This document shows positions 1 through 64,000 of a stretch of 64,000 nt of DNA, piece after piece. Position 1 is the first letter of the stretch. Every line of letters starts with the position of its first letter. The stretch comes from Burkholderiales bacterium (GTDB taxonomy: Bacteria > Pseudomonadota > Gammaproteobacteria > Burkholderiales > JACQAP01). The position numbers and the translations under genes are program-made. The stretch is from assembly GCA_035548375.1 (NCBI GenBank), contig DASZTG010000080.1, positions 81,185 through 145,184 of the forward strand, in the 5' to 3' direction. The notes under the pieces were generated by a model. It had not been told where the DNA came from, did no database searches, and saw only the letters and a program-made list of their open reading frames with translations.

Positions 1-581
1 GTCATCGCCGGTTCGATGTTGGCGATGGCGTCCACGTGTCCCGCCTGCACTGCCGCTACGGCCGAAGGACCGGTGCCGACGCCGACGATGGACACCGCGT
101 CCGGCGCCAGCCCCGCCGATGCGAGAAGGTGGTTGACGAAGGCATGCGTGCTGGAGCCGGGTGCCGACACGCCGATCTTCATGCCCGCCAGGTCCCTGGG
201 CGATTTGTACGACGCGGCCTTGTCCTTCGCGACGCCAAGTGAAATCGCCGGCGTGCCGCCTTGCAGGACGAAGGCGCGCAGGTTTTGTCCGCGCGCGCGC
301 ATGACCACCACGTGGTCGAATCCGCCGGAAACCACGTCTGCGCTTCCGCCCATCATGGCCTGCAGCGCCTTTGCGCCGCCGGCGAAATCGACGATGTCGA
401 CCTGCAGCCCTTCATCCTTGAAATAGCCGAGCTGCTCGGCGATCGTGAGCGGCAGGTAATACAACGACGCCTTGCCGCCGACCGCGATGGTGACTTTCGG
501 CTTTTCCGGCGCGGCCGCAGCCGGATTCGCCAGGCCATTGAGGAAGCCCAGCGCGGCGAGGATTGCGAAGAGTCTTGTCAT
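1..581 (-). CDS. ABC-type periplasmic substrate-binding protein (NMT1/SsuA-like); C-terminus lies outside the window
   Basis: Absent from the ORF track because it runs off the window edge. My reverse-strand translation from the ATG (complement of 579-581) reads MTRLFAILAALGFLNGLANPAAAAPEKPKVTIAVGGKASLYYLPLTIAEQLGYFKDEGLQVDIVDFAGG..., a signal peptide followed by an SBP-like sequence. Confidence 0.7.
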   Translation of the reverse strand, partial: MTRLFAILAALGFLNGLANPAAAAPEKPKVTIAVGGKASLYYLPLTIAEQLGYFKDEGLQVDIVDFAGGAKALQAMMGGSADVVSGGFDHVVVMRARGQNLRAFVLQGGTPAISLGVAKDKAASYKSPRDLAGMKIGVSAPGSSTHAFVNHLLASAGLAPDAVSIVGVGTGPSAVAAVQAGHVDAIANIEPAM

Positions 582-682
582 TGGGAATCCGGTCGCGGGA
601 AATGCGAGCGCGGATTGTAACGCTGCGACCCCCCGCCGTCTCAGGCTACACTCGCGCCGTCAAATCTTTGGGAGCCAGCAAC

Positions 683-1300
683 ATGATCGACCTGTATCTG
701 AGCGGCACGGCAAACGGCTACCGCGCCTCGGTCGCGCTCGAGGAAGCGGGCCTGCCGTATCGGCCGCACAAGATCGATCTCGCCAAGGGGGAGCAGCGCA
801 GCGCCGCCTTCCTGAAGATCAACCCGGCCGGGATGATCCCCGCGATGGTCGATCCCGATGGCCCGGACGGCAAGCCGGTGACGGTCGCGCAATCCGGCGC
901 GATCATCCTGTACGCCGCCGACAAAAGCGGGCGCTTTCTGCCGAAGGATCCGCTGCGGCGCATGGTCGCGCTGCAATGGTTCATGCAGGCCGCGACAGAC
1001 GTCTCGGCCACCAGCGGCGCGCTGTTCCGCGTCGAGAACAGCGTGCCGGACAAGGTCGAGGCCAACAGCGACTACTTCCGCAACCGTCTCGTCGGATTCT
1101 TCCGCACCTGTGACGCGCATCTTGCGGACCACGAGTTTTTTGCCGATGAATTTTCCGTCGCCGAGCTGTTCCTGTATCCGAACTACGCGGCGCGCAAGCC
1201 CATGCTGGACCAGGTCGGCGGGCTTCCCAACCTGCATCGATGGGGCGGCACGGTCGGCGCGCGCCCCGCGATGCAGAAGGGCATGAAGGTGCTGGGATAG
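683..1300 (+). CDS. glutathione S-transferase family protein
   Basis: ORF 563..1300. The internal ATG at 683 gives MIDLYLSGTANGYRASVALEEAGLPY...KINPAGMIPAMVD, a GST N-terminal thioredoxin-like motif. Length about 205 aa. Confidence 0.8.
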   Translation: MIDLYLSGTANGYRASVALEEAGLPYRPHKIDLAKGEQRSAAFLKINPAGMIPAMVDPDGPDGKPVTVAQSGAIILYAADKSGRFLPKDPLRRMVALQWFMQAATDVSATSGALFRVENSVPDKVEANSDYFRNRLVGFFRTCDAHLADHEFFADEFSVAELFLYPNYAARKPMLDQVGGLPNLHRWGGTVGARPAMQKGMKVLG

Positions 1301-1304
1301 CGAG

Positions 1305-1754
1305 ATGCTGGATGCGCTGAAGACCTTGTTCTCCGAACTTGCCGGCGGCGACGCGAAGCAGTCGATCCCGCAAGCACGGCAGTTGCAGCTTGCCGTGGCC
1401 AGCCTGTTGCACGAGATGATGCGGGTGGACCTGGAGAAGAAACCGGAAGAAGCCCGCACCGCCGTCACGGCCCTGGTCAGGCTGTTTGCGCTGGATGAAC
1501 GCGAAGCGCAATCGCTGCTGGATGAAGCCGGCGCGCAGCGACTGACTTCCTACTTCGAGCCGGTCTCCACGATCAAGGCCGTGCTGTCGCAGGAACAACG
1601 CATAGCCCTCGTCGAGAGCCTGTGGCGCATCGCGTTCGCAGACGAGAAACTCGATGTCTACGAAGACCAGTTCGTGCGCAAGATCGCGGACCTGCTTTAC
1701 GTCTCCAATACGGACAGCATGCTGGCAAGGCAGCGCGCCAGGGGTGAGGGGTAG
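1305..1754 (+). CDS. TerB-like (tellurite-resistance TerB / DjlA N-domain family) protein
   Basis: 149-aa ORF with an ATG start 4 nt after the GST stop. The helical sequence ...IALVESLWRIAFADEKLDVYEDQFVRKIADLLYVS resembles the TerB family. Confidence 0.65.
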   Translation: MLDALKTLFSELAGGDAKQSIPQARQLQLAVASLLHEMMRVDLEKKPEEARTAVTALVRLFALDEREAQSLLDEAGAQRLTSYFEPVSTIKAVLSQEQRIALVESLWRIAFADEKLDVYEDQFVRKIADLLYVSNTDSMLARQRARGEG

Positions 1755-1880
1755 AGCGGGAAGGGTTGAAGGGAGAAGGGTGAAGGGTAAAGAACTGTCC
1801 CAATACTCAAGCTGGACCCTCCTGTTTTACCCTTCCCCTTTTAACCCTTCTCTCTTCCCTCTTCACCCTTCCCTTCTTAC
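1741..1880. repeat. GTGA/GGGAAGG-unit inverted-repeat element filling the convergent gap between TerB and the protease
   Basis: G-rich arm about 1742-1792 (GGGTGAGGGGTAGAGCGGGAAGGGTTGAAGGGAGAAGGGTGAAGGGTAAAG). Complementary C-rich arm about 1826-1879 (TTTACCCTTCCCCTTTTAACCCTTCTCTCTTCCCTCTTCACCCTTCCCTTCTTA). The arms overlap both stop codons. Confidence 0.7.
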
Positions 1881-4405
1881 GGCACCTTTCCCAGTTCCGC
1901 GCGCAAGTCGCGAAGGTGGGCGAGCGTTTCCGTGTCCCTGGTGCGACCGATCGCGGATTCGAGCTTGGCGTAGAGATGCGCAACACCGGAGCGCAACGAC
2001 GACCGGAATTCGCTCGGCCGGCCGCGTTCGCGGCGATATTCCTTCGCGACATCGGCGAGCGGCGAAGCGGCATCGCGCGATCCGAACCGACCTTGCGAGA
2101 CGGCATGGACCGAGCCGTCTTCCAGCAATTTCTGCGCGTCTATCGAATTGGCGCCGCCTTGCGGATCGTTCGTGGCACCCGTTGCGACCAGCAGCAAGGT
2201 CACGTAGTTGCGTTGCAACTCGCGCCGGTACAGGTCGATCACAGGTTTCTTCGCCTCCAGTTCGCTGAACAGCCCGTTGTTCAAATCGGTCAGCATGTCC
2301 ATGCCACTATAAGGCCTGCCGTCCTGGCGCAGTTGCCGTGCCTCCGCCATGCGCTGGAATACGCCGGGGTCGATGATCTGGCGCATCAGCTGCACGTTGG
2401 CGCCCTGCAAGGCGTCTGCGCCGCCGGAAGGACCGATGCGCATGAGGACTTCCTTGTCGAGCAGCGCCTGCGGGGTGGTCCAGGCCTTTTCCACGAGAAA
2501 CTTCACCGCGGCGCGCTGGCGCGCAGGCGGCACCGGATCGAACGGCGCCTTGCCGCGTCCCGCCTGGTAGCGCGTTTCCTCCACGCCGCCGACGATTTTC
2601 GCCACGGCCGCGAGCTCGCGATAGCGCTGCACCATCAGCGATTGATACATTTCGCGCAGGCGAGAATAGTTGCCGCCCATCTTCGTCGTGGCGGGAATCA
2701 GCAACGGCATCACGCGATCGATGTTCTTCAGCCCGAGTCCCGCGGCCTCGATGGGATCGCCGCCGACGACGTTGGTATTCACCTTGGGATCGATGGTCGC
2801 GTAGTCGTCCTCGCCGCCGAAGCGCAGCATCGGGTCGTTCACCTGTTTCGCGGCCAGTTCATCCAGATGCGGCCACTCGTCATCGCAGCTCATGCCGTTG
2901 GAGAACTGCCGGTAGCCCCACTCGATGGCGAAATAATCGTAGGGCCCGAATTTCGGCAGCAGCGCCGCGCCGTCGCCTGGCTGCGCCACATAGTTCAATC
3001 GCGCGTAGTCCATGATCGAGGCCGACGTGCCCCACTTTTTCGTCCATGCCGGATCGCGAAGCTGGGCAACCGTATAGGCCGAGTGCCCCTTGAAGTTGTG
3101 GCGCAATCCCAGCGCGTGGCCGATTTCGTGCGATACCACGTAGCGCAGCATGTCGCCGATGATTTCATCCGGCAGCGGCAGCTTCTGCGCCCTGGGGTCG
3201 AGCGGCGAAACCTGCGTGAAGTACCAGGTCTCCACCAGGCGCAGCACGTCGTGCCAGAAAATCGCGTGCGAGGAGATGACTTCGCCGCTGCGCGGGTCCA
3301 CGACAGCCGGCCCCATCGCGTTCTGGCGCCCGCTGGGCGTCCAGCGAATCACGTTGAATCGCACGTCCTCCGGATCCCAGTTCGGATCTTCCTCGGGGCC
3401 CGGCGCGTCCCGCGTCTGGATGGCGTTGGAGAATCCGGCCTTCTCGAACACCTTCTGCCAATCCTCGACGCCGGCCTTGAGATAAGGACGCCACTTCTCC
3501 GGGACTTCGTCGCTGATGTAGAAGAGTATGGGCTTCACGGGGTCGGAAACCTCGGCGTCCGGATTTTTCTTCTCCAGGCGATAACGCTGGATGAACGCGC
3601 GGCGGACCTTGCCGTGGTCATTGGTGCCGTAGTCATCGAAAGGCACCGAGAAATAGCCGACGCGATCGTCGGCATAGCGCGGGTCCATCGGCTCCTCGGG
3701 CAGCAGCAGCAGGCTCGAATGGAAGATGAATCCCAGCGCGGCGGGCACGCGCTCCGATTCGTCGTCCACCTGCTTCCTGAGCTCCGTTGCCGAAGGCACC
3801 CAGGTCTGGTGGAAACGGATGTCGATGTTTTGCGGGAACGCCTTGACGCTCTCGATGAACGAGCGCTTCGGGTCGATGGCGTTCATGCGGAAGTACTGCA
3901 TGAACTCGAGCGCGAATCCGTCCGGCACTTCGCTGACGAACAGGCTGGTGATGTCGATGACCGGCGCCTTGTTCTCGCCTTCCATGATGATGTCGAAGGT
4001 CTTGATCACCGTGCGCAGCGACGCCGATTCCACGCCGCGCTGCAACTGCGACATGTTCTGCGCCCACATTTCATAGCGCACGTTCTCGAGATAGAGCTTG
4101 TTGCCGCGACGCACCCAGCGGATCACGCGGTTGTCCACCACCGAGCCGGGCGCGACGAAATCGCTGCCGGTCGACAGCGCCGCGAATTCGATGTTGACCA
4201 GCATGTCCCGGTTCAACAGCTTCTCCGGGATCTCGAACATGACGTGGTCGCAGATCACGTGGACCTTGAACATGCCGGTCAAGGTTTCGACCTTCTGGTC
4301 CATGCCGGCGGGACAGGAAGCCACCATCGCGGAAGTCATTGCGCGAGCCGGCATGATGGCCGTCGACGCAAATAGTAAAGTCGCAATCAGGAAGAGCTTT
4401 TTCAT
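1877..4405 (-). CDS. secreted zinc-dependent metalloprotease (HEIGHALGLRHNF zincin; large DUF4953/DUF5117-like type)
   Basis: ORF 1877..4591. The internal ATG (complement of 4403-4405) gives the signal peptide MKKLFLIATLLFASTAIMPARA. HExxH motif VVSHEIGHALGLRHNFKGHS. 842 aa. Confidence 0.85.
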   Translation of the reverse strand: MKKLFLIATLLFASTAIMPARAMTSAMVASCPAGMDQKVETLTGMFKVHVICDHVMFEIPEKLLNRDMLVNIEFAALSTGSDFVAPGSVVDNRVIRWVRRGNKLYLENVRYEMWAQNMSQLQRGVESASLRTVIKTFDIIMEGENKAPVIDITSLFVSEVPDGFALEFMQYFRMNAIDPKRSFIESVKAFPQNIDIRFHQTWVPSATELRKQVDDESERVPAALGFIFHSSLLLLPEEPMDPRYADDRVGYFSVPFDDYGTNDHGKVRRAFIQRYRLEKKNPDAEVSDPVKPILFYISDEVPEKWRPYLKAGVEDWQKVFEKAGFSNAIQTRDAPGPEEDPNWDPEDVRFNVIRWTPSGRQNAMGPAVVDPRSGEVISSHAIFWHDVLRLVETWYFTQVSPLDPRAQKLPLPDEIIGDMLRYVVSHEIGHALGLRHNFKGHSAYTVAQLRDPAWTKKWGTSASIMDYARLNYVAQPGDGAALLPKFGPYDYFAIEWGYRQFSNGMSCDDEWPHLDELAAKQVNDPMLRFGGEDDYATIDPKVNTNVVGGDPIEAAGLGLKNIDRVMPLLIPATTKMGGNYSRLREMYQSLMVQRYRELAAVAKIVGGVEETRYQAGRGKAPFDPVPPARQRAAVKFLVEKAWTTPQALLDKEVLMRIGPSGGADALQGANVQLMRQIIDPGVFQRMAEARQLRQDGRPYSGMDMLTDLNNGLFSELEAKKPVIDLYRRELQRNYVTLLLVATGATNDPQGGANSIDAQKLLEDGSVHAVSQGRFGSRDAASPLADVAKEYRRERGRPSEFRSSLRSGVAHLYAKLESAIGRTRDTETLAHLRDLRAELGKVP

Positions 4406-4651
4406 ATGAAGTATCCCGCCGGTCGCGTCAGCGGCACGCACTGGCCGTTTCGTCGCTTGCCGACTGTGACGCCGGAAGCGCCAGTTTAACCCGCCAGCCG
4501 CGGTTTTCGAGCATGCGCCCGGCTGCGAATCCACATGTCCGACCGGGGTATACGCCTGCACCCTGCCTGTGGATGCGCGGCGGGCATGCAAGCGACCATC
4601 GGCCGGGCTGGCCGCAGCGGCATCGAGGGGTAAGTCAGGGAAGCTCAGGCG

Positions 4652-5119
4652 TCAGTCAGCGGGTCCGGACGATGCGTTTGTTGCAAAAGCGGCGTCGTCT
4701 TCCTTGCATTTGCCCGTCCACCCGGTGACGAACGCGCGCCGGGTCGCGTGGATGCGCGACAGGTAGCGGTTCTGGATTTCATAGGCCTCCAGCTCTTCGG
4801 AAATGCGCCGGCTGCAAAAGCTCGTCACGACCCCGAACTTTCCGGTGGTTTTCTGAAGGTGGTGCACGAGCTCGTGCAGCAGGACGGAGCGATCGAAGTC
4901 GTCGTGCACGAAATCCAGGGTCTCGTCGACGATGACGCCCGCGTCGGGATGATAGTAGGCTTTGACGCGACACTGCCTGCCGCCGCACAGGCGCTGCTGG
5001 ATTTGCGCCATCGGCAACGCGTGGATTTCGGGCAGCGAGTCCGGGGCAGGATAGGCCGAAACCAGCCGGATCGCGGCGAACAACTCGACCATCAGGGACA
5101 AGATCGCAGACTGATCCAC
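4652..5119 (-). CDS. small HExxH (minimal zincin-like) protein, paralog A
   Basis: 155 aa with a GTG start preceded by GAAGGAGG. HELVH is encoded at 4862-4876, with a downstream EELEAYEIQ. Four Cys residues are conserved with the neighbouring paralog. Confidence 0.6.
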   Translation of the reverse strand: MDQSAILSLMVELFAAIRLVSAYPAPDSLPEIHALPMAQIQQRLCGGRQCRVKAYYHPDAGVIVDETLDFVHDDFDRSVLLHELVHHLQKTTGKFGVVTSFCSRRISEELEAYEIQNRYLSRIHATRRAFVTGWTGKCKEDDAAFATNASSGPAD

Positions 5120-5175
5120 TGCGCCTCCTTCGAGCGTTTCCCCTGACAGACTACATCAGTTGCCTGTTCACCCGT

Positions 5176-5595
5176 TCAATAGTCGCAACGCGTGCGCCAT
5201 GCATTCACGTTGACCCGGTGCGCGTCGTGGACGGCCTCGAGGTACAGGTTCTGGATCTGGTAGGCCTGCCGCTCGGCCGCGAACCAGCGCACGCAGGGCG
5301 ACGGGATCTTCTCGAAAGTGCCGCTCACGCGCTGGGCATAGTGAACCAGCTCGTGCAACAGGATGGACCGCGCGAATTCGTCTTTTTCTAGGTCGAGCGC
5401 CTCATCGATGTAGATCCCATCCTCGGCGTTATAGAACGCTTCCGCCGCGCAGCTGCCATGGCAGAAACGCTCGCGAACTTCGGCGAGCGGAGCCTGGTGA
5501 ATCTCGGGAAGCGTACCCGGCACGGCATATCCCGTCAGCGAATGCACGGACGCCAGCAGTTCAAATGCCAGGGCGGACAGTGAAAACGAGTCCAT
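5176..5595 (-). CDS. small HExxH (minimal zincin-like) protein, paralog B
   Basis: ORF 5176..5658. The ATG (complement of 5593-5595) is preceded by AGGAGC and gives MDSFSLSALAFELL.... HELVH is encoded at 5341-5355. The protein aligns with paralog A along its whole length. Confidence 0.6.
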   Translation of the reverse strand: MDSFSLSALAFELLASVHSLTGYAVPGTLPEIHQAPLAEVRERFCHGSCAAEAFYNAEDGIYIDEALDLEKDEFARSILLHELVHYAQRVSGTFEKIPSPCVRWFAAERQAYQIQNLYLEAVHDAHRVNVNAWRTRCDY

Positions 5596-5812
5596 GTCTT
5601 GCTCCTGGACCGGCGCTTCCCCCCGACCCCGCCGGGCCGGTACGTGATGTTTTTGCAACTTCTGGCTTGATGCGTCGCAATATCCAGGCCAGCTGAATTG
5701 ACCACCTAAGCACGCAAAACAAGTCTAAAAGCACCGACACGGTGCGCAATACGTCCCGGTTTCTCCAAGAAAGGGCGTTTGCGCCGGCAAGCCTGTAAAA
5801 ATTACTCGACAA

Positions 5813-6655
5813 CTACTCGCCCGAAAGCCACGCCACCCGATGGCCGCCGGCTCCATCTCGCGCGAGCGCGACCTGCAACCACTTGAGCATCGCCTGCGCC
5901 TGAACCTCGAAACCGAAAGGCGGATTGACCACGATCATTCCGCAGCCGCGCATGCCCTCGGTCCAGCCTTCGGCGGTGACGGAGATTTCGAGTTGGAGCA
6001 TTTTGCGGATGCCGGTTTCCGCCATGCCTCGCTCGAACGCGCGCATCGCCGTCGACTCCATCAGGGGATACCAGAGCGCATAAACGCCGGTGGCAAATCG
6101 ACGATGGGCTTCGGCCAGGCCTTCGGTCAGCCGGTCGAATTCCCGCGCCCTGTCGAAGGAGGAATCGATGAAGACCAGGCCGCGCCTTTCCTTCGGCGGC
6201 AGGAAGGCCCGCAGGGATTGGTAGCCATCCATCAGGTGCACGGTGGTCTGCCGGTCCTTCAGAAACAGGTTGCCCAGGCTCTCGCAATCCTTCCGGTTGA
6301 GCTCGATCAGCACGAGGCGATCGACCGGCCGCAGCAACCGCCGCACGATGCGCGGCGATCCCGGGTAGAAACGCATCGCGCCTGCCGTGTTTTCACCGCG
6401 GATGGCGTCGAAATAGGGAACGAATTCGTTCGGCACGTCCTTGCGTCCCCACACGAGCGACACGCCGTCGCGATGCTCGGCGTTCTTCTGTGCCCACTCG
6501 TGCTCCAGGTCGTAGCGGCCGATGCCGGCGTGGGTGTCGAGCACGAAGAACGGCTTGTCCTTCCTCTGCAGCCCGAGAACCAGCCGGCTCAGCAGGGAAT
6601 GCTTGAAGACGTCCGCAAAATTGCCGGCGTGGAAAAGATGGCGATAGGCGAGCAT
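5813..6655 (-). CDS. rlmJ: 23S rRNA (adenine2030-N6)-methyltransferase
   Basis: The internal ATG of ORF 5813..6721 gives MLAYRHLFHAGNFADVFKHSLLSRLV...LDTHAGIGRYDL, the characteristic RlmJ N-terminus. 280 aa. Confidence 0.85.
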   Translation of the reverse strand: MLAYRHLFHAGNFADVFKHSLLSRLVLGLQRKDKPFFVLDTHAGIGRYDLEHEWAQKNAEHRDGVSLVWGRKDVPNEFVPYFDAIRGENTAGAMRFYPGSPRIVRRLLRPVDRLVLIELNRKDCESLGNLFLKDRQTTVHLMDGYQSLRAFLPPKERRGLVFIDSSFDRAREFDRLTEGLAEAHRRFATGVYALWYPLMESTAMRAFERGMAETGIRKMLQLEISVTAEGWTEGMRGCGMIVVNPPFGFEVQAQAMLKWLQVALARDGAGGHRVAWLSGE

Positions 6656-6754
6656 CGGAACGCGCGTGAGTCGGCGGCGGGCGGTTGGGAACGCGGCGGA
6701 AGTCTGGGATAATCGCCCCATCTTCCAACCCGTCCCCGATGCGGGAATTCTGTC

Positions 6755-7150
6755 ATGGCCGCCGACAACACACCAGAACTCAAGATGGACCCCGCCAATC
6801 TCTATCGCGAGGAGATCTTCACCGATCGCAAGATCGGCACCATCCGCGTCATGACACCCGTCAAGAGCGACAGTTCATTCGACGCCGCGCGCAAGGTGCT
6901 CTACGTGGGCGAAACCCAGCTCATGACGCCGGTCGGCGCGCTGCCGCTGGCCTTCGAGATCGAGGCGACGAATCTGGGCGAAGCGTCCGAGGGGTTCGCG
7001 GGCGCGGCGGCGGTCGCCGTCGAACGCGCGGTCAAGGAATTGCAGGAGATGCGGCGCCAGCAAAGCTCGTCGATCGTCATTCCCGAAGGCATGCCCGGCG
7101 GGTTCGGCGGTCCCGGCGGAATGGGCGGCGGCAAGATCAAGCTGCCCTGA
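6755..7150 (+). CDS. conserved hypothetical protein with a Gly-rich C-terminal tail
   Basis: 131-aa ORF with an ATG start and G/C-biased third positions. It abuts upp. No motif recognised (…GMPGGFGGPGGMGGGKIKLP tail). Confidence 0.5.
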   Translation: MAADNTPELKMDPANLYREEIFTDRKIGTIRVMTPVKSDSSFDAARKVLYVGETQLMTPVGALPLAFEIEATNLGEASEGFAGAAAVAVERAVKELQEMRRQQSSSIVIPEGMPGGFGGPGGMGGGKIKLP

Positions 7151-7201
7151 TTGCGGCGTGGCGACCGACGCATGAACGCCGACTTGTTCGGTCACGCCGC
7201 G

Positions 7202-7852
7202 ATGAAACAGGATCCGCGTTTTCCGAACCTGTTCATCCTGGATCACCCGCTGATCCAGCACAAGCTCTCGCACATGCGGGACAAGACCACGTCCACGCGC
7301 ACCTTTCGCGAACTGTTGCGCGAGATTTCGCTGCTGATGGGCTATGAAGTCACGCGCATCCTGCCGCTGACCACGCGCACCATCGAGACGCCGATGGCGA
7401 AGATGGACGCACCGGTCATCGCCGGCAAGAAACTCGCGATCGTGCCCGTGCTGCGCGCGGGCATCGGCATGGCGGATGGACTGCAGGAACTCATTCCATC
7501 CGCGCGCACCGGGCATATCGGGCTTTACCGTGACGACAGCCACCGCCCCGTGGAATACCTGGTACGGCTGCCGGAGGTCGAGGGTCGAATGTTCATCCTG
7601 TGCGACCCGATGATAGGCACCGGCTATTCGGCCGCGCATGCGGTGCAGGTGCTGAAGGTTCGCGGCGTGCAGGCGAAGGACATTTTCTTCCTGGCGCTCG
7701 TCGCCTCGCCGGAGGGTGTGGCCGTCTACCAGGAACAGCACCCCGACGTGCCGATGTACGTTGCCGCGCTGGACGATCACCTCGACGAAAACGCCTACAT
7801 CGTGCCGGGGTTGGGCGATGCGGGCGACAGGCTGTTCGGGACGAAGAACTAG
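7202..7852 (+). CDS. upp: uracil phosphoribosyltransferase
   Basis: ORF 7151..7852. From ATG 7202 it reads [31 protein letters not shown]... and ends ...[16 protein letters not shown], a typical Upp. The start could instead be 7172. Confidence 0.9.
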
Positions 7853-7853
7853 G

Positions 7854-7988
7854 AATGCCGTGACGACGTGACTGTCGTGACGGATGAATACGTGACTGCC
7901 GGAAAAGCCAAACTCCTGGGCTTTAGGTCTCGCTGGTGAGGTTTGCGACAGGCACGACAGTCACGTCGTCACGATAGTCACGGCATTT
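7854..7988. repeat. GTGAC-unit (about 9-nt period) inverted-repeat element between the convergent upp and cydB
   Basis: The left arm AATGCCGTGACGACGTGACTGTCGTGAC (7854-7881) is the reverse complement of the right arm GGCACGACAGTCACGTCGTCACGATAGTCACGGCATT (7951-7987), except for one extra 9-mer unit (TATCGTGAC) in the right arm. Confidence 0.85.
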
Positions 7989-8982
7989 ACTCCCCGTAGG
8001 TGAGGGACCTCGCCTTTCCCCAGAACACGCTGTACGAGAACACGGTGTAGCCGACGATCAGCGGCAACACGACGCAAGCACCGACGAAGACGAACATCAG
8101 CGATTCCCTCGCCGCCGCGGCCTGCCAGATCGTCATGCGGTCGACGACCAGCCACGGGAACAAGCTGTAAGCCAGGCCCGCGAAGGCAAATACGAAAATC
8201 CACACCGAGAGCACGAACGGCAGCCATTCCTTTTTCGAACGACCGGACTGCAATCGCTTCACGGAAAACAGGATTCCGGCAAATGCCGCGGCCGTGAACG
8301 AGGGCAGCGGCGAAAGCCACAACATGCGCGGCCAGCTGAACCACTTTTCCATCACGCCCGCACTGGCGAATGGCGTGGCAAGGCTGATGGCGGCCACACC
8401 GGCGCCCGTGACGAATACCGCGGCCTTGCTCCAGCGCAATGCGCGCACATGCAGGTCGCCCTCGGTCTTGATCGCGAGCCAGGTTGCGCCCAGCAGCGCG
8501 TAGCCGCCGGCAAGGCCCGCGCCGACGAGAAACTCGAAGGCTATGAATAAACCGCCTTCGTGGAACCCGGTGATTAGCCCGGCAAGCATCGCACCCTGCG
8601 CGACCGCCGTACCCAGCGATCCGACGAAGAACAGGTGGTTCCACATCGATTGATGCCAGCCCGAGGCCTTGACGCGGAATTCGAACGAGACGCCGCGCAG
8701 GATCAGCGCGATCAGCATCGCCGCCACTTCCAGGTAAAGCGCCGGCAGGATCACTCCATGCGCGTGCGGGAACGCGACCAAAAGAATTCCGACGCCGAGC
8801 ACGAGCCAGGTCTCGTTGGCATCCCAGAACGGGCCGATCGACGCGACCATCATGTCCTGCTCCTCGCGCGAAGCCAGCGGCAGCAGGATGCCCACTCCAA
8901 GGTCGAAGCCGTCGAGGATGACATAGGCCAGGACTGCCAGTCCCATGAGGCCCGTGAATATCAGCGGCAGGTCGAGTTCCAT
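7987..8982 (-). CDS. cydB: cytochrome bd-type quinol oxidase subunit II
   Basis: The internal ATG of ORF 7987..9282 gives MELDLPLIFTGLMGLAVLAYVILDGFDLGVGILLP...GPFWDANETWLV. The start overlaps the cydA stop (ATGA at 8981-8984). Confidence 0.9.
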   Translation of the reverse strand: MELDLPLIFTGLMGLAVLAYVILDGFDLGVGILLPLASREEQDMMVASIGPFWDANETWLVLGVGILLVAFPHAHGVILPALYLEVAAMLIALILRGVSFEFRVKASGWHQSMWNHLFFVGSLGTAVAQGAMLAGLITGFHEGGLFIAFEFLVGAGLAGGYALLGATWLAIKTEGDLHVRALRWSKAAVFVTGAGVAAISLATPFASAGVMEKWFSWPRMLWLSPLPSFTAAAFAGILFSVKRLQSGRSKKEWLPFVLSVWIFVFAFAGLAYSLFPWLVVDRMTIWQAAAARESLMFVFVGACVVLPLIVGYTVFSYSVFWGKARSLTYGE

Positions 8983-10334
8983 CAAAGCACCTGTTGCCCC
9001 ACTGCGCCGGGCAGCGGTTCCTCGCGCCCCTTGCCTTCCGCTTCCTTGCGCGCGAGCTGCGTGAGCACGACCATGTACGACACGAGCAGCAGCCCGTAGA
9101 CCAGCGCGTAGCCGACCAGCGTGCTCGCAATATAGGGGGCCGGTACTTTCGACGCAGTGTCGGCGGTCAGGATCAGTCCATAGACGATGTAGGGCTGGCG
9201 GCCGATCTCGGTCGTGAGCCAGCCCGCCAGCACGGCCACCCACCCGGAAAACGTCAGCGCGGCGAATCCGCGCAAGAGCCACGCCGGAAACTGTCGCTTG
9301 CGCCAGAGCAGGAAGCCGCCCAGCCAGGACGCGGCCAGCATCAGCAGCCCGACGCCGACCATGATGCGGAACGTCCAGAACACCTGCGCAACCGGCGGAT
9401 GCATGTCGCCGAATTCGGATAGTCCCTTCACTTCACCGTCGAGTTCATGCGTCAGGATCAGGCTCGCGAACTTGGGCACGGAAACCGCGAAGTCATTCGT
9501 GCGCGTTTCCTTGTTCGGCAGCGCGAACAGCATGAGCGGCGCGCCCTTTTCCGTTTCCCAGATGCCCTCGATGGCCGCAATCTTGGCGGGCTGGTGCTCC
9601 AGCGTGTTCAGCCCGTGCTGGTCGCCCACGAAGATCTGGATGGGCGTCAGCACCGCGGCAACGACGATTCCCAGCCGCAGCATGCGCCGGGCCGGCTCGA
9701 ACTTCGGATTGCGCAGCAATTGAAACGCCGAAATGCCCGCGACCAGGAAGGCCGCCGTGAGGCCGGAGGCGATCATCATATGCGCGAGCCGGTACGGAAA
9801 ACTCGGATTGAAAATCACCGCCATCCAGCTCGTTGCGTGCAACTGGCCGTCGATGATTTCGTAGCCCTGCGGCGTCTGCATCCAGGAGTTCAGCGCGAGG
9901 ATCCAGAACGCGGAAGCGGACGTACCTATCGCGACCAGCAGCGACGAGACGGTATGCAGCCATGCCGGCACGCGGTCGCGCCCGAACAGCATGACACCCA
10001 GGAAGGTCGCCTCCAGGAAGAACGCCGTGAGCACCTCATATCCGAGCAGCGGACCGGCGATGTTGCCTGCCTTGCTCATGAAGCCGGGCCAGTTCGTTCC
10101 GAACTGGAAGCTCATGGTGATGCCCGAGACGACGCCCAGCGCGAAGGACAGCGCGAAGACTTTCACCCACAGGCGATAGGCGGGCTTGCACCAGGGCACA
10201 TTCGCGAACTCGATGCGCACGCGCAGGTAGACGAGGATCCAGGCCAGCGCGATGGTGATGCTGGGAAACAGGATGTGAAAGCCGATGTTCAGGCCGAACT
10301 GCGCACGTGCAAGGATCAGCGGATCAGCGGACAT
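8982..10334 (-). CDS. cydA: cytochrome bd-type quinol oxidase subunit I (short, CioA-like length)
   Basis: The internal ATG (complement of 10332-10334) of ORF 8982..10898 gives MSADPLILARAQFGLNIGFHILFPSITIALAW.... 450 aa, a multi-TM CydA-like sequence. Confidence 0.9.
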   Translation of the reverse strand: MSADPLILARAQFGLNIGFHILFPSITIALAWILVYLRVRIEFANVPWCKPAYRLWVKVFALSFALGVVSGITMSFQFGTNWPGFMSKAGNIAGPLLGYEVLTAFFLEATFLGVMLFGRDRVPAWLHTVSSLLVAIGTSASAFWILALNSWMQTPQGYEIIDGQLHATSWMAVIFNPSFPYRLAHMMIASGLTAAFLVAGISAFQLLRNPKFEPARRMLRLGIVVAAVLTPIQIFVGDQHGLNTLEHQPAKIAAIEGIWETEKGAPLMLFALPNKETRTNDFAVSVPKFASLILTHELDGEVKGLSEFGDMHPPVAQVFWTFRIMVGVGLLMLAASWLGGFLLWRKRQFPAWLLRGFAALTFSGWVAVLAGWLTTEIGRQPYIVYGLILTADTASKVPAPYIASTLVGYALVYGLLLVSYMVVLTQLARKEAEGKGREEPLPGAVGQQVL

Positions 10335-10445
10335 GACGAAGTACGCATGCGATGTCCGCAGTGTACCGCCAATCGATGCGCCAGTCCGCGGTTTCGCGCG
10401 TGCCGAACGCTTGACTGTATGCATATATGTACGCACACTGGCTGG

Positions 10446-10784
10446 ATGCACAAACGCGCCGCCGGATCGGCCGCCGGCCGCAACGGCAAGGCTTCCACAG
10501 CAGGCAGGCCGCAGGCCCGCACGCGGCGCAAACCCCGCCTCGCGAAGAATCCGGCCTCCCCATCGCCCATCGACAAGACAGCCGTTCGCGGCAAGACGCG
10601 CCTGACGATGTACCTCGACATGGCCGTCGTCGAGCATTTCCGCTCGCGCGCGGGCGGCCGCGGCTACCAGACGCTGATCAATGAAGCCCTGCGACGCGCG
10701 ATCGAGCAGGAAAACCTGGAAAGCGTGCTGCGACGCGTGATCCGCGAAGAAGCCCGCCCCCATCCGGCGAAAGGCAAGTCTTGA
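10446..10784 (+). CDS. BrnA-like / DUF4415-like ribbon-helix-helix antitoxin-family protein (no toxin partner present)
   Basis: The in-frame ATG at 10446 within ORF 9447..10784 starts a basic N-terminal tail. It is followed by TRLTMYLDMAVVEHFRSRAGGRGYQTLINEALRRAI, matching the BrnA core pattern (hIRLD..Vh.WF+..G.GYQT.IN..LR). Confidence 0.6.
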   Translation: MHKRAAGSAAGRNGKASTAGRPQARTRRKPRLAKNPASPSPIDKTAVRGKTRLTMYLDMAVVEHFRSRAGGRGYQTLINEALRRAIEQENLESVLRRVIREEARPHPAKGKS

Positions 10785-12100
10785 GCGAATCGTCGCCCGC
10801 GAACGGCAACTGGTTCGTCTCGTTGAGGGCCTGCCGCGACGAATTGAGGGCGGCGGCGCTGCCTGGCGCCGTGCTCGTGATCGCGGGTGTCGCCGCACTC
10901 GTCAGCCAGCGCTATTCGACTTCCCTCGGCAATATCGGCGTGTTCGGTCCCTATGCCGTACTGATCATCGGCACGGCCATGGCCGTGTGGTTCAATCGCG
11001 GCCGCGCATTCATTGCGCTGGTTTCGATGCTCGTCGCGTTCATCGCCTACCGGATGGCCCTCGCGCCAGGCGACGACGGCTTTCCCGCCCGCGCCGTGCT
11101 GACGGCAGCCGCCATTTTCGTGCCCGCGAACATCCTGATCGTGCTGTCGTTCAAGGAACGCGGCATCGCGTACTTCCGCAACTATCGCTGGATGCTGCTC
11201 GGACTCACGGAGATCCTGCTCACCGCCTGGATCGCGACGGCGGGCCGCAGCGCCCTCTCGGGCACGGCGTGGCACGAGGCTATGGACCACTGGCTGCTGA
11301 GGGCGGCGCCCACACCTTTTCTAGGCCGCGTCGCGATCGCCGCGGCGCTCGTCATGGCCGTCGCAAGGGCCTGGGAGAAACGCCTGCCGCTCGACATCGG
11401 CATGGTCGGCGCAGTGATCGCATTCTTTCTCGCCTGCGAATGGGCGAATCTCACGGTGGTCTTCGGCATATTCGTCTTCGCGGCGGGCGCCACGCTGCTG
11501 CTGGCCGTCCTGCAGGAATCGCATCGCATGGCTTTTCGCGACGAGCTGACCGGCCTGCCCGGCCGTCGCGCGCTCGAGGAGAAACTGGTGGCGCTGGGAC
11601 CCTCGTATGCGATCGCCATGGTGGATGTCGACCACTTCAAGAAATTCAACGACACGCACGGCCATGACACCGGCGACCAGGTGCTCAAGCTCGTCGGCGC
11701 CAAGCTGGCCGAAGTCGGCGGCGGCAAGGCGTTTCGCTATGGCGGCGAGGAATTCGCCGTCGTGTTCCCCGACCAGGGCGTTGAGGACGCGCTACCCCAC
11801 CTCGAGAAACTCCGCAGGAACATCGAGGACTACCGCATGTCGGCGCGCACGTCAGAGCAGCGGCGCGCCGAAAGACGGCCGAACAGCGACCGGCGCACGC
11901 CGTCGAAATCGGCGTTCGCAAGACAGGATGCGAACGCGCCGCCGCTGCGCACGCATCGCGCGGAGCAATTGTCGGTCACCGTGAGCATCGGCGTCGCCCA
12001 ACGCACGGAATTGCTGGACACGCCGTCGATCGTGATCAAGGAGGCCGATGCGGCGCTGTATCGGGCCAAGGGCGGCGGCAGGAACCGGGTCAGCACGTAA
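10781..12100 (+). CDS. membrane-anchored diguanylate cyclase (GGDEF domain)
   Basis: 439 aa. The N-terminal half has multiple TM helices. The C-terminal half reads RDELTGLPGRRAL...VDVDHFKKFNDTHGHDTGD...RYGGEEFAVVFP (GGEEF active site). The TTG start overlaps the upstream stop (TTGA at 10781-10784). Confidence 0.85.
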   Translation: MSESSPANGNWFVSLRACRDELRAAALPGAVLVIAGVAALVSQRYSTSLGNIGVFGPYAVLIIGTAMAVWFNRGRAFIALVSMLVAFIAYRMALAPGDDGFPARAVLTAAAIFVPANILIVLSFKERGIAYFRNYRWMLLGLTEILLTAWIATAGRSALSGTAWHEAMDHWLLRAAPTPFLGRVAIAAALVMAVARAWEKRLPLDIGMVGAVIAFFLACEWANLTVVFGIFVFAAGATLLLAVLQESHRMAFRDELTGLPGRRALEEKLVALGPSYAIAMVDVDHFKKFNDTHGHDTGDQVLKLVGAKLAEVGGGKAFRYGGEEFAVVFPDQGVEDALPHLEKLRRNIEDYRMSARTSEQRRAERRPNSDRRTPSKSAFARQDANAPPLRTHRAEQLSVTVSIGVAQRTELLDTPSIVIKEADAALYRAKGGGRNRVST

Positions 12101-12105
12101 AAACA

Positions 12106-12154
12106 GTGAGGAGTGAGGAGTGAGGAGTGAGGAGTGAGGAGTGAGGAGTGATTG
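12106..12154. repeat. tandem heptamer array, 6 perfect GTGAGGA units plus one degenerate (GTGATTG)
   Basis: Direct reading: perfect 7-nt period from 12106 to 12147, starting 6 nt after the GGDEF stop. No complementary TCCTCAC arm occurs nearby. Confidence 0.95.
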
Positions 12155-12317
12155 GATGCGTCGCGTCGAGGTGAGTTCGCCGTTGCCGTTAATCGATCAC
12201 TTCTTGACGCCGTACTTCGCCCGATAGTGCTGCCCCATCACCTTGCGGCTTTGGCGATTCAACTGCGAGGCGTGCCTGCCGGATGCGGCCGGGCGAGCGT
12301 GCGCCGGGGCAACTCGT

Positions 12318-13871
12318 TTATTGCGGCTGATTTTCAACCGGATCGCTCTTGAACGTCTCTCGCAGCGCAGTTTTGAGAACCTTGCCGTAGTTGTTCTTCG
12401 GCAATTCGGCCACGAAACGATAGCCCTTCGGCCGCTTGAATCGCGCGATGTGGTCCAGGCAAAGCGCATCCAGTTCCTTTTCCTGCACGCGCGCGCGCTC
12501 CCTCACCACCACGAAGGCGATGACTTCCTCGCCCCATTCCGGATGCGGGCGTCCCACGACGGAAACTTCGCTGACGGCCGGATGCCGCAGCAGGATTTCC
12601 TCGACCTCGCGCGGATAGATGTTCGAGCCGCCGCTGATGATCATGTCCTTGGAACGATCGCGCAGTGTCAGGAATCCGTCCCCGTCCATGGAGCCCACGT
12701 CGCCGGTATGCAGCCAGCCGTTGCGCAGGGTTTCGCGCGTCGCTTCCGGATTGCGCCAGTAGCCGCGCATGACCGTATCCCCGCGCACGAGGATCTCGCC
12801 GATCTCCCCCGGCGGGAGCTCGATGTCGTTGTCGTCGGCGACAATGACCTCGACCGGCGGTTGCGCCGTTCCCACGGAAGCCAGCCGGTCTTCGTGGCGT
12901 GGATGCCCGCTGTCGGCAAGGTGGAATTTCGACAGCGCGGTGATGGTCATCGGCGATTCGCCCTGGCCGTAGATCTGCGCGAAGCGCTGGCCCATCACCT
13001 CCAGCGCCGCCTTGATGTCCTGCACGTACATCGGGCCGCCGCCATAGACGATGGTCTTCAATCCATCCAGTGGCGGTGCGTGCTTGCGCGCGTGCGAGAC
13101 CAGCCTGTGCACCATGGTCGGCGCCGCGAACATGGCGACACCGCGCCAGCGTTCGCCCAGGCTGAATATCTCGGCGGGATCGAAATGGCCGCTCTCGGGG
13201 ATCACCTGGTTCGCGCCCGCCAGCACGTGCGGAAAGTTGTACATGCCGGAGCCATGCGACATCGGCGCCGCATGCAACACGCAATCCTCCGGAGCAATGT
13301 GGTCCACCGCCGCGAAGTAGGCCAGTGACATGCTCAGGATGTTCCGGTGCGTGATCATCACGCCCTTTGGCCGCCCCGTCGTGCCGCTGGTATAGAACAG
13401 CCAGGCGACGTCGTCCGGCTGCACCGCGGTCATCGAAGACGCCGCGTCCGTTTTTGCAAGCTCGGCGTAGTCGGTGGAAGGGACTTCGATCACGCGCTCG
13501 AGCACCGGCAGGTTGCCGCGCAGGGTTTCCAGCGACTGGGCGAGGTCCGTCGACGCGAAGCAGGCCTTGGACGTCGAATCTTTCAGGATGAACTCGAATT
13601 CCTTCGGATGCAGTTTCGCGTTCATCGGCACGACGACCAGGCCCGCATGCCAGGCCGCATAGAGGATTTCCAGATATTGCGGACAATTTCCCATCGCCAG
13701 CGCCACGCAATCTCCCGGCACCAGGCCCAGCGATTTGCGAAATGCCGCACCGAGGCGGGCCGCTCGCCCCGCGAAGTCGCGGTAATTCATCCACACGCCG
13801 CTGCCGACGGAAATGGCCGGACGATCGGGGAATGTGCGCGCGGCGCGCAGGAGAAAGTGGGCGATGTTCAT
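12318..13871 (-). CDS. AMP-dependent acyl-CoA synthetase/ligase
   Basis: 517 aa with an ATG start. AMP-binding signature FYTSGTTGRPKGVMITHRN and a C-terminal ...PKNNYGKVLK. Confidence 0.9.
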   Translation of the reverse strand: MNIAHFLLRAARTFPDRPAISVGSGVWMNYRDFAGRAARLGAAFRKSLGLVPGDCVALAMGNCPQYLEILYAAWHAGLVVVPMNAKLHPKEFEFILKDSTSKACFASTDLAQSLETLRGNLPVLERVIEVPSTDYAELAKTDAASSMTAVQPDDVAWLFYTSGTTGRPKGVMITHRNILSMSLAYFAAVDHIAPEDCVLHAAPMSHGSGMYNFPHVLAGANQVIPESGHFDPAEIFSLGERWRGVAMFAAPTMVHRLVSHARKHAPPLDGLKTIVYGGGPMYVQDIKAALEVMGQRFAQIYGQGESPMTITALSKFHLADSGHPRHEDRLASVGTAQPPVEVIVADDNDIELPPGEIGEILVRGDTVMRGYWRNPEATRETLRNGWLHTGDVGSMDGDGFLTLRDRSKDMIISGGSNIYPREVEEILLRHPAVSEVSVVGRPHPEWGEEVIAFVVVRERARVQEKELDALCLDHIARFKRPKGYRFVAELPKNNYGKVLKTALRETFKSDPVENQPQ

Positions 13872-13873
13872 GA

Positions 13874-13940
13874 CGGGTGAAGCGTGAGGGGTGAGGCGTA
13901 GTTACTCCAATCTCCTCACGCCTCGTGCTTCATTCTTCAG
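13874..13940. repeat. short imperfect GTGAGG-unit inverted repeat between tandem minus-strand genes
   Basis: GGTGAAGCGTGAGGGGTGAGGCG (about 13876-13898) faces CTCCTCACGCCTCGTGCTTCA (about 13912-13932). The arms are imperfect and the boundaries approximate. Confidence 0.5.
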
Positions 13941-14785
13941 CCGGCGTTGCCGGATGAAACACCCAGGCCGCCCGCGTAACGCTTGTTCCAGATGTCGTGG
14001 CCGTGGACGAAGTCGTTCCTGCCGGTCTTGTCTTCGCCTCGCATGAGCCAGAGCGGCTGGTCGTAGATGTTGAAGGGAGACTTGTCGCGTCGCGAATCGC
14101 GCAGCGAGCGGTCGTAATGCGAAGTCGCCGGCATGTAGCGCATGATGAGCGCGGCCCGGCGCTGGCCGGAATGGTTGGCCAGCGAGCCGTGGATCATGCG
14201 CACGTCGTGCAGGGACATCTGCCCGGGCTCCAGCTCGACGTTGACGGCCTGCGCCTCGTCGAACTGGTCGCGATCGAGTTCCAGGTTCAGCACGAGGTCC
14301 TTGCGGTCGCTGACGTGATGCTTGTACAGCTCCTTGCGCCGCTGCGACCCCGGGATGAAGCGCATGCAACCGTTCGTGGTGGAGACGGGATCGATCGCGA
14401 TCCAGACCGAACAGGTGGCCAGCGGGCGCATCGGCCAGTACTCCCCGTCCTGGTGCCACGGCACCTCGCGCCCCTTCACCGGCGGCTTGCACAGGATGCG
14501 GGTGATCCACAGCATGACGTCAGGGCCGAGGATCTGCTCGGTCATGTCGAGTACGGCCGGATGGCTCGCGGCGGCCATGAAAGGATTCATCTGCGGCCCG
14601 GACGTGGGCGGCAGCATGTGCGGATTGGCAAGGTCTTCCTGCGCAACGTCCGTGTAGGTATCGAGCAACCGATCCACGCTGTCCCGCAACCGGCGCAGCA
14701 GCGGATCCGGCAGGCGGTAGCGCGGGAACACGTAACCCTGGTCACGATAGTGCGCGAGTTCGTCCGCGCTGAGTACATTGGCCAT
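13937..14785 (-). CDS. phytanoyl-CoA dioxygenase (PhyH) family Fe(II)/2OG oxygenase
   Basis: The internal ATG (complement of 14783-14785) of ORF 13937..15004 gives MANVLSADELAHYRDQGYVFP.... It contains VPWHQDGEYW (HxD). 282 aa. Confidence 0.8.
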   Translation of the reverse strand: MANVLSADELAHYRDQGYVFPRYRLPDPLLRRLRDSVDRLLDTYTDVAQEDLANPHMLPPTSGPQMNPFMAAASHPAVLDMTEQILGPDVMLWITRILCKPPVKGREVPWHQDGEYWPMRPLATCSVWIAIDPVSTTNGCMRFIPGSQRRKELYKHHVSDRKDLVLNLELDRDQFDEAQAVNVELEPGQMSLHDVRMIHGSLANHSGQRRAALIMRYMPATSHYDRSLRDSRRDKSPFNIYDQPLWLMRGEDKTGRNDFVHGHDIWNKRYAGGLGVSSGNAG

Positions 14786-15004
14786 TTTGTTTTCCCGCTG
14801 TCGAACGCTGTTGGCCGATGCTAGCACAGCGTCGCGAGCGGATTCTGTGCGCCGCAGCGGCGGCGGCCCGGCGGGGTCGCGGCGCCCCGGCGATTGCGGT
14901 AGTCTGTGCATCCCTCGCGCGCCAGCCGGATGGCATGCCGCGCGAAGGTGCCGATACGAGAGCGGCATGAACACCCATCCATGCACCAACATAACGGAGA
15001 ACAA

Positions 15005-15559
15005 ATGAAACCGGCCAAGGGACTTCGCATCTTCAAGGGATTGCTCGCAATGCTGCTAGCGGCGTCGGCGCCCGCATTCGCCGCCGAAGCCAAGGAAATG
15101 AGCATCGAACATTCCATCGTGATCAACGCGCCGCCCGAGGCGGTCTGGGAGGTGGTCAGCGATTTCAACGGCCTGCCGCGCTGGCTGCCCACGATCGTCG
15201 AAAGCAAGATCGTGCTGGGCAAGAACCGCCAGGAAGGCGCGATCCGCGAACTGACGCGCGCAAACGGCACCCACGTGCAGGAAAAGCTGATTGCATACGA
15301 GCCGTGGAACATGTCGGTGGGCTATACCTACATCGGCGGGCAGGTCGGCGCGACCGACTATTTCCCGACGATCACCGTCATGGATGCCGGCGGCGGCAAG
15401 AGTAAGGTCGTCTGGAAGGCGCGCTTCAAGCGCGTGGCCTACTGGACGGACGAACCGCCGCCCGGACAGGATGACGAGACGCCGTTGAACGCGCTGAACA
15501 AGACGTATCCGCTGGGGCTGTCGACTTTGAAGAAAGTAGTTGAAGAGGGGCAGCAATAG
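15005..15559 (+). CDS. SRPBCC (START/Bet v1-like) family protein with a signal peptide
   Basis: ATG 15005 follows GGAGA. MKPAKGLRIFKGLLAMLLAASAPAFAAEA, then IVINAPPEAVWEVVSDFNGLPRWLP, typical of SRPBCC. Confidence 0.7.
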   Translation: MKPAKGLRIFKGLLAMLLAASAPAFAAEAKEMSIEHSIVINAPPEAVWEVVSDFNGLPRWLPTIVESKIVLGKNRQEGAIRELTRANGTHVQEKLIAYEPWNMSVGYTYIGGQVGATDYFPTITVMDAGGGKSKVVWKARFKRVAYWTDEPPPGQDDETPLNALNKTYPLGLSTLKKVVEEGQQ

Positions 15560-15568
15560 CAAAAGCGA

Positions 15569-15660
15569 AAAAGCGTGAGGGGTGAGGAGTTAGGGGTGAA
15601 ACCGAAACGCCTCGCGCTTGCCCCTCGCCCCTAACCCCTCACTCCTCACCCCTCACTTTT
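15569..15660. repeat. GTGAGGG/GTGAGGA-unit inverted-repeat element between the SRPBCC gene and the SDR gene
   Basis: The left arm AAAAGCGTGAGGGGTGAGGAGTTAGGGGTGAAACC pairs with the right arm GCCCCTCGCCCCTAACCCCTCACTCCTCACCCCTCACTTTT. The right arm carries one extra 7-nt unit. Confidence 0.85.
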
Positions 15661-15663
15661 CAA

Positions 15664-16428
15664 ATGAATCCATTCGATCTCTCCGGCAAGACCGCCATCG
15701 TCACCGGTTCCTCGCGCGGAATCGGCCGCTCGATCGCCGAGCACCTCGCCCGCGCCGGTGCGAAGGTCGTGATTTCCAGCCGCAAGGCCGACGCTTGCGA
15801 GCGGGTCGCCGCCGCCATTCGCGGCGCAGGCGGCGACGCGATCGCCATCCCGGCGAACATCGGCGACAAGACGCAGCTCGAAGGCCTGGTAAAGGAAACC
15901 CGCAACAAATGCGGCAAGATCGACGTGCTGGTCTGCAATGCGGCGAGCAACCCGTACTACGGTCCGATGGCGAAAATGCCGGACGATGCCTTCAACAAGA
16001 TCCTGCAGAACAACATCGTCTCGAACCACTGGCTGGCCAATCTCGTGTTGCCAGAAATGGCCGCGCGCAAGGACGGTTCCGTGATCATCGTGTCGTCGAT
16101 CGGCGGCTTGAAGGGCACCGTGGCGCTTGGCGCCTACGCGATCTCGAAGGCGGCGGACATGCAGCTCGCGCGTAACCTCGCGATGGAATGGAGCCCGCAC
16201 AACGTTCGCGTCAACTGCATCGCGCCCGGGCTGGTGAAAACGGATTTCGCCAGGGCGCTCTGGGAAAACCCGGAAATCCTGAAGCACTATGAATCGCAGA
16301 CGCCGCTGCGTCGCATCGGCGAGCCGGACGACATCGGCGGCGTCGCCGTCTTCCTGGCGTCCCGCGCCGCCGCTTTCGTCACCGGGCAGACCATCGTCGC
16401 CGACGGCGGCGTCACCATCGCCGGCTGA
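15664..16428 (+). CDS. SDR family oxidoreductase (FabG-like)
   Basis: 254 aa. TGSSRGIG cofactor motif and a YAISKAA catalytic YxxxK. Confidence 0.9.
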   Translation: MNPFDLSGKTAIVTGSSRGIGRSIAEHLARAGAKVVISSRKADACERVAAAIRGAGGDAIAIPANIGDKTQLEGLVKETRNKCGKIDVLVCNAASNPYYGPMAKMPDDAFNKILQNNIVSNHWLANLVLPEMAARKDGSVIIVSSIGGLKGTVALGAYAISKAADMQLARNLAMEWSPHNVRVNCIAPGLVKTDFARALWENPEILKHYESQTPLRRIGEPDDIGGVAVFLASRAAAFVTGQTIVADGGVTIAG

Positions 16429-16434
16429 CGCCGG

Positions 16435-17376
16435 TTATCGCGGGACGCCGCCCACGGCTGCATCGACCAGCAGCGCCTCGACCTCCGTGCGATTCGGCGC
16501 CCCGCTCCTGCCGCCGGAACGACTGCATTTGACTGCCGCTGCAGCGCAGGCAAAACGCATGGCTTGCGCCGATTTCGCGCCCTCCGCCAATGCCAGCGCG
16601 TACGCGCCGTGAAAGACATCACCGGCCGCCAGCGTGTCCACGACGGCGACGGGAAAGGCCGGGCAACGCTGGAGATTGGCAGGGGCACGCGCGTCGATCC
16701 ATGACACACCGGCCTCGCCCTGCGTGACGGCTGCCATGCACGCGCCATGGTCGATGGCTTGCCGCAAGCCGGTCTGCACATCGTCACCCGCGAACGCATC
16801 GAGCCCGCGCTGCGAGAAAATCACGTGGTCGGCGACACGCGCGAGCGTCTCGAGGATTTCGCGCGAAGCGATTTCCCCGTCGAGAATGGCAGGTATTCCG
16901 GCTTCGCGTGCCGCCTGCAACGCGACGTGTGCGCCCTCCGGCCAGCGCACGTCCGCGAGCAAGGCGCCAGCGCTCGCAATGCGTTCCAGCGGCAACCAAT
17001 CCGCCGGGGCCTGAAGCGCGGTCCCGCGCAGGCCGACGACCAGGCGCTCGCCCCGCGCATCGACAATCACGGCTGAGTGCGAAGAGGTTCGTCCGGCGAA
17101 TCGCCGCAGGTTCGTCGCATCCACGCCGTCGGCGATCAACTGCGTGCGGATGGCGTCGGCAACGGCATCGTCGCCGGTCGGCCCCCAGAATTCCGCCACC
17201 CCGCCGAGGCGTGCAACGGCTGCGGCGGCGTTGGCCGCCATGCCGCCGCCGCTTTCGTCGTAGCGATGCGCGGGAATCTTCGCGCTGCCGGCCGGCCAGG
17301 AATCCACCGCGAAGACGCGATCGAACGCGGCATGGCCGACGCAGATCACGCGGCTGCGCGCGCCGGCGACGTTCAC
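16435..17376 (-). CDS. PfkB-family carbohydrate/ribokinase-like kinase
   Basis: 313 aa with a GTG start. C-terminal VVDTLAAGDVFHGAYA (DTxGAGD signature). Confidence 0.8.
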   Translation of the reverse strand: MNVAGARSRVICVGHAAFDRVFAVDSWPAGSAKIPAHRYDESGGGMAANAAAAVARLGGVAEFWGPTGDDAVADAIRTQLIADGVDATNLRRFAGRTSSHSAVIVDARGERLVVGLRGTALQAPADWLPLERIASAGALLADVRWPEGAHVALQAAREAGIPAILDGEIASREILETLARVADHVIFSQRGLDAFAGDDVQTGLRQAIDHGACMAAVTQGEAGVSWIDARAPANLQRCPAFPVAVVDTLAAGDVFHGAYALALAEGAKSAQAMRFACAAAAVKCSRSGGRSGAPNRTEVEALLVDAAVGGVPR

Positions 17377-17395
17377 AAGTGGCAGAGGTCCGGCG

Positions 17396-18214
17396 TCACG
17401 CGGATTTGGACGCGCGCATCGCCGCGAGGTATTTCGTCAGCAGATCCTGCTCGGTGCGCGTACGCTGGCTGGCCGGGCACGGGAAGCGCAGCAGCAACGT
17501 CGTCTTGCTGCCGTCGCCGAGCCGGATGCTCACGCGCGGCTCGGCCGACGGCATGACGATGAACTGCTCGCCTTCCAGTTCGCGCAGCGCCGCGTGCGCG
17601 GGGGCGACGAATTCCGAGCAGACGGCGTTGGCGACCTCGGCAAGCACGCGTCGCGCGGTTTCCAGGTCCGCGCCGGCCACCGGGATGCTGACCATGCCGA
17701 GCTGGTAATCGCCGAGCCGCGAATAATTCCTCATCGCGTGCGTGACGAAGAAGCTGTTGGGGAACTGCACCACGCGGCCCGTGAACAGGTGCTCCTCGCT
17801 CATCTCCAGCACCGTCGTCGACAGCAACGTCTGGTCGATGACTTCGCCCTTGATGTTGTTGATCTCGATGACGTCACCGAACGCGAAGCTGCCCGAGGTG
17901 GTGCGGTGGACGTAGCCCAGCACCGAGGTGAACAATTCCTTGCCCGCCAGCACGAGCGCCACGCTCAACGCAGCCAGCGACAGCGCGGCCGCGCGCAACT
18001 CGCTGCGCCAGATGAACACGAGCAGCAGCAACGCGATCAGGAAGGAGAAATTGCGCCAGAAGACCGAGGCCCGCAGCTTGGTCTCGCGCGAGAGCCAGCC
18101 GCGGCCGCGCAATACCGCGGAGATCGCGATGTTCGCGAGGATGACGCCCGAGATGACGACGATCGTCCAGAGGAACTCCGGCGCGATTCCATAGAGGAAA
18201 GACTCGTTCTTCAT
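17396..18214 (-). CDS. mechanosensitive ion channel (MscS family)
   Basis: The internal ATG (complement of 18212-18214) gives MKNESFLYGIAPEFLWTIVV.... TM helices are followed by FGDVIEINNIKGEVIDQTLLSTTVLE, an MscS beta-domain pattern. Confidence 0.8.
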   Translation of the reverse strand: MKNESFLYGIAPEFLWTIVVISGVILANIAISAVLRGRGWLSRETKLRASVFWRNFSFLIALLLLVFIWRSELRAAALSLAALSVALVLAGKELFTSVLGYVHRTTSGSFAFGDVIEINNIKGEVIDQTLLSTTVLEMSEEHLFTGRVVQFPNSFFVTHAMRNYSRLGDYQLGMVSIPVAGADLETARRVLAEVANAVCSEFVAPAHAALRELEGEQFIVMPSAEPRVSIRLGDGSKTTLLLRFPCPASQRTRTEQDLLTKYLAAMRASKSA

Positions 18215-18330
18215 GTCATTCGGGCTTTCGAGAGCCGAACAGTATAGGAAGGCCGGGTCCGCTGGCAACTTCCGAACCAGTACCCGGCTCCGGGGTCATA
18301 CGCGCGAGAGACGGTGATTCGGGGTCATTG

Positions 18331-18690
18331 ATGAATAACACGGAACAGGTAGAACGCTGGGCGGACATCGCCCGCACGATTTTCCCGCAGGGCGCGCAGA
18401 TCACCCATCCCGCGGCGGGGGAATCGGTATGGCTTCGCGTGCGATGGAAGGTCGGCACCGACCCCAAGCGCCCGCAGAAACCGGCGAAGGGCGTGAACAT
18501 CTATTTCACGCGCGAATTCTGCAAGGCATACGAAAGTCTGGAAGCGTCGCGCCAGTCGGTCTGGGACGACAAGGTCAAGGAATTGCTCGTCGGTCGCTTC
18601 GCGACCTTCAATCCGGACCACAATGCGCCGCACGGCGCGCCGATGCCGGCGGAGTCCTGGTTCGTCACGCCCGGACTGGTTCGGTCGTGA
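18331..18690 (+). CDS. hypothetical protein
   Basis: ORF 18328..18690. The first codon is TTG and an ATG follows at 18331. No motif recognised. The stop codon TGA lies inside the first unit of the downstream repeat. Confidence 0.45.
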   Translation: MNNTEQVERWADIARTIFPQGAQITHPAAGESVWLRVRWKVGTDPKRPQKPAKGVNIYFTREFCKAYESLEASRQSVWDDKVKELLVGRFATFNPDHNAPHGAPMPAESWFVTPGLVRS

Positions 18691-18784
18691 ATGCCGTGAA
18701 TGTCGTGAATATCGGAAGAGCGACGCGAAGGCTTCAGGCAGTTTCGGAATTCACGGCACTCACGTAGTCACGACATTCACGGAT
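18685..18784. repeat. CGTGAATNN-unit (9-nt period) inverted-repeat element between convergent genes
   Basis: The left arm CGTGAATGC CGTGAATGT CGTGAATAT (about 18686-18712) faces the right arm GAATTCACG GCACTCACG TAGTCACG ACATTCACG (about 18748-18782). Confidence 0.8.
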
Positions 18785-18786
18785 TT

Positions 18787-19578
18787 TTAGTTCCGGTAGT
18801 TCACGCCCTTGCGATCGAGCATTCGCAGCAGCGCTTCCCACGCCTTGTTGACCTCGGCGCCGCCCGGTCCCTGGAACTGCTCATAACCCTTGCGCGCCGT
18901 CTTCTCGTCGATCAACCCGACGTCGACGCGGCCTCCGGCCTGCGCATCCACCTGGATCTGGCACGCGGTGTCGAGGTAGTACATCAGCTCGAACGCCTCG
19001 CCGACGGAATCGCCCAAGGTCAACAGGCCGTGGTTGCGCAGGATCATCGCCTTAGACGTCTTGCCCAGGTCCGCCGCCATGCGCTCGCGCTCGTCGAGCT
19101 CCAGCGCGATGCCTTCGTAATCGTGATAGGTCAACATGCCGTAGGTGCGCAGCGCATGCTGGCTGATCGGCAGCAGCCCCTGCTTTTGCGCCGACACGGC
19201 AACGCCGGCGCGCGTATGCGTATGGATGACGCAATTGATCTCGGGTCGGGCCTCGTGCATGCAGCCGTGGATCACGAAGCCGGCATAGTTGACGCCAAGC
19301 CCGGTCACGTCGTCGACGACGTTGCCCTCATGGTCGATCTTCACGATGGTGGAGGCCGTGATCTCGTCGAACATCAGGCCGTACGGATTGATCAGGATGT
19401 GCTCGGATCCCGGCACGCGCGCGGTGAAGTGCGTGAAGATAAGATCGGTCCAGCGGAATTGCGCCGCAAGCTGGTAGGCGGCGGCAAGCTGGCAACGGAC
19501 CTCCCACTCCTCGGCACTTACCCGGGAGCGCACATCGCTGGATTGCACGGACTTCAGGTTTCTGGCTTTTTCGGTCAT
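18787..19578 (-). CDS. class II aldolase/adducin family protein
   Basis: ORF 18787..19611 begins at a GTG. The internal ATG (complement of 19576-19578) is preceded by GAGGAGG. It contains the CVIHTHTRAG metal-binding pattern. Confidence 0.85.
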   Translation of the reverse strand: MTEKARNLKSVQSSDVRSRVSAEEWEVRCQLAAAYQLAAQFRWTDLIFTHFTARVPGSEHILINPYGLMFDEITASTIVKIDHEGNVVDDVTGLGVNYAGFVIHGCMHEARPEINCVIHTHTRAGVAVSAQKQGLLPISQHALRTYGMLTYHDYEGIALELDERERMAADLGKTSKAMILRNHGLLTLGDSVGEAFELMYYLDTACQIQVDAQAGGRVDVGLIDEKTARKGYEQFQGPGGAEVNKAWEALLRMLDRKGVNYRN

Positions 19579-19635
19579 GGCTGGGGCCTCCTCGTTCGAA
19601 CAATCATACACCTCGTCTCGTGCCGGCCGGTTTGC

Positions 19636-20352
19636 TTACCCGTCGAGTTCCGCGTAGTACCGAAAGATCCCGTACTCGTTGAACGGTATGCGCCGCTTCG
19701 ACGCGAGATACACGGCGACGTTCGGCCTCGCCGCAATCCGGTCGTGCAAGTCGACCAGTCCGGGATAGTCGGCTTCCTGCTTCTTCATGGTTTTCGGAAA
19801 CGCGAAGCGCAGGCCGGCGATGAGCTGGAACACCGAAAGGTCGGCGTAGCTCAGCCTGCCGGCGAGATAGCGCCCGCCGTTCGCCTGTAGGGCCTGCTCA
19901 AAATAACCAAGGAACTTTGGAATGCGATCGGCACGAAAGAATTTCGTGCGCCGCTTCGCTTCCGCCTTCTGCTGCCGGTAGTACAACGATCCGGCGATCG
20001 GGTGGTGGGTGTCGTGGATCTCGGTCACGAAGTCCGCCACCGTGAGCTGCAACTGGTTCACCCAGACGCGGCCGGCTTCGTTCTTCGGCGCGAGCCCGTG
20101 GCGCCGGCCCAGGTACTGCAGGATGTTCGCCGTCTGGCCGATGACGAGCTTGCCGGCCTTGAGGAAAGGCGGCGCGTAAGGCGCAGCCGCCAGCTTTTCG
20201 TCATCGAGGAATTTCTCGAGCGCGGGAACGCCGAAGCCCTTGCCCGAGCGTCGCGCGATGTCCACGTAATCGGCTCCGGCCTCTTCGAGTGCCAACCGCA
20301 CGAATTCACCGCGTCCCTGGATCGAGGGCCAGTAGTACAAGAGGTAGCGCAT
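19636..20352 (-). CDS. glutathione S-transferase family protein
   Basis: 238 aa with an ATG start. MRYLLYYWPSIQGRGEFVRLALEEAGADY..., a GST-like N- and C-domain layout. Confidence 0.75.
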   Translation of the reverse strand: MRYLLYYWPSIQGRGEFVRLALEEAGADYVDIARRSGKGFGVPALEKFLDDEKLAAAPYAPPFLKAGKLVIGQTANILQYLGRRHGLAPKNEAGRVWVNQLQLTVADFVTEIHDTHHPIAGSLYYRQQKAEAKRRTKFFRADRIPKFLGYFEQALQANGGRYLAGRLSYADLSVFQLIAGLRFAFPKTMKKQEADYPGLVDLHDRIAARPNVAVYLASKRRIPFNEYGIFRYYAELDG

Positions 20353-20362
20353 GAACGACTCC

Positions 20363-20535
20363 GTGACTTGAGTGACGAGTGACGAGTGACGAGTGACGAG
20401 TGACGAGTGACGAGTGACGAGTGACGAGTGACGAGTGACGACAGGGTTAGTCTTCGCTTTGGGTACGGGAGTTCAGGAAACCTCGCATTTCGCAGTTTAC
20501 TTGTCCCTTGTCACACGTCACTGGTCACTCGTCAC
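20363..20535. repeat. 10 perfect tandem GTGACGA heptamers plus a distal 4-unit complementary GTCACNN arm
   Basis: Perfect 7-nt period from 20372 to 20441, preceded by a degenerate GTGACTT. About 68 nt downstream, GTCAC recurs at 20510, 20517, 20524 and 20531, again with a 7-nt period and in inverted orientation. Confidence 0.95.
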
Positions 20536-20537
20536 GA

Positions 20538-21068
20538 TCAAACCCATCCCATCGCCCCGACGAACGCACCGGCGCCCACCAGCCACAGCAAGTGCAGGCG
20601 AGTGCGCCAGACGAGAATCGCCGCCGCGATGGTCAGCAGGATGTGATGCCAGCCTGGCGTTTGCGCATCCAGGATCCAGCCGGTTGCGAACAGCAGGCCG
20701 ATCACGATCGGGGCCATGCCCGCCTTGAAGGCGCGCACCGCACGCCATTCGCGGCGCGCGTGACCCCAGCGCGCGGCTGCAAGCGCGAGCGTGGTGGACG
20801 GCAGCATGATGCCGATCAACGTCGCCGCGGCACCCATGAGACCCGCGGCCTGGTAGCCCATGACCGCGACGAACAGCACGTTGGGCCCCGGCGAGGCCTG
20901 TGCGATGGCGATCGAGGCATTGAACTGCGCGTCGCTCAGCAATCCCATCTGGTTGACCATCACGCGGTGCATGTCCGGCGCGACGGTGATCGCGCCGCCG
21001 ATCGACAGCAGCGACAGCAGCAGGAAATGGCCGAACAACGCAATGAGTGTCGACATCGATGCGATCAT
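20538..21068 (-). CDS. chromate transporter, short-chain CHR family, C-type half
   Basis: The internal ATG (complement of 21066-21068) gives MIASMSTLIALFGHFLLLSLLSIGGAITVAPDMHR...GPNVLFVAVMGY. It overlaps the upstream stop (ATGA). Confidence 0.8.
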   Translation of the reverse strand: MIASMSTLIALFGHFLLLSLLSIGGAITVAPDMHRVMVNQMGLLSDAQFNASIAIAQASPGPNVLFVAVMGYQAAGLMGAAATLIGIMLPSTTLALAAARWGHARREWRAVRAFKAGMAPIVIGLLFATGWILDAQTPGWHHILLTIAAAILVWRTRLHLLWLVGAGAFVGAMGWV

Positions 21069-21649
21069 GGGCGCTGCTGCGCGTTGCGCAACCGCAACCA
21101 CGCGTAGGTGCAGGCCAGCACGCCCAGCACGAGGATCACCCAGACCAGCGGCCAGCGCAGCAATGCAACGGCCGCGAACGCGACGACCAGAAATGCCGCA
21201 CCGACGGGTGCCGGCATCGGGTTCGAGCGCAAGGCTCCGACCAGCTTCATGCCGGTACCGACGATCAGCCCTGCCGATATCGCGCCCATGCCGCGCAATG
21301 CGCCGGCCACTGCGGGATTGGCCGAGAATTCCGCGTAGACGGCCGTGATGACCAGTACGATCACGAGCGGCACCGCCATCATGCCGGCCAGCGCCGCGAA
21401 CGCCCCGCGCCAGCCGAAGAAGCGGTCGCCGATCATCAGCGCGACGTTGCAGACATTCGGCCCCGGCAAGACCTGCGCGACGGCGAGGATTTCGACGAAC
21501 TGGTCGCGCGTGAGCCATCGCCGACGCTCGCACAGCACGCGCTGGGCGACGGCGATGACGCCGCCGAATCCCTGCAGCGCCAGCAACGTGAAGGCGACGA
21601 ACAATTCCTTTTTGGAGGACGGCGCCAGCAGGGGCGGATCATCGGTCAT
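21065..21649 (-). CDS. chromate transporter, short-chain CHR family, N-type half
   Basis: 194 aa. ...FTLLALQGFGGVIAVAQRVLCERRRWLTRDQFVEILAVAQVLPGPNVCNV, the CHR signature. Confidence 0.8.
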   Translation of the reverse strand: MTDDPPLLAPSSKKELFVAFTLLALQGFGGVIAVAQRVLCERRRWLTRDQFVEILAVAQVLPGPNVCNVALMIGDRFFGWRGAFAALAGMMAVPLVIVLVITAVYAEFSANPAVAGALRGMGAISAGLIVGTGMKLVGALRSNPMPAPVGAAFLVVAFAAVALLRWPLVWVILVLGVLACTYAWLRLRNAQQRP

Positions 21650-21707
21650 GGAAGGGTGACTGGCGGCGAAAAGTGACGAGGATACCGGCTTCGATTCCGG
21701 ACGCCCG

Positions 21708-23513
21708 TCAATCGCGCAACAACGCCATCAACGACGGTCCATAACGTTCCAGCTTCCTGGCGCCGATACCGTGGATCGATGCCAGGTCATCGATTCCGCG
21801 CGGCCGGGCGGAAGCAATCGCCGACAAGGTTGCGTCGTGAAAAATCACGTACGCCGGAACCGATTGCTCGCGCGCCTGTTCGCTGCGCCACGACCTGAGG
21901 CGCTCGAGCAGCGCCGCGTCCGTCGCCGACAGATCGGCGGCGACCTTGCGCCTTGCCATCGTGCCGGATGCCTTCTTGCGCACGGCCATGCGGCGCATGA
22001 ATATCGGCTGTTCGCCTTTGAGCACCGGCCTGCTGGCATCGGTCAAGCGTAGCGCGCCGAAGGCTTCGTGGTCGGGGCGCACGAGCCCCAGGGTCACCAA
22101 CTGGCGGAATACGTCGCGCCAGGTGGCCTCGTCGATGTCCGCGCCGATGCCGAACACGCCCAGCTCCTGGTGGCGCCATTGCGCGACCCGGTCGGTGGCG
22201 TTGCCACGCAGGACGTCGATGAGGTGGCGCGAGCCAAAGCGCTGCCCCGTGCGGAAGATGCACGACAAGGCCTTGCGCGCGGCATCCGTGGCATCCCAAG
22301 TTTGCGGCGGCTCCAGGCAGGTGTCGCAGTTGCCGCAGGGGCCGCTCGCCTCGCCGAAATAATCGAGCAGGCGCACGCGCCGGCAGCCGGCGGTCTCGCA
22401 AAGCCCGAGCAGCGCGTCGAGCTTGGCGAACGAGACGCGGCGGTATTCGTCGCTGCCTTCCGACTGGTCGATCATGCGGCGTTGCTGCACCACGTCGCCC
22501 AATCCATAGGTCATCCACGCGTCGGCTGGCGCGCCGTCGCGGCCTGCCCGCCCAGTCTCCTGGTAATAGCCTTCCATGCTCTTCGGCAGATCCAGGTGGG
22601 CCACGAAGCGCACGTCGGGCTTGTCGATACCCATGCCGAAGGCGATCGTCGCAACCATGACGATGCCTTCTTCGCGCTGGAAGCGCGCCTGGTGTGCGGC
22701 GCGCGCGGCTGCGTCCATGCCGGCGTGGTACGGCAGCGCTTCCACGTTTTGGGATTTGAGCCACGCCGCGGTCTCGTCGACCTTCTTGCGCGACAGGCAA
22801 TAAACGATGCCGGACTCTCCAGTGTGAGCGGCGCGGATGAAGCGCAACAATTGCTGCCTGGCATCCGACTTGTCGACGATGGTGTAGCGGATGTTCGGCC
22901 GGTCGAAACTGGAAATGAATACGCGCGCATCTTCCAGCGCCAGTCGCTGCCGGATTTCCACGCGCGTCTGCATGTCCGCGGTGGCCGTCAATGCGATGCG
23001 CGGCACGGACGCAAAGCGTTGATGCAGTAGCGACAGCTGCAGGTACTCCGGGCGAAAGTCATGTCCCCACTGCGATACGCAATGGGCTTCGTCGATAGCG
23101 AACAGCGCGATGCGGGATTCTTCCAGCAACTCCAGCATGCGCGGCATGACCAGTCGCTCTGGCGCGACATAGAGCAGGTCGAGCCCGCCTTCGCGTAGCG
23201 CACGCTCCGCCATGGACGCTTCGCGGCCGTCGAGCGTGGAATTCAGGAAGGCCGCACGAACACCGAGCTGGCGCAGCGCCGCCACCTGGTCCTGCATCAG
23301 CGCGATCAGCGGCGAAATCACCACCGCGGCGCCTTCGCGCAACAGGGCGGGCAACTGGTAGCACAGCGATTTGCCGCCGCCGGTTGGCATCAGAACAAGC
23401 GCGTCGCCGCCGGCCGCCACATGGTCGACGATCTCGCGCTGCGCGCCGCGGAAGGCGGGAAAACCGAAAACGGTATTCAGCAGGTGCAGGGGAAGGTCGG
23501 CGGCGGGGATCAA
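21708..23513 (-). CDS. recQ: ATP-dependent DNA helicase RecQ
   Basis: 601 aa. [47 protein letters not shown], a zinc-finger/RQC region and a C-terminal HRDC-like region. The track start is TTG, so the start is uncertain. Confidence 0.95.
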
Positions 23514-23651
23514 GAGGCGATGCGGTGGGTGCGCGTGCTTGGAATCGGTTTCGGAATGCTGCTTGCCGGAAAAGCGAGATCTTTGCCGATAGCCGCGCCG
23601 GCAGTCAACGCGTGTCGCTACAGCTTTCCGCCGACATGCGGCAAGGCCGTC

Positions 23652-26033
23652 TCAACCGGCTGTCCCCGTCCCCTGGCTCGCCGTCGCAGCGGGTGCCTGC
23701 GCGCCGGACGTTGCCTCCACCGCGACCGGGACCGCAGTGCCGCCGTCGCGCGTCATGGTCTTGTAGAGCAGCATGACCACCTCGTTCGACGGAATCGGCT
23801 TGCTGAAGTAGTAACCCTGGATCTGGTCGCACCCGAGGGCGCGCAGGAACTCGTATTGCTCCTTCGTCTCCACGCCCTCGGCAACCACCTTGAGCTGCAG
23901 GCTGTGCGCCATCGCGATGATGGCCTCGGTGATGGCCTCGTCGTCCTTGTTCTCCGGGATGCCGCGCACGAAGGACTGGTCGATCTTCACGCTGTCGAAG
24001 GGAAAGCGCTTCAGGTAGGCGAGCGATGAATAGCCGGTGCCGAAGTCGTCCATCGTCAAATGGAAGCCCAGGTCCTTGAGCTCGTTGAGCACTTTCTCGG
24101 CGTGTTCCTGGTTGCTCATGACCGCGCTCTCGGTGATCTCCAGCTCGAGCGATTCCACCGTGAGGCCGGTTTTCTTGACCGTCTCCGAAATGAACTGCAC
24201 CAGCCCCTTGTCGGCCATCTGGCGCGCGGAAATGTTGATTGCGATCCGAAGCTGCGGCAGGCCGCCCTTCTGCCAGGCGCGGTTCTGCACGCAGGCGGTC
24301 TGCGCGACCCAGCGACCCATCGGCACGATGAGACCCGTTTCCTCGGCAATGGAGATGAACTCTCCCGGCGGGATGAAGCCGAGCTGCGGGCTGATCCAGC
24401 GGATGAGCGCTTCCAGCCCGGTGACCTTGCCGCTGGCGAGGTCGACCTTCGGCTGGTAGTACAGCACGAATTCGCGGTTGTTCAGCGCGTTGCTCAGGTT
24501 CGACTCGAACTCGAGACGTTGCACGGAGTGGGTGTTGAGCTGTTCGGAATAGAACTGGAACGTGCCGCGGCCTTCCTCCTTTGCGCGATACATGGCGATG
24601 TCCGCGTTTTTCAACAGCGCCTGCGCGTCCCGCCCGTCGGTCGGGTACGTGCTGATGCCGATGCTGGCCGCCGGGCGATACTGCCGTCCCGCCAGGATCA
24701 TCGGCTTGGACAGCGCCTCCAGGATCTTGCGCGCCACCGTGCTGGCCTGGTCCTCGGCGGTCAGGCCTTCCGTCAGCACCGCGAACTCGTCCCCGCCGAA
24801 GCGCGCCACCATGTCGATCTTGCGCACGCAGGCCGTCAGCCGCTCGGCCACCGCGCGCAGCACTTCGTCGCCGGCATCGTGGCCGAGGCTGTCGTTGATG
24901 TTCTTGAAACGATCCAGGTCGAAGAACAGGATCGAAAGCATCTTGCCGCTGCGCTCCGCGCGCTGCAGCGCCTTGTTCAGGTTCTGGCGGAACAGGCTGC
25001 GGTTCGGCAGCTCGGTCAGCTCGTCATGGTCGGCGAGGAAGCGGGTACGCTCCTCCTGCTCCTTGCGCTCGGTGATGTCCTGCAGGACGCCCGTCATGCG
25101 CCGCGCCGAGCCGTCTTCCGCACGCACGATGTGGCCGCGCGCGAACACGTGAGTCACCTTCTGGTCGCCGCGCAGCACGCGAAATTCGTCGTTCCAGGCG
25201 TTCTCCTGGGACTTGATCGTGCTGAGCAGGAGCTCCTGCACGCGCGCGCGGTCGTCGGCATGGATGTGGTCGAACCACGCGGTCATGCCGAGCGCTTCGC
25301 CGTCATTCCCGCGACCGAACATCGCCGCGTAGTTGTCGCTGCGCCAGACGTTGTCGCTCGCCAGGTCCCAGTCGATCATCGCATCTTTCGTCGCCTTCGA
25401 GGCAAATCCGAAGCGCTCGAGGTCGCGCCACATGGCTTCATGCGTATGCTTGCGGCGCGTCACGTCGCGCGCGATGACCACCCGCGCCTGCTGGCGCGCG
25501 AACTGCATGCGGAACGACACGATTTCGGCCTCGATCGCCGCGCCGTCCTTGTGCCGGTGCCGCCAGGTTCCGACTTCACCAGAGGTCGGCCCGAGCGCCA
25601 TCAACGCTTCGGTCAGCCGCTGGGCATCCTCGGGAACGCCCAGATCGGGCAGGCTCATCTTCAGCAGTTCGTCGCGCGCATAGCCGTATTCGCGTGCCGC
25701 CGCCTCGTTGGCCTCGAGCAGGCGCCAGCGCCGTGTCTCGCAGATGAAGGTGGGAACGGGGCTGCTCAGGAACAACGTGCGGTACTGCTCTTCCGCCAAC
25801 CTGATGGCTTCGTCGTTGGCGGCGGTCGAACTTGCTATGTGCTGCCTCTCCCTGGCGCGGGCCCGGCGATAGGCAAACCCGATGACGATCCAGGCGGCCA
25901 CGGCGCCCAGCAGGGCCGCCAGGGCCGCGCCGGCGGGATTGTCCGCAAGCAGGTAACGAAGCAGTTCCGGGAGGGCCCGCAGGAAGCCGGTTACGCTTTC
26001 CACTATCGATTGGAAATCCTGCCCAGACGCCAC
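23652..26033 (-). CDS. PAS-domain diguanylate cyclase/phosphodiesterase (GGDEF + EAL)
   Basis: 793 aa with a GTG start. N-terminal TM helix, PAS-like repeats, RFGGDEFAVLT (GGDEF), then EALIRW...DDFGTGYSSL (EAL domain). Confidence 0.9.
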   Translation of the reverse strand: MASGQDFQSIVESVTGFLRALPELLRYLLADNPAGAALAALLGAVAAWIVIGFAYRRARARERQHIASSTAANDEAIRLAEEQYRTLFLSSPVPTFICETRRWRLLEANEAAAREYGYARDELLKMSLPDLGVPEDAQRLTEALMALGPTSGEVGTWRHRHKDGAAIEAEIVSFRMQFARQQARVVIARDVTRRKHTHEAMWRDLERFGFASKATKDAMIDWDLASDNVWRSDNYAAMFGRGNDGEALGMTAWFDHIHADDRARVQELLLSTIKSQENAWNDEFRVLRGDQKVTHVFARGHIVRAEDGSARRMTGVLQDITERKEQEERTRFLADHDELTELPNRSLFRQNLNKALQRAERSGKMLSILFFDLDRFKNINDSLGHDAGDEVLRAVAERLTACVRKIDMVARFGGDEFAVLTEGLTAEDQASTVARKILEALSKPMILAGRQYRPAASIGISTYPTDGRDAQALLKNADIAMYRAKEEGRGTFQFYSEQLNTHSVQRLEFESNLSNALNNREFVLYYQPKVDLASGKVTGLEALIRWISPQLGFIPPGEFISIAEETGLIVPMGRWVAQTACVQNRAWQKGGLPQLRIAINISARQMADKGLVQFISETVKKTGLTVESLELEITESAVMSNQEHAEKVLNELKDLGFHLTMDDFGTGYSSLAYLKRFPFDSVKIDQSFVRGIPENKDDEAITEAIIAMAHSLQLKVVAEGVETKEQYEFLRALGCDQIQGYYFSKPIPSNEVVMLLYKTMTRDGGTAVPVAVEATSGAQAPAATASQGTGTAG

Positions 26034-26232
26034 TGTCTCTCACTCTCCCGAAACGACCAAGGCCCCGGGAACGTAATTTACCCTATAAAGCCGCGTTCCG
26101 AAGCATCAAATTGGACGGCAAATCCACCGTGAATCGCCCGACGGTCGATCGCGGCTGCCGGGATGCGGAACCTTTTCCCCGAATTCGTCAACTAACCGCT
26201 ATCCTCCAACCACTTCTTACCCTCTTGTCATC

Positions 26233-26541
26233 ATGCTCGTAAAATTCGACAGCGACGCCGGCAGCTTCACCATGAACGGCGACATCGCCGTGCAGCTGCT
26301 CAGGGCGATGGGCCACAGCGGGACGGTGCCCAGCGCCATCCTCGCAAGAGATATTCCCGCGGCATTGACGCGGCTGAAGTCGGCGGTCTCCGCCGCGCCG
26401 GAGACTCCGGACGACAAGGACGATGACGAGGATCGCGCCGACGCACCCGTATCGCTGCGCCAGCGTGCCTTTCCGCTGATCGACCTGCTGTCGCGCGCCG
26501 TTGAGAAGAACGCCGAAGTGATGTGGTCCAGGCAGGGCTGA
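26233..26541 (+). CDS. small conserved hypothetical protein (DUF1840-like by recollection)
   Basis: 102 aa with an ATG start. MLVKFDSDAGSFTMNGDIAVQLLRAMGHSG.... The family assignment is from memory only. Confidence 0.45.
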   Translation: MLVKFDSDAGSFTMNGDIAVQLLRAMGHSGTVPSAILARDIPAALTRLKSAVSAAPETPDDKDDDEDRADAPVSLRQRAFPLIDLLSRAVEKNAEVMWSRQG

Positions 26542-26557
26542 CTTTCGCTCGCCGAAG

Positions 26558-27628
26558 CTACTTGGCTCGTGGCGATTCGAGGCCTGCGTCGGGATGCGAC
26601 AAGCGTCCCGCGCGCAACTCGGCGATGGCGGACGATACGGCGCGCGCAACGTTGCCCACTTCCTCGCGCATGGCCTCATCCGCATCGAGGTCGTCATGGC
26701 TGGTCGCGTACGGCTTGTAGTAGCCGATGTAGCGATCCAGCCTTGCCTGCGTCCCGGCGTCGATGAGGCCCATCCAGTCCAGCCAGTCCGACAACGCACG
26801 CCGGGTTTCCCCGATTCCGGCGGCGTCTCCGTGGACGACCAGGCCGTAGACCCTGCCCTGCAGGTGCTTGGGATAGTCCCATCCGGCCAGCTCGATCTCC
26901 TTTGCCTTCGCAGGGTTCTTGCCGGCGGTTGAGGTGGGATCCGGATTGCCGCCGTCCGCGCACACCATCCGGTCGATCATGAGCTTCAACGGACTGGGTG
27001 CCTGATACCAGTACACGGGCGTGCAAATGACGATGCCGTGCGCCGTGACCCATTTTTCATAGATCTCCGCCATCCAGTCCTGCACCTGGCCCAAGGCGTG
27101 GTTCGGGTAGCAGCTGCACGGCCAGTGGCACAACGGCATCGCAGTGGAGACGCAGCCTTTGCAGGGATGGATCCGCCTGCCGTACTCCGAGGTAAGCAAG
27201 CTCAGGTCGAGGAAATCAGCCTCGATCCCCTCCGCTCCCAGCACTTCCCGCACGACGCCAGCCAGGCGGAAAGTCTTCGACATCTCTCCCGGGCAACTGC
27301 CGTCGTCGCGCGCCGACGCGCATACGACGAGTGCGCGCGACCTCGTCGACGGACTTTTCTGCTCCGCCTCTGCGCGCTGCAGGCGCAGCCGCGTTTCGCT
27401 CCATTCGACGGACAACTTGTAGCCGGGATCGGCGAATCCAGCACCGGCCTCGCGCGTGACCGGCGACTTGCGTCCATGACTGTAGGCGTCCCAGGCGATC
27501 TGCTCGAGCTGCGCAATCGCGCCGGTCGCGTCCGCGAACGCGGGATCGTAGAAATTCTCGCGGTAACGCCGTCGGAATTCCTCACGCGACAGCTTGCCGG
27601 GCCACTGCCCTTTCCTGACCGTTGCCAT
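26558..27628 (-). CDS. flavodoxin-like NAD(P)H-dependent FMN reductase family protein with a Cys-rich insert
   Basis: 356 aa. ALVVCASARDDGSCPGEMSKT..., HPCKGCVSTAMPLCHWPCSC, GIVICTPVYWYQAPSPLK. Confidence 0.65.
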   Translation of the reverse strand: MATVRKGQWPGKLSREEFRRRYRENFYDPAFADATGAIAQLEQIAWDAYSHGRKSPVTREAGAGFADPGYKLSVEWSETRLRLQRAEAEQKSPSTRSRALVVCASARDDGSCPGEMSKTFRLAGVVREVLGAEGIEADFLDLSLLTSEYGRRIHPCKGCVSTAMPLCHWPCSCYPNHALGQVQDWMAEIYEKWVTAHGIVICTPVYWYQAPSPLKLMIDRMVCADGGNPDPTSTAGKNPAKAKEIELAGWDYPKHLQGRVYGLVVHGDAAGIGETRRALSDWLDWMGLIDAGTQARLDRYIGYYKPYATSHDDLDADEAMREEVGNVARAVSSAIAELRAGRLSHPDAGLESPRAK

Positions 27629-27787
27629 GCCAAGCCACCTCGCGGACCTGCCGGATCAAGGTCAGAACATCACGAGCGGCCGCAAGTTCCTGCGCGCGGG
27701 GAAAAGCACTATCGCCGCCAGCGCAAAAAAACAGGGGATGGAAAACTTCGAAGTGCAAAACGCGCAGGCGAATCGGCAGTCGCTGCG

Positions 27788-28183
27788 TCACCAGACGTTC
27801 TGGAATGCGATTCCCTGGTAGAGGCAACAAGCCGCCTCGACGACCAGCACCAGGAAGGTCAGCGCCGCCCCCCATACGCGCCCGAAGCGGAACTTCATCG
27901 TGTACGAGAGCGAGTAGCCGTGCAGCAGGCGTGAGACCACCAGCGCGATGCCCAGCACGTGCAGCAGGTAGACGGAGAATTTCGACCATTCCATCAGCGC
28001 CATCAGCAGCAGCGCGAGCGGAACGTATTCCGCGAAATTGCCGTGCCCTCTGATCACGCGCAGCATCTTCGGGTCGCCGCCGTCACCCAGCGGAAACCCG
28101 CGCTGGCGGTTCATGACGACACGCAGGCTCAGGACGATGTACAACGTTGTGAGCAATCCCGCGTACAGGGGCGTCACGACCAT
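27788..28183 (-). CDS. MAPEG family membrane protein
   Basis: C-terminal 131 aa of ORF 27788..29482, from the ATG (complement of 28181-28183). MVVTPLYAGLLTTLYIVLSLRVVMNRQR...RVIRGHGNFAEYVPLALLL. Confidence 0.75.
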   Translation of the reverse strand: MVVTPLYAGLLTTLYIVLSLRVVMNRQRGFPLGDGGDPKMLRVIRGHGNFAEYVPLALLLMALMEWSKFSVYLLHVLGIALVVSRLLHGYSLSYTMKFRFGRVWGAALTFLVLVVEAACCLYQGIAFQNVW

Positions 28184-28335
28184 GGGGTTTTCCTCCGGGC
28201 GGCGATTTTGTTGCGCCGCATTGTCGCCGAATCGGCCGGAATTGTCTTGGCAATTAATGCGGTTGGAATTCGCGCGGCGGCACCGCGCCGCGTTGCATTT
28301 CGCCAGCGCCGCGGGACGATTGCCGCGCGATCGTG

Positions 28336-29322
28336 CTATTTGCCGGCGGCTTCTTTCTCGGCCTCTTCTTCCAGTTTCTTGTAGTCGCGCGCTGCCTCGT
28401 GCAAGGCCTGGCGGCGGCTTTTTTCCAGGCCCTTGACGACGGCGACGACCGCCTCGTTGTAAGGCGTCGCGATGCCCAGCGCCTTGGCCTCGCGCACCAG
28501 CGCGCCGTTCAGCGCGTCGATCTCCGTGCGCCTGCCCTGCTCGATATGCTGCATCATCGATGGCTTGTTGTAGCGGATGCGGCAATGGTCCTTGATCTTC
28601 TTGCGCGGGTCTTTCTCGGGCAGGTCGAGCTTCTTGCGTTCCACCACCGCCATGATTTCGTCGATGACGCGATCCTGAAGCGCGCTGACCTCCGGCGTGC
28701 GATACATCTCCCCGCTGCGCAGCCCGGTGATCGCAGTCAGCGCGTTGACACCGCAATTCAGCACGAACTTGCCCCAGATCCAGTTCATCGGGTCGGGAAT
28801 GATTTCCGTCGGAATCTCGGCCTTGTTGAACATATCGACGACCTGCCTGACGCGCGCCGAATCGCGGCCGTCCAGTTCCCCCAGCGACGTCATGCCCACG
28901 TTCGTATAGGCCGAGCGTCCCGCGGCGGGGTTCGCCGCGCTGTTCATCGACACGCCGGCGATCACGCGCTCGCGCCCGAGTTCCTCGACCAGCGCCTCGA
29001 CGTTGCCTATGCCGTTCTGCAGGGTGAGCGCAAAGCCGTCCGGCTTCAGCAGCTTGCTTGCGGCCTTTGCCGCGTCGCGCGTCGAATTCGAATCGGTGAA
29101 TATGATGGCGAGGTCTCCCGCCGGCAGGCCCGCCGCATCCAGTTGCGCGGGAAGCTTGACCACGTGCGAGCCGCGCACGCCCTCGATCGCTATGCCGCCA
29201 TCGCGAATCTTGCCGATGTGATCCTGCCGAATGTCGATCAGCGTCACGTCGAAGCCCGCGCGCGAAAGCAGCCCGCCATAGACGCCGCCCATGGCGCCGG
29301 CGCCGATCATGTAGATTTTCAT
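28336..29322 (-). CDS. panE: 2-dehydropantoate 2-reductase (ApbA/PanE family)
   Basis: 328 aa. The ATG is preceded by GGAGGAG. MKIYMIGAGAMGGVYGGLLSRAGFDVTLID is a Rossmann N-terminus. Confidence 0.8.
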   Translation of the reverse strand: MKIYMIGAGAMGGVYGGLLSRAGFDVTLIDIRQDHIGKIRDGGIAIEGVRGSHVVKLPAQLDAAGLPAGDLAIIFTDSNSTRDAAKAASKLLKPDGFALTLQNGIGNVEALVEELGRERVIAGVSMNSAANPAAGRSAYTNVGMTSLGELDGRDSARVRQVVDMFNKAEIPTEIIPDPMNWIWGKFVLNCGVNALTAITGLRSGEMYRTPEVSALQDRVIDEIMAVVERKKLDLPEKDPRKKIKDHCRIRYNKPSMMQHIEQGRRTEIDALNGALVREAKALGIATPYNEAVVAVVKGLEKSRRQALHEAARDYKKLEEEAEKEAAGK

Positions 29323-29411
29323 TGCTCCTCCGGATTGGCAAGTCGGGAACCCGCGGCGCTTTTCCGGCGCCCCCTATCCCGGTTGGCCGCAAGCTTATAA
29401 CATTCCCCGCC

Positions 29412-30380
29412 ATGCCCGATTCGCCGACCTTCAGGACCGTCCGCACCAATGGCGTGAACCTGCGCTGCGTCGTCGAGGGCAACGGCCCGCTGGTGTTGAT
29501 GATCCACGGCTGGCCGGAGTCCTGGTATTCGTGGCGCCACCAGATCGGCCCCGTGCGCGATGCCGGTCACCGTGTCGTCGTTCCAGACGTGCGCGGCTAC
29601 GGCGGCAGCGACAAGCCGGACGCGGTCGAAGCCTATGACATGGAAAGTTTGATCGGCGACGTGATCGGGCTCATCGATCATTTCGACGAAGAACGGGCAA
29701 TCCTGTTCGGGCACGACTGGGGCGCACCCGTCGTCTGGAATACCACCGCGCTGCATCCCGACCGCGTAGACGCGGTTGCCGCCCTGTCGGTTCCCTACTC
29801 TCCGCGCGGCAAAGTCTCGTCGATCGACCTATGGCGCCAGATTTACGCGGGCCGCTTTTTCTACCAAATCTATTTCCAGCAACCCGGCCTGGCCGAAAGC
29901 GAATTCGAGGCCGACATCCGGCGATCCTTGCGCAAGATCTACTACGCCGGCTCCGGCGACTCGCCGAAGGGCATGTTCCGCGCGGACAAGAAGCCCGACG
30001 CACGCATGCTCGACGATCTTCCCGATCCGGACGTGCTGCCGGCGTGGCTGACCGAGCGCGACCTCGATTACTACGAGTTGCAGTTTCGCGAAAGCGGGTT
30101 TCGCGGGCCGCTGCACCGCTACCGCAACCAGCAACGCGACTGGGAACGCCTGCCGGCGCTGGCCGGCGCACGCATCACTCGGCCGGCGTGCTTCATCGCG
30201 GGACGCCGCGACGGCGTGCTGAAGTTCGTTCCCGATTTCGACATGGTCGCGAACATGAAACGCTGGACGGACGACCTGCGCGTCTGCGAAATCATCGAAG
30301 GCGCCGGCCACTGGATCCAGCAGGAAAGGCCGGACGAAGTGACGAAGCTGCTGGTCGGCTTCCTCGCAACATTGCGCTGA
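29412..30380 (+). CDS. alpha/beta hydrolase (epoxide-hydrolase-like)
   Basis: The internal ATG at 29412 of ORF 29322..30380. [16 protein letters not shown] and [10 protein letters not shown] (nucleophile elbow). Confidence 0.85.
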
Positions 30381-30396
30381 ACTGAAAAGGCACGAA

Positions 30397-31836
30397 GTGG
30401 CGAAATCCGCAAATAAACCCTCAGTCATGGGCAAGGCTCGCGGCGACGCCGCGCCGGCCGACGCGCTGGTCGTATTCGGCGTGACCGGCGACCTCGCCCA
30501 CAAGAAAATTTTCCCCGCTCTCTATGCGATGGCCAAGAGCGGCCTGCTCACCGTGCCGGTGATCGGCGTCGCATTCTCGGGATGGGATCTCGCCCGTTTG
30601 CGCAGGCATGCCGAGGAGTCCATCCGGAAAGCGGGAGAAGTCGATGACAAGCCGGCGCTGCACCGATTGCTTGCGCTGCTGCGTTATGTGGACGGCGATT
30701 ACAACGATCCAGCTACTTTCAGTGCCCTGCGCAAGACGCTCGGCGAGGCCATACGACCGGCGCACTACCTCGCCATTCCGCCCGCGTTATTCGCCACGGT
30801 CATAGACGGGCTGGGCGCCGCCGGCCTGGCCGATCACGCGCGCGTGATAGTGGAAAAACCCTTCGGGCGCGACCTGGCGTCGGCAAGGAAACTGAACGGC
30901 ATAGCACGCTCGGTGTTCGCGGAAGATGCGATATTCCGCATCGATCACTTCCTGGCCAAGGAAGCGATCATGAACATCCTGTACTTCCGATTCGCCAATG
31001 CATTCCTCGAGCCGATCTGGAATCGCAACTACGTGGCCAGCGTCCAGATCACCATGGCCGAGAGCTTCGGCGTCGAAGGCCGCGGCGCGTTCTACGAGAC
31101 GGCGGGCTGCCTGCGCGACGTGATCGAGAACCACCTGTTCCAGATCGTCGCCCTGCTCGCGATGGAGCCGCCGAGCTACCGCGGTTTCGGCGCGGTTCAC
31201 GGCGAGACGGCGGACGTGCTCCAGGCCATGCGCCCGTTGAAGCGGGCCGACGTCGTGCGCGGCCAGTACGCCGGCTATCGCAAGGAGGCCGGTGTCGCGA
31301 AAAAATCCGACGTCGAGACATTCTGCGCGCTGCGGCTATTCATCGATTCATGGCGCTGGGAAGGCGTGCCCTGGTACCTGCGATCGGGCAAATGCCTGCC
31401 GGGCACCGCGACCGAGGTCCTGGTCCAACTCAAGCGGCCGCCGCAAAAATTGTTCGCCGATTCCGCGACGGCGGGAACACCCAACTACCTGCGCTTTCGT
31501 CTGTCCCCCGATTCCACCATCGCGCTCGCCGCTCGCGTCAAGCGCGCCGGGAAAGCGTTCGTCGGCGACCAGTATGAATTGACCCTCGTCGACGAACAGC
31601 ATGAAGAGCAGACCTCGTACGCGCGGCTGCTGAGCGACGCCATGGCGGGCGACGGCGCGCTGTTCACGCGCGAGGATGCCGTGGAGGCCGCGTGGTCGGT
31701 GGTCGATCCGGTCCTGACGAAACCCCGGCCGGTGTCGATGTACAAGCGCGGGAGCTGGGGACCGGAGGAAGCCGATGCGCTCTTTGCGAAAAACGGCGGA
31801 TGGCACAACCCGATTTTCAGCGGGAAACGGAAATGA
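30397..31836 (+). CDS. zwf: glucose-6-phosphate dehydrogenase
   Basis: 479 aa. [18 protein letters not shown] and [10 protein letters not shown] signatures. GTG start at 30397, with an alternative ATG at 30427. Confidence 0.9.
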
Positions 31837-32498
31837 ACGAAGTGGTATTCCTGATCGACGTAGACAACACGCTGCTCGACAACGATCGCGTGCAGAATGA
31901 CCTGCGCGAACACCTCGAGCATGAATTCGGAGCGAAGGCCCGCGAGCGTTACTGGCGGATTTTCGATGAGCTTTTCGAAACACTCGGCTACGCGGACTAC
32001 CTGGGCGCGCTGCAGCGCTACCGCATCGGCGAATTGACCGACCCGCGCCTGCTGCGGATGTCGTCTTACCTGCTCGACTATCCTTTCGCCGACCGGCTCT
32101 ATCCGGGGGCGCTCGACACCGTTGCGCACCTGCGCAAATGGGGTCCGACCGTCATCCTCTCCGATGGAGACGCGGTATTCCAGCCGCGCAAGATCCAGCG
32201 CTCGGGGATTTGGGATGCCGTGGAAGGCCGGGTGCTGGTCTACATCCACAAGGAGGAAATGCTCGATGACATCAGGCGGCACTATCCGGCCCGCCGCTAC
32301 GTCATGATCGATGACAAGCTGCGCATCCTCGCCGCAATGAAAAAGACCTGGGGTCCTGCGCTGACGACGGTGTTTCCGCGCCAGGGGCATTTCGCGCTCG
32401 ACCCGCAGGCCGTGCTCGCCTATCCGGCGGCGGACGTAACGGTCGAAACAATCGGTGAACTGGCGCGGTTCGAAAGAAGCGCCTTGCTGGCGACCTAG
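31833..32498 (+). CDS. HAD-superfamily hydrolase
   Basis: ATG 31833 overlaps the zwf stop (ATGA). [18 protein letters not shown] (DxDxT motif I) and ...VILSDGD. Confidence 0.7.
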
Positions 32499-32555
32499 GG
32501 ACCGCCGCCCTTACCGGCTACAATTCCGCACCATCCATTTCCGCTTGGGCATTCC

Positions 32556-32900
32556 ATGGCAGCCACCAAAACAGCAACAGGCCTCGTGATCGAGGAACTC
32601 ATCGTCGGCGACGGGGACGTCGCCGAATCCGGCCAGCATGTCACCGTGCATTACACCGGCTGGCTGACCAACGGCAGCAAGTTCGACTCCAGCAAGGATC
32701 GCGACGATCCGTTCATGTTCGGGCTCGGCCAGGGCCAGGTGATTCGTGGCTGGGACGAAGGCGTGCGAGGCATGAAGGTCGGCGGCAAGCGCAAGCTGAC
32801 GATTCCGCCCGAGCTCGGTTACGGCGCGCGCGGCGCCGGCGGCGTCATCCCGCCCAATGCGACCCTGGTGTTCGAGGTGGAACTGCTGGGCGTGAACTGA
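32556..32900 (+). CDS. FKBP-type peptidyl-prolyl cis-trans isomerase
   Basis: 114 aa. [16 protein letters not shown]...[11 protein letters not shown]...[14 protein letters not shown]. Confidence 0.9.
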
Positions 32901-34206
32901 TCGCCATCTGCGACTGCAGTCGCTGGCGCACGAGGTTCACGTTCTGGCGGAAGGCGTAGAGATTGTCGGTGTAGGCAAGCGGCGTGTTGATGCGATTCAC
33001 CGCGCGCTCGATCTCGTCGAGCCGCCCGAGAAGTTCCACCAGTCGCTCCGGCGACGAATTGGCGTCCTGCTCCAGCTCGACTTCCTTGAGCTTTGCATAC
33101 CAGCGATAGATGCGTGACCGCGCGCGCCAGCGATAAACGGCGGGAATGACGCGGCCGAGCGGAACCAGCAACGCCAGCACCGGCAGCAGCGTGATCCACA
33201 AGCGGTCCACGAGCACCGCCGCCCAGTAGGGAAGATAGCGTTGCAGGAAGGGTGGGCCGGATTTGTAGTAGCGCCTGGCCTCTTCGCTCAGCGGAAACTC
33301 CGCATTCAGCGGCGCCGGGAACTCGCCTGCCTTGTGCAGCAGGCCCGAGCCGCCGTGCACCTCGGTCGCCGCACGCATCAGCAGGAAAGCCAGCGCCGGA
33401 TGCAACCCATCCACCGCGAGCAGGTTTGCCGTCGGCGACACCAGGGTCACGTCGCGTGCGGGAATGTTCTTCACGAAATCGAACACGCCCTGCGGCAGGG
33501 TGAGTTTCGTGAGCGATGGAAAGCGGCGGACGTAAGCGTCCGCGCGATCCAGGCTGAGCAGGCGAATGCCGGGCGCGGCCATCAGTTGCTCGACCAGCGG
33601 CGATTCGGGCGGCCCGACCAGGAAGAAAGCGTCGATCTGTCCCGCCAGCAGCAGCTCCGTCGCATCGCGCCCGCTGTACGGCATCATCACGGTGGGCGGC
33701 ATTACGGCGGCATTGACCGCCAGCAACTGCAAGGCGAGCGCGCGCGTTCCGCTCTCCTCGGGTCCGATGGCGAGGCGCTTGCCCTGCAGGCCGCCGAAAT
33801 CGTGGATCTCGTTACCGCGGTAAAAAACCCACAGTGGCTCGTAATAAATGCTGCCGAGCGATACAAGGTCGGGCGCATTTGCCGCGAACGCCGATCCGCC
33901 TTGCAGGAAACCCACCTCGACGTCGGAGCTGTCGTCTATCAGCCGGCTGACGTTCTCCTGCGAGCCGGCGGACGGTCGCAACTCCAGCTTGACGCCGTCG
34001 CGCGCGAGTATTTCCTGGTAGCGCACGGCGAACATGTGATAGCCGCCGTCGACCGCACCCGTCGAGATCACGATCGAATTCGGCGGCGCCGGCTCGACGA
34101 AGCGAAACGCGAGCAGGAACAGAACCAGCGCCACCGCCAGGACCGTGGCCATGGTGATCCACAGGTCACGCCGGCTCAGGTCGCGAAGCTTCCCGGGCTT
34201 GATCAT
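32845..34206 (-). CDS. TAXI-family TRAP-type solute-binding domain protein with N- and C-terminal TM segments
   Basis: 453 aa. N-terminal TM helix, then [44 protein letters not shown] (TAXI-like), and a C-terminal TM plus coiled tail. The last 56 nt overlap the FKBP gene 3' end. Confidence 0.7.
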
Positions 34207-34302
34207 GCCTGCGGTATGGCTACGGGCGGGGAAGCCGCAGCGCGCCAGGAGATCGCCTCAGGCGTGCTCTGCCTGTGCAACCGGCCGCCCTTTGCATCGA
34301 CT

Positions 34303-35394
34303 TCACTTGGCGTTCGACTGCGTGTAATTCTTCGGCGGCAGGAACACGGAATCGTGCACCGCTTCGACCTTGTGCGACTTCACTTCCGCCGTGAACGAGA
34401 AAATCGGCTTGTCGCCGAAGTCCTTCGTGGCCTCGTCCACCTTCTTTTTGGCGAAGTAGTCCGTGATGCTCGACATGAGGTCGCCCTTGCTCGACGACGA
34501 CTTGTCCGACCCGCCATCGGCCTGCGTCGATGCACATGCGTCGCCCTTCAGGTTCCACGCGAGTTGCGTCATGATCGGATAGCCCTTGATCTTCTGTATC
34601 TCCGTCCCTGCTTTCAGGAAGGCCGCGCGATCGGCGGGGGTCAGGAGCCGAGAGATGTAGGCGTTGATGACTTTCGCCGCCTCCTCCGGCACGACCTGCG
34701 TTTTCTGGCCGTTGGTGGCCACCGTCACCAGCGCGTTGGCGAAATTCCTGGCATACGCCTGCTCGATCGCATTTGCTTCCTTGAGTTGCGCGGTCACCGG
34801 CGTCGTCCACACGTCGACGTTCAGCGTGCTGACGGTCTTGCGCGCGGTCGGGTCCTGCAAGGTGACCAGCCATACCGCCTGGTATTGCTCGGTGTCGAAG
34901 CCGTTGATGCTCTTCTTCTGGCCGGTTTGCTTGACGTTGAACGCGGCACTTGCGATCTTGACCTTGCAGTCGGTGTCCTTGGGTTTTTCCTCGGCCTTCT
35001 TTTCCTCGGGCTCTTTCTTTGCCGGCTTGTCCACCGGGCCGCCGCAACCCTTCAACGGGCATTCTGTGTAGGTTTTTTCCTTCACGTCCAGCGTATAGAT
35101 GACCTTCTTGTCGAGGCGCTCGATGCGGGAGTGGTTGTTGGTGCCGACCAGGAAGCGTGTCACGGTCCCCGTGCCCTTGAACACAGAATCGTCGCGATGC
35201 ATGTCGGCACGCGTGTAGGCCTTGCTGGTGCCCTCGAAAGGCAGGAAGCCCTTGATGCCGTCGCTGACCAGGTGGGTTTCCAGGACGGCCGTCGAATTCG
35301 ACGGCGTGGTATCCGGCTCTTCCTTGATTTTTTCGAGCGTAGAGCAGCCGGCGAAAGTCAGCAGCGCGAGCGCGCCGCACAGGCAGCGGAACAT
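34303..35394 (-). CDS. putative lipoprotein, function unknown
   Basis: 363 aa. MFRCLCGALALLTFAGCS has a lipobox (LTFAGC). The rest is hydrophilic and Lys/Thr-rich. Confidence 0.6.
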   Translation of the reverse strand: MFRCLCGALALLTFAGCSTLEKIKEEPDTTPSNSTAVLETHLVSDGIKGFLPFEGTSKAYTRADMHRDDSVFKGTGTVTRFLVGTNNHSRIERLDKKVIYTLDVKEKTYTECPLKGCGGPVDKPAKKEPEEKKAEEKPKDTDCKVKIASAAFNVKQTGQKKSINGFDTEQYQAVWLVTLQDPTARKTVSTLNVDVWTTPVTAQLKEANAIEQAYARNFANALVTVATNGQKTQVVPEEAAKVINAYISRLLTPADRAAFLKAGTEIQKIKGYPIMTQLAWNLKGDACASTQADGGSDKSSSSKGDLMSSITDYFAKKKVDEATKDFGDKPIFSFTAEVKSHKVEAVHDSVFLPPKNYTQSNAK

Positions 35395-35472
35395 GGTCTT
35401 CCCCCTTGGAAACCGCGATGCCGCAGTGTAGCCGGTTGCCGCGGCCTCAGGCCGGACGCCGGGTATCCGGAA

Positions 35473-35973
35473 TCAGGATTCTTCCAGCACGTTCGCGAGG
35501 GCGCGATAGCGTGCGATCAGGTGCTCGACGACCGGCTCGGGATCCTTTGCCCACAGGTTCTCGATCGAGGAATCCTCCTCCGAATCCGAATCGACCGTAG
35601 TGGCCAGCACGTCGCCGTCTTCCTGCAGGTTGTGGCTCAGCGTCGCGATGAGCTCGGGATAGTGGATCGAAACCGCGTCGCCGGTGCCGGCGCCCTCCTG
35701 CACCTGGGACTGGACCAGCGTCGCCAGGTATTCAAGGTCGGGGCCCGCGCCCGCGGCCTTGAGCGCCTCGGGATCGCTGGCGGCAAGGTGCTCGAGCAAG
35801 TCCAGGGTTTCGCGCTCCTGCGCGAACAGCGCCCCCGAGACGATTTCGGAATAGGTCAGGTCGAGCGAGACGACCAGGTGGTCGCATTCTCCGGCCCGCA
35901 GTTCGCAGACGGGACAGCGGTCGCCGGACGGGAAATCCTCGTCGTCGTCGGGTTGCGACAGGGAAGGTGCCAT
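35473..35973 (-). CDS. acidic hypothetical protein with a CxxC-x6-CxH motif
   Basis: The internal ATG (complement of 35971-35973) of ORF 35473..36042. MAPSLSQPDDDEDFPSGDRCPVCELRAGECDH.... Strongly acidic, with no recognised family. Confidence 0.45.
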   Translation of the reverse strand: MAPSLSQPDDDEDFPSGDRCPVCELRAGECDHLVVSLDLTYSEIVSGALFAQERETLDLLEHLAASDPEALKAAGAGPDLEYLATLVQSQVQEGAGTGDAVSIHYPELIATLSHNLQEDGDVLATTVDSDSEEDSSIENLWAKDPEPVVEHLIARYRALANVLEES

Positions 35974-36013
35974 GGTTTGGCTTGCGGTGAATTCCTGCGA
36001 GGTTTGCGAAACG

Positions 36014-36163
36014 TCAACGCCGGCGCGGCGGCGGATCCTCAACCGGCGGCGGAATGTCCGTCGGCGGCGGATCCTGCACCGGTTTCGGATCGTCGATCGG
36101 CGGTGGCTGGACCGGCTTGCCCGGCCCGATCGGCGGATAGTCCGGCGTCGGCAATGAACCCAT
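36014..36163 (-). CDS. possible 49-aa proline-rich micro-protein
   Basis: My translation: MGSLPTPDYPPIGPGKPVQPPPIDDPKPVQDPPPTDIPPPVEDPPPRRR. Third positions are mostly G/C. It is below the ORF-track length cutoff and has no clear SD sequence. Confidence 0.25.
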   Translation of the reverse strand: MGSLPTPDYPPIGPGKPVQPPPIDDPKPVQDPPPTDIPPPVEDPPPRRR

Positions 36164-36196
36164 GATATCCAGCAGACAGGCTTTGCGCAGCCGAGT

Positions 36197-36454
36197 TCAC
36201 CGCGTCACTCCCGCCGCGACCAGGGCGACCTTTTCCTGCCGCCCCATGGCCTTGATCTCGTGCTCCCGTCGCAGTGCCAGCGAGCGCGACGCCACTTCCT
36301 CGCGATAGACCAGCGTGACGGGCCGCCGCCCTCGCGTATAGCTTGCACCGAGCCGGTTGCTCGAATTGTGCTCGTCGATGCGACGCGACAGGTCGCGCGC
36401 GATTCCGGTGTAGAACGTACCGTCGGCACAGCGCAGGATGTAGACGTACCACAT
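36197..36454 (-). CDS. GIY-YIG nuclease family protein (UPF0213-like)
   Basis: 85 aa. MWYVYILRCADGTFYTGIARDLSRRIDEHN... is the classic GIY-YIG N-terminus. Confidence 0.85.
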   Translation of the reverse strand: MWYVYILRCADGTFYTGIARDLSRRIDEHNSSNRLGASYTRGRRPVTLVYREEVASRSLALRREHEIKAMGRQEKVALVAAGVTR

Positions 36455-36496
36455 GGGAGTCGACGGTTAACGGTGAACAGCGATCAGTGAGCGGCT

Positions 36497-36599
36497 AATG
36501 TGAATGGGGAAGGGAGAATGGTAAGTGCCCTGGAGCTCTAAAGCCTTTACCCTTCATGCATTCCCCCTTCTCCCTTCCCCATTCACGCAATCCCTTCAC
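36497..36599. repeat. GTGAATG/GGGAAGG-unit inverted-repeat element between tandem minus-strand genes
   Basis: GTGAATGGGGAAGGGAGAA in the left arm is perfectly complementary to TTCTCCCTTCCCCATTCAC in the right arm. The loop contains GCTCTAAAGC, which is also found in the element at 58528-58712. Confidence 0.85.
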
Positions 36600-37246
36600 T
36601 GTTCTCCGCTTCTTCCTGCAACCAGCCGGCGAAGCTCCGCCACCTCTTCCCGCAGGGCCGCCACCTCGGCCCGCAGCACTGCAAGCGCGCCTTCCGGTTC
36701 GGCCGCCGGCGCGGCGCGCGGCGCGCCGGGATCGACCGGGCCATTGAGCAAATGCATCCAGCGATGCTCGCGCGCACCGGGCACTTTCGCCAGCCTTACC
36801 GCGAGCGGCCCGCTCGCGCGCTCGGCCATTTCGTCTAGATAGGCTTCCACGCTGGAAAGGTCCGCGAACTGGTACATGCGCTCGCACGCGGTGCGCAATT
36901 CACCCGGTGTCTGCGCGCCGCGCAGCATCAGCGTGACGAGCAGCGCGGTCGTGCCGGCGTCGGTGCCGAGCACCTGCGAAAGGTTATGCGCATAGCGCAC
37001 GACACGGCGCGATGCGCCCCAGCTTTGCGTGACGAATTTCCTGTCCCTCAAGCCGTCCAGGGCCGCCTGCACCTCGTCTTCCGCCACGTTCATGACCGGA
37101 TCGCGGCTGGTCTTCTGGTTGCACCCGGCGACGAGCGCGTTCAACGAAAGCGGATAGTAATCGGGCGTGGTGAGCTGCTTTTCGACCAGCACGCCGACGA
37201 CACGGATCTCGAGCGCGGACAGCACGGGCAAATTCGATTCGGACAT
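36596..37246 (-). CDS. yceH: YceH-family (DUF480) protein
   Basis: 216 aa. LSALEIRVVGVLVEKQLTTPDYYPLSLNALVAGCNQKTSRDPVM. Confidence 0.85.
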   Translation of the reverse strand: MSESNLPVLSALEIRVVGVLVEKQLTTPDYYPLSLNALVAGCNQKTSRDPVMNVAEDEVQAALDGLRDRKFVTQSWGASRRVVRYAHNLSQVLGTDAGTTALLVTLMLRGAQTPGELRTACERMYQFADLSSVEAYLDEMAERASGPLAVRLAKVPGAREHRWMHLLNGPVDPGAPRAAPAAEPEGALAVLRAEVAALREEVAELRRLVAGRSGEQ

Positions 37247-37368
37247 GGGGAAAAGCGCAAAACGGGATGCGCGATTCTACCGGTACGCGCGCGCTTCGTA
37301 TGGCGCGGCCTCACCGGCGTGGCGGCCTTCCCGTATGATTCGGCAACCCGACGACCGCGTGCCCTCCC

Positions 37369-38220
37369 TTGCGCCTTTCCCGTCTCGCCTGCGCCTTCGC
37401 CAGCGTCGCCTGCATGTCAGGCGTCGCGGCAATGGCGCAATCGCTGCCGAAGTCTTCGCCCGTGCCGGGCGGTGTCGCGATCGTGAAACTGGGCAGCGAG
37501 GAGCAGGCGCCCATCGCAAGGCTGGGCGACAATCGGGTTCTCGTCGCCAACGGAGACGACGGCTGGATCGCGCTGGTCGGCATCCCGCTGGAGACTGCCG
37601 CGGGCACCAGGTTGTCGCTGGCGGTCGAGCACGCGAGCGGCACCAGATCGACCGTCAAGGTCGCGGTGTCCACCAAGAAATACGCGACGCAACGCCTGAC
37701 CGTGAAGCCCGGCCAGGTCGACCTGTCTGCCGAAGACCAGGCGCGCTATGAAGGCGAACGCACGCACCTGTCGGAAATGCGCAAGACCTTTTCCGAGGCC
37801 CTCCCCGAATCGCTGCGACTGGCGCAGCCCTGCGAAGGCAAGCGCACCGGCACCTATGGCCAGCGCCGCTTCTTCAACGGCCAGGCCCGCAATCCCCACA
37901 ACGGCATGGACATTCCCGCACCGCAAGGCACGCCTGTCGTCGCCGCGGGGGAGGCGACCGTCCTCGACGTCGGCGATTATTTCTTTTCGGGGAATACCGT
38001 GATGCTCGATCACGGCCAGGGCTTGCTCACGCTCTACGCCCACCTGAGCGCAGTGGAAGTCAAGCCCGGGGACAGGGTCGCCACGGGTGCCGTCATCGGC
38101 CGCGTCGGCGCGACCGGTCGCGTCACCGGCTCGCACCTGCATTTCAGCGTCTTCCTGAATTCGGTTGCGGTCGATCCGGCGCTGTTCCTGCCTGCGGAGG
38201 ATGCCAGCGGCGCGAAATGA
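37369..38220 (+). CDS. M23-family peptidoglycan metalloendopeptidase
   Basis: 283 aa with a TTG start giving a signal peptide. HNGMDIPAPQGTPVVAAG...LDHGQGLLTLYAHLS...GSHLHFSV (HxxxD / HxH motifs). Confidence 0.85.
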   Translation: MRLSRLACAFASVACMSGVAAMAQSLPKSSPVPGGVAIVKLGSEEQAPIARLGDNRVLVANGDDGWIALVGIPLETAAGTRLSLAVEHASGTRSTVKVAVSTKKYATQRLTVKPGQVDLSAEDQARYEGERTHLSEMRKTFSEALPESLRLAQPCEGKRTGTYGQRRFFNGQARNPHNGMDIPAPQGTPVVAAGEATVLDVGDYFFSGNTVMLDHGQGLLTLYAHLSAVEVKPGDRVATGAVIGRVGATGRVTGSHLHFSVFLNSVAVDPALFLPAEDASGAK

Positions 38221-38234
38221 AGCGCAATGTCGCG

Positions 38235-41200
38235 CTACGCGACTTCCAGTGAAGACCCGCGCACGCGTTTCGTCTCTGTGATCCTGCGGCGGCCCCAGCC
38301 GCCGCGCCCGATCGGCTCGATGCCGTTGGCTGCAAGCGTGCGACGCAAGTCTTCCAGCACGGTGTGGCGCCGGCGCAGGAAGGCGTTGGCGAAGCAGCGC
38401 CAGAATACCCAGCCCACGCGTTGCAAGGTGCGCTGGCGCCGCATGTCGTCGACCCACTGCTGCGGCCCCTGGTATTTGTCCCCGTCGCACTCCACCGCGA
38501 GCCGCGTATCGTCGCCGCCTTCGACGACCAGGTCGATGCGATAGGCGCCGATTGCAACCTGCGGCGTCACGTGGTAGCCCTCGCCGTTCAGCCAGTCGAA
38601 CAATTCGCGCTCGATGCGCGACTCGCACAGGGTGCGCAGGTCCGTCACGCGCGCCGGTTCCTCCGCGAAGGGCCGCGAGAAATGCGTGATGAGGCCGCGG
38701 CGCAGCCGGTCCAGCTCGGAAAGCTGGTCGAGCTCCACGGAGCGCACCAGCACCATCCGGTCGCGCGCACGCGACGCGGCAACGTTGAAACGTTGCGCAT
38801 AGGTGTCGCGCGCAAGCGGCAGGCCGATGTCGTTCGGGGCGCAGACCATGGACAGGTACATGACGTCGCGCTCGCGCCCCTGGAACTGCCGCGCGTCCCC
38901 GCAGATCAGCGCATGCCGGCGCAATACTTCTGGCGTGAGTTCCTCGGTGAGCCGCTCCCAGATGCGCATGGCCTGGGCCTCGCCCAGCAGCGACACCACG
39001 CCGATCGAGCGCTCCAGCATCTTCGGATCGGTAGTGAGCGCCTTGATGTCGCGGACGATGAACTCGGCCTCCGCCCGGTTGATGCCGCCCTCGCTGCGCG
39101 CGTCGCTGACCACGTAGTCGAGCAGCGGCGGGTCGAGCCTGCGTGAAGCGGTGGAGAGCCGCAGCGGATAGAGCTCGTGGTGATAGAACTCGCGCTTGGA
39201 ATACTCGATGATCGGCGACACGCAGCGGAAATGCTCCTTCAGCATGACGCCGTTTTGCACGAACACGACCTTGGCAAGGTCGTAGATCGATCGATCGGTG
39301 GACATCTGCGCGGCGTAGACCGGAACCTGCTCGGACAGATGCCGCCTCATCAGCGAGACGATGCGCTCCTCGTCCACGCCGACGGTTTGCGGCGCCACCT
39401 GCCGGTCGTCGCCGACGATGAGCAGCTTCCTGGCCCGCAGCAACACCGGCAGCGCCGAAATATCCGATTGCGAGGCCTCGTCGATCACGACCAGGTCGAA
39501 GCTGCCGAGTTGCGCGGGAAGCGACTCGGACACGCGGTGGTGCGCCATGATCCAGCATGGGATCGCACGCTGCGCCTCGGCGGCCGCGGCGCGCGCGTCG
39601 CGCCGGTAGCGATAGGCGCGCTTGCCCGTGCCCTTGCCGATGCGTTCGATGGCATTCAGATAGGCCTGCAGCGCCGAGCGCACGGCCGTGGTCGCATTCT
39701 CCGCGAGCTTGAGCCAGCTGCGCTTGACCACCAGCTCCTCGTAGCATCGCGAAAGATCGTATTCGACTTCCACGCGCGCCGCGGAAAGTTTCTTCAGCTC
39801 GTCATGGGCATCGATCGCCTGCAGGTGGCTCGCCAGCCGGCGCAGCCGCCAGTCGCGCAGGACAGTCGCGGCGGAAAGCTTTTCGTCCAGGCCGGTCGGC
39901 GTCTGCCGCAGCTTGTGAGCGAGCTTGGGCGCGCCGGCGGCTTCGATGTTCGCGGTCACGCTGGCCACGATCCCCAGCGGCTCGGCAAGGGTGCGAAGGC
40001 GCGCCAGCTCCGACTCGAGCAGCTTCCAGCCGGCGAGCAGCTCCGCTTCGCCGACCTCGGGATTTCCCAGCATCTTCGCCATGAATTCGCGCATGCGGTC
40101 GAACACGCGGCCGCGCTTGCCGTCGAGCACGCGGTGCAATCCCTCGACCACCGACGACACCTCGCCGAGCTGGGACTTGGTGAGGTGGAACGCGAGCGCC
40201 AGTTCCAGTTCCACGAGCGCGGCGGAGTTCTGGTGTGCCGTGGCCGCGCGCGGCCAGCCCGGGAACAGCGACAGCGCCATGCGCGACAGCGTCTCTTCCT
40301 CGCTTGCCAGCCGCCTGAGCCTCGCGTAGTCGGCAAGCTGGGATTCGGCCGACAGGCGGCCTTTCGCATCCGCGGAGAGCACCGCCTGGAAGCCGATTTC
40401 CGGTGCCAGCGCATTCCAGCGCGCGGTCAATGCACGCCTGGCCTTCTGCAGGTCCAGGTGCGCCTGAATGAGCTTCCACTGCGCCATTTCGTTCGGGCGT
40501 TCGCCGTTGACCCGCACCAGGTCCAGCAGTTTCTTCGCCTCGGGCTTGCCGAATATCGCGAGGCCGAAAGCACGGCGTCCCTCCGCCAGGTTCGCCACCG
40601 CCTGCACGAACTGCGCGTCAGCATCGGCGCCGTCCGGCACGAACACCGCACGGGCGAGCGACTGCATGCGCTGCGAGCCGGCGCGCTCCATGTCTTCGGC
40701 CAGCGCTTCCAGCAACTCGAACAGGCGCGCCGGCGAGCGGCTTCTCAGCCGCACCATGGTTTCATCGGTCCACGAGGTGCGCAGCGCCTTGATTTCCTCG
40801 CGCAGTGCCTTGACGTGGACGATCTGCTCGGCCAGCAGCCTTGCTTCTATGAGCGACTCGGCACCGGAGCCCGCCGGCACCGGCAGTTCGCTGGCGCGTG
40901 CTTCATGCACGACCACGGCGTAGCGCTGCAGGTCATCGTGCGCGCGCACGAGAAGCAGCGAATTCGGCAATTCTCCCGGCCCGGGCAGCGGATTGACGGC
41001 GTACTGGATGTCCTCGCCGAGCTGCCGGCGCGCTTCCCGCAGGCGCACGATGTCGTCGGCGGAAAAACGCGGCGCGTACTGCGGGCCCACGCCGAGCGCG
41101 TCGGGCATCCACTCGAACTGGCCGATGTTGCGCATGACGTCGACGGCGGCATCCTGCGGGTCGATGTGCTCGCCTTCCAGGTCGATGCGCGAAACATTCA

Positions 41201-42932
41201 GCTTCGCCCAGCGCCCGAGGTCGGTGTCGATGCGCTTCAACTTGGCATGCAGGGCATCGACGGATTCCACCAGGCCGTCGACCCTGCGGCCGGTCGCGAC
41301 CGGGTCGAGGCTCTGGACCTCGGAAAAAATCTTGCGGATGGAGCCCTCGAGCTGGCTTGCGCCATAACGGTCGCCGGCGAGGACCGCGAGCGCCAGGGCC
41401 TGGATATCGCCCGGCAACAGGTCGCGCAGCACCGACAGCGCCGGATCGCGCATCGAGGTCACCAAGACGCGGCGCCCGTTCGCCAGCCAGTGGCAGATGA
41501 TGTTGGCGATGGTGTGCGTCTTGCCGGTTCCCGGCGGCCCCTGCACCACGACGCCGTCCGACACCTCCAGCATTTGCACGATGCGCGCCTGCTCGTCGTT
41601 GAACGGCTTCGGGAAGAACAGGTCCTGCGCCTCGACCGGCTCGGCGGCCCCGCCCGCATGGTAGGCGGCGGTCACGCCCCGGTACGACGGCAGCTTTGCC
41701 GGCGCCGCATCGCCAGCGGGTTCGCTGACCAGCGCCGCCACGGCGCCGGGCAGCGGCATGTCTTCCCGCTGTTTCGAGAGCATTTCGCGGAAGCGCTCGA
41801 GGTCCTGCACCGCGAAGACCGAGCTGCGCGGCCGCGCGAACAGCACCCAGCCGCCGATCAGTTCGACGCTGGCCGCGCCGGCATGGTTTGGAGGACTGCC
41901 CGCCGCCAGGGCGTTGCGCAGGATTTCCGCCAGCGGCTGCAGGCCATCGGCATCGAAGGCGGACAGCGGCTCGCTGACGCTGGTCAGGTATTGCTCCATC
42001 TCCTGTTCGGCCCGGGACAGGGCCGCGCCGTCGCCGTGAAGGAAGACTTCGAGCTCGAACCTGGGATCGACGTCACGCGGACGGATTTGCGCGGCCTGGG
42101 TCTCGGCATGGAAGCCGAGGTCCAGCGCCCGCGTCATCAAGGGATAGATCGTTTCCGCATCGCCCTGCCGGCAGCGGCACAGGCCCATGCCCCAGACCAG
42201 CTCGAGCTGTCCTTCCACCAGCGCGCCGGAAAGCTCCTGCTGCAGGGTAAACAGGCTGACGTAGAGATCCGCGGCCTGCCGGCGCTGGCTATCGGCCTGC
42301 GCCCACGACTGCCACGACGACTCCACGTAGCGGGCGAGCTGCGCCTCCACTTCGGCGCGGAACGGATAGCTTTCCAGGCGAACGGACGCCTGCGGATCCA
42401 CCGCCGGGTCGGCGGCCGCGCTGAGGTCCGCCACGGATTGATGGATGTCGCGGTGCGTGCCGGCGGCGATGAGCGCCTCACCCCTGACTTCGGCCGCCAG
42501 GGCGGGTTGCTCTGAGGACGATCGCGCGACGAGCCAGGGCGAAAGCCACCGGCTGTCGGTCAAGGGAGCGTTTCCGGCCGCGGGCGGCTGCGACAGCGCC
42601 AGCCAGATGTCGTCGTTGCCGTCCGGACCGGCGTCGTTGATGCGCAGGCCGCGTATGCCCTGCGCCTGGTGATCGAAAAGCAGGAGGTTGCCGTGATCGG
42701 CCACGTTCGATACGGGGCGGCTGCGCGCGCGCATCGATTGCAATGCATAGTCGACCAGCGCAACGAGGCGCCTTTGCGGAAGATTCACGGCCGTTGATAC
42801 GGTTCTTGTGATTCTGGCTTGAAAGTTTGCGTGTGCCGCTATCGTACCCGCAACCTTTGCGCCAATCGAGTGATCTGCGGCATCGCGCGCGCATCGAGAA
42901 ATCGCGGACGCGACGACGGCAGCCGCAGACAT
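38235..42932 (-). CDS. 1565-aa SF1 (Upf1-like AAA_11/AAA_12) helicase fused to a C-terminal PD-(D/E)xK DUF559/Vsr-like nuclease; Hhe-like architecture
   Basis: Walker A VVQGPPGTGKTH (aa 465-472, nt 41517-41540). Walker B LVVIDEASQ (DEAS at nt 39471-39482). LLIVGDDRQ, LKEHFRC, QFQGRERDVM and FNVAASRARDRMVLV. C-terminal YRIDLVVEGGDDTRLAVECDGDKYQG...RVGWVFWRC (nt about 38373-38624). Confidence 0.9.
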   Translation of the reverse strand: MSAAAVVASAISRCARDAADHSIGAKVAGTIAAHANFQARITRTVSTAVNLPQRRLVALVDYALQSMRARSRPVSNVADHGNLLLFDHQAQGIRGLRINDAGPDGNDDIWLALSQPPAAGNAPLTDSRWLSPWLVARSSSEQPALAAEVRGEALIAAGTHRDIHQSVADLSAAADPAVDPQASVRLESYPFRAEVEAQLARYVESSWQSWAQADSQRRQAADLYVSLFTLQQELSGALVEGQLELVWGMGLCRCRQGDAETIYPLMTRALDLGFHAETQAAQIRPRDVDPRFELEVFLHGDGAALSRAEQEMEQYLTSVSEPLSAFDADGLQPLAEILRNALAAGSPPNHAGAASVELIGGWVLFARPRSSVFAVQDLERFREMLSKQREDMPLPGAVAALVSEPAGDAAPAKLPSYRGVTAAYHAGGAAEPVEAQDLFFPKPFNDEQARIVQMLEVSDGVVVQGPPGTGKTHTIANIICHWLANGRRVLVTSMRDPALSVLRDLLPGDIQALALAVLAGDRYGASQLEGSIRKIFSEVQSLDPVATGRRVDGLVESVDALHAKLKRIDTDLGRWAKLNVSRIDLEGEHIDPQDAAVDVMRNIGQFEWMPDALGVGPQYAPRFSADDIVRLREARRQLGEDIQYAVNPLPGPGELPNSLLLVRAHDDLQRYAVVVHEARASELPVPAGSGAESLIEARLLAEQIVHVKALREEIKALRTSWTDETMVRLRSRSPARLFELLEALAEDMERAGSQRMQSLARAVFVPDGADADAQFVQAVANLAEGRRAFGLAIFGKPEAKKLLDLVRVNGERPNEMAQWKLIQAHLDLQKARRALTARWNALAPEIGFQAVLSADAKGRLSAESQLADYARLRRLASEEETLSRMALSLFPGWPRAATAHQNSAALVELELALAFHLTKSQLGEVSSVVEGLHRVLDGKRGRVFDRMREFMAKMLGNPEVGEAELLAGWKLLESELARLRTLAEPLGIVASVTANIEAAGAPKLAHKLRQTPTGLDEKLSAATVLRDWRLRRLASHLQAIDAHDELKKLSAARVEVEYDLSRCYEELVVKRSWLKLAENATTAVRSALQAYLNAIERIGKGTGKRAYRYRRDARAAAAEAQRAIPCWIMAHHRVSESLPAQLGSFDLVVIDEASQSDISALPVLLRARKLLIVGDDRQVAPQTVGVDEERIVSLMRRHLSEQVPVYAAQMSTDRSIYDLAKVVFVQNGVMLKEHFRCVSPIIEYSKREFYHHELYPLRLSTASRRLDPPLLDYVVSDARSEGGINRAEAEFIVRDIKALTTDPKMLERSIGVVSLLGEAQAMRIWERLTEELTPEVLRRHALICGDARQFQGRERDVMYLSMVCAPNDIGLPLARDTYAQRFNVAASRARDRMVLVRSVELDQLSELDRLRRGLITHFSRPFAEEPARVTDLRTLCESRIERELFDWLNGEGYHVTPQVAIGAYRIDLVVEGGDDTRLAVECDGDKYQGPQQWVDDMRRQRTLQRVGWVFWRCFANAFLRRRHTVLEDLRRTLAANGIEPIGRGGWGRRRITETKRVRGSSLEVA

Positions 42933-43011
42933 AAGCGCGAGAAGGACTTAGGCGCCGGGACTAAAGCACAACGTGATGCGCGGCTTGGAGCCGCGCATGT
43001 TGAAAGCTAGC

Positions 43012-43045
43012 GGCAAACGAAAAACGGGCGCATGGCGCGCCCGTT
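43012..43045 (-). terminator. Rho-independent terminator downstream of lon
   Basis: The 8-bp GC-rich stem ACGGGCGC / GCGCCCGT (43024-43031 / 43037-43044) is followed on the minus strand by TTTTTCGTTT. It lies 17 nt after the lon stop. Confidence 0.7.
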
Positions 43046-43061
43046 CCCCGTCGCCGGATTG

Positions 43062-45490
<2,429 letters not shown>

Positions 45491-45494
<4 letters not shown>

Positions 45495-45910
45495 GTCGAC
45501 TCCTTCTTGTTCTTGCTGAATGTGAGGGTGAGACACCCGTCCTGCAATGTCCTGCCGATCAACGCGAGCGACTGCGTGGGCAGCCCGATGCGCCGCTGGA
45601 AGCGGCCATGCGGGATTTCCAGCGCATGCACGCGTGCCCTGCCGTCGGAGCCTTCGAGCGGAAACGGCCGCCGCGCCGAAACCACGATGGCGCCCGGCTC
45701 GAACTGCACGAGGATGGAATCGGCGGCCGCGCCGGGCAGCGCCACGTGAACCGCCACGGTGTCCGCGGTTTCGATAACGTCCGCCGGCGGCTCCCATGCG
45801 GGTACCGCCGTGGCGGCCGGCCGGAAGAACTGGCGATGCAACCGGTCCGCCTGCTCCAGCAGCGACAAGGCTTCGCCCCACATGAGATTCGAGAGGTCGC
45901 GCGAATTCAT
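45491..45910 (-). CDS. Hsp20/alpha-crystallin family small heat-shock protein
   Basis: The ATG (complement of 45908-45910) is preceded by AAGGAG. ...PPADVIETADTVAVHVALPG...GRFQRRIGLP...LQDGCLTLTF. Its stop overlaps the lon start (ATGA). Confidence 0.8.
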
Positions 45911-45920
45911 CAGAAACTCC

Positions 45921-45959
45921 TTTCCCACCCTAGATAGCGGCTGCTAGCGCGGAATCAAG
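45921..45959 (-). promoter_or_regulatory. putative sigma-32 (RpoH) heat-shock promoter for hsp20-lon
   Basis: The minus strand reads GGCTTGATtccgcgctagcagCCGCTATCTA, compared with the consensus CTTGAA-N13-17-CCCCATnTa. It lies about 20 nt upstream of the hsp20 ATG. Confidence 0.45.
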
Positions 45960-46084
45960 CCGCCAAGACCCTGCGCGCCCCGCGGATTTCGCCATGACCT
46001 CATGCCGGCATGGAATGGGAATCGGGGCGCCGCGAACGCCTCCATCCGATGCGGTCTAAAAAGCGGATTTCAAGAGGAGGAGCA

Positions 46085-46327
46085 ATGGACTATCTCGACG
46101 CCATCCAATGGCCCGCAATGGCCGCGACCGTGGTCGCGGCCTGGCTGGTCGCTTCGCAGCGCAAGCGCAGGCGCGAAGCCGGATTCTGGGTTTTCCTGCT
46201 GAGCAACCTGCTCTGGGTAGCCTGGGGATTGCACGACGGCGCGTATGCGCTCATCGCGCTGCAGGTCGCGCTGGCCGCGCTGAATGTTCGCGGCGCAATG
46301 AAGAACGATCCGGCCTCAGGCAGCTAG
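46085..46327 (+). CDS. small 3-TM membrane protein, function unknown
   Basis: The internal ATG at 46085 is preceded by GAGGAGGAG. MDYLDAIQWPAMAATVVAAWLVAS...FWVFLLSNLLWVAWGL...ALIALQVALAALNV. Confidence 0.5.
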   Translation: MDYLDAIQWPAMAATVVAAWLVASQRKRRREAGFWVFLLSNLLWVAWGLHDGAYALIALQVALAALNVRGAMKNDPASGS

Positions 46328-46356
46328 GGTGATCGATATGAAATTGAGGCAGGACC

Positions 46357-46929
46357 TCAATGTCCCCGCGTGCCGATCAGCGCCAGGAACTCTTCGCGCG
46401 TGGCGACGGAGTCGCGGAAGGTGCCGAGCACCGAGGACGTGATCATCTCCGAGTTCTGCTTCTGCACGCCGCGCATCATCATGCACAGGTGCCTGGCCTC
46501 GATCATGACGCCCACGCCCTGCGCGCCGATGGTGTCCATGACGACGTGCGAGATTTCCTCGGTGAGCCTTTCCTGGATCTGCAGGCGCCGCGCGTAGACG
46601 TCGACCAGGCGGGCCAGCTTGGAAAGCCCGAACACCTTGCCGTTCGGGATGTATCCGATGTGGCAGCGTCCGAAGAACGGAAGCATGTGGTGCTCGCACA
46701 GGCTGTAGAGCTCGATGTTCTTCACGATGACCATGCTGTTGGTCTCCTGCGTGAAGATGGCGTCGTTGATGACGCTCGCCGGTTCCATGCGGCTGCCGGA
46801 CGTCAGGAAATCCAGCGCGCCGGCCACGCGGTGCGGCGTCTTCAGCAGGCCCTCGCGCTCCGGGTCCTCGCCAAGCTCGACCAGCAGTTCATGGACGAGC
46901 TTTTCTATCCTGGCGGTGTTCACTGCCAT
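46357..46929 (-). CDS. folE: GTP cyclohydrolase I
   Basis: 190 aa. ...[28 protein letters not shown]...LQIQERLT. Confidence 0.95.
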
Positions 46930-47022
46930 GGCCTGCTCCTGTGGTGTTGTGGTGAGACGATGGTAGCCGAATCCGCAATGCGGGATTCCGTTGGCGCCGC
47001 TCCGCTGGGAACCGAACCGACG

Positions 47023-47559
47023 CTACGCAGAGAGGCGAATGGGGGGTTCCGCGTCGTCTTGCGCGATTGCATTCGCTGACGGCGCATGCAGTTGCGCCTG
47101 ACGCGATTGCACGAGCGCGGCAATCTCCAGCGCGCGCGAGAACGGCACATCCACGGTGAGCAGGATGGTCCCCTCCGCCGCGGCGCGCTCCAGCGCGGCG
47201 ATCCTGGAATTGGGTGCCAGCACGCCGGCCGTCATGGAAATGCACGCGCCGATCGCCGCACCGACGATCGCGCCGACCGGCAATGTGGCGAGATAAAGGT
47301 GCGTCTCCGGCGGTGGGAACAGGACCATCAGGCCGCCGACGATCCAGCCCAGCATGGCGCCATAGGTCAGGCCGACGCCGGCGATCGGGAGGAATTGCGC
47401 CTTCTGCAGGACGCCGGATTCCGGCAGGTCGTCCAGCGACGATCCCCGGCTCGCCACGCAATGGATGTTCGGGCTCGCGATGCGCGCCCCCAGCAGGTCA
47501 TGCACGACCTGTTCGGCGCTTGCGATGTCGGGCAACGCGAAGTAGAGAGTCTGGTTCAT
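47023..47559 (-). CDS. hypothetical membrane protein
   Basis: 178 aa with an ATG start. Central Gly-rich TM pair (IAGVGLTYGAMLGWIVGGLMVLF / LPVGAIVGAAIGACISM). No family recognised. Confidence 0.5.
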   Translation of the reverse strand: MNQTLYFALPDIASAEQVVHDLLGARIASPNIHCVASRGSSLDDLPESGVLQKAQFLPIAGVGLTYGAMLGWIVGGLMVLFPPPETHLYLATLPVGAIVGAAIGACISMTAGVLAPNSRIAALERAAAEGTILLTVDVPFSRALEIAALVQSRQAQLHAPSANAIAQDDAEPPIRLSA

Positions 47560-47721
47560 CGGTGGAAGCGGAATTCGCGCGGGCAGGCGGAATTCCTCGC
47601 ATGCGTCTGACTGCCGCCGACGACCGTTGGTTCCAACGGAGTATTCGCGCGATCAACGCGCGCACCGGCGCGCACCAGAGGTGGACCGTCGGCTCCGTAT
47701 CCGTGCATGCGTGCAAGCAAG

Positions 47722-48624
47722 TTAGCGATTGCCCGCATCGCGTGGAGGGATCGTCTTCAGGAATGCGTGAATCGCGTCGGCGTCGGTATCGTCGAGTAGC
47801 GCGAAGCTGCGAAACGGCATGACCCTGCTGACTTCGCTGCCGTCCGGACGCTTGCCCGAACGCAGCATCGCGCGAAACTTTTCCGGCGTGTCGTAGCTGC
47901 CCATGACGCTGCCCTTGCCCGGCGTGAGGTTCGCCGCCGGCGGCCAGGCTGGCGGGCCGCCCGGAATCTTGCCGCCGGACAAGCCCGGTCCGTGGCAGCC
48001 GATACAGGCGTTCGCCACGTAGGCGCCGTGTGTCGCGTTGACCGCCGCCGGCACAGGCCTGGAGGGCGGCAGCGAGTGATCGATTTTCTCGGCGGAATCC
48101 CGGATCACGCCGAATGCGTAGAGCACTTTCACCGGAAGCGGCAACCTGATTTCCGCGCCCTGGCCGTCGACTGGCGGCAGGCTGCGAACATAGGCCACGA
48201 GCGCGGCCAGGTCTTCGTCGGTGAGGCGGTTGTAGTCTTCGCTCGGCATGATGCGGGCGGGTCGGCCGTCCGGCTTGACGCCATGTCGAATGGTCCGCAC
48301 CCAATCCTCGGCCGAGTATTGCGCTGTGACGCCGCCCTTGCCGCCGGTTATGTTCGGCGCATGTATATAGAGTGAGCCATCGTTCACGACATCCGCGCCG
48401 TGCCCGTCCTGGGCGTGGCACTCCATGCAGCCGCGCGATTCGAACAGATATTTGCCGCGGGCAACGGCGCCGGCGTCGCTGGCGAATTGGACCGGCACGA
48501 CGGTGACGGCGACCGTGCGATTCGACTTGCGCTCGCTCAAGAACATGCCCGCAAGCGCGATGACGGCCGCGAGCACCACCAGGATCGCCACCAGAACGCC
48601 GAGAACGTTGAACACCCGCTTCAT
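47722..48624 (-). CDS. di-haem c-type cytochrome, membrane-anchored
   Basis: 300 aa. N-terminal TM helix and two CxxCH sites (CMECH, CIGCH). Confidence 0.8.
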   Translation of the reverse strand: MKRVFNVLGVLVAILVVLAAVIALAGMFLSERKSNRTVAVTVVPVQFASDAGAVARGKYLFESRGCMECHAQDGHGADVVNDGSLYIHAPNITGGKGGVTAQYSAEDWVRTIRHGVKPDGRPARIMPSEDYNRLTDEDLAALVAYVRSLPPVDGQGAEIRLPLPVKVLYAFGVIRDSAEKIDHSLPPSRPVPAAVNATHGAYVANACIGCHGPGLSGGKIPGGPPAWPPAANLTPGKGSVMGSYDTPEKFRAMLRSGKRPDGSEVSRVMPFRSFALLDDTDADAIHAFLKTIPPRDAGNR

Positions 48625-48692
48625 GCTTTTTCTTCGCTTGTCTGCATAGTCGATTGTTCGACCTGAAAAAAATAAATCCGGGCCGACGCACC

Positions 48693-48728
48693 AATAAAAA
48701 TGCGGCGACCGCCAGGCAGTCGCCGCAT
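48693..48728 (-). terminator. Rho-independent terminator downstream of the catalase-related gene
   Basis: Perfect 10-bp stem ATGCGGCGAC / GTCGCCGCAT (48700-48709 / 48719-48728) with a 9-nt loop, followed on the minus strand by TTTTTATT. Confidence 0.8.
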
Positions 48729-48770
48729 CGCGAAGTCTATCCGAATTATGGCTATTGCATGAATGTTCGC

Positions 48771-49775
48771 CTACTTCAGGCGTTGCCCGATGCTGACCGC
48801 GTAAGCTCCCGGACGTGCAAGCAGAATCGGGTCGGCCGACGCCTCGATGCCGTCGGTCAAGGTCAGCGGATTGAACATCAGCGCCTTCTGCGCCTGCGCG
48901 TCGTTGGCAACCGGAGCGGTGAGGGTGATCAGGCCCAGGTCGACCTGCGCACGATCATCGGGCCACACGGAGGTCGGATCGGTCAGCGAGTCACCCTTCT
49001 TCGCCAGCTGCACGATGAGCCGGAATTGCACGGGCTCGCGCGCCAGCCGCGCCGGCAGCTCTTCCATCAAGTAGTTCGGCCCCTTCTCGGCGACGGCCTT
49101 GTCACTCAAGCGCTGGTCGCCAGCGACGGGCAGGATCTGGTAGCGGCCGTATTCGCTCACGCCTTGCGCATTGGTGAACTTGAAAGCATTGACGCCGTAA
49201 AAAGGCAGCGTGGCGAAACTCGCGGGCGCGGGCTTGGGCGTCGTGACGAATTTCACGGTCTCCGGATGGCTGCCGAGGAATTGCTCGATGGGAGAGGGCT
49301 TCGGCGCATCCGGACCGCTCTTGGCAACGGCCGTCAGCAACGCCAGAAGGTCCTCCGGCGTCTTGACCGGGAAGCCGTTGGCGGAGATGGCGACGATGTC
49401 GGTATACGAGCCGTCCGCGAGCTGGAAGCGGATCGCCATGCCGTGCGGACTCGCGTTCGGATCCGCGTCGGGAATGACCGGCACACCCGTGGCATTCGAA
49501 AAGCGCACTGTCACGGGAACCGTGCCCTGCAAATGTGCGGCCTTGGAAAGCGATGGCGCGACATCGGTCGGCGTGAAGGTTCCCGTCGCCAGCACGCCCT
49601 TGGCGTGGTTCGCGCGATAGCCCTCATGCGGACCGCCCGCGAGCGTGTTGAATGCGCCGACGAGTTGCTCGGACAGGCTTTTTTCTTCGGCGAATGCCGC
49701 GCCCGTTGCGCACAAGCCCAGGCAGGAAGCGGCCGCGATCGCCGCAAGAGTTAACCGGTTGTTTCTCAAGTCCAT
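48771..49775 (-). CDS. catalase-related peroxidase (small catalase-family haem protein), secreted
   Basis: The internal ATG (complement of 49773-49775) gives the signal peptide MDLRNNRLTLAAIAAASCLGLCATGAAFA. HAKGVLATGTFTP...VTVRFSNATG. Confidence 0.75.
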   Translation of the reverse strand: MDLRNNRLTLAAIAAASCLGLCATGAAFAEEKSLSEQLVGAFNTLAGGPHEGYRANHAKGVLATGTFTPTDVAPSLSKAAHLQGTVPVTVRFSNATGVPVIPDADPNASPHGMAIRFQLADGSYTDIVAISANGFPVKTPEDLLALLTAVAKSGPDAPKPSPIEQFLGSHPETVKFVTTPKPAPASFATLPFYGVNAFKFTNAQGVSEYGRYQILPVAGDQRLSDKAVAEKGPNYLMEELPARLAREPVQFRLIVQLAKKGDSLTDPTSVWPDDRAQVDLGLITLTAPVANDAQAQKALMFNPLTLTDGIEASADPILLARPGAYAVSIGQRLK

Positions 49776-49895
49776 GATGTCCCCTTTGATTTCTCTCCGC
49801 AAATGCGAAGGCCAGGGATCTTATAAGTGGATCGTGACAGGCAGGCAACCATGAATTTCATGAATCGCGCATGCGCATTTGCGCGTGAGCCCGCG

Positions 49896-49908
49896 AATTC
49901 GAAAGCAA
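49896..49908 (+). promoter_or_regulatory. putative Ada box (AAT-N6-GCAA) upstream of ada
   Basis: AATtcgaaaGCAA at 49896-49908, about 80 nt upstream of the ada ATG. It matches the E. coli Ada-binding consensus AATnnnnnnGCAA. Confidence 0.35.
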
Positions 49909-49986
49909 GGAGCGGAGTGTTCGCCCGCGGCCCCACCCCCATCATTGCTTCGACGGCGCATTCGCCGGCTCGACTGGAGGACTATC

Positions 49987-51072
49987 ATGGGGTTCATGAA
50001 CACGGATGCTCAAGCAGGCGCTACGACCTACGCGACGGACGACGATCGGTGGGCAGCGGTCGTGCGCCGCGATCGCGAGGCAGACGGACGATTCTTTTAC
50101 TCGGTCAGGACGACTGGGGTGTACTGCCGGCCGTCCTGCGCGTCGCGGACGGCATTGCGCAAGAACGTTGCTTTCCATGCAACGATCGAAGACGCCGAAC
50201 GCGCGGGTTTCCGCGCCTGCAAGCGCTGCAAGCCCGGCGCGCAGGGACTCGACGAACGGCATGCGGCCGGAGTCGCACGCGCATGCAGGTTGATCGAAGC
50301 TTCAGGCGAACTGCCGACGCTGGACGAACTTGCTCGCGAAGCCGGCATGAGCCGGTTCCACTTTCATCGGATCTTCAAAAGCGTAACGGGCGTAACACCG
50401 AAGGCCTACGCAACCGCGCAGCGCGCAAACCGGGTGCGGGAATCCCTTCCTCGCAGCGGCACGGTGACGGAAGCCATTTACGACGCCGGTTTCAATTCCA
50501 ACGGCCGCTTTTATGCGAAATCCACGGATGTGCTCGGCATGACGCCTTCGACGTTCCGTGACGGCGGCACGGGCGAGACGATCCGCTTTGCGCTCGGCGA
50601 ATGCTCGCTCGGCTCTATCCTCGTCGGCGCGACGGACAAGGGTGTGTGCGCCATAACCTTGGGCGACGATCCGGAAAAGCTGCTGCGCGAACTGCAGGAC
50701 CGCTTTCCCAAGGCGAAGCTGGTGGGCGCGGACAAGGAATTCGAGCGCCTCGTCGCCCGCGTCGTTGGATTCGTCGAATCCCCGTCGCTCGGCCTCGACC
50801 TGCCGCTGGACGTGCGCGGCACGGCGTTCCAGCAACGCGTGTGGCAGGCCCTGCGCGAAATCCCGCCGGGCCGCACCGCAAGTTACGCGCAAGTCGCGGC
50901 CCGCGTCGGAGTACCGAAGGCGGTGCGGGCGGTGGCACAGGCTTGCGCCTCGAACGACATCGCCGTGGCGATCCCCTGCCACCGGGTCGTGCGCAGCGAC
51001 GGCGCGATATCGGGCTATCGCTGGGGTGTGGAGCGCAAGCGTGCGCTGCTCGATCGGGAGATGAAGCCTTGA
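49987..51072 (+). CDS. ada: bifunctional Ada regulator / methylated-DNA-protein-cysteine methyltransferase
   Basis: The internal ATG at 49987. N-terminal Zn-Cys4 (VYCRPSC...FRACKRCKP), an AraC-type HTH (SRFHFHRIFKSVTG), and the C-terminal active site IPCHRVV. Confidence 0.9.
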   Translation: MGFMNTDAQAGATTYATDDDRWAAVVRRDREADGRFFYSVRTTGVYCRPSCASRTALRKNVAFHATIEDAERAGFRACKRCKPGAQGLDERHAAGVARACRLIEASGELPTLDELAREAGMSRFHFHRIFKSVTGVTPKAYATAQRANRVRESLPRSGTVTEAIYDAGFNSNGRFYAKSTDVLGMTPSTFRDGGTGETIRFALGECSLGSILVGATDKGVCAITLGDDPEKLLRELQDRFPKAKLVGADKEFERLVARVVGFVESPSLGLDLPLDVRGTAFQQRVWQALREIPPGRTASYAQVAARVGVPKAVRAVAQACASNDIAVAIPCHRVVRSDGAISGYRWGVERKRALLDREMKP

Positions 51073-51833
51073 GGACGGCGGCCCAGCGGCGCTTGCAACT
51101 GGAAGAGCCGCTCGCGGTCGACGCGGAAACGCGGGAACGCGTGGCCGCGCACGACTGGGATCGCGTCGCCTGCGAGCTCGATGCACAGGGCCACGCGATC
51201 CTGGCGGGCTTGCTCGCTCCGGCATCCTGTGTTTCGCTCGCGGCAGCCTATACGAATGATGCGCTCTTCCGCAGCCGCGTAGTGATGTCCCGCCACGGTT
51301 TCGGGCGCGGGGAGTATCAATATTTTTCCTATCCGTTGCCCGAACCCGCCGCCAGCCTGCGCACCGCGCTGTATCCGCACCTGGTCGCCACCGCGAATCG
51401 CTGGAACGAATCGATGGGCCTGAAGCCGCGCTTTCCGGACGAGCATGAGGAATTCCTGGATCGCTGCCATCGCGCCGGCCAAGTACGCCCGACCCCACTG
51501 CTTCTGCAGTATGGCGCAGGCGACTACAACTGCCTGCACCAGGACCTCTACGGCGAGCATGTTTTTCCGCTGCAGGTCGCCATCCTGCTATCCCGACCCG
51601 ATCTCGATTTCAAAGGCGGCGAGTTCGTGTTGACCGAGCAGCGGCCGCGCATGCAGTCGCGCGTCCAGGTCGTTCCGCTGCGGCAGGGCGATGCCGTGGT
51701 GTTCGCGGTCTACAATCGGCCGGTGCAGGGAACGCGGGGCATTTATCGAGTGAAGATGCGCCACGGCGTAAGCCCGATCCTGTCGGGGCGCAGGCATACG
51801 CTTGGCATCATTTTTCACGACGCGCAGGCGTAG
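51069..51833 (+). CDS. Fe(II)/2OG-dependent oxygenase of the type co-occurring with ada
   Basis: The TTG at 51069 overlaps the ada stop (TTGA). CLHQDLYGE (HxD), RMQSRVQVV...RHGVS. About 254 aa. The start assignment is inferred. Confidence 0.7.
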   Translation: MRTAAQRRLQLEEPLAVDAETRERVAAHDWDRVACELDAQGHAILAGLLAPASCVSLAAAYTNDALFRSRVVMSRHGFGRGEYQYFSYPLPEPAASLRTALYPHLVATANRWNESMGLKPRFPDEHEEFLDRCHRAGQVRPTPLLLQYGAGDYNCLHQDLYGEHVFPLQVAILLSRPDLDFKGGEFVLTEQRPRMQSRVQVVPLRQGDAVVFAVYNRPVQGTRGIYRVKMRHGVSPILSGRRHTLGIIFHDAQA

Positions 51834-51838
51834 CGCGA

Positions 51839-51922
51839 GAAGGGTGAAGGGTGAAGGGTGAAGGGTGAAGGGTGAAGGGTGAAGGGTGAAGGGTGAAGGG
51901 TGAAGGGTGAAGGGTGAAGGGC
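51839..51922. repeat. 12 tandem GAAGGGT heptamers (the last is GAAGGGC)
   Basis: Direct reading: perfect 7-nt period from 51839 to 51922, starting 6 nt after the oxygenase stop and ending about 150 nt upstream of the radical SAM start. No complementary arm occurs nearby. Confidence 0.95.
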
Positions 51923-52074
51923 AGATCAGGCCCGCGACACGCGAGCGAAGTTCGGCAATTTTGTATTTTCTTGTCGTCCATCACGCATTGCCCATCATGC
52001 CCTGCCCCTCGCCAATCGAACCACCCGTCCTGCCCGCGGTCGAACCGCGAACGTCGGCAGAGCGAGAAGGTTCG

Positions 52075-53589
52075 ATGAAAAAGCGCGTCCTGGTCGTCAA
52101 CGTCTTCCTGGACGAATACCGCAGGACCCGAGGCAGTCCCATGCGCGTGCCGCGCGGCTCCGGCCATATCTATCTGGCAGGCGCGTTCAATCCCCACACC
52201 GTGGACGTTCGCGTCTACAGCGAGCAGGTCAACGGCTATCTCCACGACGCGGCCCTGCTCGGCTGGCCGGACATGCTGGTGCTGACCGGCCTGACCAACG
52301 GGCTGGACCGCATGCTGCACCTCACCGCCTACGCGAGGACCCTGAATCCGCGCGTCGTGGTCGTCGCCGGCGGCCCCTGCATTCGCGCGCTGCCGAACAC
52401 CTGCAGGCAGTATTTCGATCGCATCTGCCTGGGCGACATCGAAGAGCTGAGGCAGGTCGCCGAAGAAACATTCGGCGCGGGCGCCGCCGTGGAAGGCGAG
52501 ATGTTTCCGCGCTACGATCTCGCCGAGCCGAGCCAGTTGCTCGGCTACGTCGAATCCAGCCGCAACTGCAATTTCCGCTGCTCGTTCTGTTCCCTCACCG
52601 GGGAAAAGGCAAAGTACGGCAGCTATCACGTCGACTACGTGCGCCGCCAGATCGAAGCCACCGGCAAGAAAGTCATCGTCTTCCTCGACAATAATTTCTA
52701 CGGATCGGGGCGCGAGCATTTCGACGAGCGCATCGACATGCTGGCGGATTTGCGCCGGAAGGGCACGATCAAGGGCTGGTCCGCCATCCTGACCAGCGAT
52801 TTCTTTGCGCGTCCGCAAAACCTGGAACGGGCGAAGCAGGCGGGCTGCCTGTCGCTGTTCTGCGGTGTCGAATCGTTCGATGCCGCCACCCTGCGCAGCT
52901 ATAACAAGAAGCAGAACATGATCACGCCGCAGATCGACATGATTCGCTCCTGCCTCGAAGCGGGAATCATGTTCCATTACGGCGTGATGCTCGATCCGAC
53001 CACGCGGCGCATCCATGACCTGGAAGCCGAGATCGACTTCATCCTCGGTCGTCCGGAGATTCCGATGCCGGCCTTCTTCACCTTGCCGATTCCCCTGCTC
53101 GGCACGCCCTACTTCCGCCAGAGCGTGGAACGCGGCAGCCTGCTGCCCAATTTGCGCTTGCGTGAATTGAACGGCGTCAACATCACGCAGAAGACGCTGG
53201 ACCCGACCGACCGGGCGGTCGCGTTCGCGCGCGATCTCGTGAACCTGCGCGGGAGGCACGGACGCGCGGCACGGCATGCCGCCGGATTCGTACGCCGATA
53301 CGCACGGCGGTTGTCGCCATTGCAGCTTGGCGCGGCGGTGGGCAGCGTTGCGCTGACTTGCCTGCCAAGCGTGGCCTCGTCCCCGCTGAATTTCTCGAAA
53401 CGACGCCAGGCGCAGACGTTTTATGCCCCGACCGAATCGCTCGATGATTTCTACCGGCCCGTCATGCCGGTACGCGCCGAATTGCAGCACTACTTCAGGC
53501 CGACCATGATCACGGATGCGCAAGGCGGCATCGCGGAAGACATCGCCGCGGACTACGCGCAGCAGGAGCTTGCCGTCGCGACGGCGTAG
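52075..53589 (+). CDS. B12-binding-domain radical SAM protein
   Basis: The internal ATG at 52075 follows GAGAAGG. N-terminal MKKRVLVVNVFLDE...VLTGLTN...VVVAGGP (B12-binding-like), then YVESSRNCNFRCSFCS (CxxxCxxC). 504 aa. Confidence 0.8.
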   Translation: MKKRVLVVNVFLDEYRRTRGSPMRVPRGSGHIYLAGAFNPHTVDVRVYSEQVNGYLHDAALLGWPDMLVLTGLTNGLDRMLHLTAYARTLNPRVVVVAGGPCIRALPNTCRQYFDRICLGDIEELRQVAEETFGAGAAVEGEMFPRYDLAEPSQLLGYVESSRNCNFRCSFCSLTGEKAKYGSYHVDYVRRQIEATGKKVIVFLDNNFYGSGREHFDERIDMLADLRRKGTIKGWSAILTSDFFARPQNLERAKQAGCLSLFCGVESFDAATLRSYNKKQNMITPQIDMIRSCLEAGIMFHYGVMLDPTTRRIHDLEAEIDFILGRPEIPMPAFFTLPIPLLGTPYFRQSVERGSLLPNLRLRELNGVNITQKTLDPTDRAVAFARDLVNLRGRHGRAARHAAGFVRRYARRLSPLQLGAAVGSVALTCLPSVASSPLNFSKRRQAQTFYAPTESLDDFYRPVMPVRAELQHYFRPTMITDAQGGIAEDIAADYAQQELAVATA

Positions 53590-53595
53590 ATATCG

Positions 53596-54471
53596 CTATT
53601 CCTGCACGACTTTCCCAGCCTGAAGTTCGAGTTCACGCGACTCCGGCGTCTCGAGACTGATGCGCCCCAAGGCACCACTGCGATAGTCGTCCAGCAGAAT
53701 CCTCGATGCCTTTTCGAGATCGAGGCCGCCGCCTTTCACGATGCATCCGCGACGCCTGGCAACTGCTTCAATGAGGCTAACGCCATCCATTCCATCCGTC
53801 TCGAGCTTGTACCTCGCGACCAGCAGCTTCGGGTAACGCGCCAGCAGGATGTCGCCGAGGAAGGCCGCGACGTCTTCTTCGATGACCGCGTTGGTACCGA
53901 TCGCATGGCTCGCGGCCAGCATGTAGCCGTCAGCGTCGTGTTCGATCTTCGGCCACATCAATCCGGGCGTATCGGTCAAGGTCATGCCGACGCCGATGTC
54001 CAGGCTTTGCTGCACCTTCGTCACGGCGGGCTCATCGCCGACGGCGGCTACGCGCTTCTTGAGCAGCGCGTTCATCAGGGTCGACTTGCCGACGTTGGGT
54101 ATGCCCATGATCATCATGCGCAACGGCTTGGTGTTGTCGCTACGATGCGGCGCGAGTTCGCGGCAGTACCCCGTGACGCGCGCGACGTCCGCCGGCTTCT
54201 TGCTGGATATTGCCACCGCCTTGATGCCCTTCTGCTTCCCATAGAACGCGAGCCAGGCTTTCGTGACGACGGGATCGGCCAGGTCGGCCTTGTTCAGCAG
54301 CTTTAGCGCCGGCCGCTGGCGATGCTCGCGCATCTTTCGGATCATCGGATTGCTGCTGGCCTCCGGCAGGCGCGCATCGACCACTTCGATGACCACGTCG
54401 ACGAATTCCAGGGTCTGCGCCGCCTTCTTGCTGGCAAGGCCCATGTGGCCGGGGAACCATTGGATAGGCAT
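53596..54471 (-). CDS. ylqF: ribosome biogenesis GTPase YlqF/RbgA
   Basis: 291 aa. MPIQWFPGHM, circularly permuted GTPase motifs LLNKADL ... MGIPNVGKSTLMN ... LTDTPG. Confidence 0.9.
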   Translation of the reverse strand: MPIQWFPGHMGLASKKAAQTLEFVDVVIEVVDARLPEASSNPMIRKMREHRQRPALKLLNKADLADPVVTKAWLAFYGKQKGIKAVAISSKKPADVARVTGYCRELAPHRSDNTKPLRMMIMGIPNVGKSTLMNALLKKRVAAVGDEPAVTKVQQSLDIGVGMTLTDTPGLMWPKIEHDADGYMLAASHAIGTNAVIEEDVAAFLGDILLARYPKLLVARYKLETDGMDGVSLIEAVARRRGCIVKGGGLDLEKASRILLDDYRSGALGRISLETPESRELELQAGKVVQE

Positions 54472-54472
54472 C

Positions 54473-54620
54473 GGTGAAGAACGCGAAGAGGGAAGCGTGA
54501 GGCGCGATGAGTGAGGAGTGAGGAGGGCAAGACTTTACAACACGGGCGCAGCATACGGCTTTTGCCTGCCGGAGGGTGAGATTCCCCCCTCACGCCTCTC
54601 GCCTCGCCCCTTTCCCCTCA
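54473..54620. repeat. GTGAGG-unit imperfect inverted-repeat element between ylqF and the AsmA-family gene
   Basis: The left arm GGTGAAGAACGCGAAGAGGGAAGCGTGAGGCGCGATGAGTGAGGAGTGAGGAGGG faces the right arm CCCCCCTCACGCCTCTCGCCTCGCCCCTTTCCCCTCA. Boundaries are approximate. Confidence 0.6.
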
Positions 54621-54627
54621 ATGCAAT

Positions 54628-56466
54628 TCAGGGATTTTTCGCGAGCGTGATCTTCGGTTCCCTGATCGGGCCGTGCACCCGGATGGACGAGTGCAATCTG
54701 AGGATGCCCGGCTTCTTGGGATGGGGCGTGAGCACGACGTCGAAGGTTTCGCTGCCCAGGTCGATCTTGCCCGTGCCCTCGGTGTGGGTCTGCTCGGTAT
54801 CGAGCTCGATCGCCTTCGACGTGCCGTGTCCCTTGTCGAAATCGAAGGCGACCTTCGCGTTGTTCACGGCGATGATCTGGTCGCCGGTAATCAGGAGCCT
54901 GATGGCCTTGCCTGCATTCAGGCCGATCCCGGCGTCCACCAGGTTGGAGATGCCGCCCGCCGTGAGGTCGATTTCCGCCGGCCCAGAGGCGCTCGCCGCG
55001 ATGGCGGCGAGGGAATTGCCGCGGGCCTTCAGGTCCAACTCACCCTGCAGCGGCCCCGAACCCTTGGCCTTGTTCGACAGCCCGGCCAGCAATTGCTCGA
55101 TGCGCACGTCCTTGACATGGAGCTTCGCATGCACCGCGAGAGGCTTCGCGTTGCCGTCGACGGTCAATTGACCTGCGATGTGCCCGCCCGCCACGCCGGC
55201 GTCGACCGGATCGAGCTTCAGCACGCCATCGGAAAGATCCGCCGTCACGCGCAGGCTTTGCAGGGTCGGCCATTTAGCGGTGTGGAATTGCGTGGCCTCG
55301 AGGCTGACGTGCGCATCCAGCTTCTTCATGCGCGCGCCATCGAAAGCGTGGTCGGAAAACAGGCGCTTCGGCGCGCCCTTCCCATCCTGCGCTTCGGTGG
55401 GGGCATCGCCCGGATCCGCCGCCGAAGCTCGCGCCGGTGCGGCGGCTTTTTTTTGCGGACGCCCGATCAGCGGACCGATGTCGTCGAGATCGACATATTT
55501 GCTTTTCAACGCGGCCTTCAGCGTCGGCTTGCTTTTCCCGCGAACCAGCGCGAGTTCGCCGGTGAGATCGCTCTTGCCGATTTTGCCGACAAGTTCCGCG
55601 AACGATGTGTTTTCCGCGGTCTGCGTGACGTGCGCCTTGAAGTCGTACGGCAGCGAGGCCGGCAGCTTCGCGCGCAACAGCGGATGCAGGTCGCCGAGCG
55701 AGGCACCGCTCAGGTGGATCCGCCCGTCGATGGCCGACGGATCGAACAGGTCAGCGATCGTGCCGTCGACCGCGATCCGGCTTTTGCCGGCTTTGGCATT
55801 GCCGCGAATCGGAAACGACCGGCCCGTATCCAGGAAAGTCAGGACCGTCGCCGTGTCGACGTCTCCCTCGAAAGCCGCGCCGCTGAATTCCCCCTTGAAC
55901 TGCACGCGCACCGGATGGTCCGTATCGGACGGGCTGTCTCCCCGAGCGAACGCCGGACTGGCGGTTGCGGTCATGTCCAGCTTCACATCGCGACGCACGA
56001 AGCGAATCGTCGTGTTGCGTGCTTCCAGGCTTTCCACCTTGACCTTGCCCGGCCCGCGATAGTCCGGCGTGCGCAGCCGCCAGTTGCGCAGGCCATCCTC
56101 CTGGCGTTCCATGTCGAGATCGGCGTCGACGAGCGTGAGCTTCGAGACCACGGTTTTCTCGTCCCACAGGCTGCGGATCGACACGGTAAACGCCGCTTCC
56201 TTCGCCACCATGAACGGACGCTTGTCGGCCCAGGGCGCGTTCTCGATGCGGACGTCGCGGATGCGAATCGTCGGCTCGAGCGTAAAGATGTTGTCCACGC
56301 CGAGGTGTCCGATGCGCACTTCGCGGTGGGACTTTTCCGCGAGATAGGATTCCACCGGACCGCGCAGCCAGTTCCAGTCGAACAGCGCGACGACAATGGC
56401 CACCGCCGCGACCAGGCCTAGCAGGACCTTCGCCGCCCGAGGCATTCCATGCTTGTTGGCCGACAT
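54628..56466 (-). CDS. AsmA-family outer-membrane biogenesis protein
   Basis: ORF 54628..56508. The N-terminal TM helix (KVLLGLVAAVAIVVALF) is followed by FDWNWLRGPVESYLAEKSHREVRIGHL, a typical AsmA N-terminus. The start is either 56466 or a later ATG. Confidence 0.75.
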   Translation of the reverse strand: MSANKHGMPRAAKVLLGLVAAVAIVVALFDWNWLRGPVESYLAEKSHREVRIGHLGVDNIFTLEPTIRIRDVRIENAPWADKRPFMVAKEAAFTVSIRSLWDEKTVVSKLTLVDADLDMERQEDGLRNWRLRTPDYRGPGKVKVESLEARNTTIRFVRRDVKLDMTATASPAFARGDSPSDTDHPVRVQFKGEFSGAAFEGDVDTATVLTFLDTGRSFPIRGNAKAGKSRIAVDGTIADLFDPSAIDGRIHLSGASLGDLHPLLRAKLPASLPYDFKAHVTQTAENTSFAELVGKIGKSDLTGELALVRGKSKPTLKAALKSKYVDLDDIGPLIGRPQKKAAAPARASAADPGDAPTEAQDGKGAPKRLFSDHAFDGARMKKLDAHVSLEATQFHTAKWPTLQSLRVTADLSDGVLKLDPVDAGVAGGHIAGQLTVDGNAKPLAVHAKLHVKDVRIEQLLAGLSNKAKGSGPLQGELDLKARGNSLAAIAASASGPAEIDLTAGGISNLVDAGIGLNAGKAIRLLITGDQIIAVNNAKVAFDFDKGHGTSKAIELDTEQTHTEGTGKIDLGSETFDVVLTPHPKKPGILRLHSSIRVHGPIREPKITLAKNP

Positions 56467-56603
56467 GCCCGGTTGGACCGCCGATTCGCCGGGAAGTGCG
56501 AACGGCACACGGATGGCGCCCGGCTGTCCCGCGGCCGCTTCGATGCCGGCAACGGGCTGGCCTTAAGATGGCGGGAGCGGAAAGCCAGGAATTTTCGAAA
56601 ATC

Positions 56604-56630
56604 GGTCACAAGGCTACCTGTGCCCGCGTC
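56604..56630 (+). promoter_or_regulatory. second match to the ECF41-type promoter motif, directly upstream of the sigma factor gene
   Basis: GGTCACA (56604-56610), a 16-nt spacer, then CGTC (56627-56630). The consensus is TGTCACA-N16-CGTC. It ends 10 nt before the ATG at 56641. Confidence 0.4.
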
Positions 56631-56640
56631 TTCTGGGTAA

Positions 56641-57537
56641 ATGACCGCCATATTCGCAATGGACGACCACGCAACTGCTTTCGAGAAACACCGACCCCGG
56701 CTGTTCGGCGTCGCCTATCGCATGCTGGGCACGCGCGCCGACGCCGAAGACGTGCTGCAGGACGCCTGGCTGCGCTGGCATGAAGCCGACCTCGCTGCCA
56801 TCGCCTCGCCGGAGGCCTGGCTGGTAACGATCGTCACGCGCTTGTGCCTCGATCGCCTGCGGGCAACGAAGCAGGACCGGGAACGCTATGTGGGCCCCTG
56901 GCTGCCGGAACCGATCATCGTCGACCAGATGCCTTCGCCCGAACTGCGACTGGAGCTGGCCAATGAAGTGTCGGTCGCCTTCCTCGCCTTGCTCGAGCGC
57001 CTGGGCCCGGAAAAGCGCGCGGCCTTCCTGTTGCATGAAGTATTCGACTACGACTATCCGGAAATCGCGCGGATGCTCGGCAAATCCGAGCCGGCGCTGC
57101 GCCAGATGGTGCATCGCGCGCGCGAGGAAGTCCGCGATGGCCGGCCTAAATTTTCCGTGGCGGAAGAAGTCCGCGGGCGCCTGCTCGAGAAATTCCTCGC
57201 CGCGGCGTCGAGCGGCGACCGCAACGCCGTCATGGCGCTGCTGAGGGAAGACGCCGAATACATCTCGGACGGCGGCGGCAAGGTGTACGCCGCGCTGAGG
57301 GTCCTGCACGGCGCGGAACGCATCGGCAGGCTTTACTACTCGATCTCCCGCAGCTTTCCCGGCCTGACATGGCGCATCATCAAGGTCAACGGCGAGTTGG
57401 GCATGGCCAACATGATGGGCGACAAACTGCACTCCATCATCTCGTTCCAGTTCGACGGCGAGCGCATTGCCGGCATCTACTCCATGCGCAACCCGGACAA
57501 GCTCGCGGGCATTTTGCCAGGGAAGCTCGGCACCTGA
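56641..57537 (+). CDS. ECF sigma factor with a fused C-terminal SnoaL-like domain (ECF41 / SigJ-like)
   Basis: 298 aa. FEKHRPRLFGVAYRMLGTRADAEDVLQDAWLRW (region 2), AAFLLHEVFDYDYPEIARMLGKSEPALRQMVHRAR (region 4), plus an extension of about 110 aa. Confidence 0.85.
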   Translation: MTAIFAMDDHATAFEKHRPRLFGVAYRMLGTRADAEDVLQDAWLRWHEADLAAIASPEAWLVTIVTRLCLDRLRATKQDRERYVGPWLPEPIIVDQMPSPELRLELANEVSVAFLALLERLGPEKRAAFLLHEVFDYDYPEIARMLGKSEPALRQMVHRAREEVRDGRPKFSVAEEVRGRLLEKFLAAASSGDRNAVMALLREDAEYISDGGGKVYAALRVLHGAERIGRLYYSISRSFPGLTWRIIKVNGELGMANMMGDKLHSIISFQFDGERIAGIYSMRNPDKLAGILPGKLGT

Positions 57538-57543
57538 CGCGCC

Positions 57544-57570
57544 TGTCACAACCGCGCCCCTCCATTCGTC
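57544..57570 (+). promoter_or_regulatory. ECF41-type target promoter upstream of the CMD-family gene
   Basis: Exact TGTCACA (57544-57550), a 16-nt spacer, then CGTC (57567-57570), about 50 nt upstream of the CMD ATG. It matches the published ECF41 motif TGTCACA-N16-CGTC. Confidence 0.65.
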
Positions 57571-57618
57571 TTGCAAGTTAACGGCGGCCCTACCGCCAGC
57601 AACCGAAAGGACGAAATC

Positions 57619-58092
57619 ATGGCAACCAAGCAGGCGCGTCTGCCCTATTGGGACCTGTCGCCCGAGGCCGTGAAGGCTTTGCGCAGCCTGAACCAACAAC
57701 TGGATCGCGCCGGCCTCGACCCGGCGATCGTCGACCTCGTGCGCCTGCGCGCCTCGCAGGTCAATGGCTGCGTCTATTGCATAGACATGCACACGCGAGA
57801 GGCGCTCGAGAACGGGGAAACCGAGGAACGCCTCGACGCGCTGGCCGGCTGGCACGATTCACCGATGTTCGACACCAGGGAAAGAGCCGCGCTCGCCTGG
57901 ACCGAATCGCTGACCCGCGTTGCCGAGACGAATGCGCCGGACGAGGATTTCGCGCTGGTATCGGCCCATTTTTCCCCAAAGGAAATTTCCGACCTGACCT
58001 TTGTCATCGCCATCATCAACGCCTGGACCCGCGTCGCGATCGGCTTCAGGCAGCCCGTTGTCAACCCCGTTCGCGCCACAGCAACCAGATAA
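57619..58092 (+). CDS. carboxymuconolactone decarboxylase (AhpD-like) family protein
   Basis: The internal ATG at 57619 follows AAAGGA. ...VRLRASQVNGCVYCIDMHT (CxxC AhpD-like motif). 157 aa. Confidence 0.85.
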   Translation: MATKQARLPYWDLSPEAVKALRSLNQQLDRAGLDPAIVDLVRLRASQVNGCVYCIDMHTREALENGETEERLDALAGWHDSPMFDTRERAALAWTESLTRVAETNAPDEDFALVSAHFSPKEISDLTFVIAIINAWTRVAIGFRQPVVNPVRATATR

Positions 58093-58109
58093 CATCAACA
58101 GGAGAAAAC

Positions 58110-58523
58110 ATGATTCGCATCGCACTAACCGCCGTCGCGTTTGCGGCCTTCGTCGCCGGCCCGGCCTTCGCCGATGAGCACAAGCATGACGACGGCCAGA
58201 AGATCACGCCCAAGCTCGTGCAGGACCTGGCCGACATTCCCGGCAAGGAAGCGATGGTGCTCACCGTCGAGGTGGCACCCGGCTATGTCTCGAAGGCACA
58301 CCGCCACGAGGCGCATACCTTCGTCTACATGCTGGAAGGCGAAGTCGACATGCAGGTCGCCGGCGGGCCGCTGGCGCACCTCAAGCCGGGAGACACTTTC
58401 TATGAAAACCCCAAGGACGTGCACACGGTCGCGACCAACACCAGCAAGACCAGCCCGGCGAAGTTCCTGGTGGTGTTCGTAAAGAACAAAGGCGCGCCGC
58501 CGGTGTTGCCAGCGGCGCAATAG
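58110..58523 (+). CDS. secreted cupin-domain protein
   Basis: ATG 58110 follows GGAGAA. Signal peptide MIRIALTAVAFAAFVAGPAFA. ...KAHRHEAHTFVYMLEGEV...PGDTFYENPKDVH. Confidence 0.7.
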   Translation: MIRIALTAVAFAAFVAGPAFADEHKHDDGQKITPKLVQDLADIPGKEAMVLTVEVAPGYVSKAHRHEAHTFVYMLEGEVDMQVAGGPLAHLKPGDTFYENPKDVHTVATNTSKTSPAKFLVVFVKNKGAPPVLPAAQ

Positions 58524-58527
58524 CGCC

Positions 58528-58712
58528 GCGAAAGGCGGGAAGGGATAAGAGATAAGGGGGAAGGGAGAAGGGTAAAGGCTCTAAAGCTTTAAGGCCCTAA
58601 AGCATTGACCCTTCCCTCTTCCCCCTTCCCCCTTCTCCCTTCCCCCTGCTCCCTTCCCTTTTCACTCATTCACCCATTCACCCATTCACTCATTCACTCT
58701 TCACTCCTTCAC
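58528..58712. repeat. largest GGGAAGG / CATTCAC-unit inverted-repeat element, between the convergent cupin and dehalogenase genes
   Basis: The G-rich arm (about 58530-58578) faces a C-rich arm of about 100 nt (58608-58711). The C-rich arm ends in TCACTCAT TCACCCAT TCACCCAT TCACTCAT TCACTCT TCACTCCT TCAC. The loop carries GCTCTAAAGC. Confidence 0.85.
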
Positions 58713-59467
58713 GCCCCCGTGAGGGCAAACTCCACCAGCTCCTGCATTCCCGATCCCATTGCATCGGGCGGATTGCCGATTTCCTCCATCGGGCTCTTCA
58801 GCCGATTGACCCAGAACGTCGGATGGCCGAACCACTTGGCACCGGCCACGTCCCAGCCCGCGAACGCCGCGAACAGGATCTCGCCCGGCTTCAACTTCAT
58901 GGCGTCCATCGTCAGGCGATAGGCGCGCGGGTCCGGTTTGTACGACTGCACGCGATCGGTGCTGATGACGTGTTCGAATTGTCCATTCAGGCCGGCGCGC
59001 TGGATGCCTTCATCGAGCATTTTCTGCGTCATGTTGGAAAGGATCGCCAGCCTCACGCCCGCCTTGCGCAGGCTTGCCACCGCAGCCGGGACGTCGGGCC
59101 ATACATCCAGGTTCGCCCACAGGTTCATCAGCTGCGCGCGCTTGTCGGCGGTCAGGTCGAGCTGCAGGGAAGTCGCCGCGAAAGTGAGCGCGCTATCGGT
59201 CGCCTCGCGAAAATCGGAATACCGTCCGGCCAGCGCCCGTAGCCATTGATATTCGAATTGCCGCGTGCGCCATGCGGTGCTCAGCACGGCACCGTTTCCC
59301 GGGAACAAAGTTTCGGCAAGTGCCGCCACCGGCCGCGGATCAAAAATCGGGAAGCCGTCGAAGGCCACGGCCTTGAACTGCTTGCCCGCGCGCGCGCCGG
59401 TTGGCATCGCGGCCAGCAGCATGCCGGCCGCAGCCGCGGTCAGGAATTGCCTGCGCTGAAAAGACAT
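58709..59467 (-). CDS. haloacid dehalogenase type II with a twin-arginine signal
   Basis: C-terminal 252 aa of ORF 58709..60286. The ATG (complement of 59465-59467) follows AAGGAGAG. MSFQRRQFLTAAAAGMLLAAMPTGARA; AFDGFPIFD, LSNMT, YKPDPRAY. Confidence 0.8.
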   Translation of the reverse strand: MSFQRRQFLTAAAAGMLLAAMPTGARAGKQFKAVAFDGFPIFDPRPVAALAETLFPGNGAVLSTAWRTRQFEYQWLRALAGRYSDFREATDSALTFAATSLQLDLTADKRAQLMNLWANLDVWPDVPAAVASLRKAGVRLAILSNMTQKMLDEGIQRAGLNGQFEHVISTDRVQSYKPDPRAYRLTMDAMKLKPGEILFAAFAGWDVAGAKWFGHPTFWVNRLKSPMEEIGNPPDAMGSGMQELVEFALTGA

Positions 59468-59538
59468 GCCCTCTCCTTCGGAAATATTGTTCGCAGAGCA
59501 TACGCGCCGTGCCGCAAGGCGGATGCAAGGGACTTCAG

Positions 59539-60396
59539 TCACTCCTTCGATTCGAGCGTCCTGAATATCTTGCGCATTTGAGCGACGCGCTCCACATACA
59601 CCCTTGCAGCATGGTCGCCGCAACGTTGTCCGGGCAGCAGCCGGAAGCGGCGACGCACATACGATTCCCCCGCCCCCGCGCCGCAAAGATGGATCACGGC
59701 GGCGAGGTTTTGCTTCTGTTCCAGCGTTGCCTTCGACATGCGATGCCTGGCGAGCATGCCGTCGATGGCGCGATCCAGGTAGGCGGCCGTCAGCTCGACC
59801 GCGTCCGACGGAATCGTGCGCGCGTAGAGGCTGTTGAACCAGCACGCGCGCGGATCGTTCCACGCGCCCTGCTCGACCACGACGTGGTCGCGGATGCAGT
59901 AGCGCTTCGCCAACTCGAACGTGCTGTCGGTGATCTGGTACATGCCCACCGCGCTGGATGCCGGCTTGTAAACCTCGAACGGCTTGCGCTGCAACGACAA
60001 GCGCCAATAAGTCCTGGCGACGGGATTGCCGGATCCCTCGACCTGCGCGAGCGCCGCGAGAAGGTCCGGCGTGATCACCGCCGTGGAATGCTTGCGGAAC
60101 AGCGGACCGTATTCGCGCCAGGTTTCGGTGGGAGTCTTGAACAGCGCGTTGCTGACCGGGAAAAACAGCTCGGAGGGCTTGCGCAACACCTGATAGGCCC
60201 AGTTCACGCACAGCCACAAGGCAAAGACCGTCGCCACCGCGATCGCCGTCTGGATCAAGGGCGTCTGGCCCCGGAACGAGCGCCACCAGCGCTTGCGCCG
60301 CCGCGCGCTAGGCCAGAATCGGGACAGGCGGAAGCGGCGCTTGCGCGAACGTCGCGGCCGGGCGCGCGCAGCTTCGGCGCCTACGGATGCGGGCAC
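59539..60396 (-). CDS. lytic transglycosylase (SLT-domain) protein, membrane-anchored
   Basis: 285 aa with a GTG start (uncertain). One TM helix, then LAQVEGSGNP...AVGMYQITDSTF (SLT catalytic Glu region). Confidence 0.65.
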   Translation of the reverse strand: MPASVGAEAARARPRRSRKRRFRLSRFWPSARRRKRWWRSFRGQTPLIQTAIAVATVFALWLCVNWAYQVLRKPSELFFPVSNALFKTPTETWREYGPLFRKHSTAVITPDLLAALAQVEGSGNPVARTYWRLSLQRKPFEVYKPASSAVGMYQITDSTFELAKRYCIRDHVVVEQGAWNDPRACWFNSLYARTIPSDAVELTAAYLDRAIDGMLARHRMSKATLEQKQNLAAVIHLCGAGAGESYVRRRFRLLPGQRCGDHAARVYVERVAQMRKIFRTLESKE

Positions 60397-60835
60397 TGTG
60401 CGAATACCTGGTCGTCGAGTTCGATGAAGTCGTTACCGTTCATTCAGAGCGCGGTTGTGAGGACGTTGTCGCCCGGCATCGGGCACCTTCAAAGAGGCCG
60501 ATGGTAAAACATCTGTAAGGCTGCCCGACCGGCCTTTGCGCGTCGATTCGAGGCAAGCGGCCGGGATTTGACGCTTTCCCGACAGCTTTGCCCAACCGCC
60601 GGCCAGCATCCGGGGACGACTTTCGTTCAGTTGGGTGACTGTACCAAGGTCTAGTTGCCCCTCCCACCTTCCCCCAAACAGAATTCGCCTCAAATCGTCG
60701 GCCCTCTTTTGCGCCCATTCGGATGCCGGCCGCAGCGTACTCCTGATCACGCTGCAGGAAACCAAAGTCCACCGCCCGCAGAGGCGGATCATCCGGGCGC
60801 GTCACGGCAGTCGGGGCACGGGGCCAGGCCCGTAC

Positions 60836-62605
60836 ATGGCGAAGATTCCCTTCGTAGCCACGCTCGTCACGAGCTTGTCGGAAGCGTGCGTCCGGCAGCA
60901 TGCCGCGCGCCGCTGCGGCAGCCTTACTGTCACGGCTGGCCTGGCGTTCGGCCTCGCCGGAAACGCGCACGCGCAGCAGGTGCCCGATGCCGGCAGCCTT
61001 TTGCGCGGACCGGAACAGCAAACCACGCCCGAGTTGCCCAAGCCGGGCGCGCCTGCAAAAGCGTCCCCTCGCGAAAATGCCACGCCCATCGGCCCCACGC
61101 TAGTCGTGAAGACTTTCCGGTTCGAGGGCAACAGCCGCTTCAGCGAAGCGCAGCTTCAAAAAGTACTGGCCGACTATCTGAAGCGGCCGGTCACCCTCGC
61201 GGACCTCGAGAATGCCGCGGCCACCGTCGCCCAGCACTATCGGTCGGCCGGCTGGCTCGCCCGCGTGTTCGTGCCGCCGCAGGAAGTCGACGGCGGCGTG
61301 ATCAGGCTCAGGGTCATCGAGGCGACCTACGGCCAGTCGCGCTTTTCGGACGATACCGACGTGCCCTCCCTGCGCGTGGACAAGGCGCTCATTGTCGACC
61401 GCGTGCAGGCCCGCCAGGGCACAGGCGAAAAATTCAACATTTCCAGCGTGGAGCGCGGCCTGCTCATTGCCGACGATTTGCCGGGCGTGCAGGTCGCCGG
61501 CAGCCAGATCGGCGGAAAGAAGGAAGGGGAAACCGACGTCCTGCTAAAAGCCTCGAAGGAGCCGCTGGCCTACGGCGAACTCGGGGCGGACAACTACGGC
61601 TCGCGCAGCACCGGGTCCGAGCGCCTGCTCGCACGGCTGGGGCTGAACAGTCCGCTGCACAGGGGCGACCAGTTCGACCTGCAGACGCAATTCACGGAAT
61701 ACATGCAGTACGCGCGCCTCGCGGGATCGATGCCAATAGGCGCCGATGGACTGCGCCTGGGCGCGAATGCGGCGGCGCTGCACTACAAGGTGGGCACGCC
61801 CGAGTTTCACACGCTCGAGCCGCGCGGCAGCTCCAGCGTCTGGGGTGCCGACCTCACCTACCCGCTCGTACGCGCGACTGATCGCAATCTGTACCTTGGC
61901 GCTTCCTACCAGCAGACCCGCCCGTACAACACCGCGGTGACCGGCGTAGTCAGCGACTACGCCGTCAACGACTCGCTGCTGCGCCTGGACGCCAATCTCT
62001 TCGACACGCTCGGAGGCGGCGGCATCACCGCGGTGAACCTCACCCAGGTTTTCGGCGACGTCGATCTCGATGGCTCGCCCTCGCAGGCGGCCGACAAGGC
62101 GACCGCCAATACCCAGGGCGATTTCCGCGCCACGCGCTACCGGCTCACACGCACCCAGCGCATCGCCTCCTCCTTGTCTGCATTCGTTTCCTACAACGGA
62201 CAGATCGCCAGCAAGAACCTGGATTCCTCAGAGAAGTTCTACCTCGGCGGGCCGTACGGGGTGCGCGCCTATCCGCTCTACGAAGGCAGCGGCTCGGAAG
62301 GCCAACTGGCCAGCGCGGAACTGCGGTGGCAGTTGCCGCAGGGCTGCGAGCTCTCGGCCTTCTATGACTGGGGTCGGGTCAAGGTGAATGAGCACGACGA
62401 CTTTCCTGGCGCAGCAGCGCTCAACCGCTACGAACTCAAAGGTTATGGCGTGGGCTTCTCCGCGCAATTGCCGGCGCGGTTGCGCGCTTCGGCTGTCGCG
62501 GCATGGCGCGACGGGCGCAACCCCAATCCAACGCCGGCGGGCAACGACCAGGACGGCAGCCTGCGCGATCCCCGCTTCTGGCTGTCGCTGTCATGGTCCT
62601 TTTGA
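60836..62605 (+). CDS. two-partner secretion outer-membrane transporter (ShlB/FhaC/HecB family, TpsB)
   Basis: The internal ATG at 60836 of ORF 60635..62605. POTRA-like VKTFRFEGNSRFSEAQLQKVLADYLKRPVTLADLE..., a beta-barrel, and a terminal ...FWLSLSWSF. Confidence 0.85.
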   Translation: MAKIPFVATLVTSLSEACVRQHAARRCGSLTVTAGLAFGLAGNAHAQQVPDAGSLLRGPEQQTTPELPKPGAPAKASPRENATPIGPTLVVKTFRFEGNSRFSEAQLQKVLADYLKRPVTLADLENAAATVAQHYRSAGWLARVFVPPQEVDGGVIRLRVIEATYGQSRFSDDTDVPSLRVDKALIVDRVQARQGTGEKFNISSVERGLLIADDLPGVQVAGSQIGGKKEGETDVLLKASKEPLAYGELGADNYGSRSTGSERLLARLGLNSPLHRGDQFDLQTQFTEYMQYARLAGSMPIGADGLRLGANAAALHYKVGTPEFHTLEPRGSSSVWGADLTYPLVRATDRNLYLGASYQQTRPYNTAVTGVVSDYAVNDSLLRLDANLFDTLGGGGITAVNLTQVFGDVDLDGSPSQAADKATANTQGDFRATRYRLTRTQRIASSLSAFVSYNGQIASKNLDSSEKFYLGGPYGVRAYPLYEGSGSEGQLASAELRWQLPQGCELSAFYDWGRVKVNEHDDFPGAAALNRYELKGYGVGFSAQLPARLRASAVAAWRDGRNPNPTPAGNDQDGSLRDPRFWLSLSWSF

Positions 62606-62624
62606 GCGAAGTGCGAGAGACGAA

Positions 62625-64000
62625 ATGAACAAGGTTTATCGACTCGTCTGGAACACGGTGACCAACACCTGGTGCTGCGCTTCCGAACACGCGCGCGCCC
62701 GCGGCAAGTCCTCGCGCGGCGTGGTCTCGCGCCGCGCGTCGCGACAGCTCGTTTCAGGCCTGCGCCCCTGGCTGGCGACGATATCGGCAGTCTTCCTGAC
62801 CCTGCACGCGGCGGCGCGCGCTGCGGGTCCCGCGCCCGCGCCAAACCAGTTGCCCACCGGCGGACAGGTGATAGCCGGCCAGGCCGCCATCCGTCAAACC
62901 GGCACCGCAGCACTCAATGTCACCCAGGCCAGCGATCGCGCCGCCATCAACTGGCAGACCTTCGACGTCGGCTCTGCCGCCAGCGTCAATTTCCAGCAAC
63001 CGTCCGCGCAATCGGTGACGCTCAATCGCGTGCTCGACGCCAATCCCAGCCAGATCTTCGGCAGGCTCACCGCCAACGGCCAGGTGTTCCTGACCAATCC
63101 CAACGGTGTTTACTTCGCGCCCGGCGCGAGCGTTGACGTCGGCGGCCTCGTGGCCACCACGCACGACATATCCGACGCGGACTTCATGTCGGGAAAAAGC
63201 ACCTTCAGCCGCAACGGTGCCACCGGCAGCGTGACCAACCTCGGACAGATCAAGGCCGCCCCCGGCGGCTATGTGGCGCTGCTGGCGCCGGAAGTGCGCA
63301 ACGAAGGCGTGATCGTGGCGCAAGCGGGCACGGTCGCGCTGGCCGCGGGAGAAGCCATCACGCTCAACTTTGCACCGACCAGCGGCCTTGCGAGCGTGAC
63401 CGTCACGCCGGGCCAGATTCGCACGCTGGTGGAGAATCGCCGCGCGATCGTCGCCGAAGGCGGCCAGATCATCCTGAGCGCGCGCGCGGCGGACCAGTTG
63501 CTGGCGAGCGTGGTCAACAGCGGCGAGCTCAGTGCGAGCAGCATGGTCGAAAGGGGCGGACGCATCGTGCTGGGCGGCGGCGAGATCACGCTGGCCGAGA
63601 CATCCAGCATCAAGGCCGACGGCGCGAAAGGCGGCGGCGAGATCGTCATCGGCTCGGCCGTAACGCCGAAACTCGACGCCAAGGGAACGCTCAGCGCGCG
63701 CGGCGGCGCGGGTGCGGGCGGCTCGGTCGAGACCTCGGCCGAGCAGGTCGACTTCCGCGGCCTGCGCGTCGATACCACCGGCGCAACGGCCACCGGCAAC
63801 TGGCTGCTAGACCCCTACGACCTGACGGTGGACGCCAGCGCGGCCACGACCATTGGCAACAACCTCGGCAGCAGCAATGTCACCCTGCAGACCGGCGCGA
63901 GCAGCTCCAGCGGCCCCGGCGTCGTCAATACGAGCGGCGTGGGCGACATCACCGTCAGCAGTGCCATCAGCTGGAGCAGCACGAACAAGCTCACGCTGGA
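62625..64000 (+). CDS. filamentous-haemagglutinin-type TpsA exoprotein; N-terminal about 458 aa only, continues beyond the window
   Basis: Absent from the ORF track because there is no stop in the window. My translation from ATG 62625: MNKVYRLVWNTVTNTWCCASE (ESPR-type extended signal) ...QLPTGGQVIAGQAAI...INWQTFDVG...VTLNRV...IFGRLTANGQVFLTNPNGVYF (TPS domain). Confidence 0.9.
   Translation, partial: MNKVYRLVWNTVTNTWCCASEHARARGKSSRGVVSRRASRQLVSGLRPWLATISAVFLTLHAAARAAGPAPAPNQLPTGGQVIAGQAAIRQTGTAALNVTQASDRAAINWQTFDVGSAASVNFQQPSAQSVTLNRVLDANPSQIFGRLTANGQVFLTNPNGVYFAPGASVDVGGLVATTHDISDADFMSGKSTFSRNGATGSVTNLGQIKAAPGGYVALLAPEVRNEGVIVAQAGTVALAAGEAITLNFAPTSGLASVTVTPGQIRTLVENRRAIVAEGGQIILSARAADQLLASVVNSGELSASSMVERGGRIVLGGGEITLAETSSIKADGAKGGGEIVIGSAVTPKLDAKGTLSARGGAGAGGSVETSAEQVDFRGLRVDTTGATATGNWLLDPYDLTVDASAATTIGNNLGSSNVTLQTGASSSSGPGVVNTSGVGDITVSSAISWSSTNKLTL

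Follow-up and report, generated by a model that had tools for sequence, protein, structure and literature searches.

The window, that is, the whole 64-kb stretch of DNA analysed here, contains eleven intergenic loci with tandem arrays of purine-rich 7-9-nt units, and the arrays described by the first-pass annotation at these eleven junctions were all recovered by reading and with Tandem Repeats Finder. Most units have a GTGA or TGA core and most contain TGA, TAG or TAA. The GTGA core had been thought to run throughout, which holds for most units, but it is sparse or missing in the GAAGGG-type loci and does not occur in the hairpin at 58528. Likewise, the unit flavours are not private to each locus, as first suggested, but fall into about four groups, some of them common to several loci. 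In nine of the eleven loci the purine-rich array is opposed by a complementary pyrimidine-rich array, so that either strand reads 5'-purine arm, loop, pyrimidine arm-3', and the arms form long, imperfect hairpins (65-185 nt), matching the nine complementary loci counted earlier. The element loci are themselves the longest inverted repeats of the whole window. A proposed remnant at 21654-21681 was indistinguishable from background (period-7 score 0.39, z -1.5).

At convergent junctions, the first element is a GGGGTGA / GAAGGGN heptamer hairpin (1741..1880; outer pair 1742-1874, period-7 array 1740-1874, gap fold z -7.3), in which the TAG of the second unit (1752-1754) is the stop of a TerB-like gene and the stem lies 2 nt from the stop of a met-zincin gene (1877-1879). 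A hairpin of 8-9-nt CGTGACGA / CGTGACTGT units (7854..7988; outer pair 7854-7987, period 8-9 array 7859-7982) separates upp (stop 7850-7852) from cydB (stop 7987-7989), and one of 9-nt CGTGAATNN units (18685..18784; outer pair 18685-18782, period 8-9 array 18686-18710) adjoins an aldolase gene and is followed by ATTTTT on the plus strand. The GGGAAGG / GAAGGGA heptamer hairpin at 58528..58660 (outer pair 58528-58649, period-7 array 58539-58658, z -10.5) begins 4 nt past the TAG of a cupin gene; its locus (58528-58712) adds a single-arm, minus-strand array of the 8-nt unit TGAGTGAA (x6.6, 58661..58712) next to the end of a HAD-hydrolase gene, the TGA of the first unit being the stop of that gene (58709-58711).

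Between two plus-strand genes lies a hairpin of GTGAGGG / GTGAGGA / GTTAGGG units (15569..15660; stem, outer pair and period-7 array all 15575-15656, z -13.8), whose variant units stand in matching mirrored order in both arms and which looks like a bidirectional intrinsic terminator because of an A-tract on its upstream side and TTTT on its downstream side. The remaining hairpins lie between minus-strand genes. That of GTGAAGC / GTGAGGG units (13872..13940; outer pair 13872-13938, period-7 array 13871-13899, z -4.8) fills the entire gap between the PhyH and AMP-ligase genes, its first unit supplying the PhyH stop TGA (13937-13939) and its stem touching the downstream start codon (13869-13871). 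The element at 20363..20537 (outer pair 20386-20535, z -8.0), with ten perfect GTGACGA units on the left and about five degenerate ones on the right (period-7 array 20370-20535, GAGTGAC x10.3, 100% matches), extends from 2 nt past the upstream stop (20538-20540) to 10 nt short of the next start codon. A GGGGAAG / GGAGAAT hairpin (36482..36604, also its outer pair; period-7 array 36561-36584) covers the final 9 nt of a DUF480 gene, whose stop TGA (36596-36598) lies inside a GTGAAGG unit, and an imperfect hairpin of GTGAGGA / GTGAGGC units (54473..54627; stem and outer pair 54483-54624, period-7 array 54497-54620) runs from 3 nt past the stop of an AsmA-family gene to 1 nt short of a GTPase gene start. 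All five tandem-junction stems set out from the stop codon and come to within 0-28 nt of the following start. The two wholly single-arm loci are perfect plus-strand period-7 arrays (100% matches): AGTGAGG x6.7 (12105..12151), beginning 4 nt past the TAA of a GGDEF gene, and GAAGGGT x11.9 (51839..51921), beginning 5 nt past the TAG of an oxygenase gene.

Intergenic DNA makes up 8.9% of the window and holds all 11 loci, as the first-pass annotation had it; the elements account for about 23% of this DNA, at about one per 6 kb. Among gaps of at least 40 nt, an element was present in 11 of 28 non-divergent vs none of 10 divergent ones (Fisher p = 0.018), every locus lying at a junction that contains a gene 3' end and, as had been stated, convergent and tandem junctions both being occupied. 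At nearly every adjacent gene end in the window the stem or array sets in 0-5 nt from the stop codon or includes it, which agrees with the earlier remark that the elements fill their gaps precisely and overlap stop codons. Chance does not explain the arrays, because a five-unit GTGA-N3 pattern with at most 2 mismatches gave 22 matches in the window vs 0.00 in 100 shuffles, and because the hairpin-bearing gaps had fold z-scores of -3.8 to -13.8, with one exception (54472-54627, z = -0.6). Gaps with neither an element nor a classical terminator scored -2.2 to +2.1.

All nine hairpins of the window have purine-first polarity. GTGA heptamer arrays were also found in nearly all bacterial phyla sampled, among the matches listed, in a cross-phylum sample that consists of the first 120 database matches to a GTGA-forcing pattern and is not random. 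Among these listed matches, comprising 113 arrays from many phyla, the partner arm lay downstream in 26 cases and upstream in one, so that the purine-rich arm of paired arrays is nearly always 5' on both strands; sense arrays began a median of 4-5 nt past the stop codon, and antisense arrays were separated from both genes by over 100 nt. Arrays of non-GTGA units were purine-first in 20 cases and pyrimidine-first in five. By period, 345 arrays had a repeat length of 7, as opposed to 18, 31 and 26 with lengths of 6, 8 and 9, respectively.

Orthologous junctions of relatives were then compared. A hairpin at the upp/cydB junction is present in eight lineages (the window, L176, L128, L139/L250, L001, L148, L133 and L127), in 9 of 11 close relatives vs 1 of 108 distant ones. 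These hairpins differ among lineages in unit, length or arrangement (CGTGACGN, GGTGAAC, GTGAYTR, GTGACAA), yet the arms are complementary within each of the eight, which supports concerted evolution of the hairpin arms and bears out the earlier statement that the two arms of a locus stay complementary. At the AMP/PhyH junction the GTGAGGG units of the window are replaced by CTAGGGG / TTAGGGG in L127, the site orthologous to the 18685 locus has the 9-nt CGTGAATNN unit type in L001 as well, and elements with an identical unit measure 110 nt in L148 vs 200 nt in L001 at a matching site. The 12105 array has no counterpart at the orthologous site of L127, and no period-7 arrays occurred in 20 kb of the sister lineages L130 and L131. 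Among relatives, the site and the single or paired type are kept, while the units change in sequence, length and copy number. At the GGDEF/SDR junction, L002 has a canonical terminator (GGGCCGAGGTTCACCC-TTCC-GGGTGAACCTCGGCCC, then TGTTTT), and L001 and L004 have this outer stem too, there surrounding a long inner inverted repeat with a short period-7 stretch (GCGGGCC x2.1). The differences between L001 and L002 adjoin a recombined segment and may be old alleles, not recent mutations.

The nearest known case is that of the intergenic heptamers GGGAATC and GGGGAYT, which are repeated in Xanthomonas and Nostoc (Rehm et al. 2015, PMC4692102) and with which the elements have in common stop-codon proximity, convergent inverted pairs and positions that are conserved while lengths vary. 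In Xanthomonas, transcripts tend to begin or end at the GGGAATC repeats (PMC4692102). PMC13613805 places stem-loops at transcript 3' ends in both Rho-independent and Rho-dependent termination.

The reading that we hold to be probable, with considerable room for doubt, is that these are not mobile-element copies but microsatellite hairpins that arise locally at gene 3' ends, namely slippage arrays with arms kept complementary that would act as 3'-end stem-loops. Judging from the repeat patterns, replication slippage would lengthen and shorten the arrays, with the heptamer period by far preferred, and what keeps the arms matched would be template switching within the palindrome (quasipalindrome correction) or selection for pairing, or the two together. 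Perfect arrays adjoin decayed partner arms, and the array at 20370-20441, with ten perfect units opposite five decayed ones, suggests that one arm can expand alone. Once transcribed, the hairpin would most likely be a bidirectional 3'-end stem-loop, which at convergent junctions and operon ends would end transcription or stop 3' exonucleases. Within operons its role would be insulation or processing, because the five tandem-junction stems that span stop to start leave no room for a promoter. Purine-first polarity would suit termination, in that the RNA in the polymerase hybrid is pyrimidine-rich at the moment of stem closure. Pyrimidine-rich RNA:DNA hybrids are of the weak kind, like those of a U-tract. 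The units would also supply stops in further reading frames right after the gene, which may be a by-product.

T-tracts accompany only two of the nine hairpins (15575-15656, on both sides, and 18685-18782, on the plus side), so the earlier statement that U-tracts are lacking is wrong for these two and stands for the other seven, and their lack in these speaks against a 3'-end stem-loop role. A link to terminators is favoured by the two hairpins with T-tracts, by the GGDEF/SDR junction of L001, L002 and L004, and by the small number of canonical terminators, two in 64 kb, as noted before. Against the role, too, five hairpins lie directly upstream of a co-oriented start codon, where an efficient terminator would silence the gene, and two loci and the 58661-58712 array are single-armed, which makes a hairpin impossible there.

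A serious rival, possible though clearly less probable, is that the arrays are a functionless, tolerated by-product of mutation, made and enlarged by heptamer slippage and palindrome-templated repair. Selection would purge them only where they do harm, in coding DNA and in promoter-bearing divergent gaps, and they would therefore accumulate after stop codons; the purine-first, stop-rich orientation would survive because a sense array that enters a gene end still provides a stop in any frame. It stays a serious rival because no signature of RNA-level selection was found: in one test on 12 tandem-junction hairpins the sense strand folded no better than the antisense, which was the more stable in 8 (summed -695 vs -728 kcal/mol for sense and antisense), so mismatches are not skewed to G.U pairs in the mRNA, and the suggested selection on RNA structure thus gained no support. 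Single-arm arrays, the absence of the 12105 array from close relative L127, and L130 and L131, which presumably cope without such arrays, also fit a by-product, as do adjoining genes of unrelated functional classes, the number of frames that meet a stop within 45 nt (2.27 after element-followed genes vs 0.71 after others), and the likewise negative search of Rehm et al. for a regulatory role (PMC4692102). However, the upp/cydB hairpin outlasted complete sequence turnover in eight lineages with its type kept, which selected pairing explains more easily, in L001 and L002 the elements stand in for a bona fide terminator stem or lengthen it, and purine-first polarity extends to tandem junctions and to arrays without stop triplets.

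A role in translation, with the units as fail-safe all-frame stop cassettes and the tandem-junction hairpins joining the upstream stop to the downstream start for coupled re-initiation, we consider improbable. It draws on the TGA, TAG or TAA in sense-strand units (with TAG in place of TGA at the orthologous L127 locus), on stop codons that are often a triplet of the first unit, on the closure of all three frames within 45 nt in 5 of 15 element-followed genes vs none of 42 others, and on the stop-to-start reach of all five tandem-junction stems. Any T-plus-purine-rich unit should often contain a stop triplet, however; the 9-nt units at 18685 and 7854 hold TGA in a single frame, and several arrays of relatives (CACGGAGGA, AGGCGCC, GCGGGCC, GGAAAGG) contain no stop triplet, nor does the Xanthomonas GGGAATC unit.

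Non-B DNA (G-quadruplex, i-motif or triplex) or arrays of sites for a GTGA-binding protein, acting at the DNA level, such as in nucleoid organisation or at replication-transcription conflicts, are very unlikely. H-DNA or G4 needs just such a purine/pyrimidine asymmetry as the arms have, the folding symmetry between strands would suit a DNA-level feature, the GAAGGG-type loci fit the G3-N1-7 x4 motif and those of Xanthomonas adopt G4 structures in vitro (PMC4692102), but only 3 of 11 loci (51839..51921 among them) have such a motif, the GTGACGA, CGTGAATNN and GGTGAAC units lack G-tracts, the boxC/TMECO triplex pattern is absent, and sequence-specific recognition is hard to square with unit turnover at orthologous sites.

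Mobile elements of the REP/REPIN or MITE type, spread by RAYT or a transposase, deserve almost no credence and are largely refuted: the loci are intergenic, palindromic and numerous, and three GAAGGG-type loci align with 67% mean column identity, but the repeat unit is all the consensus that they share, terminal inverted repeats and target-site duplications are absent, the orthologous sites of close relatives are all occupied and diverged in content instead of differing by presence or absence of one sequence, and the REP-like CCCTCTCCC/GGGAGAGGG palindromes of relatives are pyrimidine-first, the opposite polarity. REP, BIME, MITE or boxC identity was rejected for all loci and no Rfam family matched them, so the first-pass annotation was right to find none of these; its undescribed repeat nevertheless belongs to a class known in Xanthomonas and Nostoc (PMC4692102), and its dispersed family is not one of related copies but a class of arrays that were each generated locally. 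The elements are not a new mobile element family; they are a real, fast-evolving local case of a poorly understood repeat class known from Xanthomonas and cyanobacteria.

Tandem Repeats Finder detected period-7 arrays at nine loci of the 64-kb window and period-8/9 arrays at 7859-7982, 18686-18710 and 58661-58712. Three arrays were perfect, (AGTGAGG) x6.7 at 12105-12151, (GAGTGAC) x10.3 at 20370-20441 and (GAAGGGT) x11.9 at 51839-51921. The longest inverted repeats of the entire 64 kb were the element loci themselves, and nine of the eleven loci folded as long imperfect hairpins with folding energies of -36 to -85 kcal/mol, the remaining two being single arrays. At 58528-58712 the hairpin was accompanied by a separate 8-nt array read on the minus strand. 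The anatomy described in the first-pass annotation, tandem GTGA-type units forming long inverted repeats with a complementary opposite arm in nine loci, was thus borne out by the Tandem Repeats Finder, inverted-repeat and folding results, and a pattern count of the kind it had proposed for GTGA units yielded 22 matches to five GTGA-N3 units (two or fewer mismatches) in the window compared to none in 100 shuffles. Its claims that every arm shares a GTGA core and that each locus has its own unit flavour required correction: the GAAGGG-type arms lack the core, and the units fell into about four groups common to different loci (GTGAGGR, GAAGGGN, (C)GTGACGN and CGTGAATNN/TGAGTGAA). A possible remnant it had placed at 21654-21681 was indistinguishable from background. 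A G-quadruplex motif (G3-N1-7 x4) was present at only three of the eleven loci. The elements occurred at a density of about one per 6 kb of the window. The loops of two GAAGGG-type hairpins (36520-36550 and 58576-58606) have a short GCTCTAAAGC in common, for which two loci alone do not separate chance from common descent.

The window is ordinary chromosome of an uncultured Burkholderiales bacterium, and the genes flanking the elements were housekeeping or metabolic (Pfam scan, 20 of about 59 window proteins). On a self-trained gene map of 59 genes, intergenic DNA made up 8.9% of the window; all eleven elements were located within it and filled 23% thereof, which answers, for the window, the question of intergenic enrichment that the first-pass annotation had raised. 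Five of the junctions carrying an element were convergent and six tandem, the two kinds already named there, and each included a gene 3' end. Counting gaps of 40 nt or longer, an element was present in 0 of 10 divergent ones and in 11 of the 28 others (p = 0.018). The stem or array started 0-5 nt from the stop codon, or overlapped it, at nearly all adjacent gene ends, and at 1752-1754, 13937-13939, 18688-18690, 36596-36598 and 58709-58711 a repeat unit supplied the stop codon with its own TGA or TAG, in line with the precise gap filling and stop-codon overlap reported initially. In all five tandem-junction hairpins the stem spanned from the upstream stop codon to 0-28 nt before the next start codon, leaving no room for a promoter.

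Two further features were observed near the single-arm (AGTGAGG)n array that follows a GGDEF gene. Downstream of the AMP-ligase gene, a short reading frame (12196-12320, minus strand) encodes a conserved basic C-terminus (...SQLNRQSRKVMGQHYRAKYGVKK, then stop) and renders the junction of the array starting at 12105 convergent; it is common to L127, a contig of a related lineage, where its counterpart lies at about 5350-5483 and no gene had been called. A BrnA-type antitoxin gene (about 10285-10784) just upstream of the GGDEF gene was kept in all syntenic relatives (Pfam).

Homologues of upp and a search of metagenomes for its C-terminus led to syntenic contigs of related uncultured strains. 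At the convergent upp/cydB junction (window 7854-7988), a hairpin of GTGA-core units was present in 9 of the 11 sequences with an upp 3' end at least 80% identical to that of the window (window counted) and in only 1 of 108 more distant sequences. Its unit was CGTGACGA / CGTGACTGT in the window, CGTGACGR x4 in L176, CGTGACGNN in L128 and L139, GGTGAAC in L001 as well as L148, GTGAYTR in L133 and GTGACAA / GTAACGA in L127. Despite these differing units, the arms were mutually complementary in each of eight lineages, as the first-pass annotation had asserted for the loci of the window, and the alignment of orthologous junctions it had suggested revealed that element length varies as well (200 nt in L001, 110 nt in L148) while the arms still match. 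Position and type were kept and length varied at upp/cydB in the eight lineages and at three more junctions. Units at the AMP-ligase/PhyH junction (13872-13940) were GTGAGGG in the window and CTAGGGG / TTAGGGG in L127, those at the cyclase/SDR junction GTGAGGG and GTGAAGG / GTGAATGA, respectively, while the aldolase-adjacent hairpin (18685-18784) of 9-nt CGTGAATNN units was common to the window and L001. In L127 the GGDEF gene is not followed by the (AGTGAGG)n array, and a separate metagenome scan returned no orthologues of the oxygenase gene end in which copy-number polymorphism of (GAAGGGT)12 could be followed. No period-7 array was present in 20 kb of two slightly more distant contigs (L130 and L131), while the array-rich clade has 0.9-3.4 loci per 10 kb. 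The elements constitute a class rather than a set of related copies. Where they sit and whether they are single or paired is conserved, their content is replaced over time and the two arms evolve in concert.

In most relatives (L001, L128, L133 and L176; compare window 7987-7989) the 3' end of cydB reads ...GGTGAGTGA or ...GGGGAGTGA (Gly-Glu-stop). The right arm has its outermost GTGA units in these last codons of the gene, which pair with the bases directly past the upp stop codon; this hints that units may be seeded from gene-end sequence. In L152, a long (CCCTTCG)n array about 95-200 nt past the upp stop is pyrimidine-rich on the upp sense strand and presumably represents the sense array of a convergent neighbour gene. 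From 9652-9815 on, the L127 contig turns back with the order SDR(+), SDR(-), cyclase(-). A REP-like palindrome of CCCTCTCCCC / GGGGAGAGGG blocks marks the turn, which is probably an artefact of the assembly folding back at a hairpin. Resembling blocks were also found in L143 and L226. Unlike the repeat hairpins, the REP-like palindromes of the relatives place the pyrimidine arm first.

The strains represented by L001-L006 are more than 99.9% identical, yet differ at two hairpins. The first is a textbook terminator in L002, with a 16-bp stem, a TTCC loop and a TGTTTT tail, while in L001 and L004 the outer stem of this terminator encloses a long inner inverted repeat including a short period-7 stretch (GCGGGCC x2.1). 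The second, composed of AGGCGCC units, is full in L002, L004 and L005 and reduced to its right arm in L001. The segment of about 1.3 kb between both (L001 15139-16515) is 1-2.5% diverged from L002, L004 and L005, which suggests a recombination tract with ends that coincide with the hairpins; because of this divergence, the hairpin differences may be recombined alleles and not fresh mutations.

The purine-rich arm came first in all nine hairpins of the window. One genome per species was scanned for five GTGA-N3 units, a pattern that forces GTGA, and at least 120 stretches matched. The matches listed came from nearly all phyla sampled, among them Planctomycetota, Verrucomicrobiota, Acidobacteriota, Chloroflexota, Cyanobacteria, Bacteroidota, Bacillota and Gemmatimonadota, and included several Burkholderiales. 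For the 113 arrays with enough flank among the matches listed, a complementary partner was located downstream of 26 arms (about 24 distinct hairpins) and upstream of one. An inverted repeat reads identically on its two strands, so the GTGA arm, rich in purines, lies 5' whichever strand is read. Arrays without GTGA followed the same polarity, with 20 purine-first compared to 5 pyrimidine-first (p = 0.004). GTGA occurred in 73 of 219 arrays not forced by the pattern, a count confounded by partner arms and genome choice. Other Burkholderiales MAGs and a Petroclostridium genome rich in AT displayed the same architecture on direct reading.

Orientation relative to genes was taken from a crude self-trained gene caller and not from long ORFs, a test that is confounded because a GTGA array stops any ORF entering it. 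On these calls, divergent junctions were rare (6 among the matches listed) and single arrays at tandem junctions were divided between antisense (19) and sense (21) among the matches listed. Sense arrays started a median of 4-5 nt past the stop codon, while antisense arrays lay more than 100 nt from either gene, again among the matches listed.

Taken together, the elements are stop-codon-anchored, purine-rich arrays of 7-9-nt units that are usually mirrored and strict in their polarity. The arrays would grow by slippage, as the dominance of period 7 (345 arrays of at least three copies in all DNA examined, compared to 18 of period 6, 31 of period 8 and 26 of period 9), the perfect arrays adjoining decayed arms and the differing lengths at the same unit indicate. 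Template-switch correction of quasipalindromes is established in E. coli genetics, and either palindrome-templated repair or selection, or the two together, may keep the arms matched.

Canonical intrinsic terminators were observed at only two positions of the 64 kb, 43012-43045 and 48699-48729, both serving minus strand genes and both consisting of a GC-rich stem followed by TTTTT; these are the two classical terminators recognized previously. Consensus terminator and promoter scans of the window remained at or below shuffle level except for the terminator at 48699-48729. Two of the nine hairpins had a T-tract next to the stem, 15575-15656 in both directions and 18685-18782 in the plus direction; the other seven had none, and the initial statement that the elements lack U-tracts was therefore wrong for these two. 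No Rfam family reached its gathering threshold in the search of the window that the first-pass annotation had recommended; all matches at E<=1 scored far below gathering and belonged to eukaryotic hairpin-type families, almost all miRNA precursors with two snoRNAs and one 3'-UTR element. A tRNA/tmRNA scan of the window detected none.

For the hairpins we favour a role as 3'-end stem-loops. In the L002/L001 pair a hairpin of this kind develops from a true terminator, the window contains nine hairpins but only two canonical terminators, and the purine-first polarity would place pyrimidine-rich RNA in the transcription hybrid at stem closure. Hybrids of pyrimidine RNA with purine DNA are the least stable class, and we infer that this weakness would also operate at the element hairpins. 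A strong rival is that the elements are a tolerated by-product of slippage that is filtered by selection, and it remains strong because a simple terminator role is opposed on several counts: seven hairpins have no T-tract, five directly precede the start codon of a co-oriented gene, some loci have a single arm only, and a folding bias toward the sense strand is absent. Regarding the latter, the antisense RNA was more stable in 8 of 12 tandem-junction hairpins of known sense strand, with sums of -695 kcal/mol for sense and -728 kcal/mol for antisense, so that the mismatches do not favour G.U pairing on the mRNA side. No signature of RNA-level selection in the form of a sense-strand folding advantage was found in these 12 hairpins, which leaves the selection on RNA structure considered in the first-pass annotation unsupported.

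Weaker than the by-product reading is a translational role through multi-frame stops or stop-to-start coupling; within 45 nt past the gene's own stop codon, a mean of 2.27 frames was closed by a stop in genes preceding an element compared to 0.71 in others. A DNA-structure role is likewise a weaker rival. Several known identities found no support or were set aside. REP, BIME and REPIN sequences share a conserved imperfect palindrome of 20-40 nt in many copies, while the elements have nothing in common beyond the repeat unit and orthologous sites differ even in that. A MITE identity was likewise unsupported, since no terminal inverted repeats or target-site duplication were visible at any locus; the GGDEF 3' site, occupied in the window and empty in L127, exhibited no duplication and no alignment between its two versions. 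The boxC/TMECO arrangement CCCTCNCCC-N3-6-GGGNGAGGG-N3-GGGNGAGGG had no match in the window, nor did the partial pattern GGGNGAGGG-N3-GGGNGAGGG even with two mismatches. CsrA or Shine-Dalgarno-like arrays would fit only the flavours rich in GGA/GGAG, and DNA uptake sequences would require one fixed sequence. Integron attC sites do not agree with housekeeping flanks in conserved synteny, the presence at convergent junctions and the lack of visible core sites, the polarity of KOPS or Chi would cancel in an inverted arrangement, and an assembly artefact is contradicted by the same elements in independent assemblies from different samples.

Of the heptamer repeats known from other bacteria, those of Nostoc presumably match the cyanobacterial STRR repeats. 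Intergenic heptamer repeats have been described with the unit GGGAATC in Xanthomonas and GGGGA(C/T)T in Nostoc, and tandemly repeated heptanucleotides were mentioned for Calothrix (Rehm et al. 2015, PLoS One, PMC4692102). The Xanthomonas and Nostoc repeats consist of 2 to 26 head-to-tail 7-nt units, number about 185 per genome, are 89-93% intergenic and rare between divergent genes, have a mean distance of 28 nt to their 5' neighbouring gene and form 70-75 convergent inverted pairs per genome with stem-loop potential (PMC4692102). In a sister species 83% are found in the same gene context with differing lengths and the single or inverted type kept; starts and ends of transcripts are more frequent at these repeats than at controls, the repeats are unlinked to mobile elements and no function was found (PMC4692102). 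The window elements share with them the 7-nt arrays, the intergenic bias, the scarcity in divergent gaps, the proximity to stop codons, the convergent pairing and the kept position and type at varying length. Intergenic heptamer repeats near stop codons, often as convergent pairs, are thus already published, and the first-pass statement that the elements belong to no described REP/BIME/ERIC/MITE family holds for REP/BIME and MITE but overlooked a class described in Xanthomonas and Nostoc (PMC4692102). A single consensus unit with a G3 tract prevails throughout the Xanthomonas genome, where four units are preferred (G-quadruplex logic), whereas the window has at least four flavours, its units change at orthologous sites, most of them carry a GTGA or stop-triplet core, and 8-9-nt units also occur. 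Because of the roughly four flavours and the few loci with a G-quadruplex motif, the elements were not counted in the GGGNATC family. Their density, extrapolated from one window, is several-fold above the Xanthomonas value of 186 per genome.

According to the account in PMC4692102, heptanucleotide simple sequence repeats are over-represented especially in large GC-rich prokaryotic genomes, with polymerase slippage as the suggested cause (Mrazek et al. 2007). Period 7 likewise dominates here in a host genome of 64% GC; as described in the citing text, the survey was statistical, and hairpin arrangement, polarity and stop anchoring do not appear in that account. Intrinsic terminators, including bidirectional ones between convergent genes, are also stem-loops directly after genes, but have stems of 5-15 bp, compared to 20-60 bp of tandem units in the elements, seven of whose nine hairpins have no T-tract and five of which precede a start codon in probable operons. 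REP, BIME and boxC sequences, the latter including the triplex motif of E. coli (Holder et al. 2015, PMC4666352), are GC-rich imperfect intergenic palindromes as well, often between co-transcribed or convergent genes, and boxC contains GGGNGAGGG blocks resembling the GTGAGGG units (PMC4666352); REP and boxC copies, however, follow one conserved consensus across loci that the elements lack. TAACTGA direct repeats of Beggiatoaceae, cyanobacteria and Bacteroidetes (MacGregor 2015, PMC4679880) are intergenic tandem heptamers with stop triplets that are similarly spread over distant phyla, but they are located just upstream of start codons, are inverted in 1 of 170 sets and have one fixed unit (PMC4679880). 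In the open-access full text searched, no account was found of GTGA-core arrays, locus-specific units or a general purine-first rule. Our analysis extends the published picture by unit heterogeneity, turnover at orthologous sites, independence from G-quadruplex potential, high density and a purine-first rule across phyla.

Among the long microsatellites of large bacterial genomes, heptamer repeats are, as far as the cited survey is reported, over-represented most strongly, and Rehm et al. 2015 was the only detailed treatment found in the open-access literature. What defines the elements is their architecture, a stop-anchored purine array with a mirrored complement and the purine arm first, and not sequence or G-quadruplex potential. 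This architecture outlasts complete unit turnover at orthologous sites, and the same polarity was observed in sampled genomes of nearly every phylum among the matches listed. On the practical side, metagenome assemblies break or fold back at such hairpins, which can also shift predicted stop codons. A far-reaching reading, which we regard as rather unlikely, is that purine-first hairpins would be general, self-renewing bidirectional 3'-end elements that dispense with a U-tract and use the weak hybrid of pyrimidine RNA and purine DNA instead, born at the stop-codon region by heptamer slippage in most bacterial phyla, with the Xanthomonas, Nostoc and Burkholderiales repeats as local dialects of one mechanism. 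The architecture, its persistence and its shared polarity together yield a testable hypothesis, in which transcript 3' ends may be formed without U-tracts and hairpins may be born and renewed without transposition.

What the first reader, a model, noticed from the sequence alone, without database searches (positions are those of the whole stretch)
1877..5658. Tandem paralogous small Cys-containing HExxH proteins upstream of a large secreted zinc metalloprotease
Two adjacent same-strand genes (4652-5119 and 5176-5595) encode proteins of 139-155 aa. By my eye alignment they are roughly 40 percent identical. Both carry LPEIH...(C-x3-4-C)...LLHELVH(H/Y)xQ...C...(E)xxAY(E/Q)IQN(R/L)YL...C. That is an HExxH with a Glu about 25 residues downstream (gluzincin-like spacing) and four conserved Cys. 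Neither has an obvious signal peptide and both have strong SD sequences. About 250 nt downstream on the same strand lies an 842-aa signal-peptide zincin (HEIGHALGLRHNF). I cannot place the small proteins in a named family with confidence. They could be minimal proteases, SprT/ImmA-like regulators, or processing or immunity factors related to the large protease.
Basis: partly seen in the sequence, partly recalled or inferred. Interest (0 to 1): 0.6.

Follow-up and report, generated by a model that had tools for sequence, protein, structure and literature searches.

The report
Tandem DUF6647 mini-zincin paralogs
The two small HExxH genes are real, conserved members of the uncharacterised DUF6647 family of minimal zinc-protease-like proteins, and their position next to the large secreted protease is a lineage-specific accident of gene order rather than a functional partnership.

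Summary
Two minus-strand genes, B (5176-5595, 139 aa) and A (4652-5119, 155 aa), are 41% identical (E 9e-43). Both carry HExxH, a downstream Glu and four Cys. An 842-aa signal-peptide metzincin (DUF5118/DUF5117/DUF4953) starts 246 nt downstream.

The small proteins belong to Pfam DUF6647 (PF20352), an uncharacterised family already proposed to join peptidase clan MA. AlphaFold2 gives both the same confident minimal zincin fold (pLDDT 90 and 92). H82, E83, H86, Q89, E109 and the four Cys are nearly invariant across 150 distant cluster representatives.

In this uncultured soil Burkholderiales genus, short copies without a signal peptide form arrays of 1-4 anciently diverged paralogs. The arrays sit in a fixed slot after rlmJ, and each paralog type holds a fixed position.

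The protease follows the array in only 9 of 21 fully flanked species loci, and all of these fall in one sub-clade. Six near-complete genomes have arrays but no such protease. The spacer between array and protease is 193-706 nt and cannot be aligned.

A sister clade of long, Sec-exported DUF6647 proteins is instead tightly linked to a Sel1-repeat gene.

Most likely A and B are cytoplasmic mini-gluzincin peptidases with unknown substrates. They are ordinary but uncharacterised; interest is modest.

The parts
5176..5595 (-). Gene B: short-form DUF6647 mini-zincin paralog, 139 aa, no signal peptide. HExxH at residues 81-85, E108, and Cys 45/49/101/137 (numbering of alignment A3).
   Evidence: ORF. 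It is 41% identical to A. Pfam DUF6647 scores 17.2 bits, below GA 24.1, with weak SprT-like and M91 hits. The AF2 model has pLDDT 92.4 and the same topology as A. The B orthogroup holds 17 rows with SH-aLRT 97. dN/dS is 0.11-0.18.
5120..5175 (-). 56-nt B-A spacer containing the GAAGGAGG Shine-Dalgarno sequence of A. Similar short spacing of about 60-70 nt occurs in orthologous arrays, so B and A are probably co-transcribed (inference).
   Evidence: Sequence.
4652..5119 (-). Gene A: short-form DUF6647 mini-zincin paralog, 155 aa, GTG start, no signal peptide. H82-E83-x-x-H86, Q89, E109, and C45/C50/C102/C138.
   Evidence: ORF. Pfam DUF6647 scores 30.3 bits, above GA 24.1. There are 243 close homologues, and the named ones are called 'DUF6647 family protein'. 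The AF2 model has pLDDT 89.7 and pTM 0.83. The A orthogroup holds 26 rows with SH-aLRT 98. dN/dS is 0.06-0.24.
4406..4651 (-). 246-nt spacer between A and the protease gene. The equivalent spacer in relatives is 193-706 nt and cannot be aligned, which argues against tight coupling.
   Evidence: No consensus promoter or terminator was found here.
1877..4405 (-). Neighbouring gene, not a functional partner on present evidence. It encodes an 842-aa Sec-exported metzincin (DUF5118 + DUF5117 + DUF4953; HEIGHALGLRH).
   Evidence: Orthologues of 80-86% identity follow the array in only one sub-clade. A 66%-identical paralog elsewhere in the genome (G000:C11) has no DUF6647 neighbour.
5813..6721 (-). 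Upstream flank: rlmJ (23S rRNA methyltransferase). It is the conserved anchor of the slot that holds the DUF6647 array throughout the genus.
   Evidence: Pfam RsmJ/RlmJ E 1.7e-76. rlmJ lies upstream of the array in every fully flanked locus.

Best explanation
A and B are two anciently diverged paralogs of the short, signal-peptide-less sub-family of DUF6647 (PF20352). This is an uncharacterised family of minimal zincin (gluzincin-type, clan-MA-like) proteins.

Each protein is a single compact domain. It consists of an N-terminal helix, a three-stranded sheet, the HExxH active-site helix and a following 'glutamate helix'.

Inferred mechanism:
- One catalytic Zn is held by H82, H86 and E109 (A numbering).
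- E83 acts as the general base.
- An extended peptide binds along the edge strand of the sheet.
- The four invariant Cys either tether the loop and the C-terminal tail or hold a second, structural metal.

The proteins work in the cytoplasm as small peptidases, or peptide- or protein-binding zincins, on substrates not yet known.

They belong to a genus-specific array of 1-4 position-conserved paralogs in the slot after rlmJ. The array is probably one transcription unit. The paralogs have probably diverged in specificity, or they may act together.

The large DUF4953 metzincin downstream is an independent gene that entered this slot in one sub-lineage. It is not their substrate, target or partner.

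Shown: family membership, fold class, residue conservation, array structure and the optional presence of the protease. Inferred: metal ligands, catalysis, cytoplasmic location, operon structure and the role of the Cys.
For: Family:
- A passes the Pfam gathering threshold for DUF6647.
- All 12 aligned paralogs hit DUF6647.
- Homologues named by NCBI are called 'DUF6647 family protein'.
- PMC11467057 argues that DUF6647 belongs to peptidase clan MA as a mini-zincin.

Fold:
- The AF2 models of A and B are confident (pLDDT 89.7 and 92.4) and share one zincin-type topology.
- The best Foldseek hits are all zincins: PprI/IrrE, YbeY, SPRTN, M48 and BlaR1, plus phage IrrE-like, M48 and SprT-like proteins. 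The best TM-score is 0.60 at E 1.5e-3.

Conservation:
- H82, E83, H86, Q89, E109 and the Cys are nearly invariant in 150 representatives of 50%-identity clusters.
- All four Cys are present in 116 of 132 full-length sequences.
- dN/dS is 0.06-0.24.

No export signal:
- Starts are conserved at MDxxxL.
- The sister clade carries signal peptides in 37 of 40 cases.

Array:
- There are 1-4 tandem copies after rlmJ in 21 fully flanked species loci.
- There are at least 6 orthogroups in the fixed order [E or B]-A-C-D.

Protease independence:
- Among fully flanked loci, 9 have the protease and 12 lack it. Three further partial loci also lack it.
- All loci with the protease fall in one 14-row sub-clade, which also contains two loci without it.
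- G008, G009, G016, G018, G021 and G023 (90-100% complete) have arrays but no protease hit at E<=1e-20.
- The spacer is variable and cannot be aligned.
Against: - No biochemical data exist for any DUF6647 member, so catalysis is inferred from motif conservation only.
- Foldseek matches to solved zincins are weak (E >= 0.25, TM <= 0.46), so the fold class rests on topology plus motif.
- Four invariant Cys in a cytoplasmic protein are unexplained. They are equally conserved in the exported sister clade, and I could not inspect model coordinates to see whether they cluster.
- The same-strand adjacency of the protease in about 10 species is compatible with co-transcription in those species.
Confidence: 0.7

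Rival explanations
1. A and B are accessory factors of the neighbouring secreted DUF4953 metzincin. They would act as a maturation protease, an intracellular inhibitor or immunity factor, or a chaperone, and would be co-expressed with it as one module.
For: The genes share a strand and lie next to each other. The B-A-protease order is conserved in about 10 species of the genus.
Against: - All protease-linked loci belong to one sub-clade, so they amount to about one evolutionary event.
- 12 fully flanked and 3 partial loci go straight from the array to TerB/GST or other genes.
- Six near-complete genomes have arrays and no such protease.
- Paralogous and 73%-identical protease copies lie on other contigs without DUF6647.
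- The spacer is 193-706 nt and not conserved.
- The small proteins have no export signal whereas the protease does.
Confidence: 0.08
2. They are regulatory zincins of the ImmA/IrrE, SprT or MtfA type. Each paralog would cleave or titrate one specific cytoplasmic regulator or a DNA-protein adduct, rather than acting as a general peptidase.
For: - The top structural matches are PprI/IrrE (8sln), SPRTN (6mdx) and phage IrrE-like or SprT-like proteins.
- There are weak Pfam hits to SprT-like, M90 (MtfA) and M76.
- JGI labels some homologues MtfA.
- The cytoplasmic location and multiple diverged paralogs fit specific targets.
Against: - All of these matches are below family thresholds (SprT-like 16.4 against 25.6 bits; Foldseek E >= 0.25 in PDB).
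- No HTH/XRE gene lies beside any array or single copy.
- There is no SprT zinc ribbon and no third-His motif.
- The sister clade is periplasmic and paired with a Sel1 protein, which does not fit DNA- or repressor-directed action.
Confidence: 0.15
3. They are not proteases. The HExxH/E site and the four Cys would serve metal binding or redox sensing, for example as a zinc buffer or chaperone or a thiol switch, and the array would provide dosage.
For: Four Cys are nearly invariant in a protein without an export signal. Copy number varies from 1 to 4. No substrate or partner is evident from context.
Against: - The catalytic base E83 and the whole zincin signature are as conserved as the ligands.
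- The paralogs are anciently diverged orthogroups at about 40-50% identity, not recent dosage duplicates.
- The same Cys are conserved in the exported clade, where disulfides are the expected state.
Confidence: 0.07

Closest known systems
Pfam DUF6647 (PF20352); NCBI 'DUF6647 family protein'
   Same: A scores above the gathering threshold. All paralogs match the profile. They share the HExxHxxQ ... E..AY..Q signature and four Cys.
   Different: A and B match only the C-terminal two thirds of the 174-position profile and lack a signal peptide. B alone falls below the threshold. The family has no known function. The short/long split, the Sel1 linkage and the tandem arrays are not mentioned in the one paper found by a search for the family name.
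Mini-zincins (Acel_2062, PDB 3e11; TTHA0227, PDB 2ejq; Trame et al. 2014, PMC3890501)
   Same: Single-domain zincin scaffold of about 110-150 aa. PMC11467057 names this as the likely structural class of DUF6647. 2ejq is the only PDB chain found by sequence.
   Different: That match is insignificant (E 2.4). Mini-zincins of that family are Asp-zincins with the motif HExxHxxGxxD. Here the motif is HExxHxxQ with a Glu 23 residues after the second His, and four Cys are added.
Minigluzincins (proabylysin, projannalysin) and M48/M56 catalytic cores (own knowledge: Lopez-Pelegrin et al. 2013, J Biol Chem)
   Same: Minimal soluble gluzincin built from HExxH plus a Glu on the next helix. The size is similar. 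A C-terminal tail could occupy the cleft.
   Different: No sequence match was found. The M48-like structure 3c37 and BlaR1 appear only at Foldseek E > 4 with TM about 0.3. Minigluzincins have no Cys set.
ImmA/IrrE (PprI) and SprT/SPRTN zincins
   Same: These are the best structural neighbours: 8sln at E 0.25 and 6mdx at TM 0.46, plus phage IrrE-like, M48 and SprT-like models at TM 0.41-0.47. They are cytoplasmic, small zincin cores.
   Different: There is no partner HTH repressor gene, no DNA-binding or zinc-ribbon module, and Pfam scores are below threshold. They are resemblances in fold class only.
MtfA (Peptidase M90), the Mlc titration factor
   Same: A cytoplasmic gluzincin-like protein that acts on or with a regulator. 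Some homologues carry this label from JGI. Two paralogs give weak M90 hits, best E 4.9e-4.
   Different: MtfA is about 265 aa with an extra N-terminal domain. The match is confined to the HExxH region. No Mlc-like partner is present.

Membership tests
DUF6647 (PF20352) | Score at or above the Pfam gathering threshold (24.1 bits) | tested here: met
   A scores 30.3 bits and the third genomic copy 29.8 bits. B scores 17.2 bits alone, but it is homologous to A at E 9e-43 and nests inside the family tree.
DUF6647 (PF20352) | Conserved HExxH with a candidate third ligand, as described in PMC11467057 | tested here: met
   In an alignment of 151 sequences (A plus 150 cluster representatives), H82 is present in 142, E83 in 140, H86 in 142 and E109 in 137. 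Most of the rest are gaps from truncated fragments.
Gluzincins / peptidase clan MA | HExxH on one helix and a Glu ligand on the following helix, in a zincin alpha/beta fold | tested here: met
   AF2 places helix 74-92 with HExxH, helix 101-122 with E109 and a 3-stranded sheet. Only zincins appear among the interpretable Foldseek hits. Ligand geometry was not inspected because no coordinates were available.
Gluzincins / peptidase clan MA | Zinc binding and peptide hydrolysis | not testable with these tools
   This needs purified protein.
Mini-zincin (Acel_2062 type, Asp-zincin) | HExxHxxGxxD motif | tested here: not met
   A reads HELVHHLQKTT and B reads HELVHYAQRVS. The PDB sequence hit 2ejq has E 2.4.
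SprT-like (PF10263) | Pfam threshold score; C-terminal zinc ribbon | tested here: not met
   B scores 16.4 bits against a threshold of 25.6, and A has no hit. There is no CxxC...CxxC ribbon; the Cys are dispersed.
ImmA/IrrE (M78) protease-repressor pairs | Adjacent XRE/HTH repressor gene; match to the M78 profile | tested here: not met
   There is no Pfam hit. The neighbours are rlmJ, DUF6647 paralogs, TerB, GST or the protease.
Protease plus cognate accessory module with the DUF4953 metzincin | Linkage conserved across independent lineages | tested here: not met
   Linkage is confined to one sub-clade. Twelve fully flanked and 3 partial loci have arrays without the protease, and 6 genomes have arrays and no such protease at all.
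Known anti-phage defence or phage families | Match to PADLOC or PHROGs models | tested here: not met
   There are no PADLOC hits and no PHROG hit below E 0.004. There is no plasmid match.

The most novel reading that the evidence does not exclude
DUF6647 is a two-branch family of working mini-proteases that depend on a partner. The exported branch would act with its operonic Sel1-repeat protein as a periplasmic protease-adaptor (or protease-inhibitor) pair. The cytoplasmic branch in this genus would have replaced that partner by paralogs of itself. The position-conserved array (B/E-A-C-D) would then encode a hetero-oligomeric or mutually regulating set of mini-zincins, with the four Cys forming a redox or metal switch.
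Probability: 0.15. Interest if true: 0.55.

Novelty: new member of a known kind. Interest (0 to 1): 0.28.

Why it matters
This places two unannotated-looking genes in a named but uncharacterised family and removes a tempting but unsupported 'protease plus helper' reading.

The by-products are modestly useful to anyone who wants to de-orphan DUF6647:
- The family splits into a cytoplasmic short form and a Sec-exported long form.
- The long form has a strongly conserved Sel1-repeat partner, which is the best handle on function.
- One soil Burkholderiales genus keeps up to four ancient paralogs in a fixed order.

None of this overturns current knowledge.

Tried and rejected
- The sequence search of the PDB gave only 2ejq at E 2.4.
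- Foldseek against PDB gave no hit at E <= 0.001. BFVD gave only one borderline hit.
- PADLOC, PHROGs and plasmid searches were empty.
- The consensus promoter and terminator scan found nothing useful around the genes.
- Alignment of the array-protease spacers found no conserved element.
- Out-of-genus single copies were inspected for a recurrent neighbour and none was found.
- Earlier scan notes contained nothing on this family.
- The reading frame reaching 5658 for B was rejected because orthologues share the downstream start.
- The 819-aa plus-strand ORF 1916-4375 opposite the protease lies wholly within the protease gene on the other strand. I treat it as a shadow frame of a GC-rich gene.


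Full report
**1. The observation**

All three genes lie on the minus strand.
- B is 5176-5595 (ATG start, 139 aa).
- A is 4652-5119 (GTG start, 155 aa).
- The large gene is 1877-4405 (842 aa, counted from MKKLFLIATLL...).

A and B are 41% identical and 62% similar over 138 residues, with E 9e-43. These are LPEIH, C-x3/4-C, LLHELVH(H/Y)xQ, a third Cys, E-x2-AY-x-IQN and a C-terminal Cys.

A is preceded by GAAGGAGG and B by CAGGAG. The longer frame for B that reaches 5658 is not the gene. In 44 distinct copies from relatives, the start is the conserved M-D-x-x-x-L.

The large protein has a Sec-type signal peptide and HEIGHALGLRH. It matches DUF5118, DUF5117 and DUF4953 'Met-zincin' (E 1e-92).

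Both small genes are under purifying selection, with dN/dS 0.06-0.24 at saturated dS.

**2. What the small proteins are**

*Family.* A matches Pfam DUF6647 (PF20352) at 30.3 bits, above the gathering score of 24.1. B scores 17.2 bits on its own, with weak SprT-like and M91 hits. All 12 paralogs in alignment A1 hit DUF6647. The only other hits are weak ones to zincin families: M91, M76, M90, SprT-like and eCIS_core.

Close homologues number 243. Where they carry a name it is 'DUF6647 family protein', 'hypothetical protein' or, from JGI, 'MtfA'.

An exhaustive phmmer search of 1.84 billion cluster representatives finds only 591 at E <= 1e-3, so the family is small.

The only paper mentioning it is PMC11467057. 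That paper argues from embeddings and an AF2 superposition that DUF6647 belongs to peptidase clan MA as a 'mini-zincin'.

*Fold.* AlphaFold2 models of A (pLDDT 89.7, pTM 0.83) and B (pLDDT 92.4, pTM 0.89) have the same topology:
- helix 3-20
- strand 32-35
- helix 37-45
- strands 54-57 and 61-65
- helix 74-92, carrying HExxH
- helix 101-122, carrying E109

This is a minimal zincin layout. Foldseek finds no close solved relative; the best PDB hit has E 0.25. Every interpretable hit is nevertheless a zincin:
- PprI/IrrE, YbeY, SPRTN, an M48-like protein and BlaR1 in the PDB
- IrrE-like, M48 and SprT-like phage models, plus an unnamed best hit (A0A2I7RF10) with TM 0.60 at E 1.5e-3, in BFVD

By sequence, the PDB gives only the mini-zincin 2ejq at E 2.4.

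*Conservation.* I aligned A with the 150 best 50%-identity representatives, 151 sequences in all. H82, E83, H86, Q89, E109, A112 and the four Cys are nearly invariant. All four Cys occur together in 116 of 132 full-length sequences. The refutation criterion 'HExxH not conserved' is therefore not met.

**3. Two forms of the family**

The window's genome has four copies: A and B, a third short copy on contig C62, and a 206-aa copy on C22. The C22 copy has a clear signal peptide (MIKAGLALVFVAAFTAHA/AEQ).

In a tree of 124 copies, the long forms make one clade of 38 rows and the short forms another of 77 rows.

Of 40 copies in the loci that hold the long forms, 37 have a signal-peptide-like N-terminus. 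Of the same 40, 31 have a Sel1-repeat gene upstream on the same strand. The gap is often 0-50 nt or a 4-nt overlap, as in the window's own genome.

The short forms start exactly at the first helix of the fold and have no export signal.

**4. The array**

In this uncultured soil Burkholderiales genus, the short forms sit in one syntenic slot: upp <- 131-aa gene <- | rlmJ -> [array] -> ... <- TerB <- GST. The record titles read 'Betaproteobacteria/Burkholderiales bacterium' MAGs.

Among 21 species loci with both flanks present, copy number is distributed as follows:

| Copies in array | Loci |
|---|---|
| 1 | 2 |
| 2 | 10 (including the window) |
| 3 | 6 |
| 4 | 3 |

The copies are not recent duplicates. 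They fall into at least six well-supported orthogroups, including A (26 rows, SH-aLRT 98) and B (17 rows, SH-aLRT 97). The order along the array is fixed as [E or B]-A-C-D.

Outside the genus the family is rare. Eight of 249 other genomes, sampled evenly across the class, hold a relative. These copies are mostly single (two of the eight genomes hold two, unlinked) and sit in unrelated contexts.

So the tandem arrangement is real, but it is a property of this lineage and not of the family.

**5. The large protease is not a partner**

- Orthologues at 80-86% identity follow the array in the window and in eight other fully flanked species loci, plus one partial locus.
- In 12 fully flanked loci and 3 partial ones, the array is followed directly by TerB/GST or other genes.
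- All protease-bearing loci fall in one 14-row sub-clade of the A tree. That sub-clade also contains two loci without the protease. The pattern is therefore about one gain and one loss, not repeated association.
- Six genomes that are 90-100% complete have arrays but no protease hit at E <= 1e-20.
- The 66%-identical paralog in the window's genome (contig C11), and the paralogs or 73%-identical copies in other genomes, lie on contigs without DUF6647.
- The spacer between the last array gene and the protease is 193-706 nt and cannot be aligned. The B-A spacing, by contrast, is a steady 56-70 nt.
- The protease is exported, while A and B have no export signal.

**6. Mechanism**

*Shown:* family, fold class, conserved residues, array architecture and independence from the protease.

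*Inferred:*
- Each protein binds one catalytic Zn through H82, H86 and E109.
- E83 activates water.
- A peptide docks on the edge strand, as in other gluzincins.
- The proteins act in the cytoplasm.
- B and A are co-transcribed.
- The paralogs differ in specificity or act together.

The four Cys are unexplained. They are equally conserved in the exported clade, where disulfides would be expected, and in the cytoplasmic clade. I could not read coordinates to see whether they pair or cluster.

The Sel1 partner of the long form suggests that the family works with a protein partner. That idea underlies the 'novel case', to which I give 15%.

**7. Comparison and novelty**

These are members of a known, named, uncharacterised family. 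NCBI already annotates homologues as 'DUF6647 family protein', and a clan MA affinity has been proposed in print. I file the finding as a new member of a known kind.

The following were tested and not met:
- mini-zincin of the Acel_2062 type (HExxHxxGxxD motif)
- SprT-like
- ImmA/IrrE pairs
- defence systems

I did not find three things described: the short/long split, the Sel1 linkage and the position-conserved arrays. They are modest additions.

**8. Limits**

- No multimer prediction was possible.
- No model coordinates were available.
- All relatives are MAGs.
- The genus-level loci are related to each other, so counts of loci are not independent events.

Noticed in passing
L031:6053-7536 (own genome G000:C22:78053-79536, minus strand): A 206-aa signal-peptide DUF6647 protein overlaps by 4 nt the stop of an upstream 288-aa signal-peptide Sel1-repeat gene. 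The same Sel1 -> DUF6647 pair recurs in 31 of the 40 copies examined in the long-form loci, across several Burkholderiales lineages. It is a conserved two-gene unit that I did not find described.
   Followed up: partly
L030:1082-8893 (own genome G000:C62): The third short DUF6647 copy (3324-3758) lies between a PQQ-dependent dehydrogenase (582 aa) and an ECF sigma / FecR / STN-TonB-receptor trio. The same neighbourhood occurs in L062, and the PQQ dehydrogenase also neighbours copies in L064, L066 and L067.
   Followed up: partly
window 6755-7150 (+): A conserved 131-aa protein with no Pfam match and a Gly-rich C-terminal tail. It is always divergent from rlmJ in this genus and is 73-93% identical across species, 65% in the most distant locus.
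   Followed up: no
G000:C11:56439-58979: A second DUF4953-type metzincin paralog, 66% identical to the one in the window. Orthologues of this paralog are more widespread in the genus than the array-linked copy.
   Followed up: no
window 1916-4375 (+): An 819-aa open frame that lies wholly within the protease gene on the opposite strand. I read it as a shadow ORF of a GC-rich gene, not a gene.
   Followed up: no

Follow-up and report, generated by a model that had tools for sequence, protein, structure and literature searches.

Giant single-gene helicase-nucleases, among them Hhe and ProA, carry anti-phage annotations or reports. HheA is a single-gene anti-phage system (Gao et al. 2020, as cited in bioRxiv 10.1101/2022.06.16.496414), and exchange of a putative nuclease active-site residue of Hhe (E1731A) abolished defense (bioRxiv 10.1101/2022.06.16.496414). 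A search of the Hhe literature returned phenotype data but neither a biochemical mechanism nor a close solved structure. Literature searches found no paper describing ProA, and none relevant to PDC-S37, a single-gene candidate of PADLOC-DB v2. The Hhe protein of a Klebsiella plasmid (WP_032441900.1, 1911 aa) and the ProA protein of an Enterobacter IncF plasmid (WP_004118855.1, 1963 aa), which scores 2224 bits against NF058533, "anti-phage protein ProA", served as references.

The window analyzed here is a 64,000-nucleotide stretch of a Burkholderiales bacterium contig (DASZTG010000080.1). A sequence-only reading had singled out in it a stand-alone helicase-nuclease fusion as a candidate single-gene defense or DNA-surveillance system. 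As judged from profile comparisons, the encoded protein is a member of an unnamed sister family of Hhe, ProA and PDC-S37.

Results

Reading frame, start codon and flanking genes

The reading frame at 38235..42932 (minus strand) is intact over its 1565 codons in the ORF list and its translation, as originally reported, but the 1565-aa protein read from it appears to be over-called by 48 codons. The GTG at 42788 is most likely the true start, because the ORFs of homologs open at the position aligned with aa 49 (numbering of the 1565-codon frame), sequence conservation among homologs begins at the same residue, and this GTG is invariant across orthologous loci. The most likely coding sequence would then occupy 38235..42788 (minus strand), with a TAG stop at 38235-38237 and a product of 1517 aa; the NCBI annotation places the start at M67, giving 1499 aa.

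The 48 codons upstream of the GTG (42789..42932, minus strand) lie outside the homolog conservation and enclose a conserved non-coding block. They are probably untranslated and would hold the gene's own promoter and leader. A sigma-70-like promoter candidate within them (42841..42869, minus strand; TCGATT at 42869-42864, a 17-nt spacer and TACGAT at 42846-42841) is invariant in alignments of orthologous upstream regions, and its motif also occurs upstream of a non-syntenic ortholog (L086). The candidate is conserved and travels with the helicase-nuclease gene, its putative promoter role being drawn from conservation only. A stricter consensus promoter scan returned 0 sites, as the candidate falls short of its rule. 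Visual inspection, the only method used for this, revealed no LexA-type box in the conserved upstream block, and no riboswitch or known RNA was found in the leader.

Both flanks were as first described. The upstream neighbor encodes an 810-aa Lon protease (43062..45494, minus strand; Pfam and gene calls) and, together with the HSP20 gene at 45491-45910, forms an HSP20-Lon pair. The lon gene ends at 43062 and is followed by an intrinsic terminator (43011..43056, minus strand) consisting of a strong hairpin and a U-run (dG -34.2 kcal/mol, z -4.4 by folding), which was overlooked by a terminator scan and recovered by sequence and folding. This terminator sets lon apart from the helicase transcription unit. 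On the other side, a convergent M23 peptidase gene (37432..38220, plus strand; Pfam and gene call) ends at 38220, leaving a 14-nt gap.

Domain architecture

Sequence motifs and the predicted structure identify the motor as an intact Upf1-type SF1B helicase into which some 600 aa of alpha-helical sequence are inserted, and 5'->3' polarity is predicted for the motor. The N-terminal part of RecA1 (aa 441-522; 41367..41612, minus strand) has invariant residues, contains the Walker A GPPGTGKT (aa 465-472) and motif Ia, and matches Pfam AAA_11, AAA_30 and AAA_19. The C-terminal part of RecA1 (aa 1124-1225; 39258..39563, minus strand) contains the Walker B DEAS (aa 1151-1154) and motif III GDDRQ, while RecA2 (aa 1226-1400; 38733..39257, minus strand) contains motif V FQGRERD and motif VI FNVAASRAR. 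The matches to AAA_11 (first stretch aa 444-502) and AAA_12 (aa 1226-1396) are both above the Pfam gathering scores. The protein has the features of Upf1-like SF1B helicases: motifs I, Ia, II, III, V and VI are there, its fold comprises two RecA domains of which the first is interrupted by an insertion, and the motor fold matches IGHMBP2, UPF1, SETX and DNA2 (Foldseek, probability 1.00). Motifs III, V and VI, together with the nuclease signature, are invariant across 20 to 57 homologs, and all helicase and nuclease motifs stay invariant in homologs at 49-76% identity.

The insert (aa 523-1123; 39564..41366, minus strand) interrupts RecA1 where Upf1-like helicases have their domains 1B/1C. It is all-alpha, with helices of 20-37 residues and a pLDDT mostly of 80-95 (AF2). 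A fold search gave only low-probability matches to MukB and the dynein stalk (Foldseek probability 0.15-0.3), and the C-terminal third of the insert aligns to the PDC-S37 profile. A helical insert had been predicted from the sequence, although at about 680 aa, and had been proposed as one of the novel parts of the protein. That novelty is lost, since Hhe and ProA are split likewise; by these comparisons, a long intra-helicase insert is a shared trait of the Hhe/ProA class and is not peculiar to the window gene.

At the C-terminus lies a Vsr-like PD-(D/E)xK nuclease domain (aa 1436-1540; 38313..38627, minus strand) that aligns to the nucleases of Hhe and ProA. Pfam MTES_1575 (PF18741) matches aa 1441-1533 (4e-26, 91.2 bits against a gathering cut-off of 38.2), supporting the Vsr-like type previously assigned from the signature RIDLVV...ECDGDKY...GWVFWR, which is present and invariant. 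Residues D1467, E1481, D1483 and D1485 are invariant as well; the nuclease motifs are intact and catalysis is predicted. The ECDG signature is common to the window protein, Hhe and ProA, and from the alignment the residue equivalent to the Hhe active-site residue would be E1481 of ECDG. Of the Pfam families named beforehand, AAA_11, AAA_12 and MTES_1575 were thus detected, covering both the helicase and the nuclease; DUF559 gave a weak match only, and DUF4011 was not detected in the window protein (Pfam scan, E<=0.1).

The family-specific N-terminal domain (aa 49-440; 41613..42788, minus strand) is modeled as a well-folded, mixed alpha/beta structure (AF2 pLDDT 83) and is the fastest-evolving part of the protein, with 32-64% identity where the helicase core keeps 66-88%. 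A fold search against the PDB found no match (best E 0.3), and one against viral models gave 1 weak match to an unnamed "AAA domain protein" fragment (E 2.7e-4, TM 0.2), probably a related helicase N-terminus. The profile of the domain showed no similarity to the N-termini of Hhe and ProA (hhalign; probability <3% for Hhe), and its interpretation as a diverged DUF4011 found no support from Pfam or hhalign. In a representative library clustered at 50% identity, the domain occurs in 433 clusters and is invariably N-terminal. Of the two parts put forward as novel, only this domain is truly without a known relative, and we propose that it is a sensor or recruitment module.

Comparison with named families

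The best family-profile matches of the window protein are ProA (1e-59), PDC-S37 (1e-53) and Hhe (2e-39), and on this profile evidence all of the closest named families are anti-phage helicase-nucleases. The curated cut-offs are reached for none of the named families. In the nuclease and RecA2, alignment to authentic Hhe and ProA shows 29-30% identity with a probability of >99.7%.

ProA resembles the window protein in layout: both are single large polypeptides whose N-terminus is non-catalytic and whose AAA_11/AAA_12 SF1 helicase, interrupted by about 600 inserted aa, is joined to an MTES_1575 nuclease. The two align across aa 1120-1529 (hhalign probability 99.9%, 30% identity). It differs in having DUF4011 (375-545), about 370 aa of extra N-terminal region and a C-terminal DUF3320, none of which was detected in the window protein; some distant relatives (Sphingobium) do carry DUF3320. 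Against NF058533, the window protein scores 202.2 bits over an HMM envelope of aa 432-1534, compared with a cut-off of 1500, and 5 relatives score 219-278 bits.

Hhe is likewise the product of a single gene in which an N-terminal domain, a Walker A near aa 440, a very long insert, a Walker B and AAA_12 are followed by MTES_1575, so that an SF1 AAA_11/AAA_12 helicase and the nuclease are on one polypeptide. The resemblance to HheA that had been noted from the sequence stands for the helicase/Vsr-like nuclease layout and for RecA2 plus nuclease (29% identity), where the alignable part is only aa 1107-1533. It does not extend to Hhe membership: the Hhe profile NF042953 gives 134.8 bits against a cut-off of 2000 and covers only aa 1118-1533, DUF4011 is found in authentic Hhe (1.6e-37) but undetected in the window protein, and a C-terminal tail of about 130 aa in Hhe is missing. 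With scores below the curated cut-offs and DUF4011 not detected, identity as Hhe or ProA was rejected.

Among PADLOC profiles, the best match is PDC-S37 (PDLC05009, E 1.3e-53), and the similarity takes in RecA2 and the nuclease as well as the final third of the insert. The best stretch spans only positions 751-1339 of the 1550 in the profile; for relatives of the window protein, a single stretch covers positions ~298-1341. The 180-260 bits obtained for a 1550-position profile indicate a distant relative. Judging by the profile, PDC-S37 has a shorter N-terminus and, at its C-terminal end, some 210 additional positions that are missing from the window protein. The suggested screen of defense profiles thus returned PDC-S37 from PADLOC and ProA and Hhe among the curated anti-phage families.

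The Upf1-like helicases (IGHMBP2, UPF1, SETX/Sen1, DNA2, Aquarius and ZNFX1) share the motor fold and motifs (Foldseek E 1e-7 to 1e-5, HMM 4e-11), and the insert of the window protein is located where their domains 1B/1C sit. These are, however, eukaryotic RNA/DNA helicases with a small 1B/1C, and nothing in them corresponds to the N-terminal domain. DNA2 likewise joins a helicase to a PD-(D/E)xK nuclease, but its nuclease is N-terminal and belongs to a different nuclease family. Homology to Mokosh MkoA/MkoC in the helicase core (E 1e-27 to 1e-32) is confined to the C-terminal part of RecA1 and RecA2, and the architecture differs; the Mokosh nuclease is reportedly a PLD.

Locus history and family distribution

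At least 6 related Burkholderiales lineages carry the gene between lon and the M23 peptidase gene, and across lineages that kept this position the syntenic protein has diverged to 63-76% identity. Over related loci, the neighboring M23 and HSP20 proteins show 65-74% and 73-79% identity, respectively. No integrase, flanking repeat or scar was found at the occupied and empty Lon–M23 junctions, and there is no composition anomaly, the GC content being not clearly unlike that of the surrounding sequence. A recent mobile insertion was rejected on these grounds and because the position is old, and the earlier description of the gene as an apparent isolated insertion is not supported. The gene is also not a universally conserved core gene of the locus, as it is absent there in 2 relatives (L093 and L096), and one relative without it at the junction is the relative with the most similar Lon. 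Helicase identity does not track Lon identity, and this comparison suggests allele exchange at the locus. In this Burkholderiales (Casimicrobiaceae-like) lineage, the gene appears to be long resident downstream of HSP20-Lon, with occasional loss. Orthologs at 55-63% identity also lie among housekeeping genes, and housekeeping contexts are seen at L086, L087, L088 and L098. An Ada-type repair gene is located a few genes away.

Relatives were found by an alignment-based search of genome contigs; a single-sequence search gave 0. The family is patchily distributed over many phyla, and its between-phylum identity of 40-49% points to horizontal transfer as judged from sequence. Current annotation misses the family or mislabels it as "AAA domain-containing protein" or "very-short-patch-repair endonuclease". 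Of 80 loci, no more than 5 share any one neighbor family, and a conserved partner gene was rejected, in agreement with the original report of no methyltransferase, toxin or other partner.

Relatives occur on conjugative plasmids. More distant family members directly adjoin BREX-1 brxL on Acinetobacter plasmid p3ABAYE, a methyltransferase and a restriction endonuclease on Sphingobium plasmid pSF1, and Wadjet-like genes and RmuC on a Variovorax plasmid. Elsewhere, family members adjoin JetC/JetD (L013), HmaB (L003) and Lamassu LmuA (L002). Among the 32 chromosomal loci of the clade, most have housekeeping neighbors, and an unambiguous defense gene lies within two genes at only about 4, as a raw count uncorrected for background. 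The family is essentially absent from phage genomes, which fits defense and also a cellular role.

Discussion

From its family kinship with anti-phage Hhe and ProA, we infer that the protein probably acts as a one-gene defense against foreign DNA, and to a single-protein anti-phage or anti-plasmid helicase-nuclease we assign a probability of roughly 0.55. Recognition would fall to the fast-evolving N-terminal domain, perhaps aided by the helical insert, and its target would be a feature of the invading DNA or of the intermediates of its replication, or else a protein of the phage or plasmid. ATP hydrolysis would power 5'->3' translocation along single-stranded nucleic acid, and the tethered nuclease would nick or cut the foreign DNA; in an abortive variant, it would act on all DNA. 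Because a methyltransferase is absent, self/non-self discrimination may proceed by DNA structure or context and not by modification. The defense candidacy proposed from the sequence retains the stand-alone fusion, anti-phage best matches and relatives in defense islands; it is also favored by the patchy distribution, the absence in L093 and L096, and the N-terminal domain being least conserved. Set against it is the long residence among housekeeping genes in at least 6 syntenic lineages with no mobile marks or composition anomaly, unlike typical fast-turnover defense genes. The scores below the curated cut-offs of every named family, the housekeeping surroundings of orthologs and the small number of chromosomal loci with a close defense gene also weigh against it.

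That residence beside HSP20-Lon and the housekeeping contexts of orthologs are what a chromosomal genome-maintenance enzyme would lead one to expect, with a Dna2-like function in processing 5' flaps, stalled forks, R-loops or damaged DNA. Its association with defense islands would then be a legacy of common ancestry with Hhe and ProA and not a sign of shared function. The gene evolves at a rate like that of neighboring non-essential genes, has its own conserved putative promoter, and has DNA2, SETX and IGHMBP2 among its nearest solved folds, with the nearby Ada-type gene as a weak further pointer. A maintenance enzyme sits less well with dispensability at the locus in two relatives, with the patchy distribution and the signs of horizontal transfer between phyla, with relatives that are on conjugative plasmids and that adjoin Wadjet, Hma, BREX and restriction-modification genes, with the lack of a visible LexA-type box and with closest named families that are all anti-phage, and we regard it as possible but doubtful. 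Somewhat more tentative still is the view that this is an undescribed family with a new sensor-type N-terminal domain of about 390 aa, vertically kept as a "soft-core" chromosomal gene in the Burkholderiales clade.

The all-helical insert, its weak fold likeness to MukB and the dynein stalk, and the adjacency of Wadjet genes (L013 and the Variovorax plasmid) and LmuA (L002) could also suggest Wadjet- or Lamassu-like surveillance of plasmids or DNA topology, in which the insert would serve as an arm that embraces DNA, and foreign DNA that is small and circular or is replicating would be the target of the nuclease. Since its helices have only 20-37 residues, however, the insert is better described as a helical bundle than as a long SMC-type coiled coil; the Foldseek probabilities are low, and ordinary clustering in defense islands explains the Wadjet adjacency equally well. 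We consider this mode of action improbable. A decaying or inactive remnant without current function has no direct support beyond the gene being solitary and absent in some relatives, and is very improbable given a frame intact over 4.5 kb, motifs that stay invariant in diverged homologs, and a conserved promoter block and start codon.

Conclusions

The helicase-nuclease layout and split motor are already known from Hhe and ProA, and what appears to be new is the family-specific N-terminal domain. As the motor and nuclease are shared with Hhe and ProA and the N-terminal domain is different, comparison of these proteins could separate the sensor of infection from the executor of the response. 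If the soft-core reading is true, the gene would be either a defense gene stably held beside the HSP20-Lon stress pair or a defense-derived enzyme recruited for cellular DNA/RNA surveillance. Its long residence at a housekeeping locus, combined with presence/absence variation, makes it a usable test case for whether some "defense" helicase-nucleases have been co-opted for genome maintenance.

Results

Domain organization of the helicase-nuclease

The 1565-codon open reading frame (ORF) claimed by the sequence-only reading is present on the minus strand of the window at 38235-42932. Walker A (GPPGTGKT, aa 465-472) and Walker B (DEAS, aa 1151-1154) lie where that reading placed them, and are followed by SF1 motifs III (GDDRQ), V (FQGRERD) and VI (FNVAASRAR) and by the C-terminal nuclease signature RID(1467)LVV...E(1481)CD(1483)GD(1485)KY...GWVFWR; all of these elements are invariant in alignments of 20 and of 57 homologues. 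Of the Pfam families proposed for the protein, AAA_11 (first stretch aa 444-502), AAA_12 (aa 1226-1396) and MTES_1575 (aa 1441-1533; 91 bits versus a gathering score of 38) were found, DUF559 matched weakly and DUF4011 was not detected. An AlphaFold2 model of aa 440-1565 (pLDDT 78) is a two-RecA motor whose top structural matches are IGHMBP2, SETX/Sen1, UPF1, DNA2, Aquarius and ZNFX1 (Foldseek E 1e-7 to 1e-4, probability 1.0), and the Upf1-like SF1B assignment is backed by a profile search of PDB sequences. Within RecA1, at the position of domains 1B/1C, the model places an all-alpha insert (aa ~523-1123) with high-confidence helices 20-37 residues long, whose resemblance to MukB or the dynein stalk in Foldseek is of low probability only. 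After a short linker comes the nuclease (aa 1436-1540).

The N-terminal domain (aa 49-440) has a confident predicted fold (pLDDT 83), for which a fold search returned no counterpart among solved structures (best E 0.3, TM below 0.15); the viral models yielded one weak match, an unnamed 'AAA domain protein' fragment. Relative to homologues whose overall identity is 49-76%, the N-terminal domain is 32-64% identical, the insert 42-77%, the nuclease 62-90% and the helicase core (RecA1 and RecA2) 66-88%.

A separate family within the Hhe/ProA/PDC-S37 class

The protein had been described as Hhe-like. This holds for its architecture, and probably for its role, but not for membership, as it scores 135 bits versus a cut-off of 2000 for the Hhe NCBIfam model and 202 bits versus 1500 for its top curated match, the NCBIfam 'anti-phage protein ProA'; five relatives behaved in the same way. 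The top PADLOC match is the phage defence candidate PDC-S37 (1e-53, partial coverage), followed, via the helicase core, by MkoC, Hhe and MkoA. Six relatives score 188-260 bits against PDC-S37, which is low for a 1550-position profile.

The reference proteins, Hhe from a Klebsiella plasmid and ProA from an Enterobacter IncF plasmid (2224 bits), both contain AAA_12, MTES_1575 and 600-900 residues between Walker A and Walker B, and the ECDG nuclease signature of Hhe is conserved in the window protein. Both references also carry DUF4011 before the helicase, whereas the window protein lacks it by Pfam, and ProA additionally carries DUF3320. Since Hhe and ProA are split in the same manner, the long intra-helicase insert is a feature of the whole class rather than a peculiarity of this gene, contrary to its earlier billing as a likely novelty. 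Profile-profile comparison with Hhe or ProA could align only aa 1107-1533 (29-30% identity), and the N-terminal profile showed no similarity to the N-terminus of either, so by these comparisons the window protein represents an unnamed family of its own in the Hhe/ProA/PDC-S37 class. What is truly new is the N-terminal domain, in agreement with the original suspicion.

More than 2,000 homologues were found. The best 120 of these share 49-100% identity with the window protein, and almost all cover the full length (1,425-1,767 aa), one being a fragment of 1,017 aa; the few with organism names are Betaproteobacteria/Burkholderiales metagenome bins. Most have no database name, the remainder being called 'AAA domain-containing protein', 'DEAD/DEAH box helicase' or 'very-short-patch-repair endonuclease'. 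When the N-terminal domain by itself was used for an exhaustive search, it retrieved 433 clusters, defined at 50% identity, of which 255 had E<=1e-10, and in every one the domain is N-terminal, in full-length proteins of 1,450-1,920 aa. Across species-representative genomes, members of the family turn up sporadically in many phyla, among them Pseudomonadota, Planctomycetota, Acidobacteriota (49% identity), Chloroflexota (48%), Bacteroidota (43%) and, at lower identity, Actinomycetota (about 30%) and Bacillota (26-39%), a pattern of horizontal transfer. It is carried by plasmids of Sphingobium, Variovorax, Ralstonia and Acinetobacter and is essentially absent from phage genomes. A full-length member (32% identity) also occurs on L022, a 12.7-kb contig labelled 'Camptotheca acuminata' phytoplasma, where contamination during binning is a likelier explanation than a phytoplasma origin.

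Start codon and upstream region

At many homologue loci the ORF starts at exactly the position aligned with aa 49, and no aligned homologue has anything that corresponds to the first 48 codons. A GTG at 42788 and the 20 nt preceding it are almost invariant across five syntenic loci. The likely product is thus 1517 aa long, with a start codon corrected from the one first called. No obvious Shine-Dalgarno sequence precedes the GTG; a small hairpin (CCGU-AUCA-ACGG, 42789-42804, minus strand), kept in orthologous loci, lies immediately 5' of it and may affect translation initiation.

A conserved non-coding block on the minus strand, 50-80 nt upstream of the GTG and inside the ORF as originally called, consists of TCGATT (42869-42864), 17 nt and TACGAT (42846-42841). 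It also precedes the L086 orthologue (63% identity), whose genomic context is unrelated, recurs in part at the locus L002, and therefore belongs to the gene; its conservation makes it a candidate for the gene's own promoter. A strict consensus promoter scan reported no site there, the leader matched no Rfam family, and no Rfam family reached its gathering score anywhere in the 64-kb window. A second conserved non-coding block (42930-42990, minus strand; CATCACGTTGTGCTTTAGTC...TAAGTCCTTCTC), downstream of the lon terminator and ahead of the promoter-like block, is kept only in syntenic loci (the window, L081 and L094; partly L085 and L095) and might serve as an operator or a second promoter.

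Synteny of the Lon-M23 locus

Both flanks are as previously described: the convergent M23 peptidase gene ends at 38220, leaving a 14-nt gap, and lon ends at 43062, followed by a strong hairpin and U-run (dG -34 kcal/mol, z -4.4). Upstream of the helicase gene, Lon (43062-45494, minus strand) overlaps HSP20 (45491-45910, minus strand) by 4 nt in a conserved pair. Lon proteins labelled Burkholderiales and Casimicrobiaceae share 89-90% identity with the window's Lon; the 939-aa version in a mechanical ORF list (start 45881) is probably an over-call. A very small GIY-YIG protein (85 aa) is encoded beside a DUF480 gene (~36197-36454 and 36596-37246, minus strand); every syntenic locus keeps both downstream of the M23 gene, apart from L093, which is without DUF480. 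A few genes upstream of HSP20-Lon (~47000-51800, from gene calls on L080), and also in related genomes, lie an Ada-type regulator/methyltransferase (Ada_Zn_binding, HTH_AraC, DNA_binding_1) and a gene matching Pfam Oxygenase-NA.

When all ORFs lying up to 7 kb from the gene were clustered for 80 loci, no neighbour family was common to more than five, so the gene is solitary, in line with the earlier reading that it has no partner. The order HSP20-Lon, helicase, (variable genes), M23 peptidase, DUF480, GIY-YIG recurs at L081-L084, L085, L094 and L095; L097 retains HSP20-Lon-helicase, though the gene downstream differs, and L001 has the downstream portion. Helicase identity among syntenic loci is 63-79%, and orthologues at 55-63% occupy unrelated housekeeping contexts. 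Other genes have been gained in the interval, namely a nucleoside hydrolase in L081 (14786-15742) and, in L085 (12740-16082), a SAM-domain gene and one with Guanylate_cyc, AAA_16 and TPR matches.

The helicase gene is missing from this position in two relatives, L096 and L093; in the latter, whose Lon is the closest to the window's (89.5%), 18 nt separate the stop codons of lon and the M23 gene, with nothing between (11154-11171). The helicase gene is thus dispensable and variable. It is, however, not a recent isolated insertion, given the synteny at 63-79% identity, and no scar, repeat or integrase lies at occupied or empty junctions. Its GC content (66-69%) exceeds the average of the window only a little. 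Lon identity does not predict helicase identity at the same locus (window versus L097, 89% and 63%; L094 versus L097, 86% and 75%). This mismatch is suggestive, across a narrow range of Lon identities, of allele exchange through replacement by recombination.

Discussion

Neighbours of family loci are mostly housekeeping genes; phage integrase, resolvase and T4SS genes are found among them too. Of the members that share this N-terminal domain, one is immediately downstream of Wadjet JetC/JetD in Chromobacterium (L013), one immediately downstream of the Hma methylase HmaB in Anaerolineae (L003) and one, with a single ORF between, downstream of Lamassu LmuA (L002). Plasmid relatives follow BREX-1 brxL directly on Acinetobacter p3ABAYE (matching only from aa 363 on) and a methyltransferase and restriction endonuclease on Sphingobium pSF1, and one lies near Wadjet-like genes and RmuC in Variovorax. 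Hhe itself is reported to be active against lambda, T3, T7 and PhiV-1 and to lose activity with the nuclease mutation E1731A (bioRxiv 10.1101/2022.06.16.496414). A phage gene counteracting Hhe has also been reported.

We consider a single-protein anti-phage or anti-plasmid helicase-nuclease the best reading of the window protein, at a probability of roughly 0.55. Its main rival, a chromosomal genome-maintenance enzyme functionally like Dna2, draws on the long synteny and ordinary evolutionary rates, yet must contend with a dispensable gene, horizontal spread of the family, plasmid carriage of relatives and defence-island neighbours, and we regard it as doubtful. A more specific anti-plasmid or topology-sensing role seems improbable, and decay to a pseudogene very improbable indeed. 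The domains and motifs of the protein are observed, and from them we infer its sensing, its polarity, its substrate and the outcome. As an anti-phage or anti-plasmid protein it would detect the invader through its variable N-terminal domain, possibly aided by the helical insert; the SF1B motor would translocate, and the Vsr-like nuclease would cut.

Follow-up and report, generated by a model that had tools for sequence, protein, structure and literature searches.

The draft genome of a Burkholderiales bacterium (4.44 Mb, 63.6% GC) carries twelve G-rich heptamers in direct succession between the oxygenase gene of an ada operon and a radical SAM gene, and the question raised by this locus is whether the array serves the gene that it precedes. 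The stretch of DNA analysed here, 64,000 nt long, is referred to as the window, and coordinates are positions in the window unless a contig or locus is named. An earlier note on this DNA regarded the array as an unpaired, quadruplex-forming element upstream of the radical SAM gene, with possible contingency-locus behaviour. The analysis favors a different reading, in which the array probably belongs to a dispersed class of intergenic heptamer SSRs, has been expanded by slippage and forms the G-rich arm of an old element at the ada junction. Most likely it does not act as a switch dedicated to the radical SAM gene.

The array occupies positions 51839-51921 on the + strand. Read directly, these 83 nt contain 11 perfect GAAGGGT units and a 12th unit, GAAGGGC, in which the last base is changed. 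TRF reports a period of 7, 11.9 copies, 100% matches, 0 indels and a score of 166, which no other tandem repeat in the window or elsewhere in the genome reaches. The twelve perfect heptamers of the earlier note are therefore eleven, although all 12 G3 tracts are intact and are separated by 4-nt TGAA loops. There are 5 nt between the oxygenase stop codon TAG (51831-51833) and the first GAAGGGT unit. The previously given distance of about 150 nt to the radical SAM start is accurate, with the ATG at 52075 lying 153 nt past the array end, as is the sense-strand placement; the oxygenase gene, the array and the radical SAM gene are all on the + strand.

The array is a real feature of the genome. An independent NCBI assembly (GCA_964534645.1) contains the identical 12 units with both unique flanks intact, on a contig of another length, and it differs from the present sequence by 1 mismatch in 6515 nt. 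Short-read assemblers do break at the array, and a Logan short-read contig from run SRR12170511 begins within it, so a repeat collapsed or inflated during assembly could be imagined. Such an artefact is scarcely credible given the same count and intact flanks in the independent assembly, and periodic sequence is seen at only 1 of the 200 contig ends of this genome. The copy number is 12 in both near-identical assemblies (n=2).

The gene ada (49987-51072, + strand) encodes a 361 aa protein, according to the gene call of the near-identical NCBI record, with Pfam matches to the Ada Zn-binding domain, the AraC HTH and the O6-methylguanine methyltransferase DNA-binding domain. The next gene (51069-51833, + strand) encodes the 254 aa 2OG/Fe(II) oxygenase of the ada operon (PF09859, Oxygenase-NA, E 5.8e-86). 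In an exact-protein look-up, this oxygenase matched only the near-identical NCBI record. The gene following the array (52075-53589, + strand) is assigned to the class-B (B12-binding) radical SAM genes by Pfam and NCBIfam matches, all of them below the equivalog cut-offs, and its start is the call in the NCBI annotation of the near-identical record. The ribosome-biogenesis GTPase gene ylqF/rbgA (53596-54471, TIGR03596, 313 bits) lies beyond it on the - strand. The radical SAM and convergent ylqF stops are separated by 6 nt (53589-53596) that contain neither a hairpin element nor a terminator; the ylqF stop of relatives abuts the C-rich arm of the junction element. An antisense ORF with an FTLHPSP repeat (51808-53523) is listed across the array. 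It is spurious, as the earlier note had already said, because the + strand gene has a GC3 of 0.83 and Radical_SAM/B12 Pfam matches. A coding role for the array was rejected.

The history of this junction can be read from related genomes. The ada and oxygenase genes are kept in at least 17 relatives, with oxygenase orthologues of 51-71% aa identity in 17 of them, and the radical SAM gene is next to the pair in none. In seven relatives (L002, L003, L006, L007, L008, L009 and L018) the oxygenase gene is followed by an element, a convergent ylqF and then asmA, and this ylqF-asmA pair is the one found beyond the radical SAM gene here. A paired hairpin stands right after the oxygenase stop in 6 of 9 relatives, with arms of 20-46 nt and 76-94% complementarity. 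The heptamer or similar unit at the junction differs per species, being GGTGAAA, CAGGACT, GAGGTAC, CGTGACGR or GGACTGAG. The unit of L002, which is the closest relative by oxygenase identity, is GGTGAAA and is one substitution away from the GGTGAAG of this array. Two relatives (L008 and L018) have only a C-rich arm of GTGAAAG type, which adjoins ylqF.

In the relatives, ada and the oxygenase gene are followed by the hairpin element and ylqF, with the radical SAM gene at this locus in none of them; this gene was therefore inserted beside an older junction element in this lineage only. The junction behind the operon would have had a hairpin element already before the genus split into species, most relatives having one there with a unit of their own, and the radical SAM gene would have entered between this element and ylqF. 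The adjacency of the array and the radical SAM gene is, judged from this gene order, a lineage-specific accident. Since the element predates the insertion, the array may be regarded as the start of the 3' untranslated or termination zone of the ada operon, which is probably transcribed, and presumably did not arise as a regulator of that gene.

The radical SAM gene itself has its closest homologues (L041-L044, 76-77% aa identity) in other contexts with no array upstream. Their sources are a betaproteobacterial MAG and soil metagenomes. In the MAG (CAVVDJ010000004.1, L041:2480-3000) the homologue was seen by eye to lie just 3' of an integrase/transposase-like ORF, and this neighbour, if the assignment is right, would fit an accessory, mobile radical SAM gene. 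The earlier view of the array as an upstream element of the radical SAM gene does not survive the lineage-specific insertion, the homologues lacking an array and the occurrence of long arrays of the same unit at approximately 60 unrelated junctions in the genus.

The array was also described as lacking a complementary arm, which applies in the strict sense only. An inverted-repeat search found no inverted pair of at least 14 nt within 280 nt of the array. The sole complementary match to the array end is 12 nt long at 83%. Three reverse-complement units match at 13/21 at best, which by a rough comparison is the level of other partnerless arrays. A degenerate partner is nevertheless present downstream. 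The array is followed by a 56-nt spacer (51922-51977, + strand), which would form the loop of an element and contains a weak terminator-like hairpin: a terminator scan found a weak 5-pair stem at 51942-51954 followed by the T-rich GCAATTTTGT, with hairpin and T-run together at 51942-51964 (2 sites vs 0.7 expected in shuffles). The spacer leads to a degenerate C-rich stretch with 7/14-nt periodicity (51978-52013, + strand; TRF period 14, 2.1 copies, 81%), which begins 57 nt downstream of the array and reads CCATCAC GCATTGC CCATCAT GCCCTGC CCCTCGC. It is placed where sister elements have their C-rich arm, and G4Hunter reaches its minimum of -1.48 at 51991.

The RNA duplex between the array and positions 51970-52049 has an energy of -70.5 kcal/mol, which is in the top 0.28% of 7260 background windows from the same contig (mean -42.9, sd 8.8 kcal/mol); the value is the best of 22 overlapping downstream windows compared with single background windows, so that the real p is roughly 0.01. 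The fold z-score of the whole 256-nt region is -1.98. It was therefore too strong to state that a hairpin cannot explain the array. Nor is it unusual for such an array to be unpaired, since approximately 40% of the arrays in this genome and 20 of 20 GAAGGGT arrays in relatives are partnerless. There was no Rfam match in 51600-52250. The C-rich arm may have decayed or been lost around the time of the radical SAM insertion, in which case the degenerate C-rich stretch would be what remains of it. Its descent from the right arm is suggested by architecture only, because alignments of the spacer region (51922-52045) to the loops and arms of the relatives, or to the leaders of the radical SAM homologues, are at noise level.

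The partly complementary stretch raises the possibility that the radical SAM gene has an imperfect leader hairpin made up of the array and the C-rich region, with the copy number setting the hairpin length and tuning read-through or processing, for example by RNase III, into that gene. The precedent is the phase-variable heptamer SSR (ATCTTTC)n in the mapped 5' UTR of hmw1A/hmw2A of Haemophilus influenzae (PMC12721329). Upstream of hmw1A, this repeat is transcribed and forms a hairpin in which 10 repeats make up the left arm and a non-repeat complementary region makes up the right; the hairpin is cut by RNase III and expression is inverse to the repeat number (PMC12721329). The present locus is similar in having at least 10 perfect heptamers in an intergenic array upstream of the gene on its sense strand and a non-repeat region that pairs with it imperfectly, with the duplex energy and fold z-score given above. 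No sigma-70-like promoter was predicted in 51600-52300, and the lack of one between the array and the ATG makes read-through from the ada operon plausible. The copy number of such arrays also differs between species.

There are also differences from hmw1A. The hmw1A SSR is kept with its gene, varies within populations and controls an adhesin, whereas the adjacency here is recent, the copy number is 12 in both assemblies and the gene encodes an enzyme with no assigned role, outside the surface and adaptation class that is usual for contingency loci. The position of the array would be inherited from a junction element older than the radical SAM insertion, the gene is absent from this locus in every relative in the genus, and the homologues L041-L044 do without an array. 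The same arrays also adjoin unrelated housekeeping genes in either orientation. A contingency or rheostat function of the hmw1A type, both as a leader hairpin and as a length-dependent tuner of read-through, is thus quite unlikely.

A bolder version of this idea can be formulated. The array and its C-rich partner would act as a length-dependent leader that switches between a hairpin and a quadruplex, sensitive to RNase III as in hmw1A, and would gate read-through from the ada operon into the radical SAM gene. As a corollary, GAAGGGT would expand preferentially, with quadruplexes stabilizing the slipped intermediates. We consider this very unlikely. If it were true, a free-living soil bacterium would be gating read-through from an alkylation-inducible ada operon into a radical SAM gene of recent acquisition.

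The preferred reading, a slippage-expanded member of a dispersed repeat class, is supported by the rest of the genome. TRF finds 41 period-7 arrays with a score of at least 40 (3 in shuffled sequence) and 20 with a score of at least 46 (0 in an order-1 Markov shuffle of the genome). The cut-off of 40 was chosen over a score of 30, at which the hits are mostly noise (218 real vs 173 shuffled), and TRF was used instead of a stricter period-7 detector that gave 10 arrays. The unit flavours include, among others, GTGAAGG, GAGTGAC, AGTGAGG, GAGGCGC, GGCACGA, GAAGGGG and GTGAGGG. Paired arrays invariably have the G-rich arm on the 5' side and the C-rich arm on the 3' side; the 40% or so counted above as partnerless have no partner at 16/21 or better. 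The arrays are mostly intergenic (35 of 41 are outside the rough gene calls) and follow a positional rule. Relative to the G-rich strand, the 5'-side ORF is at a median distance of 11.5 nt and the ORF on the other side at 76.5 nt, and 25 of 34 arrays are nearer to the 5'-side ORF; these positional statistics are approximate, as the GC3-based gene caller is a heuristic that covers 87% of the genome (74% in a first version) and miscalls the oxygenase. Heptamer SSRs in this genus would thus appear to build hairpin elements, G-rich arm first and C-rich arm last, against the ends of ORFs.

Only three period-7 arrays in the whole genome have a TRF score of at least 90, and they are found within 40 kb of each other (12105-12151, 20370-20441 and 51839-51921). 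The purine-rich strand is the + strand in all three, and the GC skew of the + strand is negative along the whole contig. This clustering could reflect a local or strand-specific slippage bias, chance or the selection of the window.

Among 37 genomes of the genus, 10 have perfect arrays of at least six GAAGGGT units, at a total of approximately 60 unrelated junctions that include about 30 loci in G028, many of them at contig ends, and about 10 in G018. Arrays of at least five perfect units occur in six further genomes from six other families among 250 genomes sampled in the order. The unit read backwards, (TGGGAAG)n, was used as a control and also forms perfect arrays of at least five units in two genomes of the order (G091 and G116), and this shows that expansion there extends to other G3 heptamers. 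Across 391 kb sampled from G018, the density of heptamer arrays is about ten times higher. In the 130-contig assembly of G028, at least 20 of the contig ends fall within (GAAGGGT)n, and these arrays are a main cause of assembly breaks in that species.

The 20 GAAGGGT arrays inspected in relatives have 8-16 units and lie at unrelated junctions. No shared flank, terminal motif or target duplication was found among them, and no ACCCTTC partner was found for any of the 20. A transposon with defined ends was rejected, as the 20 copies share no flanks. Orientation could be assigned to 18 of the arrays, of which 11 are on the sense strand after a stop and 7 on the antisense strand before a start; these are the two placements preferred by the GGGAATC repeats of Xanthomonas (PMC4692102). 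Several GAAGGGT arrays in relatives abut or sit within paired elements of another unit, and some of these elements surround what appears by eye to be a central bidirectional terminator.

Two orthologous pairs of arrays provide the clearest record of copy-number change. The flanks of the L021/L039 and L034/L038 pairs are 84% and 81% identical and the units are perfect, with 12 vs 6 copies in one case and 9 vs 7 in the other. The suggestion that the heptamer is subject to slippage is borne out to the extent that the GAAGGGT copy number shifts over evolution. The differences are direct evidence of continuing expansion, contraction and homogenisation, and replication slippage is the probable mechanism. 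That the unit is kept perfect while the flanks diverge by 16-19% is also compatible with selection on the unit. Among the arrays L021-L040, from the relatives G018, G022, G028, G033 and G035, long GAAGGGT blocks often adjoin, or are embedded in, arrays of variants that differ by one substitution: L021 has GAAGGAT x4 on both sides and L025 has GACGGGT before the block. In L030, GTGACNG arms surround the GAAGGGT block. These neighbours give the impression that, time and again, a single mutated unit has spread through an array already present. In the same manner, the G-rich arm at the ada junction may have been homogenised and expanded by replication slippage to give the present 12 units.

Repeats of this kind have been described in other bacteria. 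According to Rehm et al. 2015 (PLoS One, PMC4692102), G-rich heptameric SSRs occur as GGGAATC in Xanthomonas and as GGGGA(C/T)T in Nostoc. The GGGAATC repeats are found either on the sense strand, within 50 bp of a stop, or on the antisense strand ahead of a start, and the repeats are nearer to the 5' ORF (28 vs 160 nt); they have 2-26 units, the long examples including perfect ones, are over-represented in non-coding DNA, frequently form convergent pairs and vary in length between related genomes at the same junction, and no function was found for them (PMC4692102). The present array shares the heptamer layout of a G3 tract plus a 4-nt loop, in 11.9 perfect copies, the dispersed non-coding distribution (41 arrays vs 3 shuffled), the placement 5 nt past a sense stop along with the genome-wide medians of 11.5 and 76.5 nt, and the variation in unit number between related genomes at the two orthologous GAAGGGT loci. 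It differs in the unit (GGGTGAA, not GGGNATC or GGGGA(C/T)T, and with no ATC motif), in the host, an uncultured soil betaproteobacterial genus, in having its quadruplexes in silico only, and in that G3 units are a minority among the flavours here (GTGAC, GAGGC, GGACTGA and others). Convergent partners, described there for the family, are represented at this array only by the degenerate C-rich stretch. No paper describing (GGGTGAA)n arrays was found in the literature searched by unit sequence; the 7-mer matches were only primers, and the 14-mer matched unrelated primers in Candida, tick and herpesvirus papers. The repeat class is already known, and GGGTGAA is a new unit in a new clade.

Short tandemly repeated repetitive (STRR) heptamers were reportedly described in heterocystous cyanobacteria by Mazel et al. 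in 1990. These are likewise tandem heptamers scattered over intergenic DNA, each genome having several families of units, but they belong to another phylum and have other units. The cyanobacterial STRR are treated as GGGGA(C/T)T by Rehm et al. (PMC4692102).

The claim that the array fits the canonical quadruplex rules was confirmed in silico. The array has a G4Hunter score of 1.42, with a best 25-nt window of 1.56, and contains nine overlapping canonical G3N4 motifs. The ViennaRNA MFE of the array RNA is 0.0 kcal/mol with canonical pairing and -25.1 kcal/mol with the quadruplex model, which places three tandem quadruplexes in it. The array is thus predicted to have real quadruplex potential. 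The spacing is not a hallmark of the family, however. G3 or longer tracts are present in the units of 19 of the 41 period-7 arrays of this genome and are lacking in the other 22, including two of the three longest. These two other very long arrays, GAGTGAC x10.3 and AGTGAGG x6.7, are perfect and have no possibility of forming a quadruplex. Long arrays in G018 include CAATCCT x9.1, GAGGATC x16.6 and CTCTGTC x10.7. Because 22 of 41 arrays are without G3 tracts, long perfect ones among them, quadruplex spacing is a property of the GAAGGGT unit flavour and does not define the family. Genus-wide, (GAAGGGT)>=6 is found at approximately 60 loci in 10 genomes and the control (GAGTGAC)>=6 at 6 loci in 4 genomes. 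Since the former is about 10-fold commoner, the quadruplex-capable unit could be favoured in the genus through preferential expansion.

These values bear on whether the array is a functional quadruplex element, in which the 12 G3 tracts form up to three tandem quadruplexes that replace the lost hairpin. They would act in the non-template DNA or in the RNA behind the ada operon, as a pause, an insulator or a 3'-end protection. In addition to the scores, the motifs and the MFE difference, the 10-fold excess of GAAGGGT over GAGTGAC arrays agrees with such a role, as do the CD experiments in which the related GGGAATC repeats form quadruplexes (PMC4692102). The array is also very likely transcribed, being on the sense strand 5 nt past a stop. 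Most sister arrays, however, are unable to form quadruplexes and are yet similar in length and perfection, and twelve tracts far exceed what a quadruplex requires. The 7 of 18 oriented GAAGGGT arrays in relatives that precede a start put the C-rich strand in the mRNA, and a G-rich RNA is thus not consistent across positions. Rehm et al. (PMC4692102) found no function for their repeats. A functional quadruplex element is therefore unlikely, and the array as a product of slippage, probably without a dedicated function, is the preferred interpretation.

The genome also has two genes for PF05635 proteins (23S rRNA intervening-sequence protein, four-helix bundle), on contigs C44 and C86 (C44:16555 and C86:2233). 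Both genes are bracketed by inverted tandem arms with GTGAC-type units, G-rich arm first, and the G-rich arm directly follows the stop of the upstream gene. The arms are GGTGACN and GTCACTC at C44:16443-16887, and CGTGACTGT and ACAGTCACG at C86:2140-2630. The arm design, consisting of tandem short units with the G-rich arm first at gene junctions, is shared by the empty hairpins, including the ada-junction element. The ada locus differs in having no PF05635 gene (only the 56-nt spacer), one clear arm and another unit.

It is possible to view the array as the overgrown arm of an emptied PF05635-type cassette, maintained or spread by the PF05635 protein or by another repeat-binding factor. The bracketing of both PF05635 genes by G-arm-first GTGAC-type arms and the presence of GAAGGGT arrays at many loci, in several families of the order, are in line with this view. 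A cassette origin is nonetheless improbable. The 20 inspected GAAGGGT arrays share no flank, terminal motif or target duplication, and orthologous junctions carry different units per species, which points to turnover in situ and not to insertion. Furthermore, the cassette arms in this genome are made of GTGAC units and not GAAGGGT, and a link between the protein and the DNA is hypothetical. An arm of the old ada-junction element that was expanded in place is still the favored origin of the array.

The locus alone adds little beyond extending the G-rich heptamer class to an uncultured soil betaproteobacterial genus with the unit GGGTGAA. The comparison of the relatives is more useful than the locus, as the hairpin persists at the junction while its 7-nt unit is replaced. 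Also useful are the orthologous arrays, which stay perfect and shift in copy number while their flanks diverge, and the finding that arms of this same design surround both PF05635 genes of this genome. Together these observations caution against reading a single array as a regulator of the gene that adjoins it, and they make two questions testable: what maintains heptamer repeats, and whether quadruplex-capable units expand preferentially.
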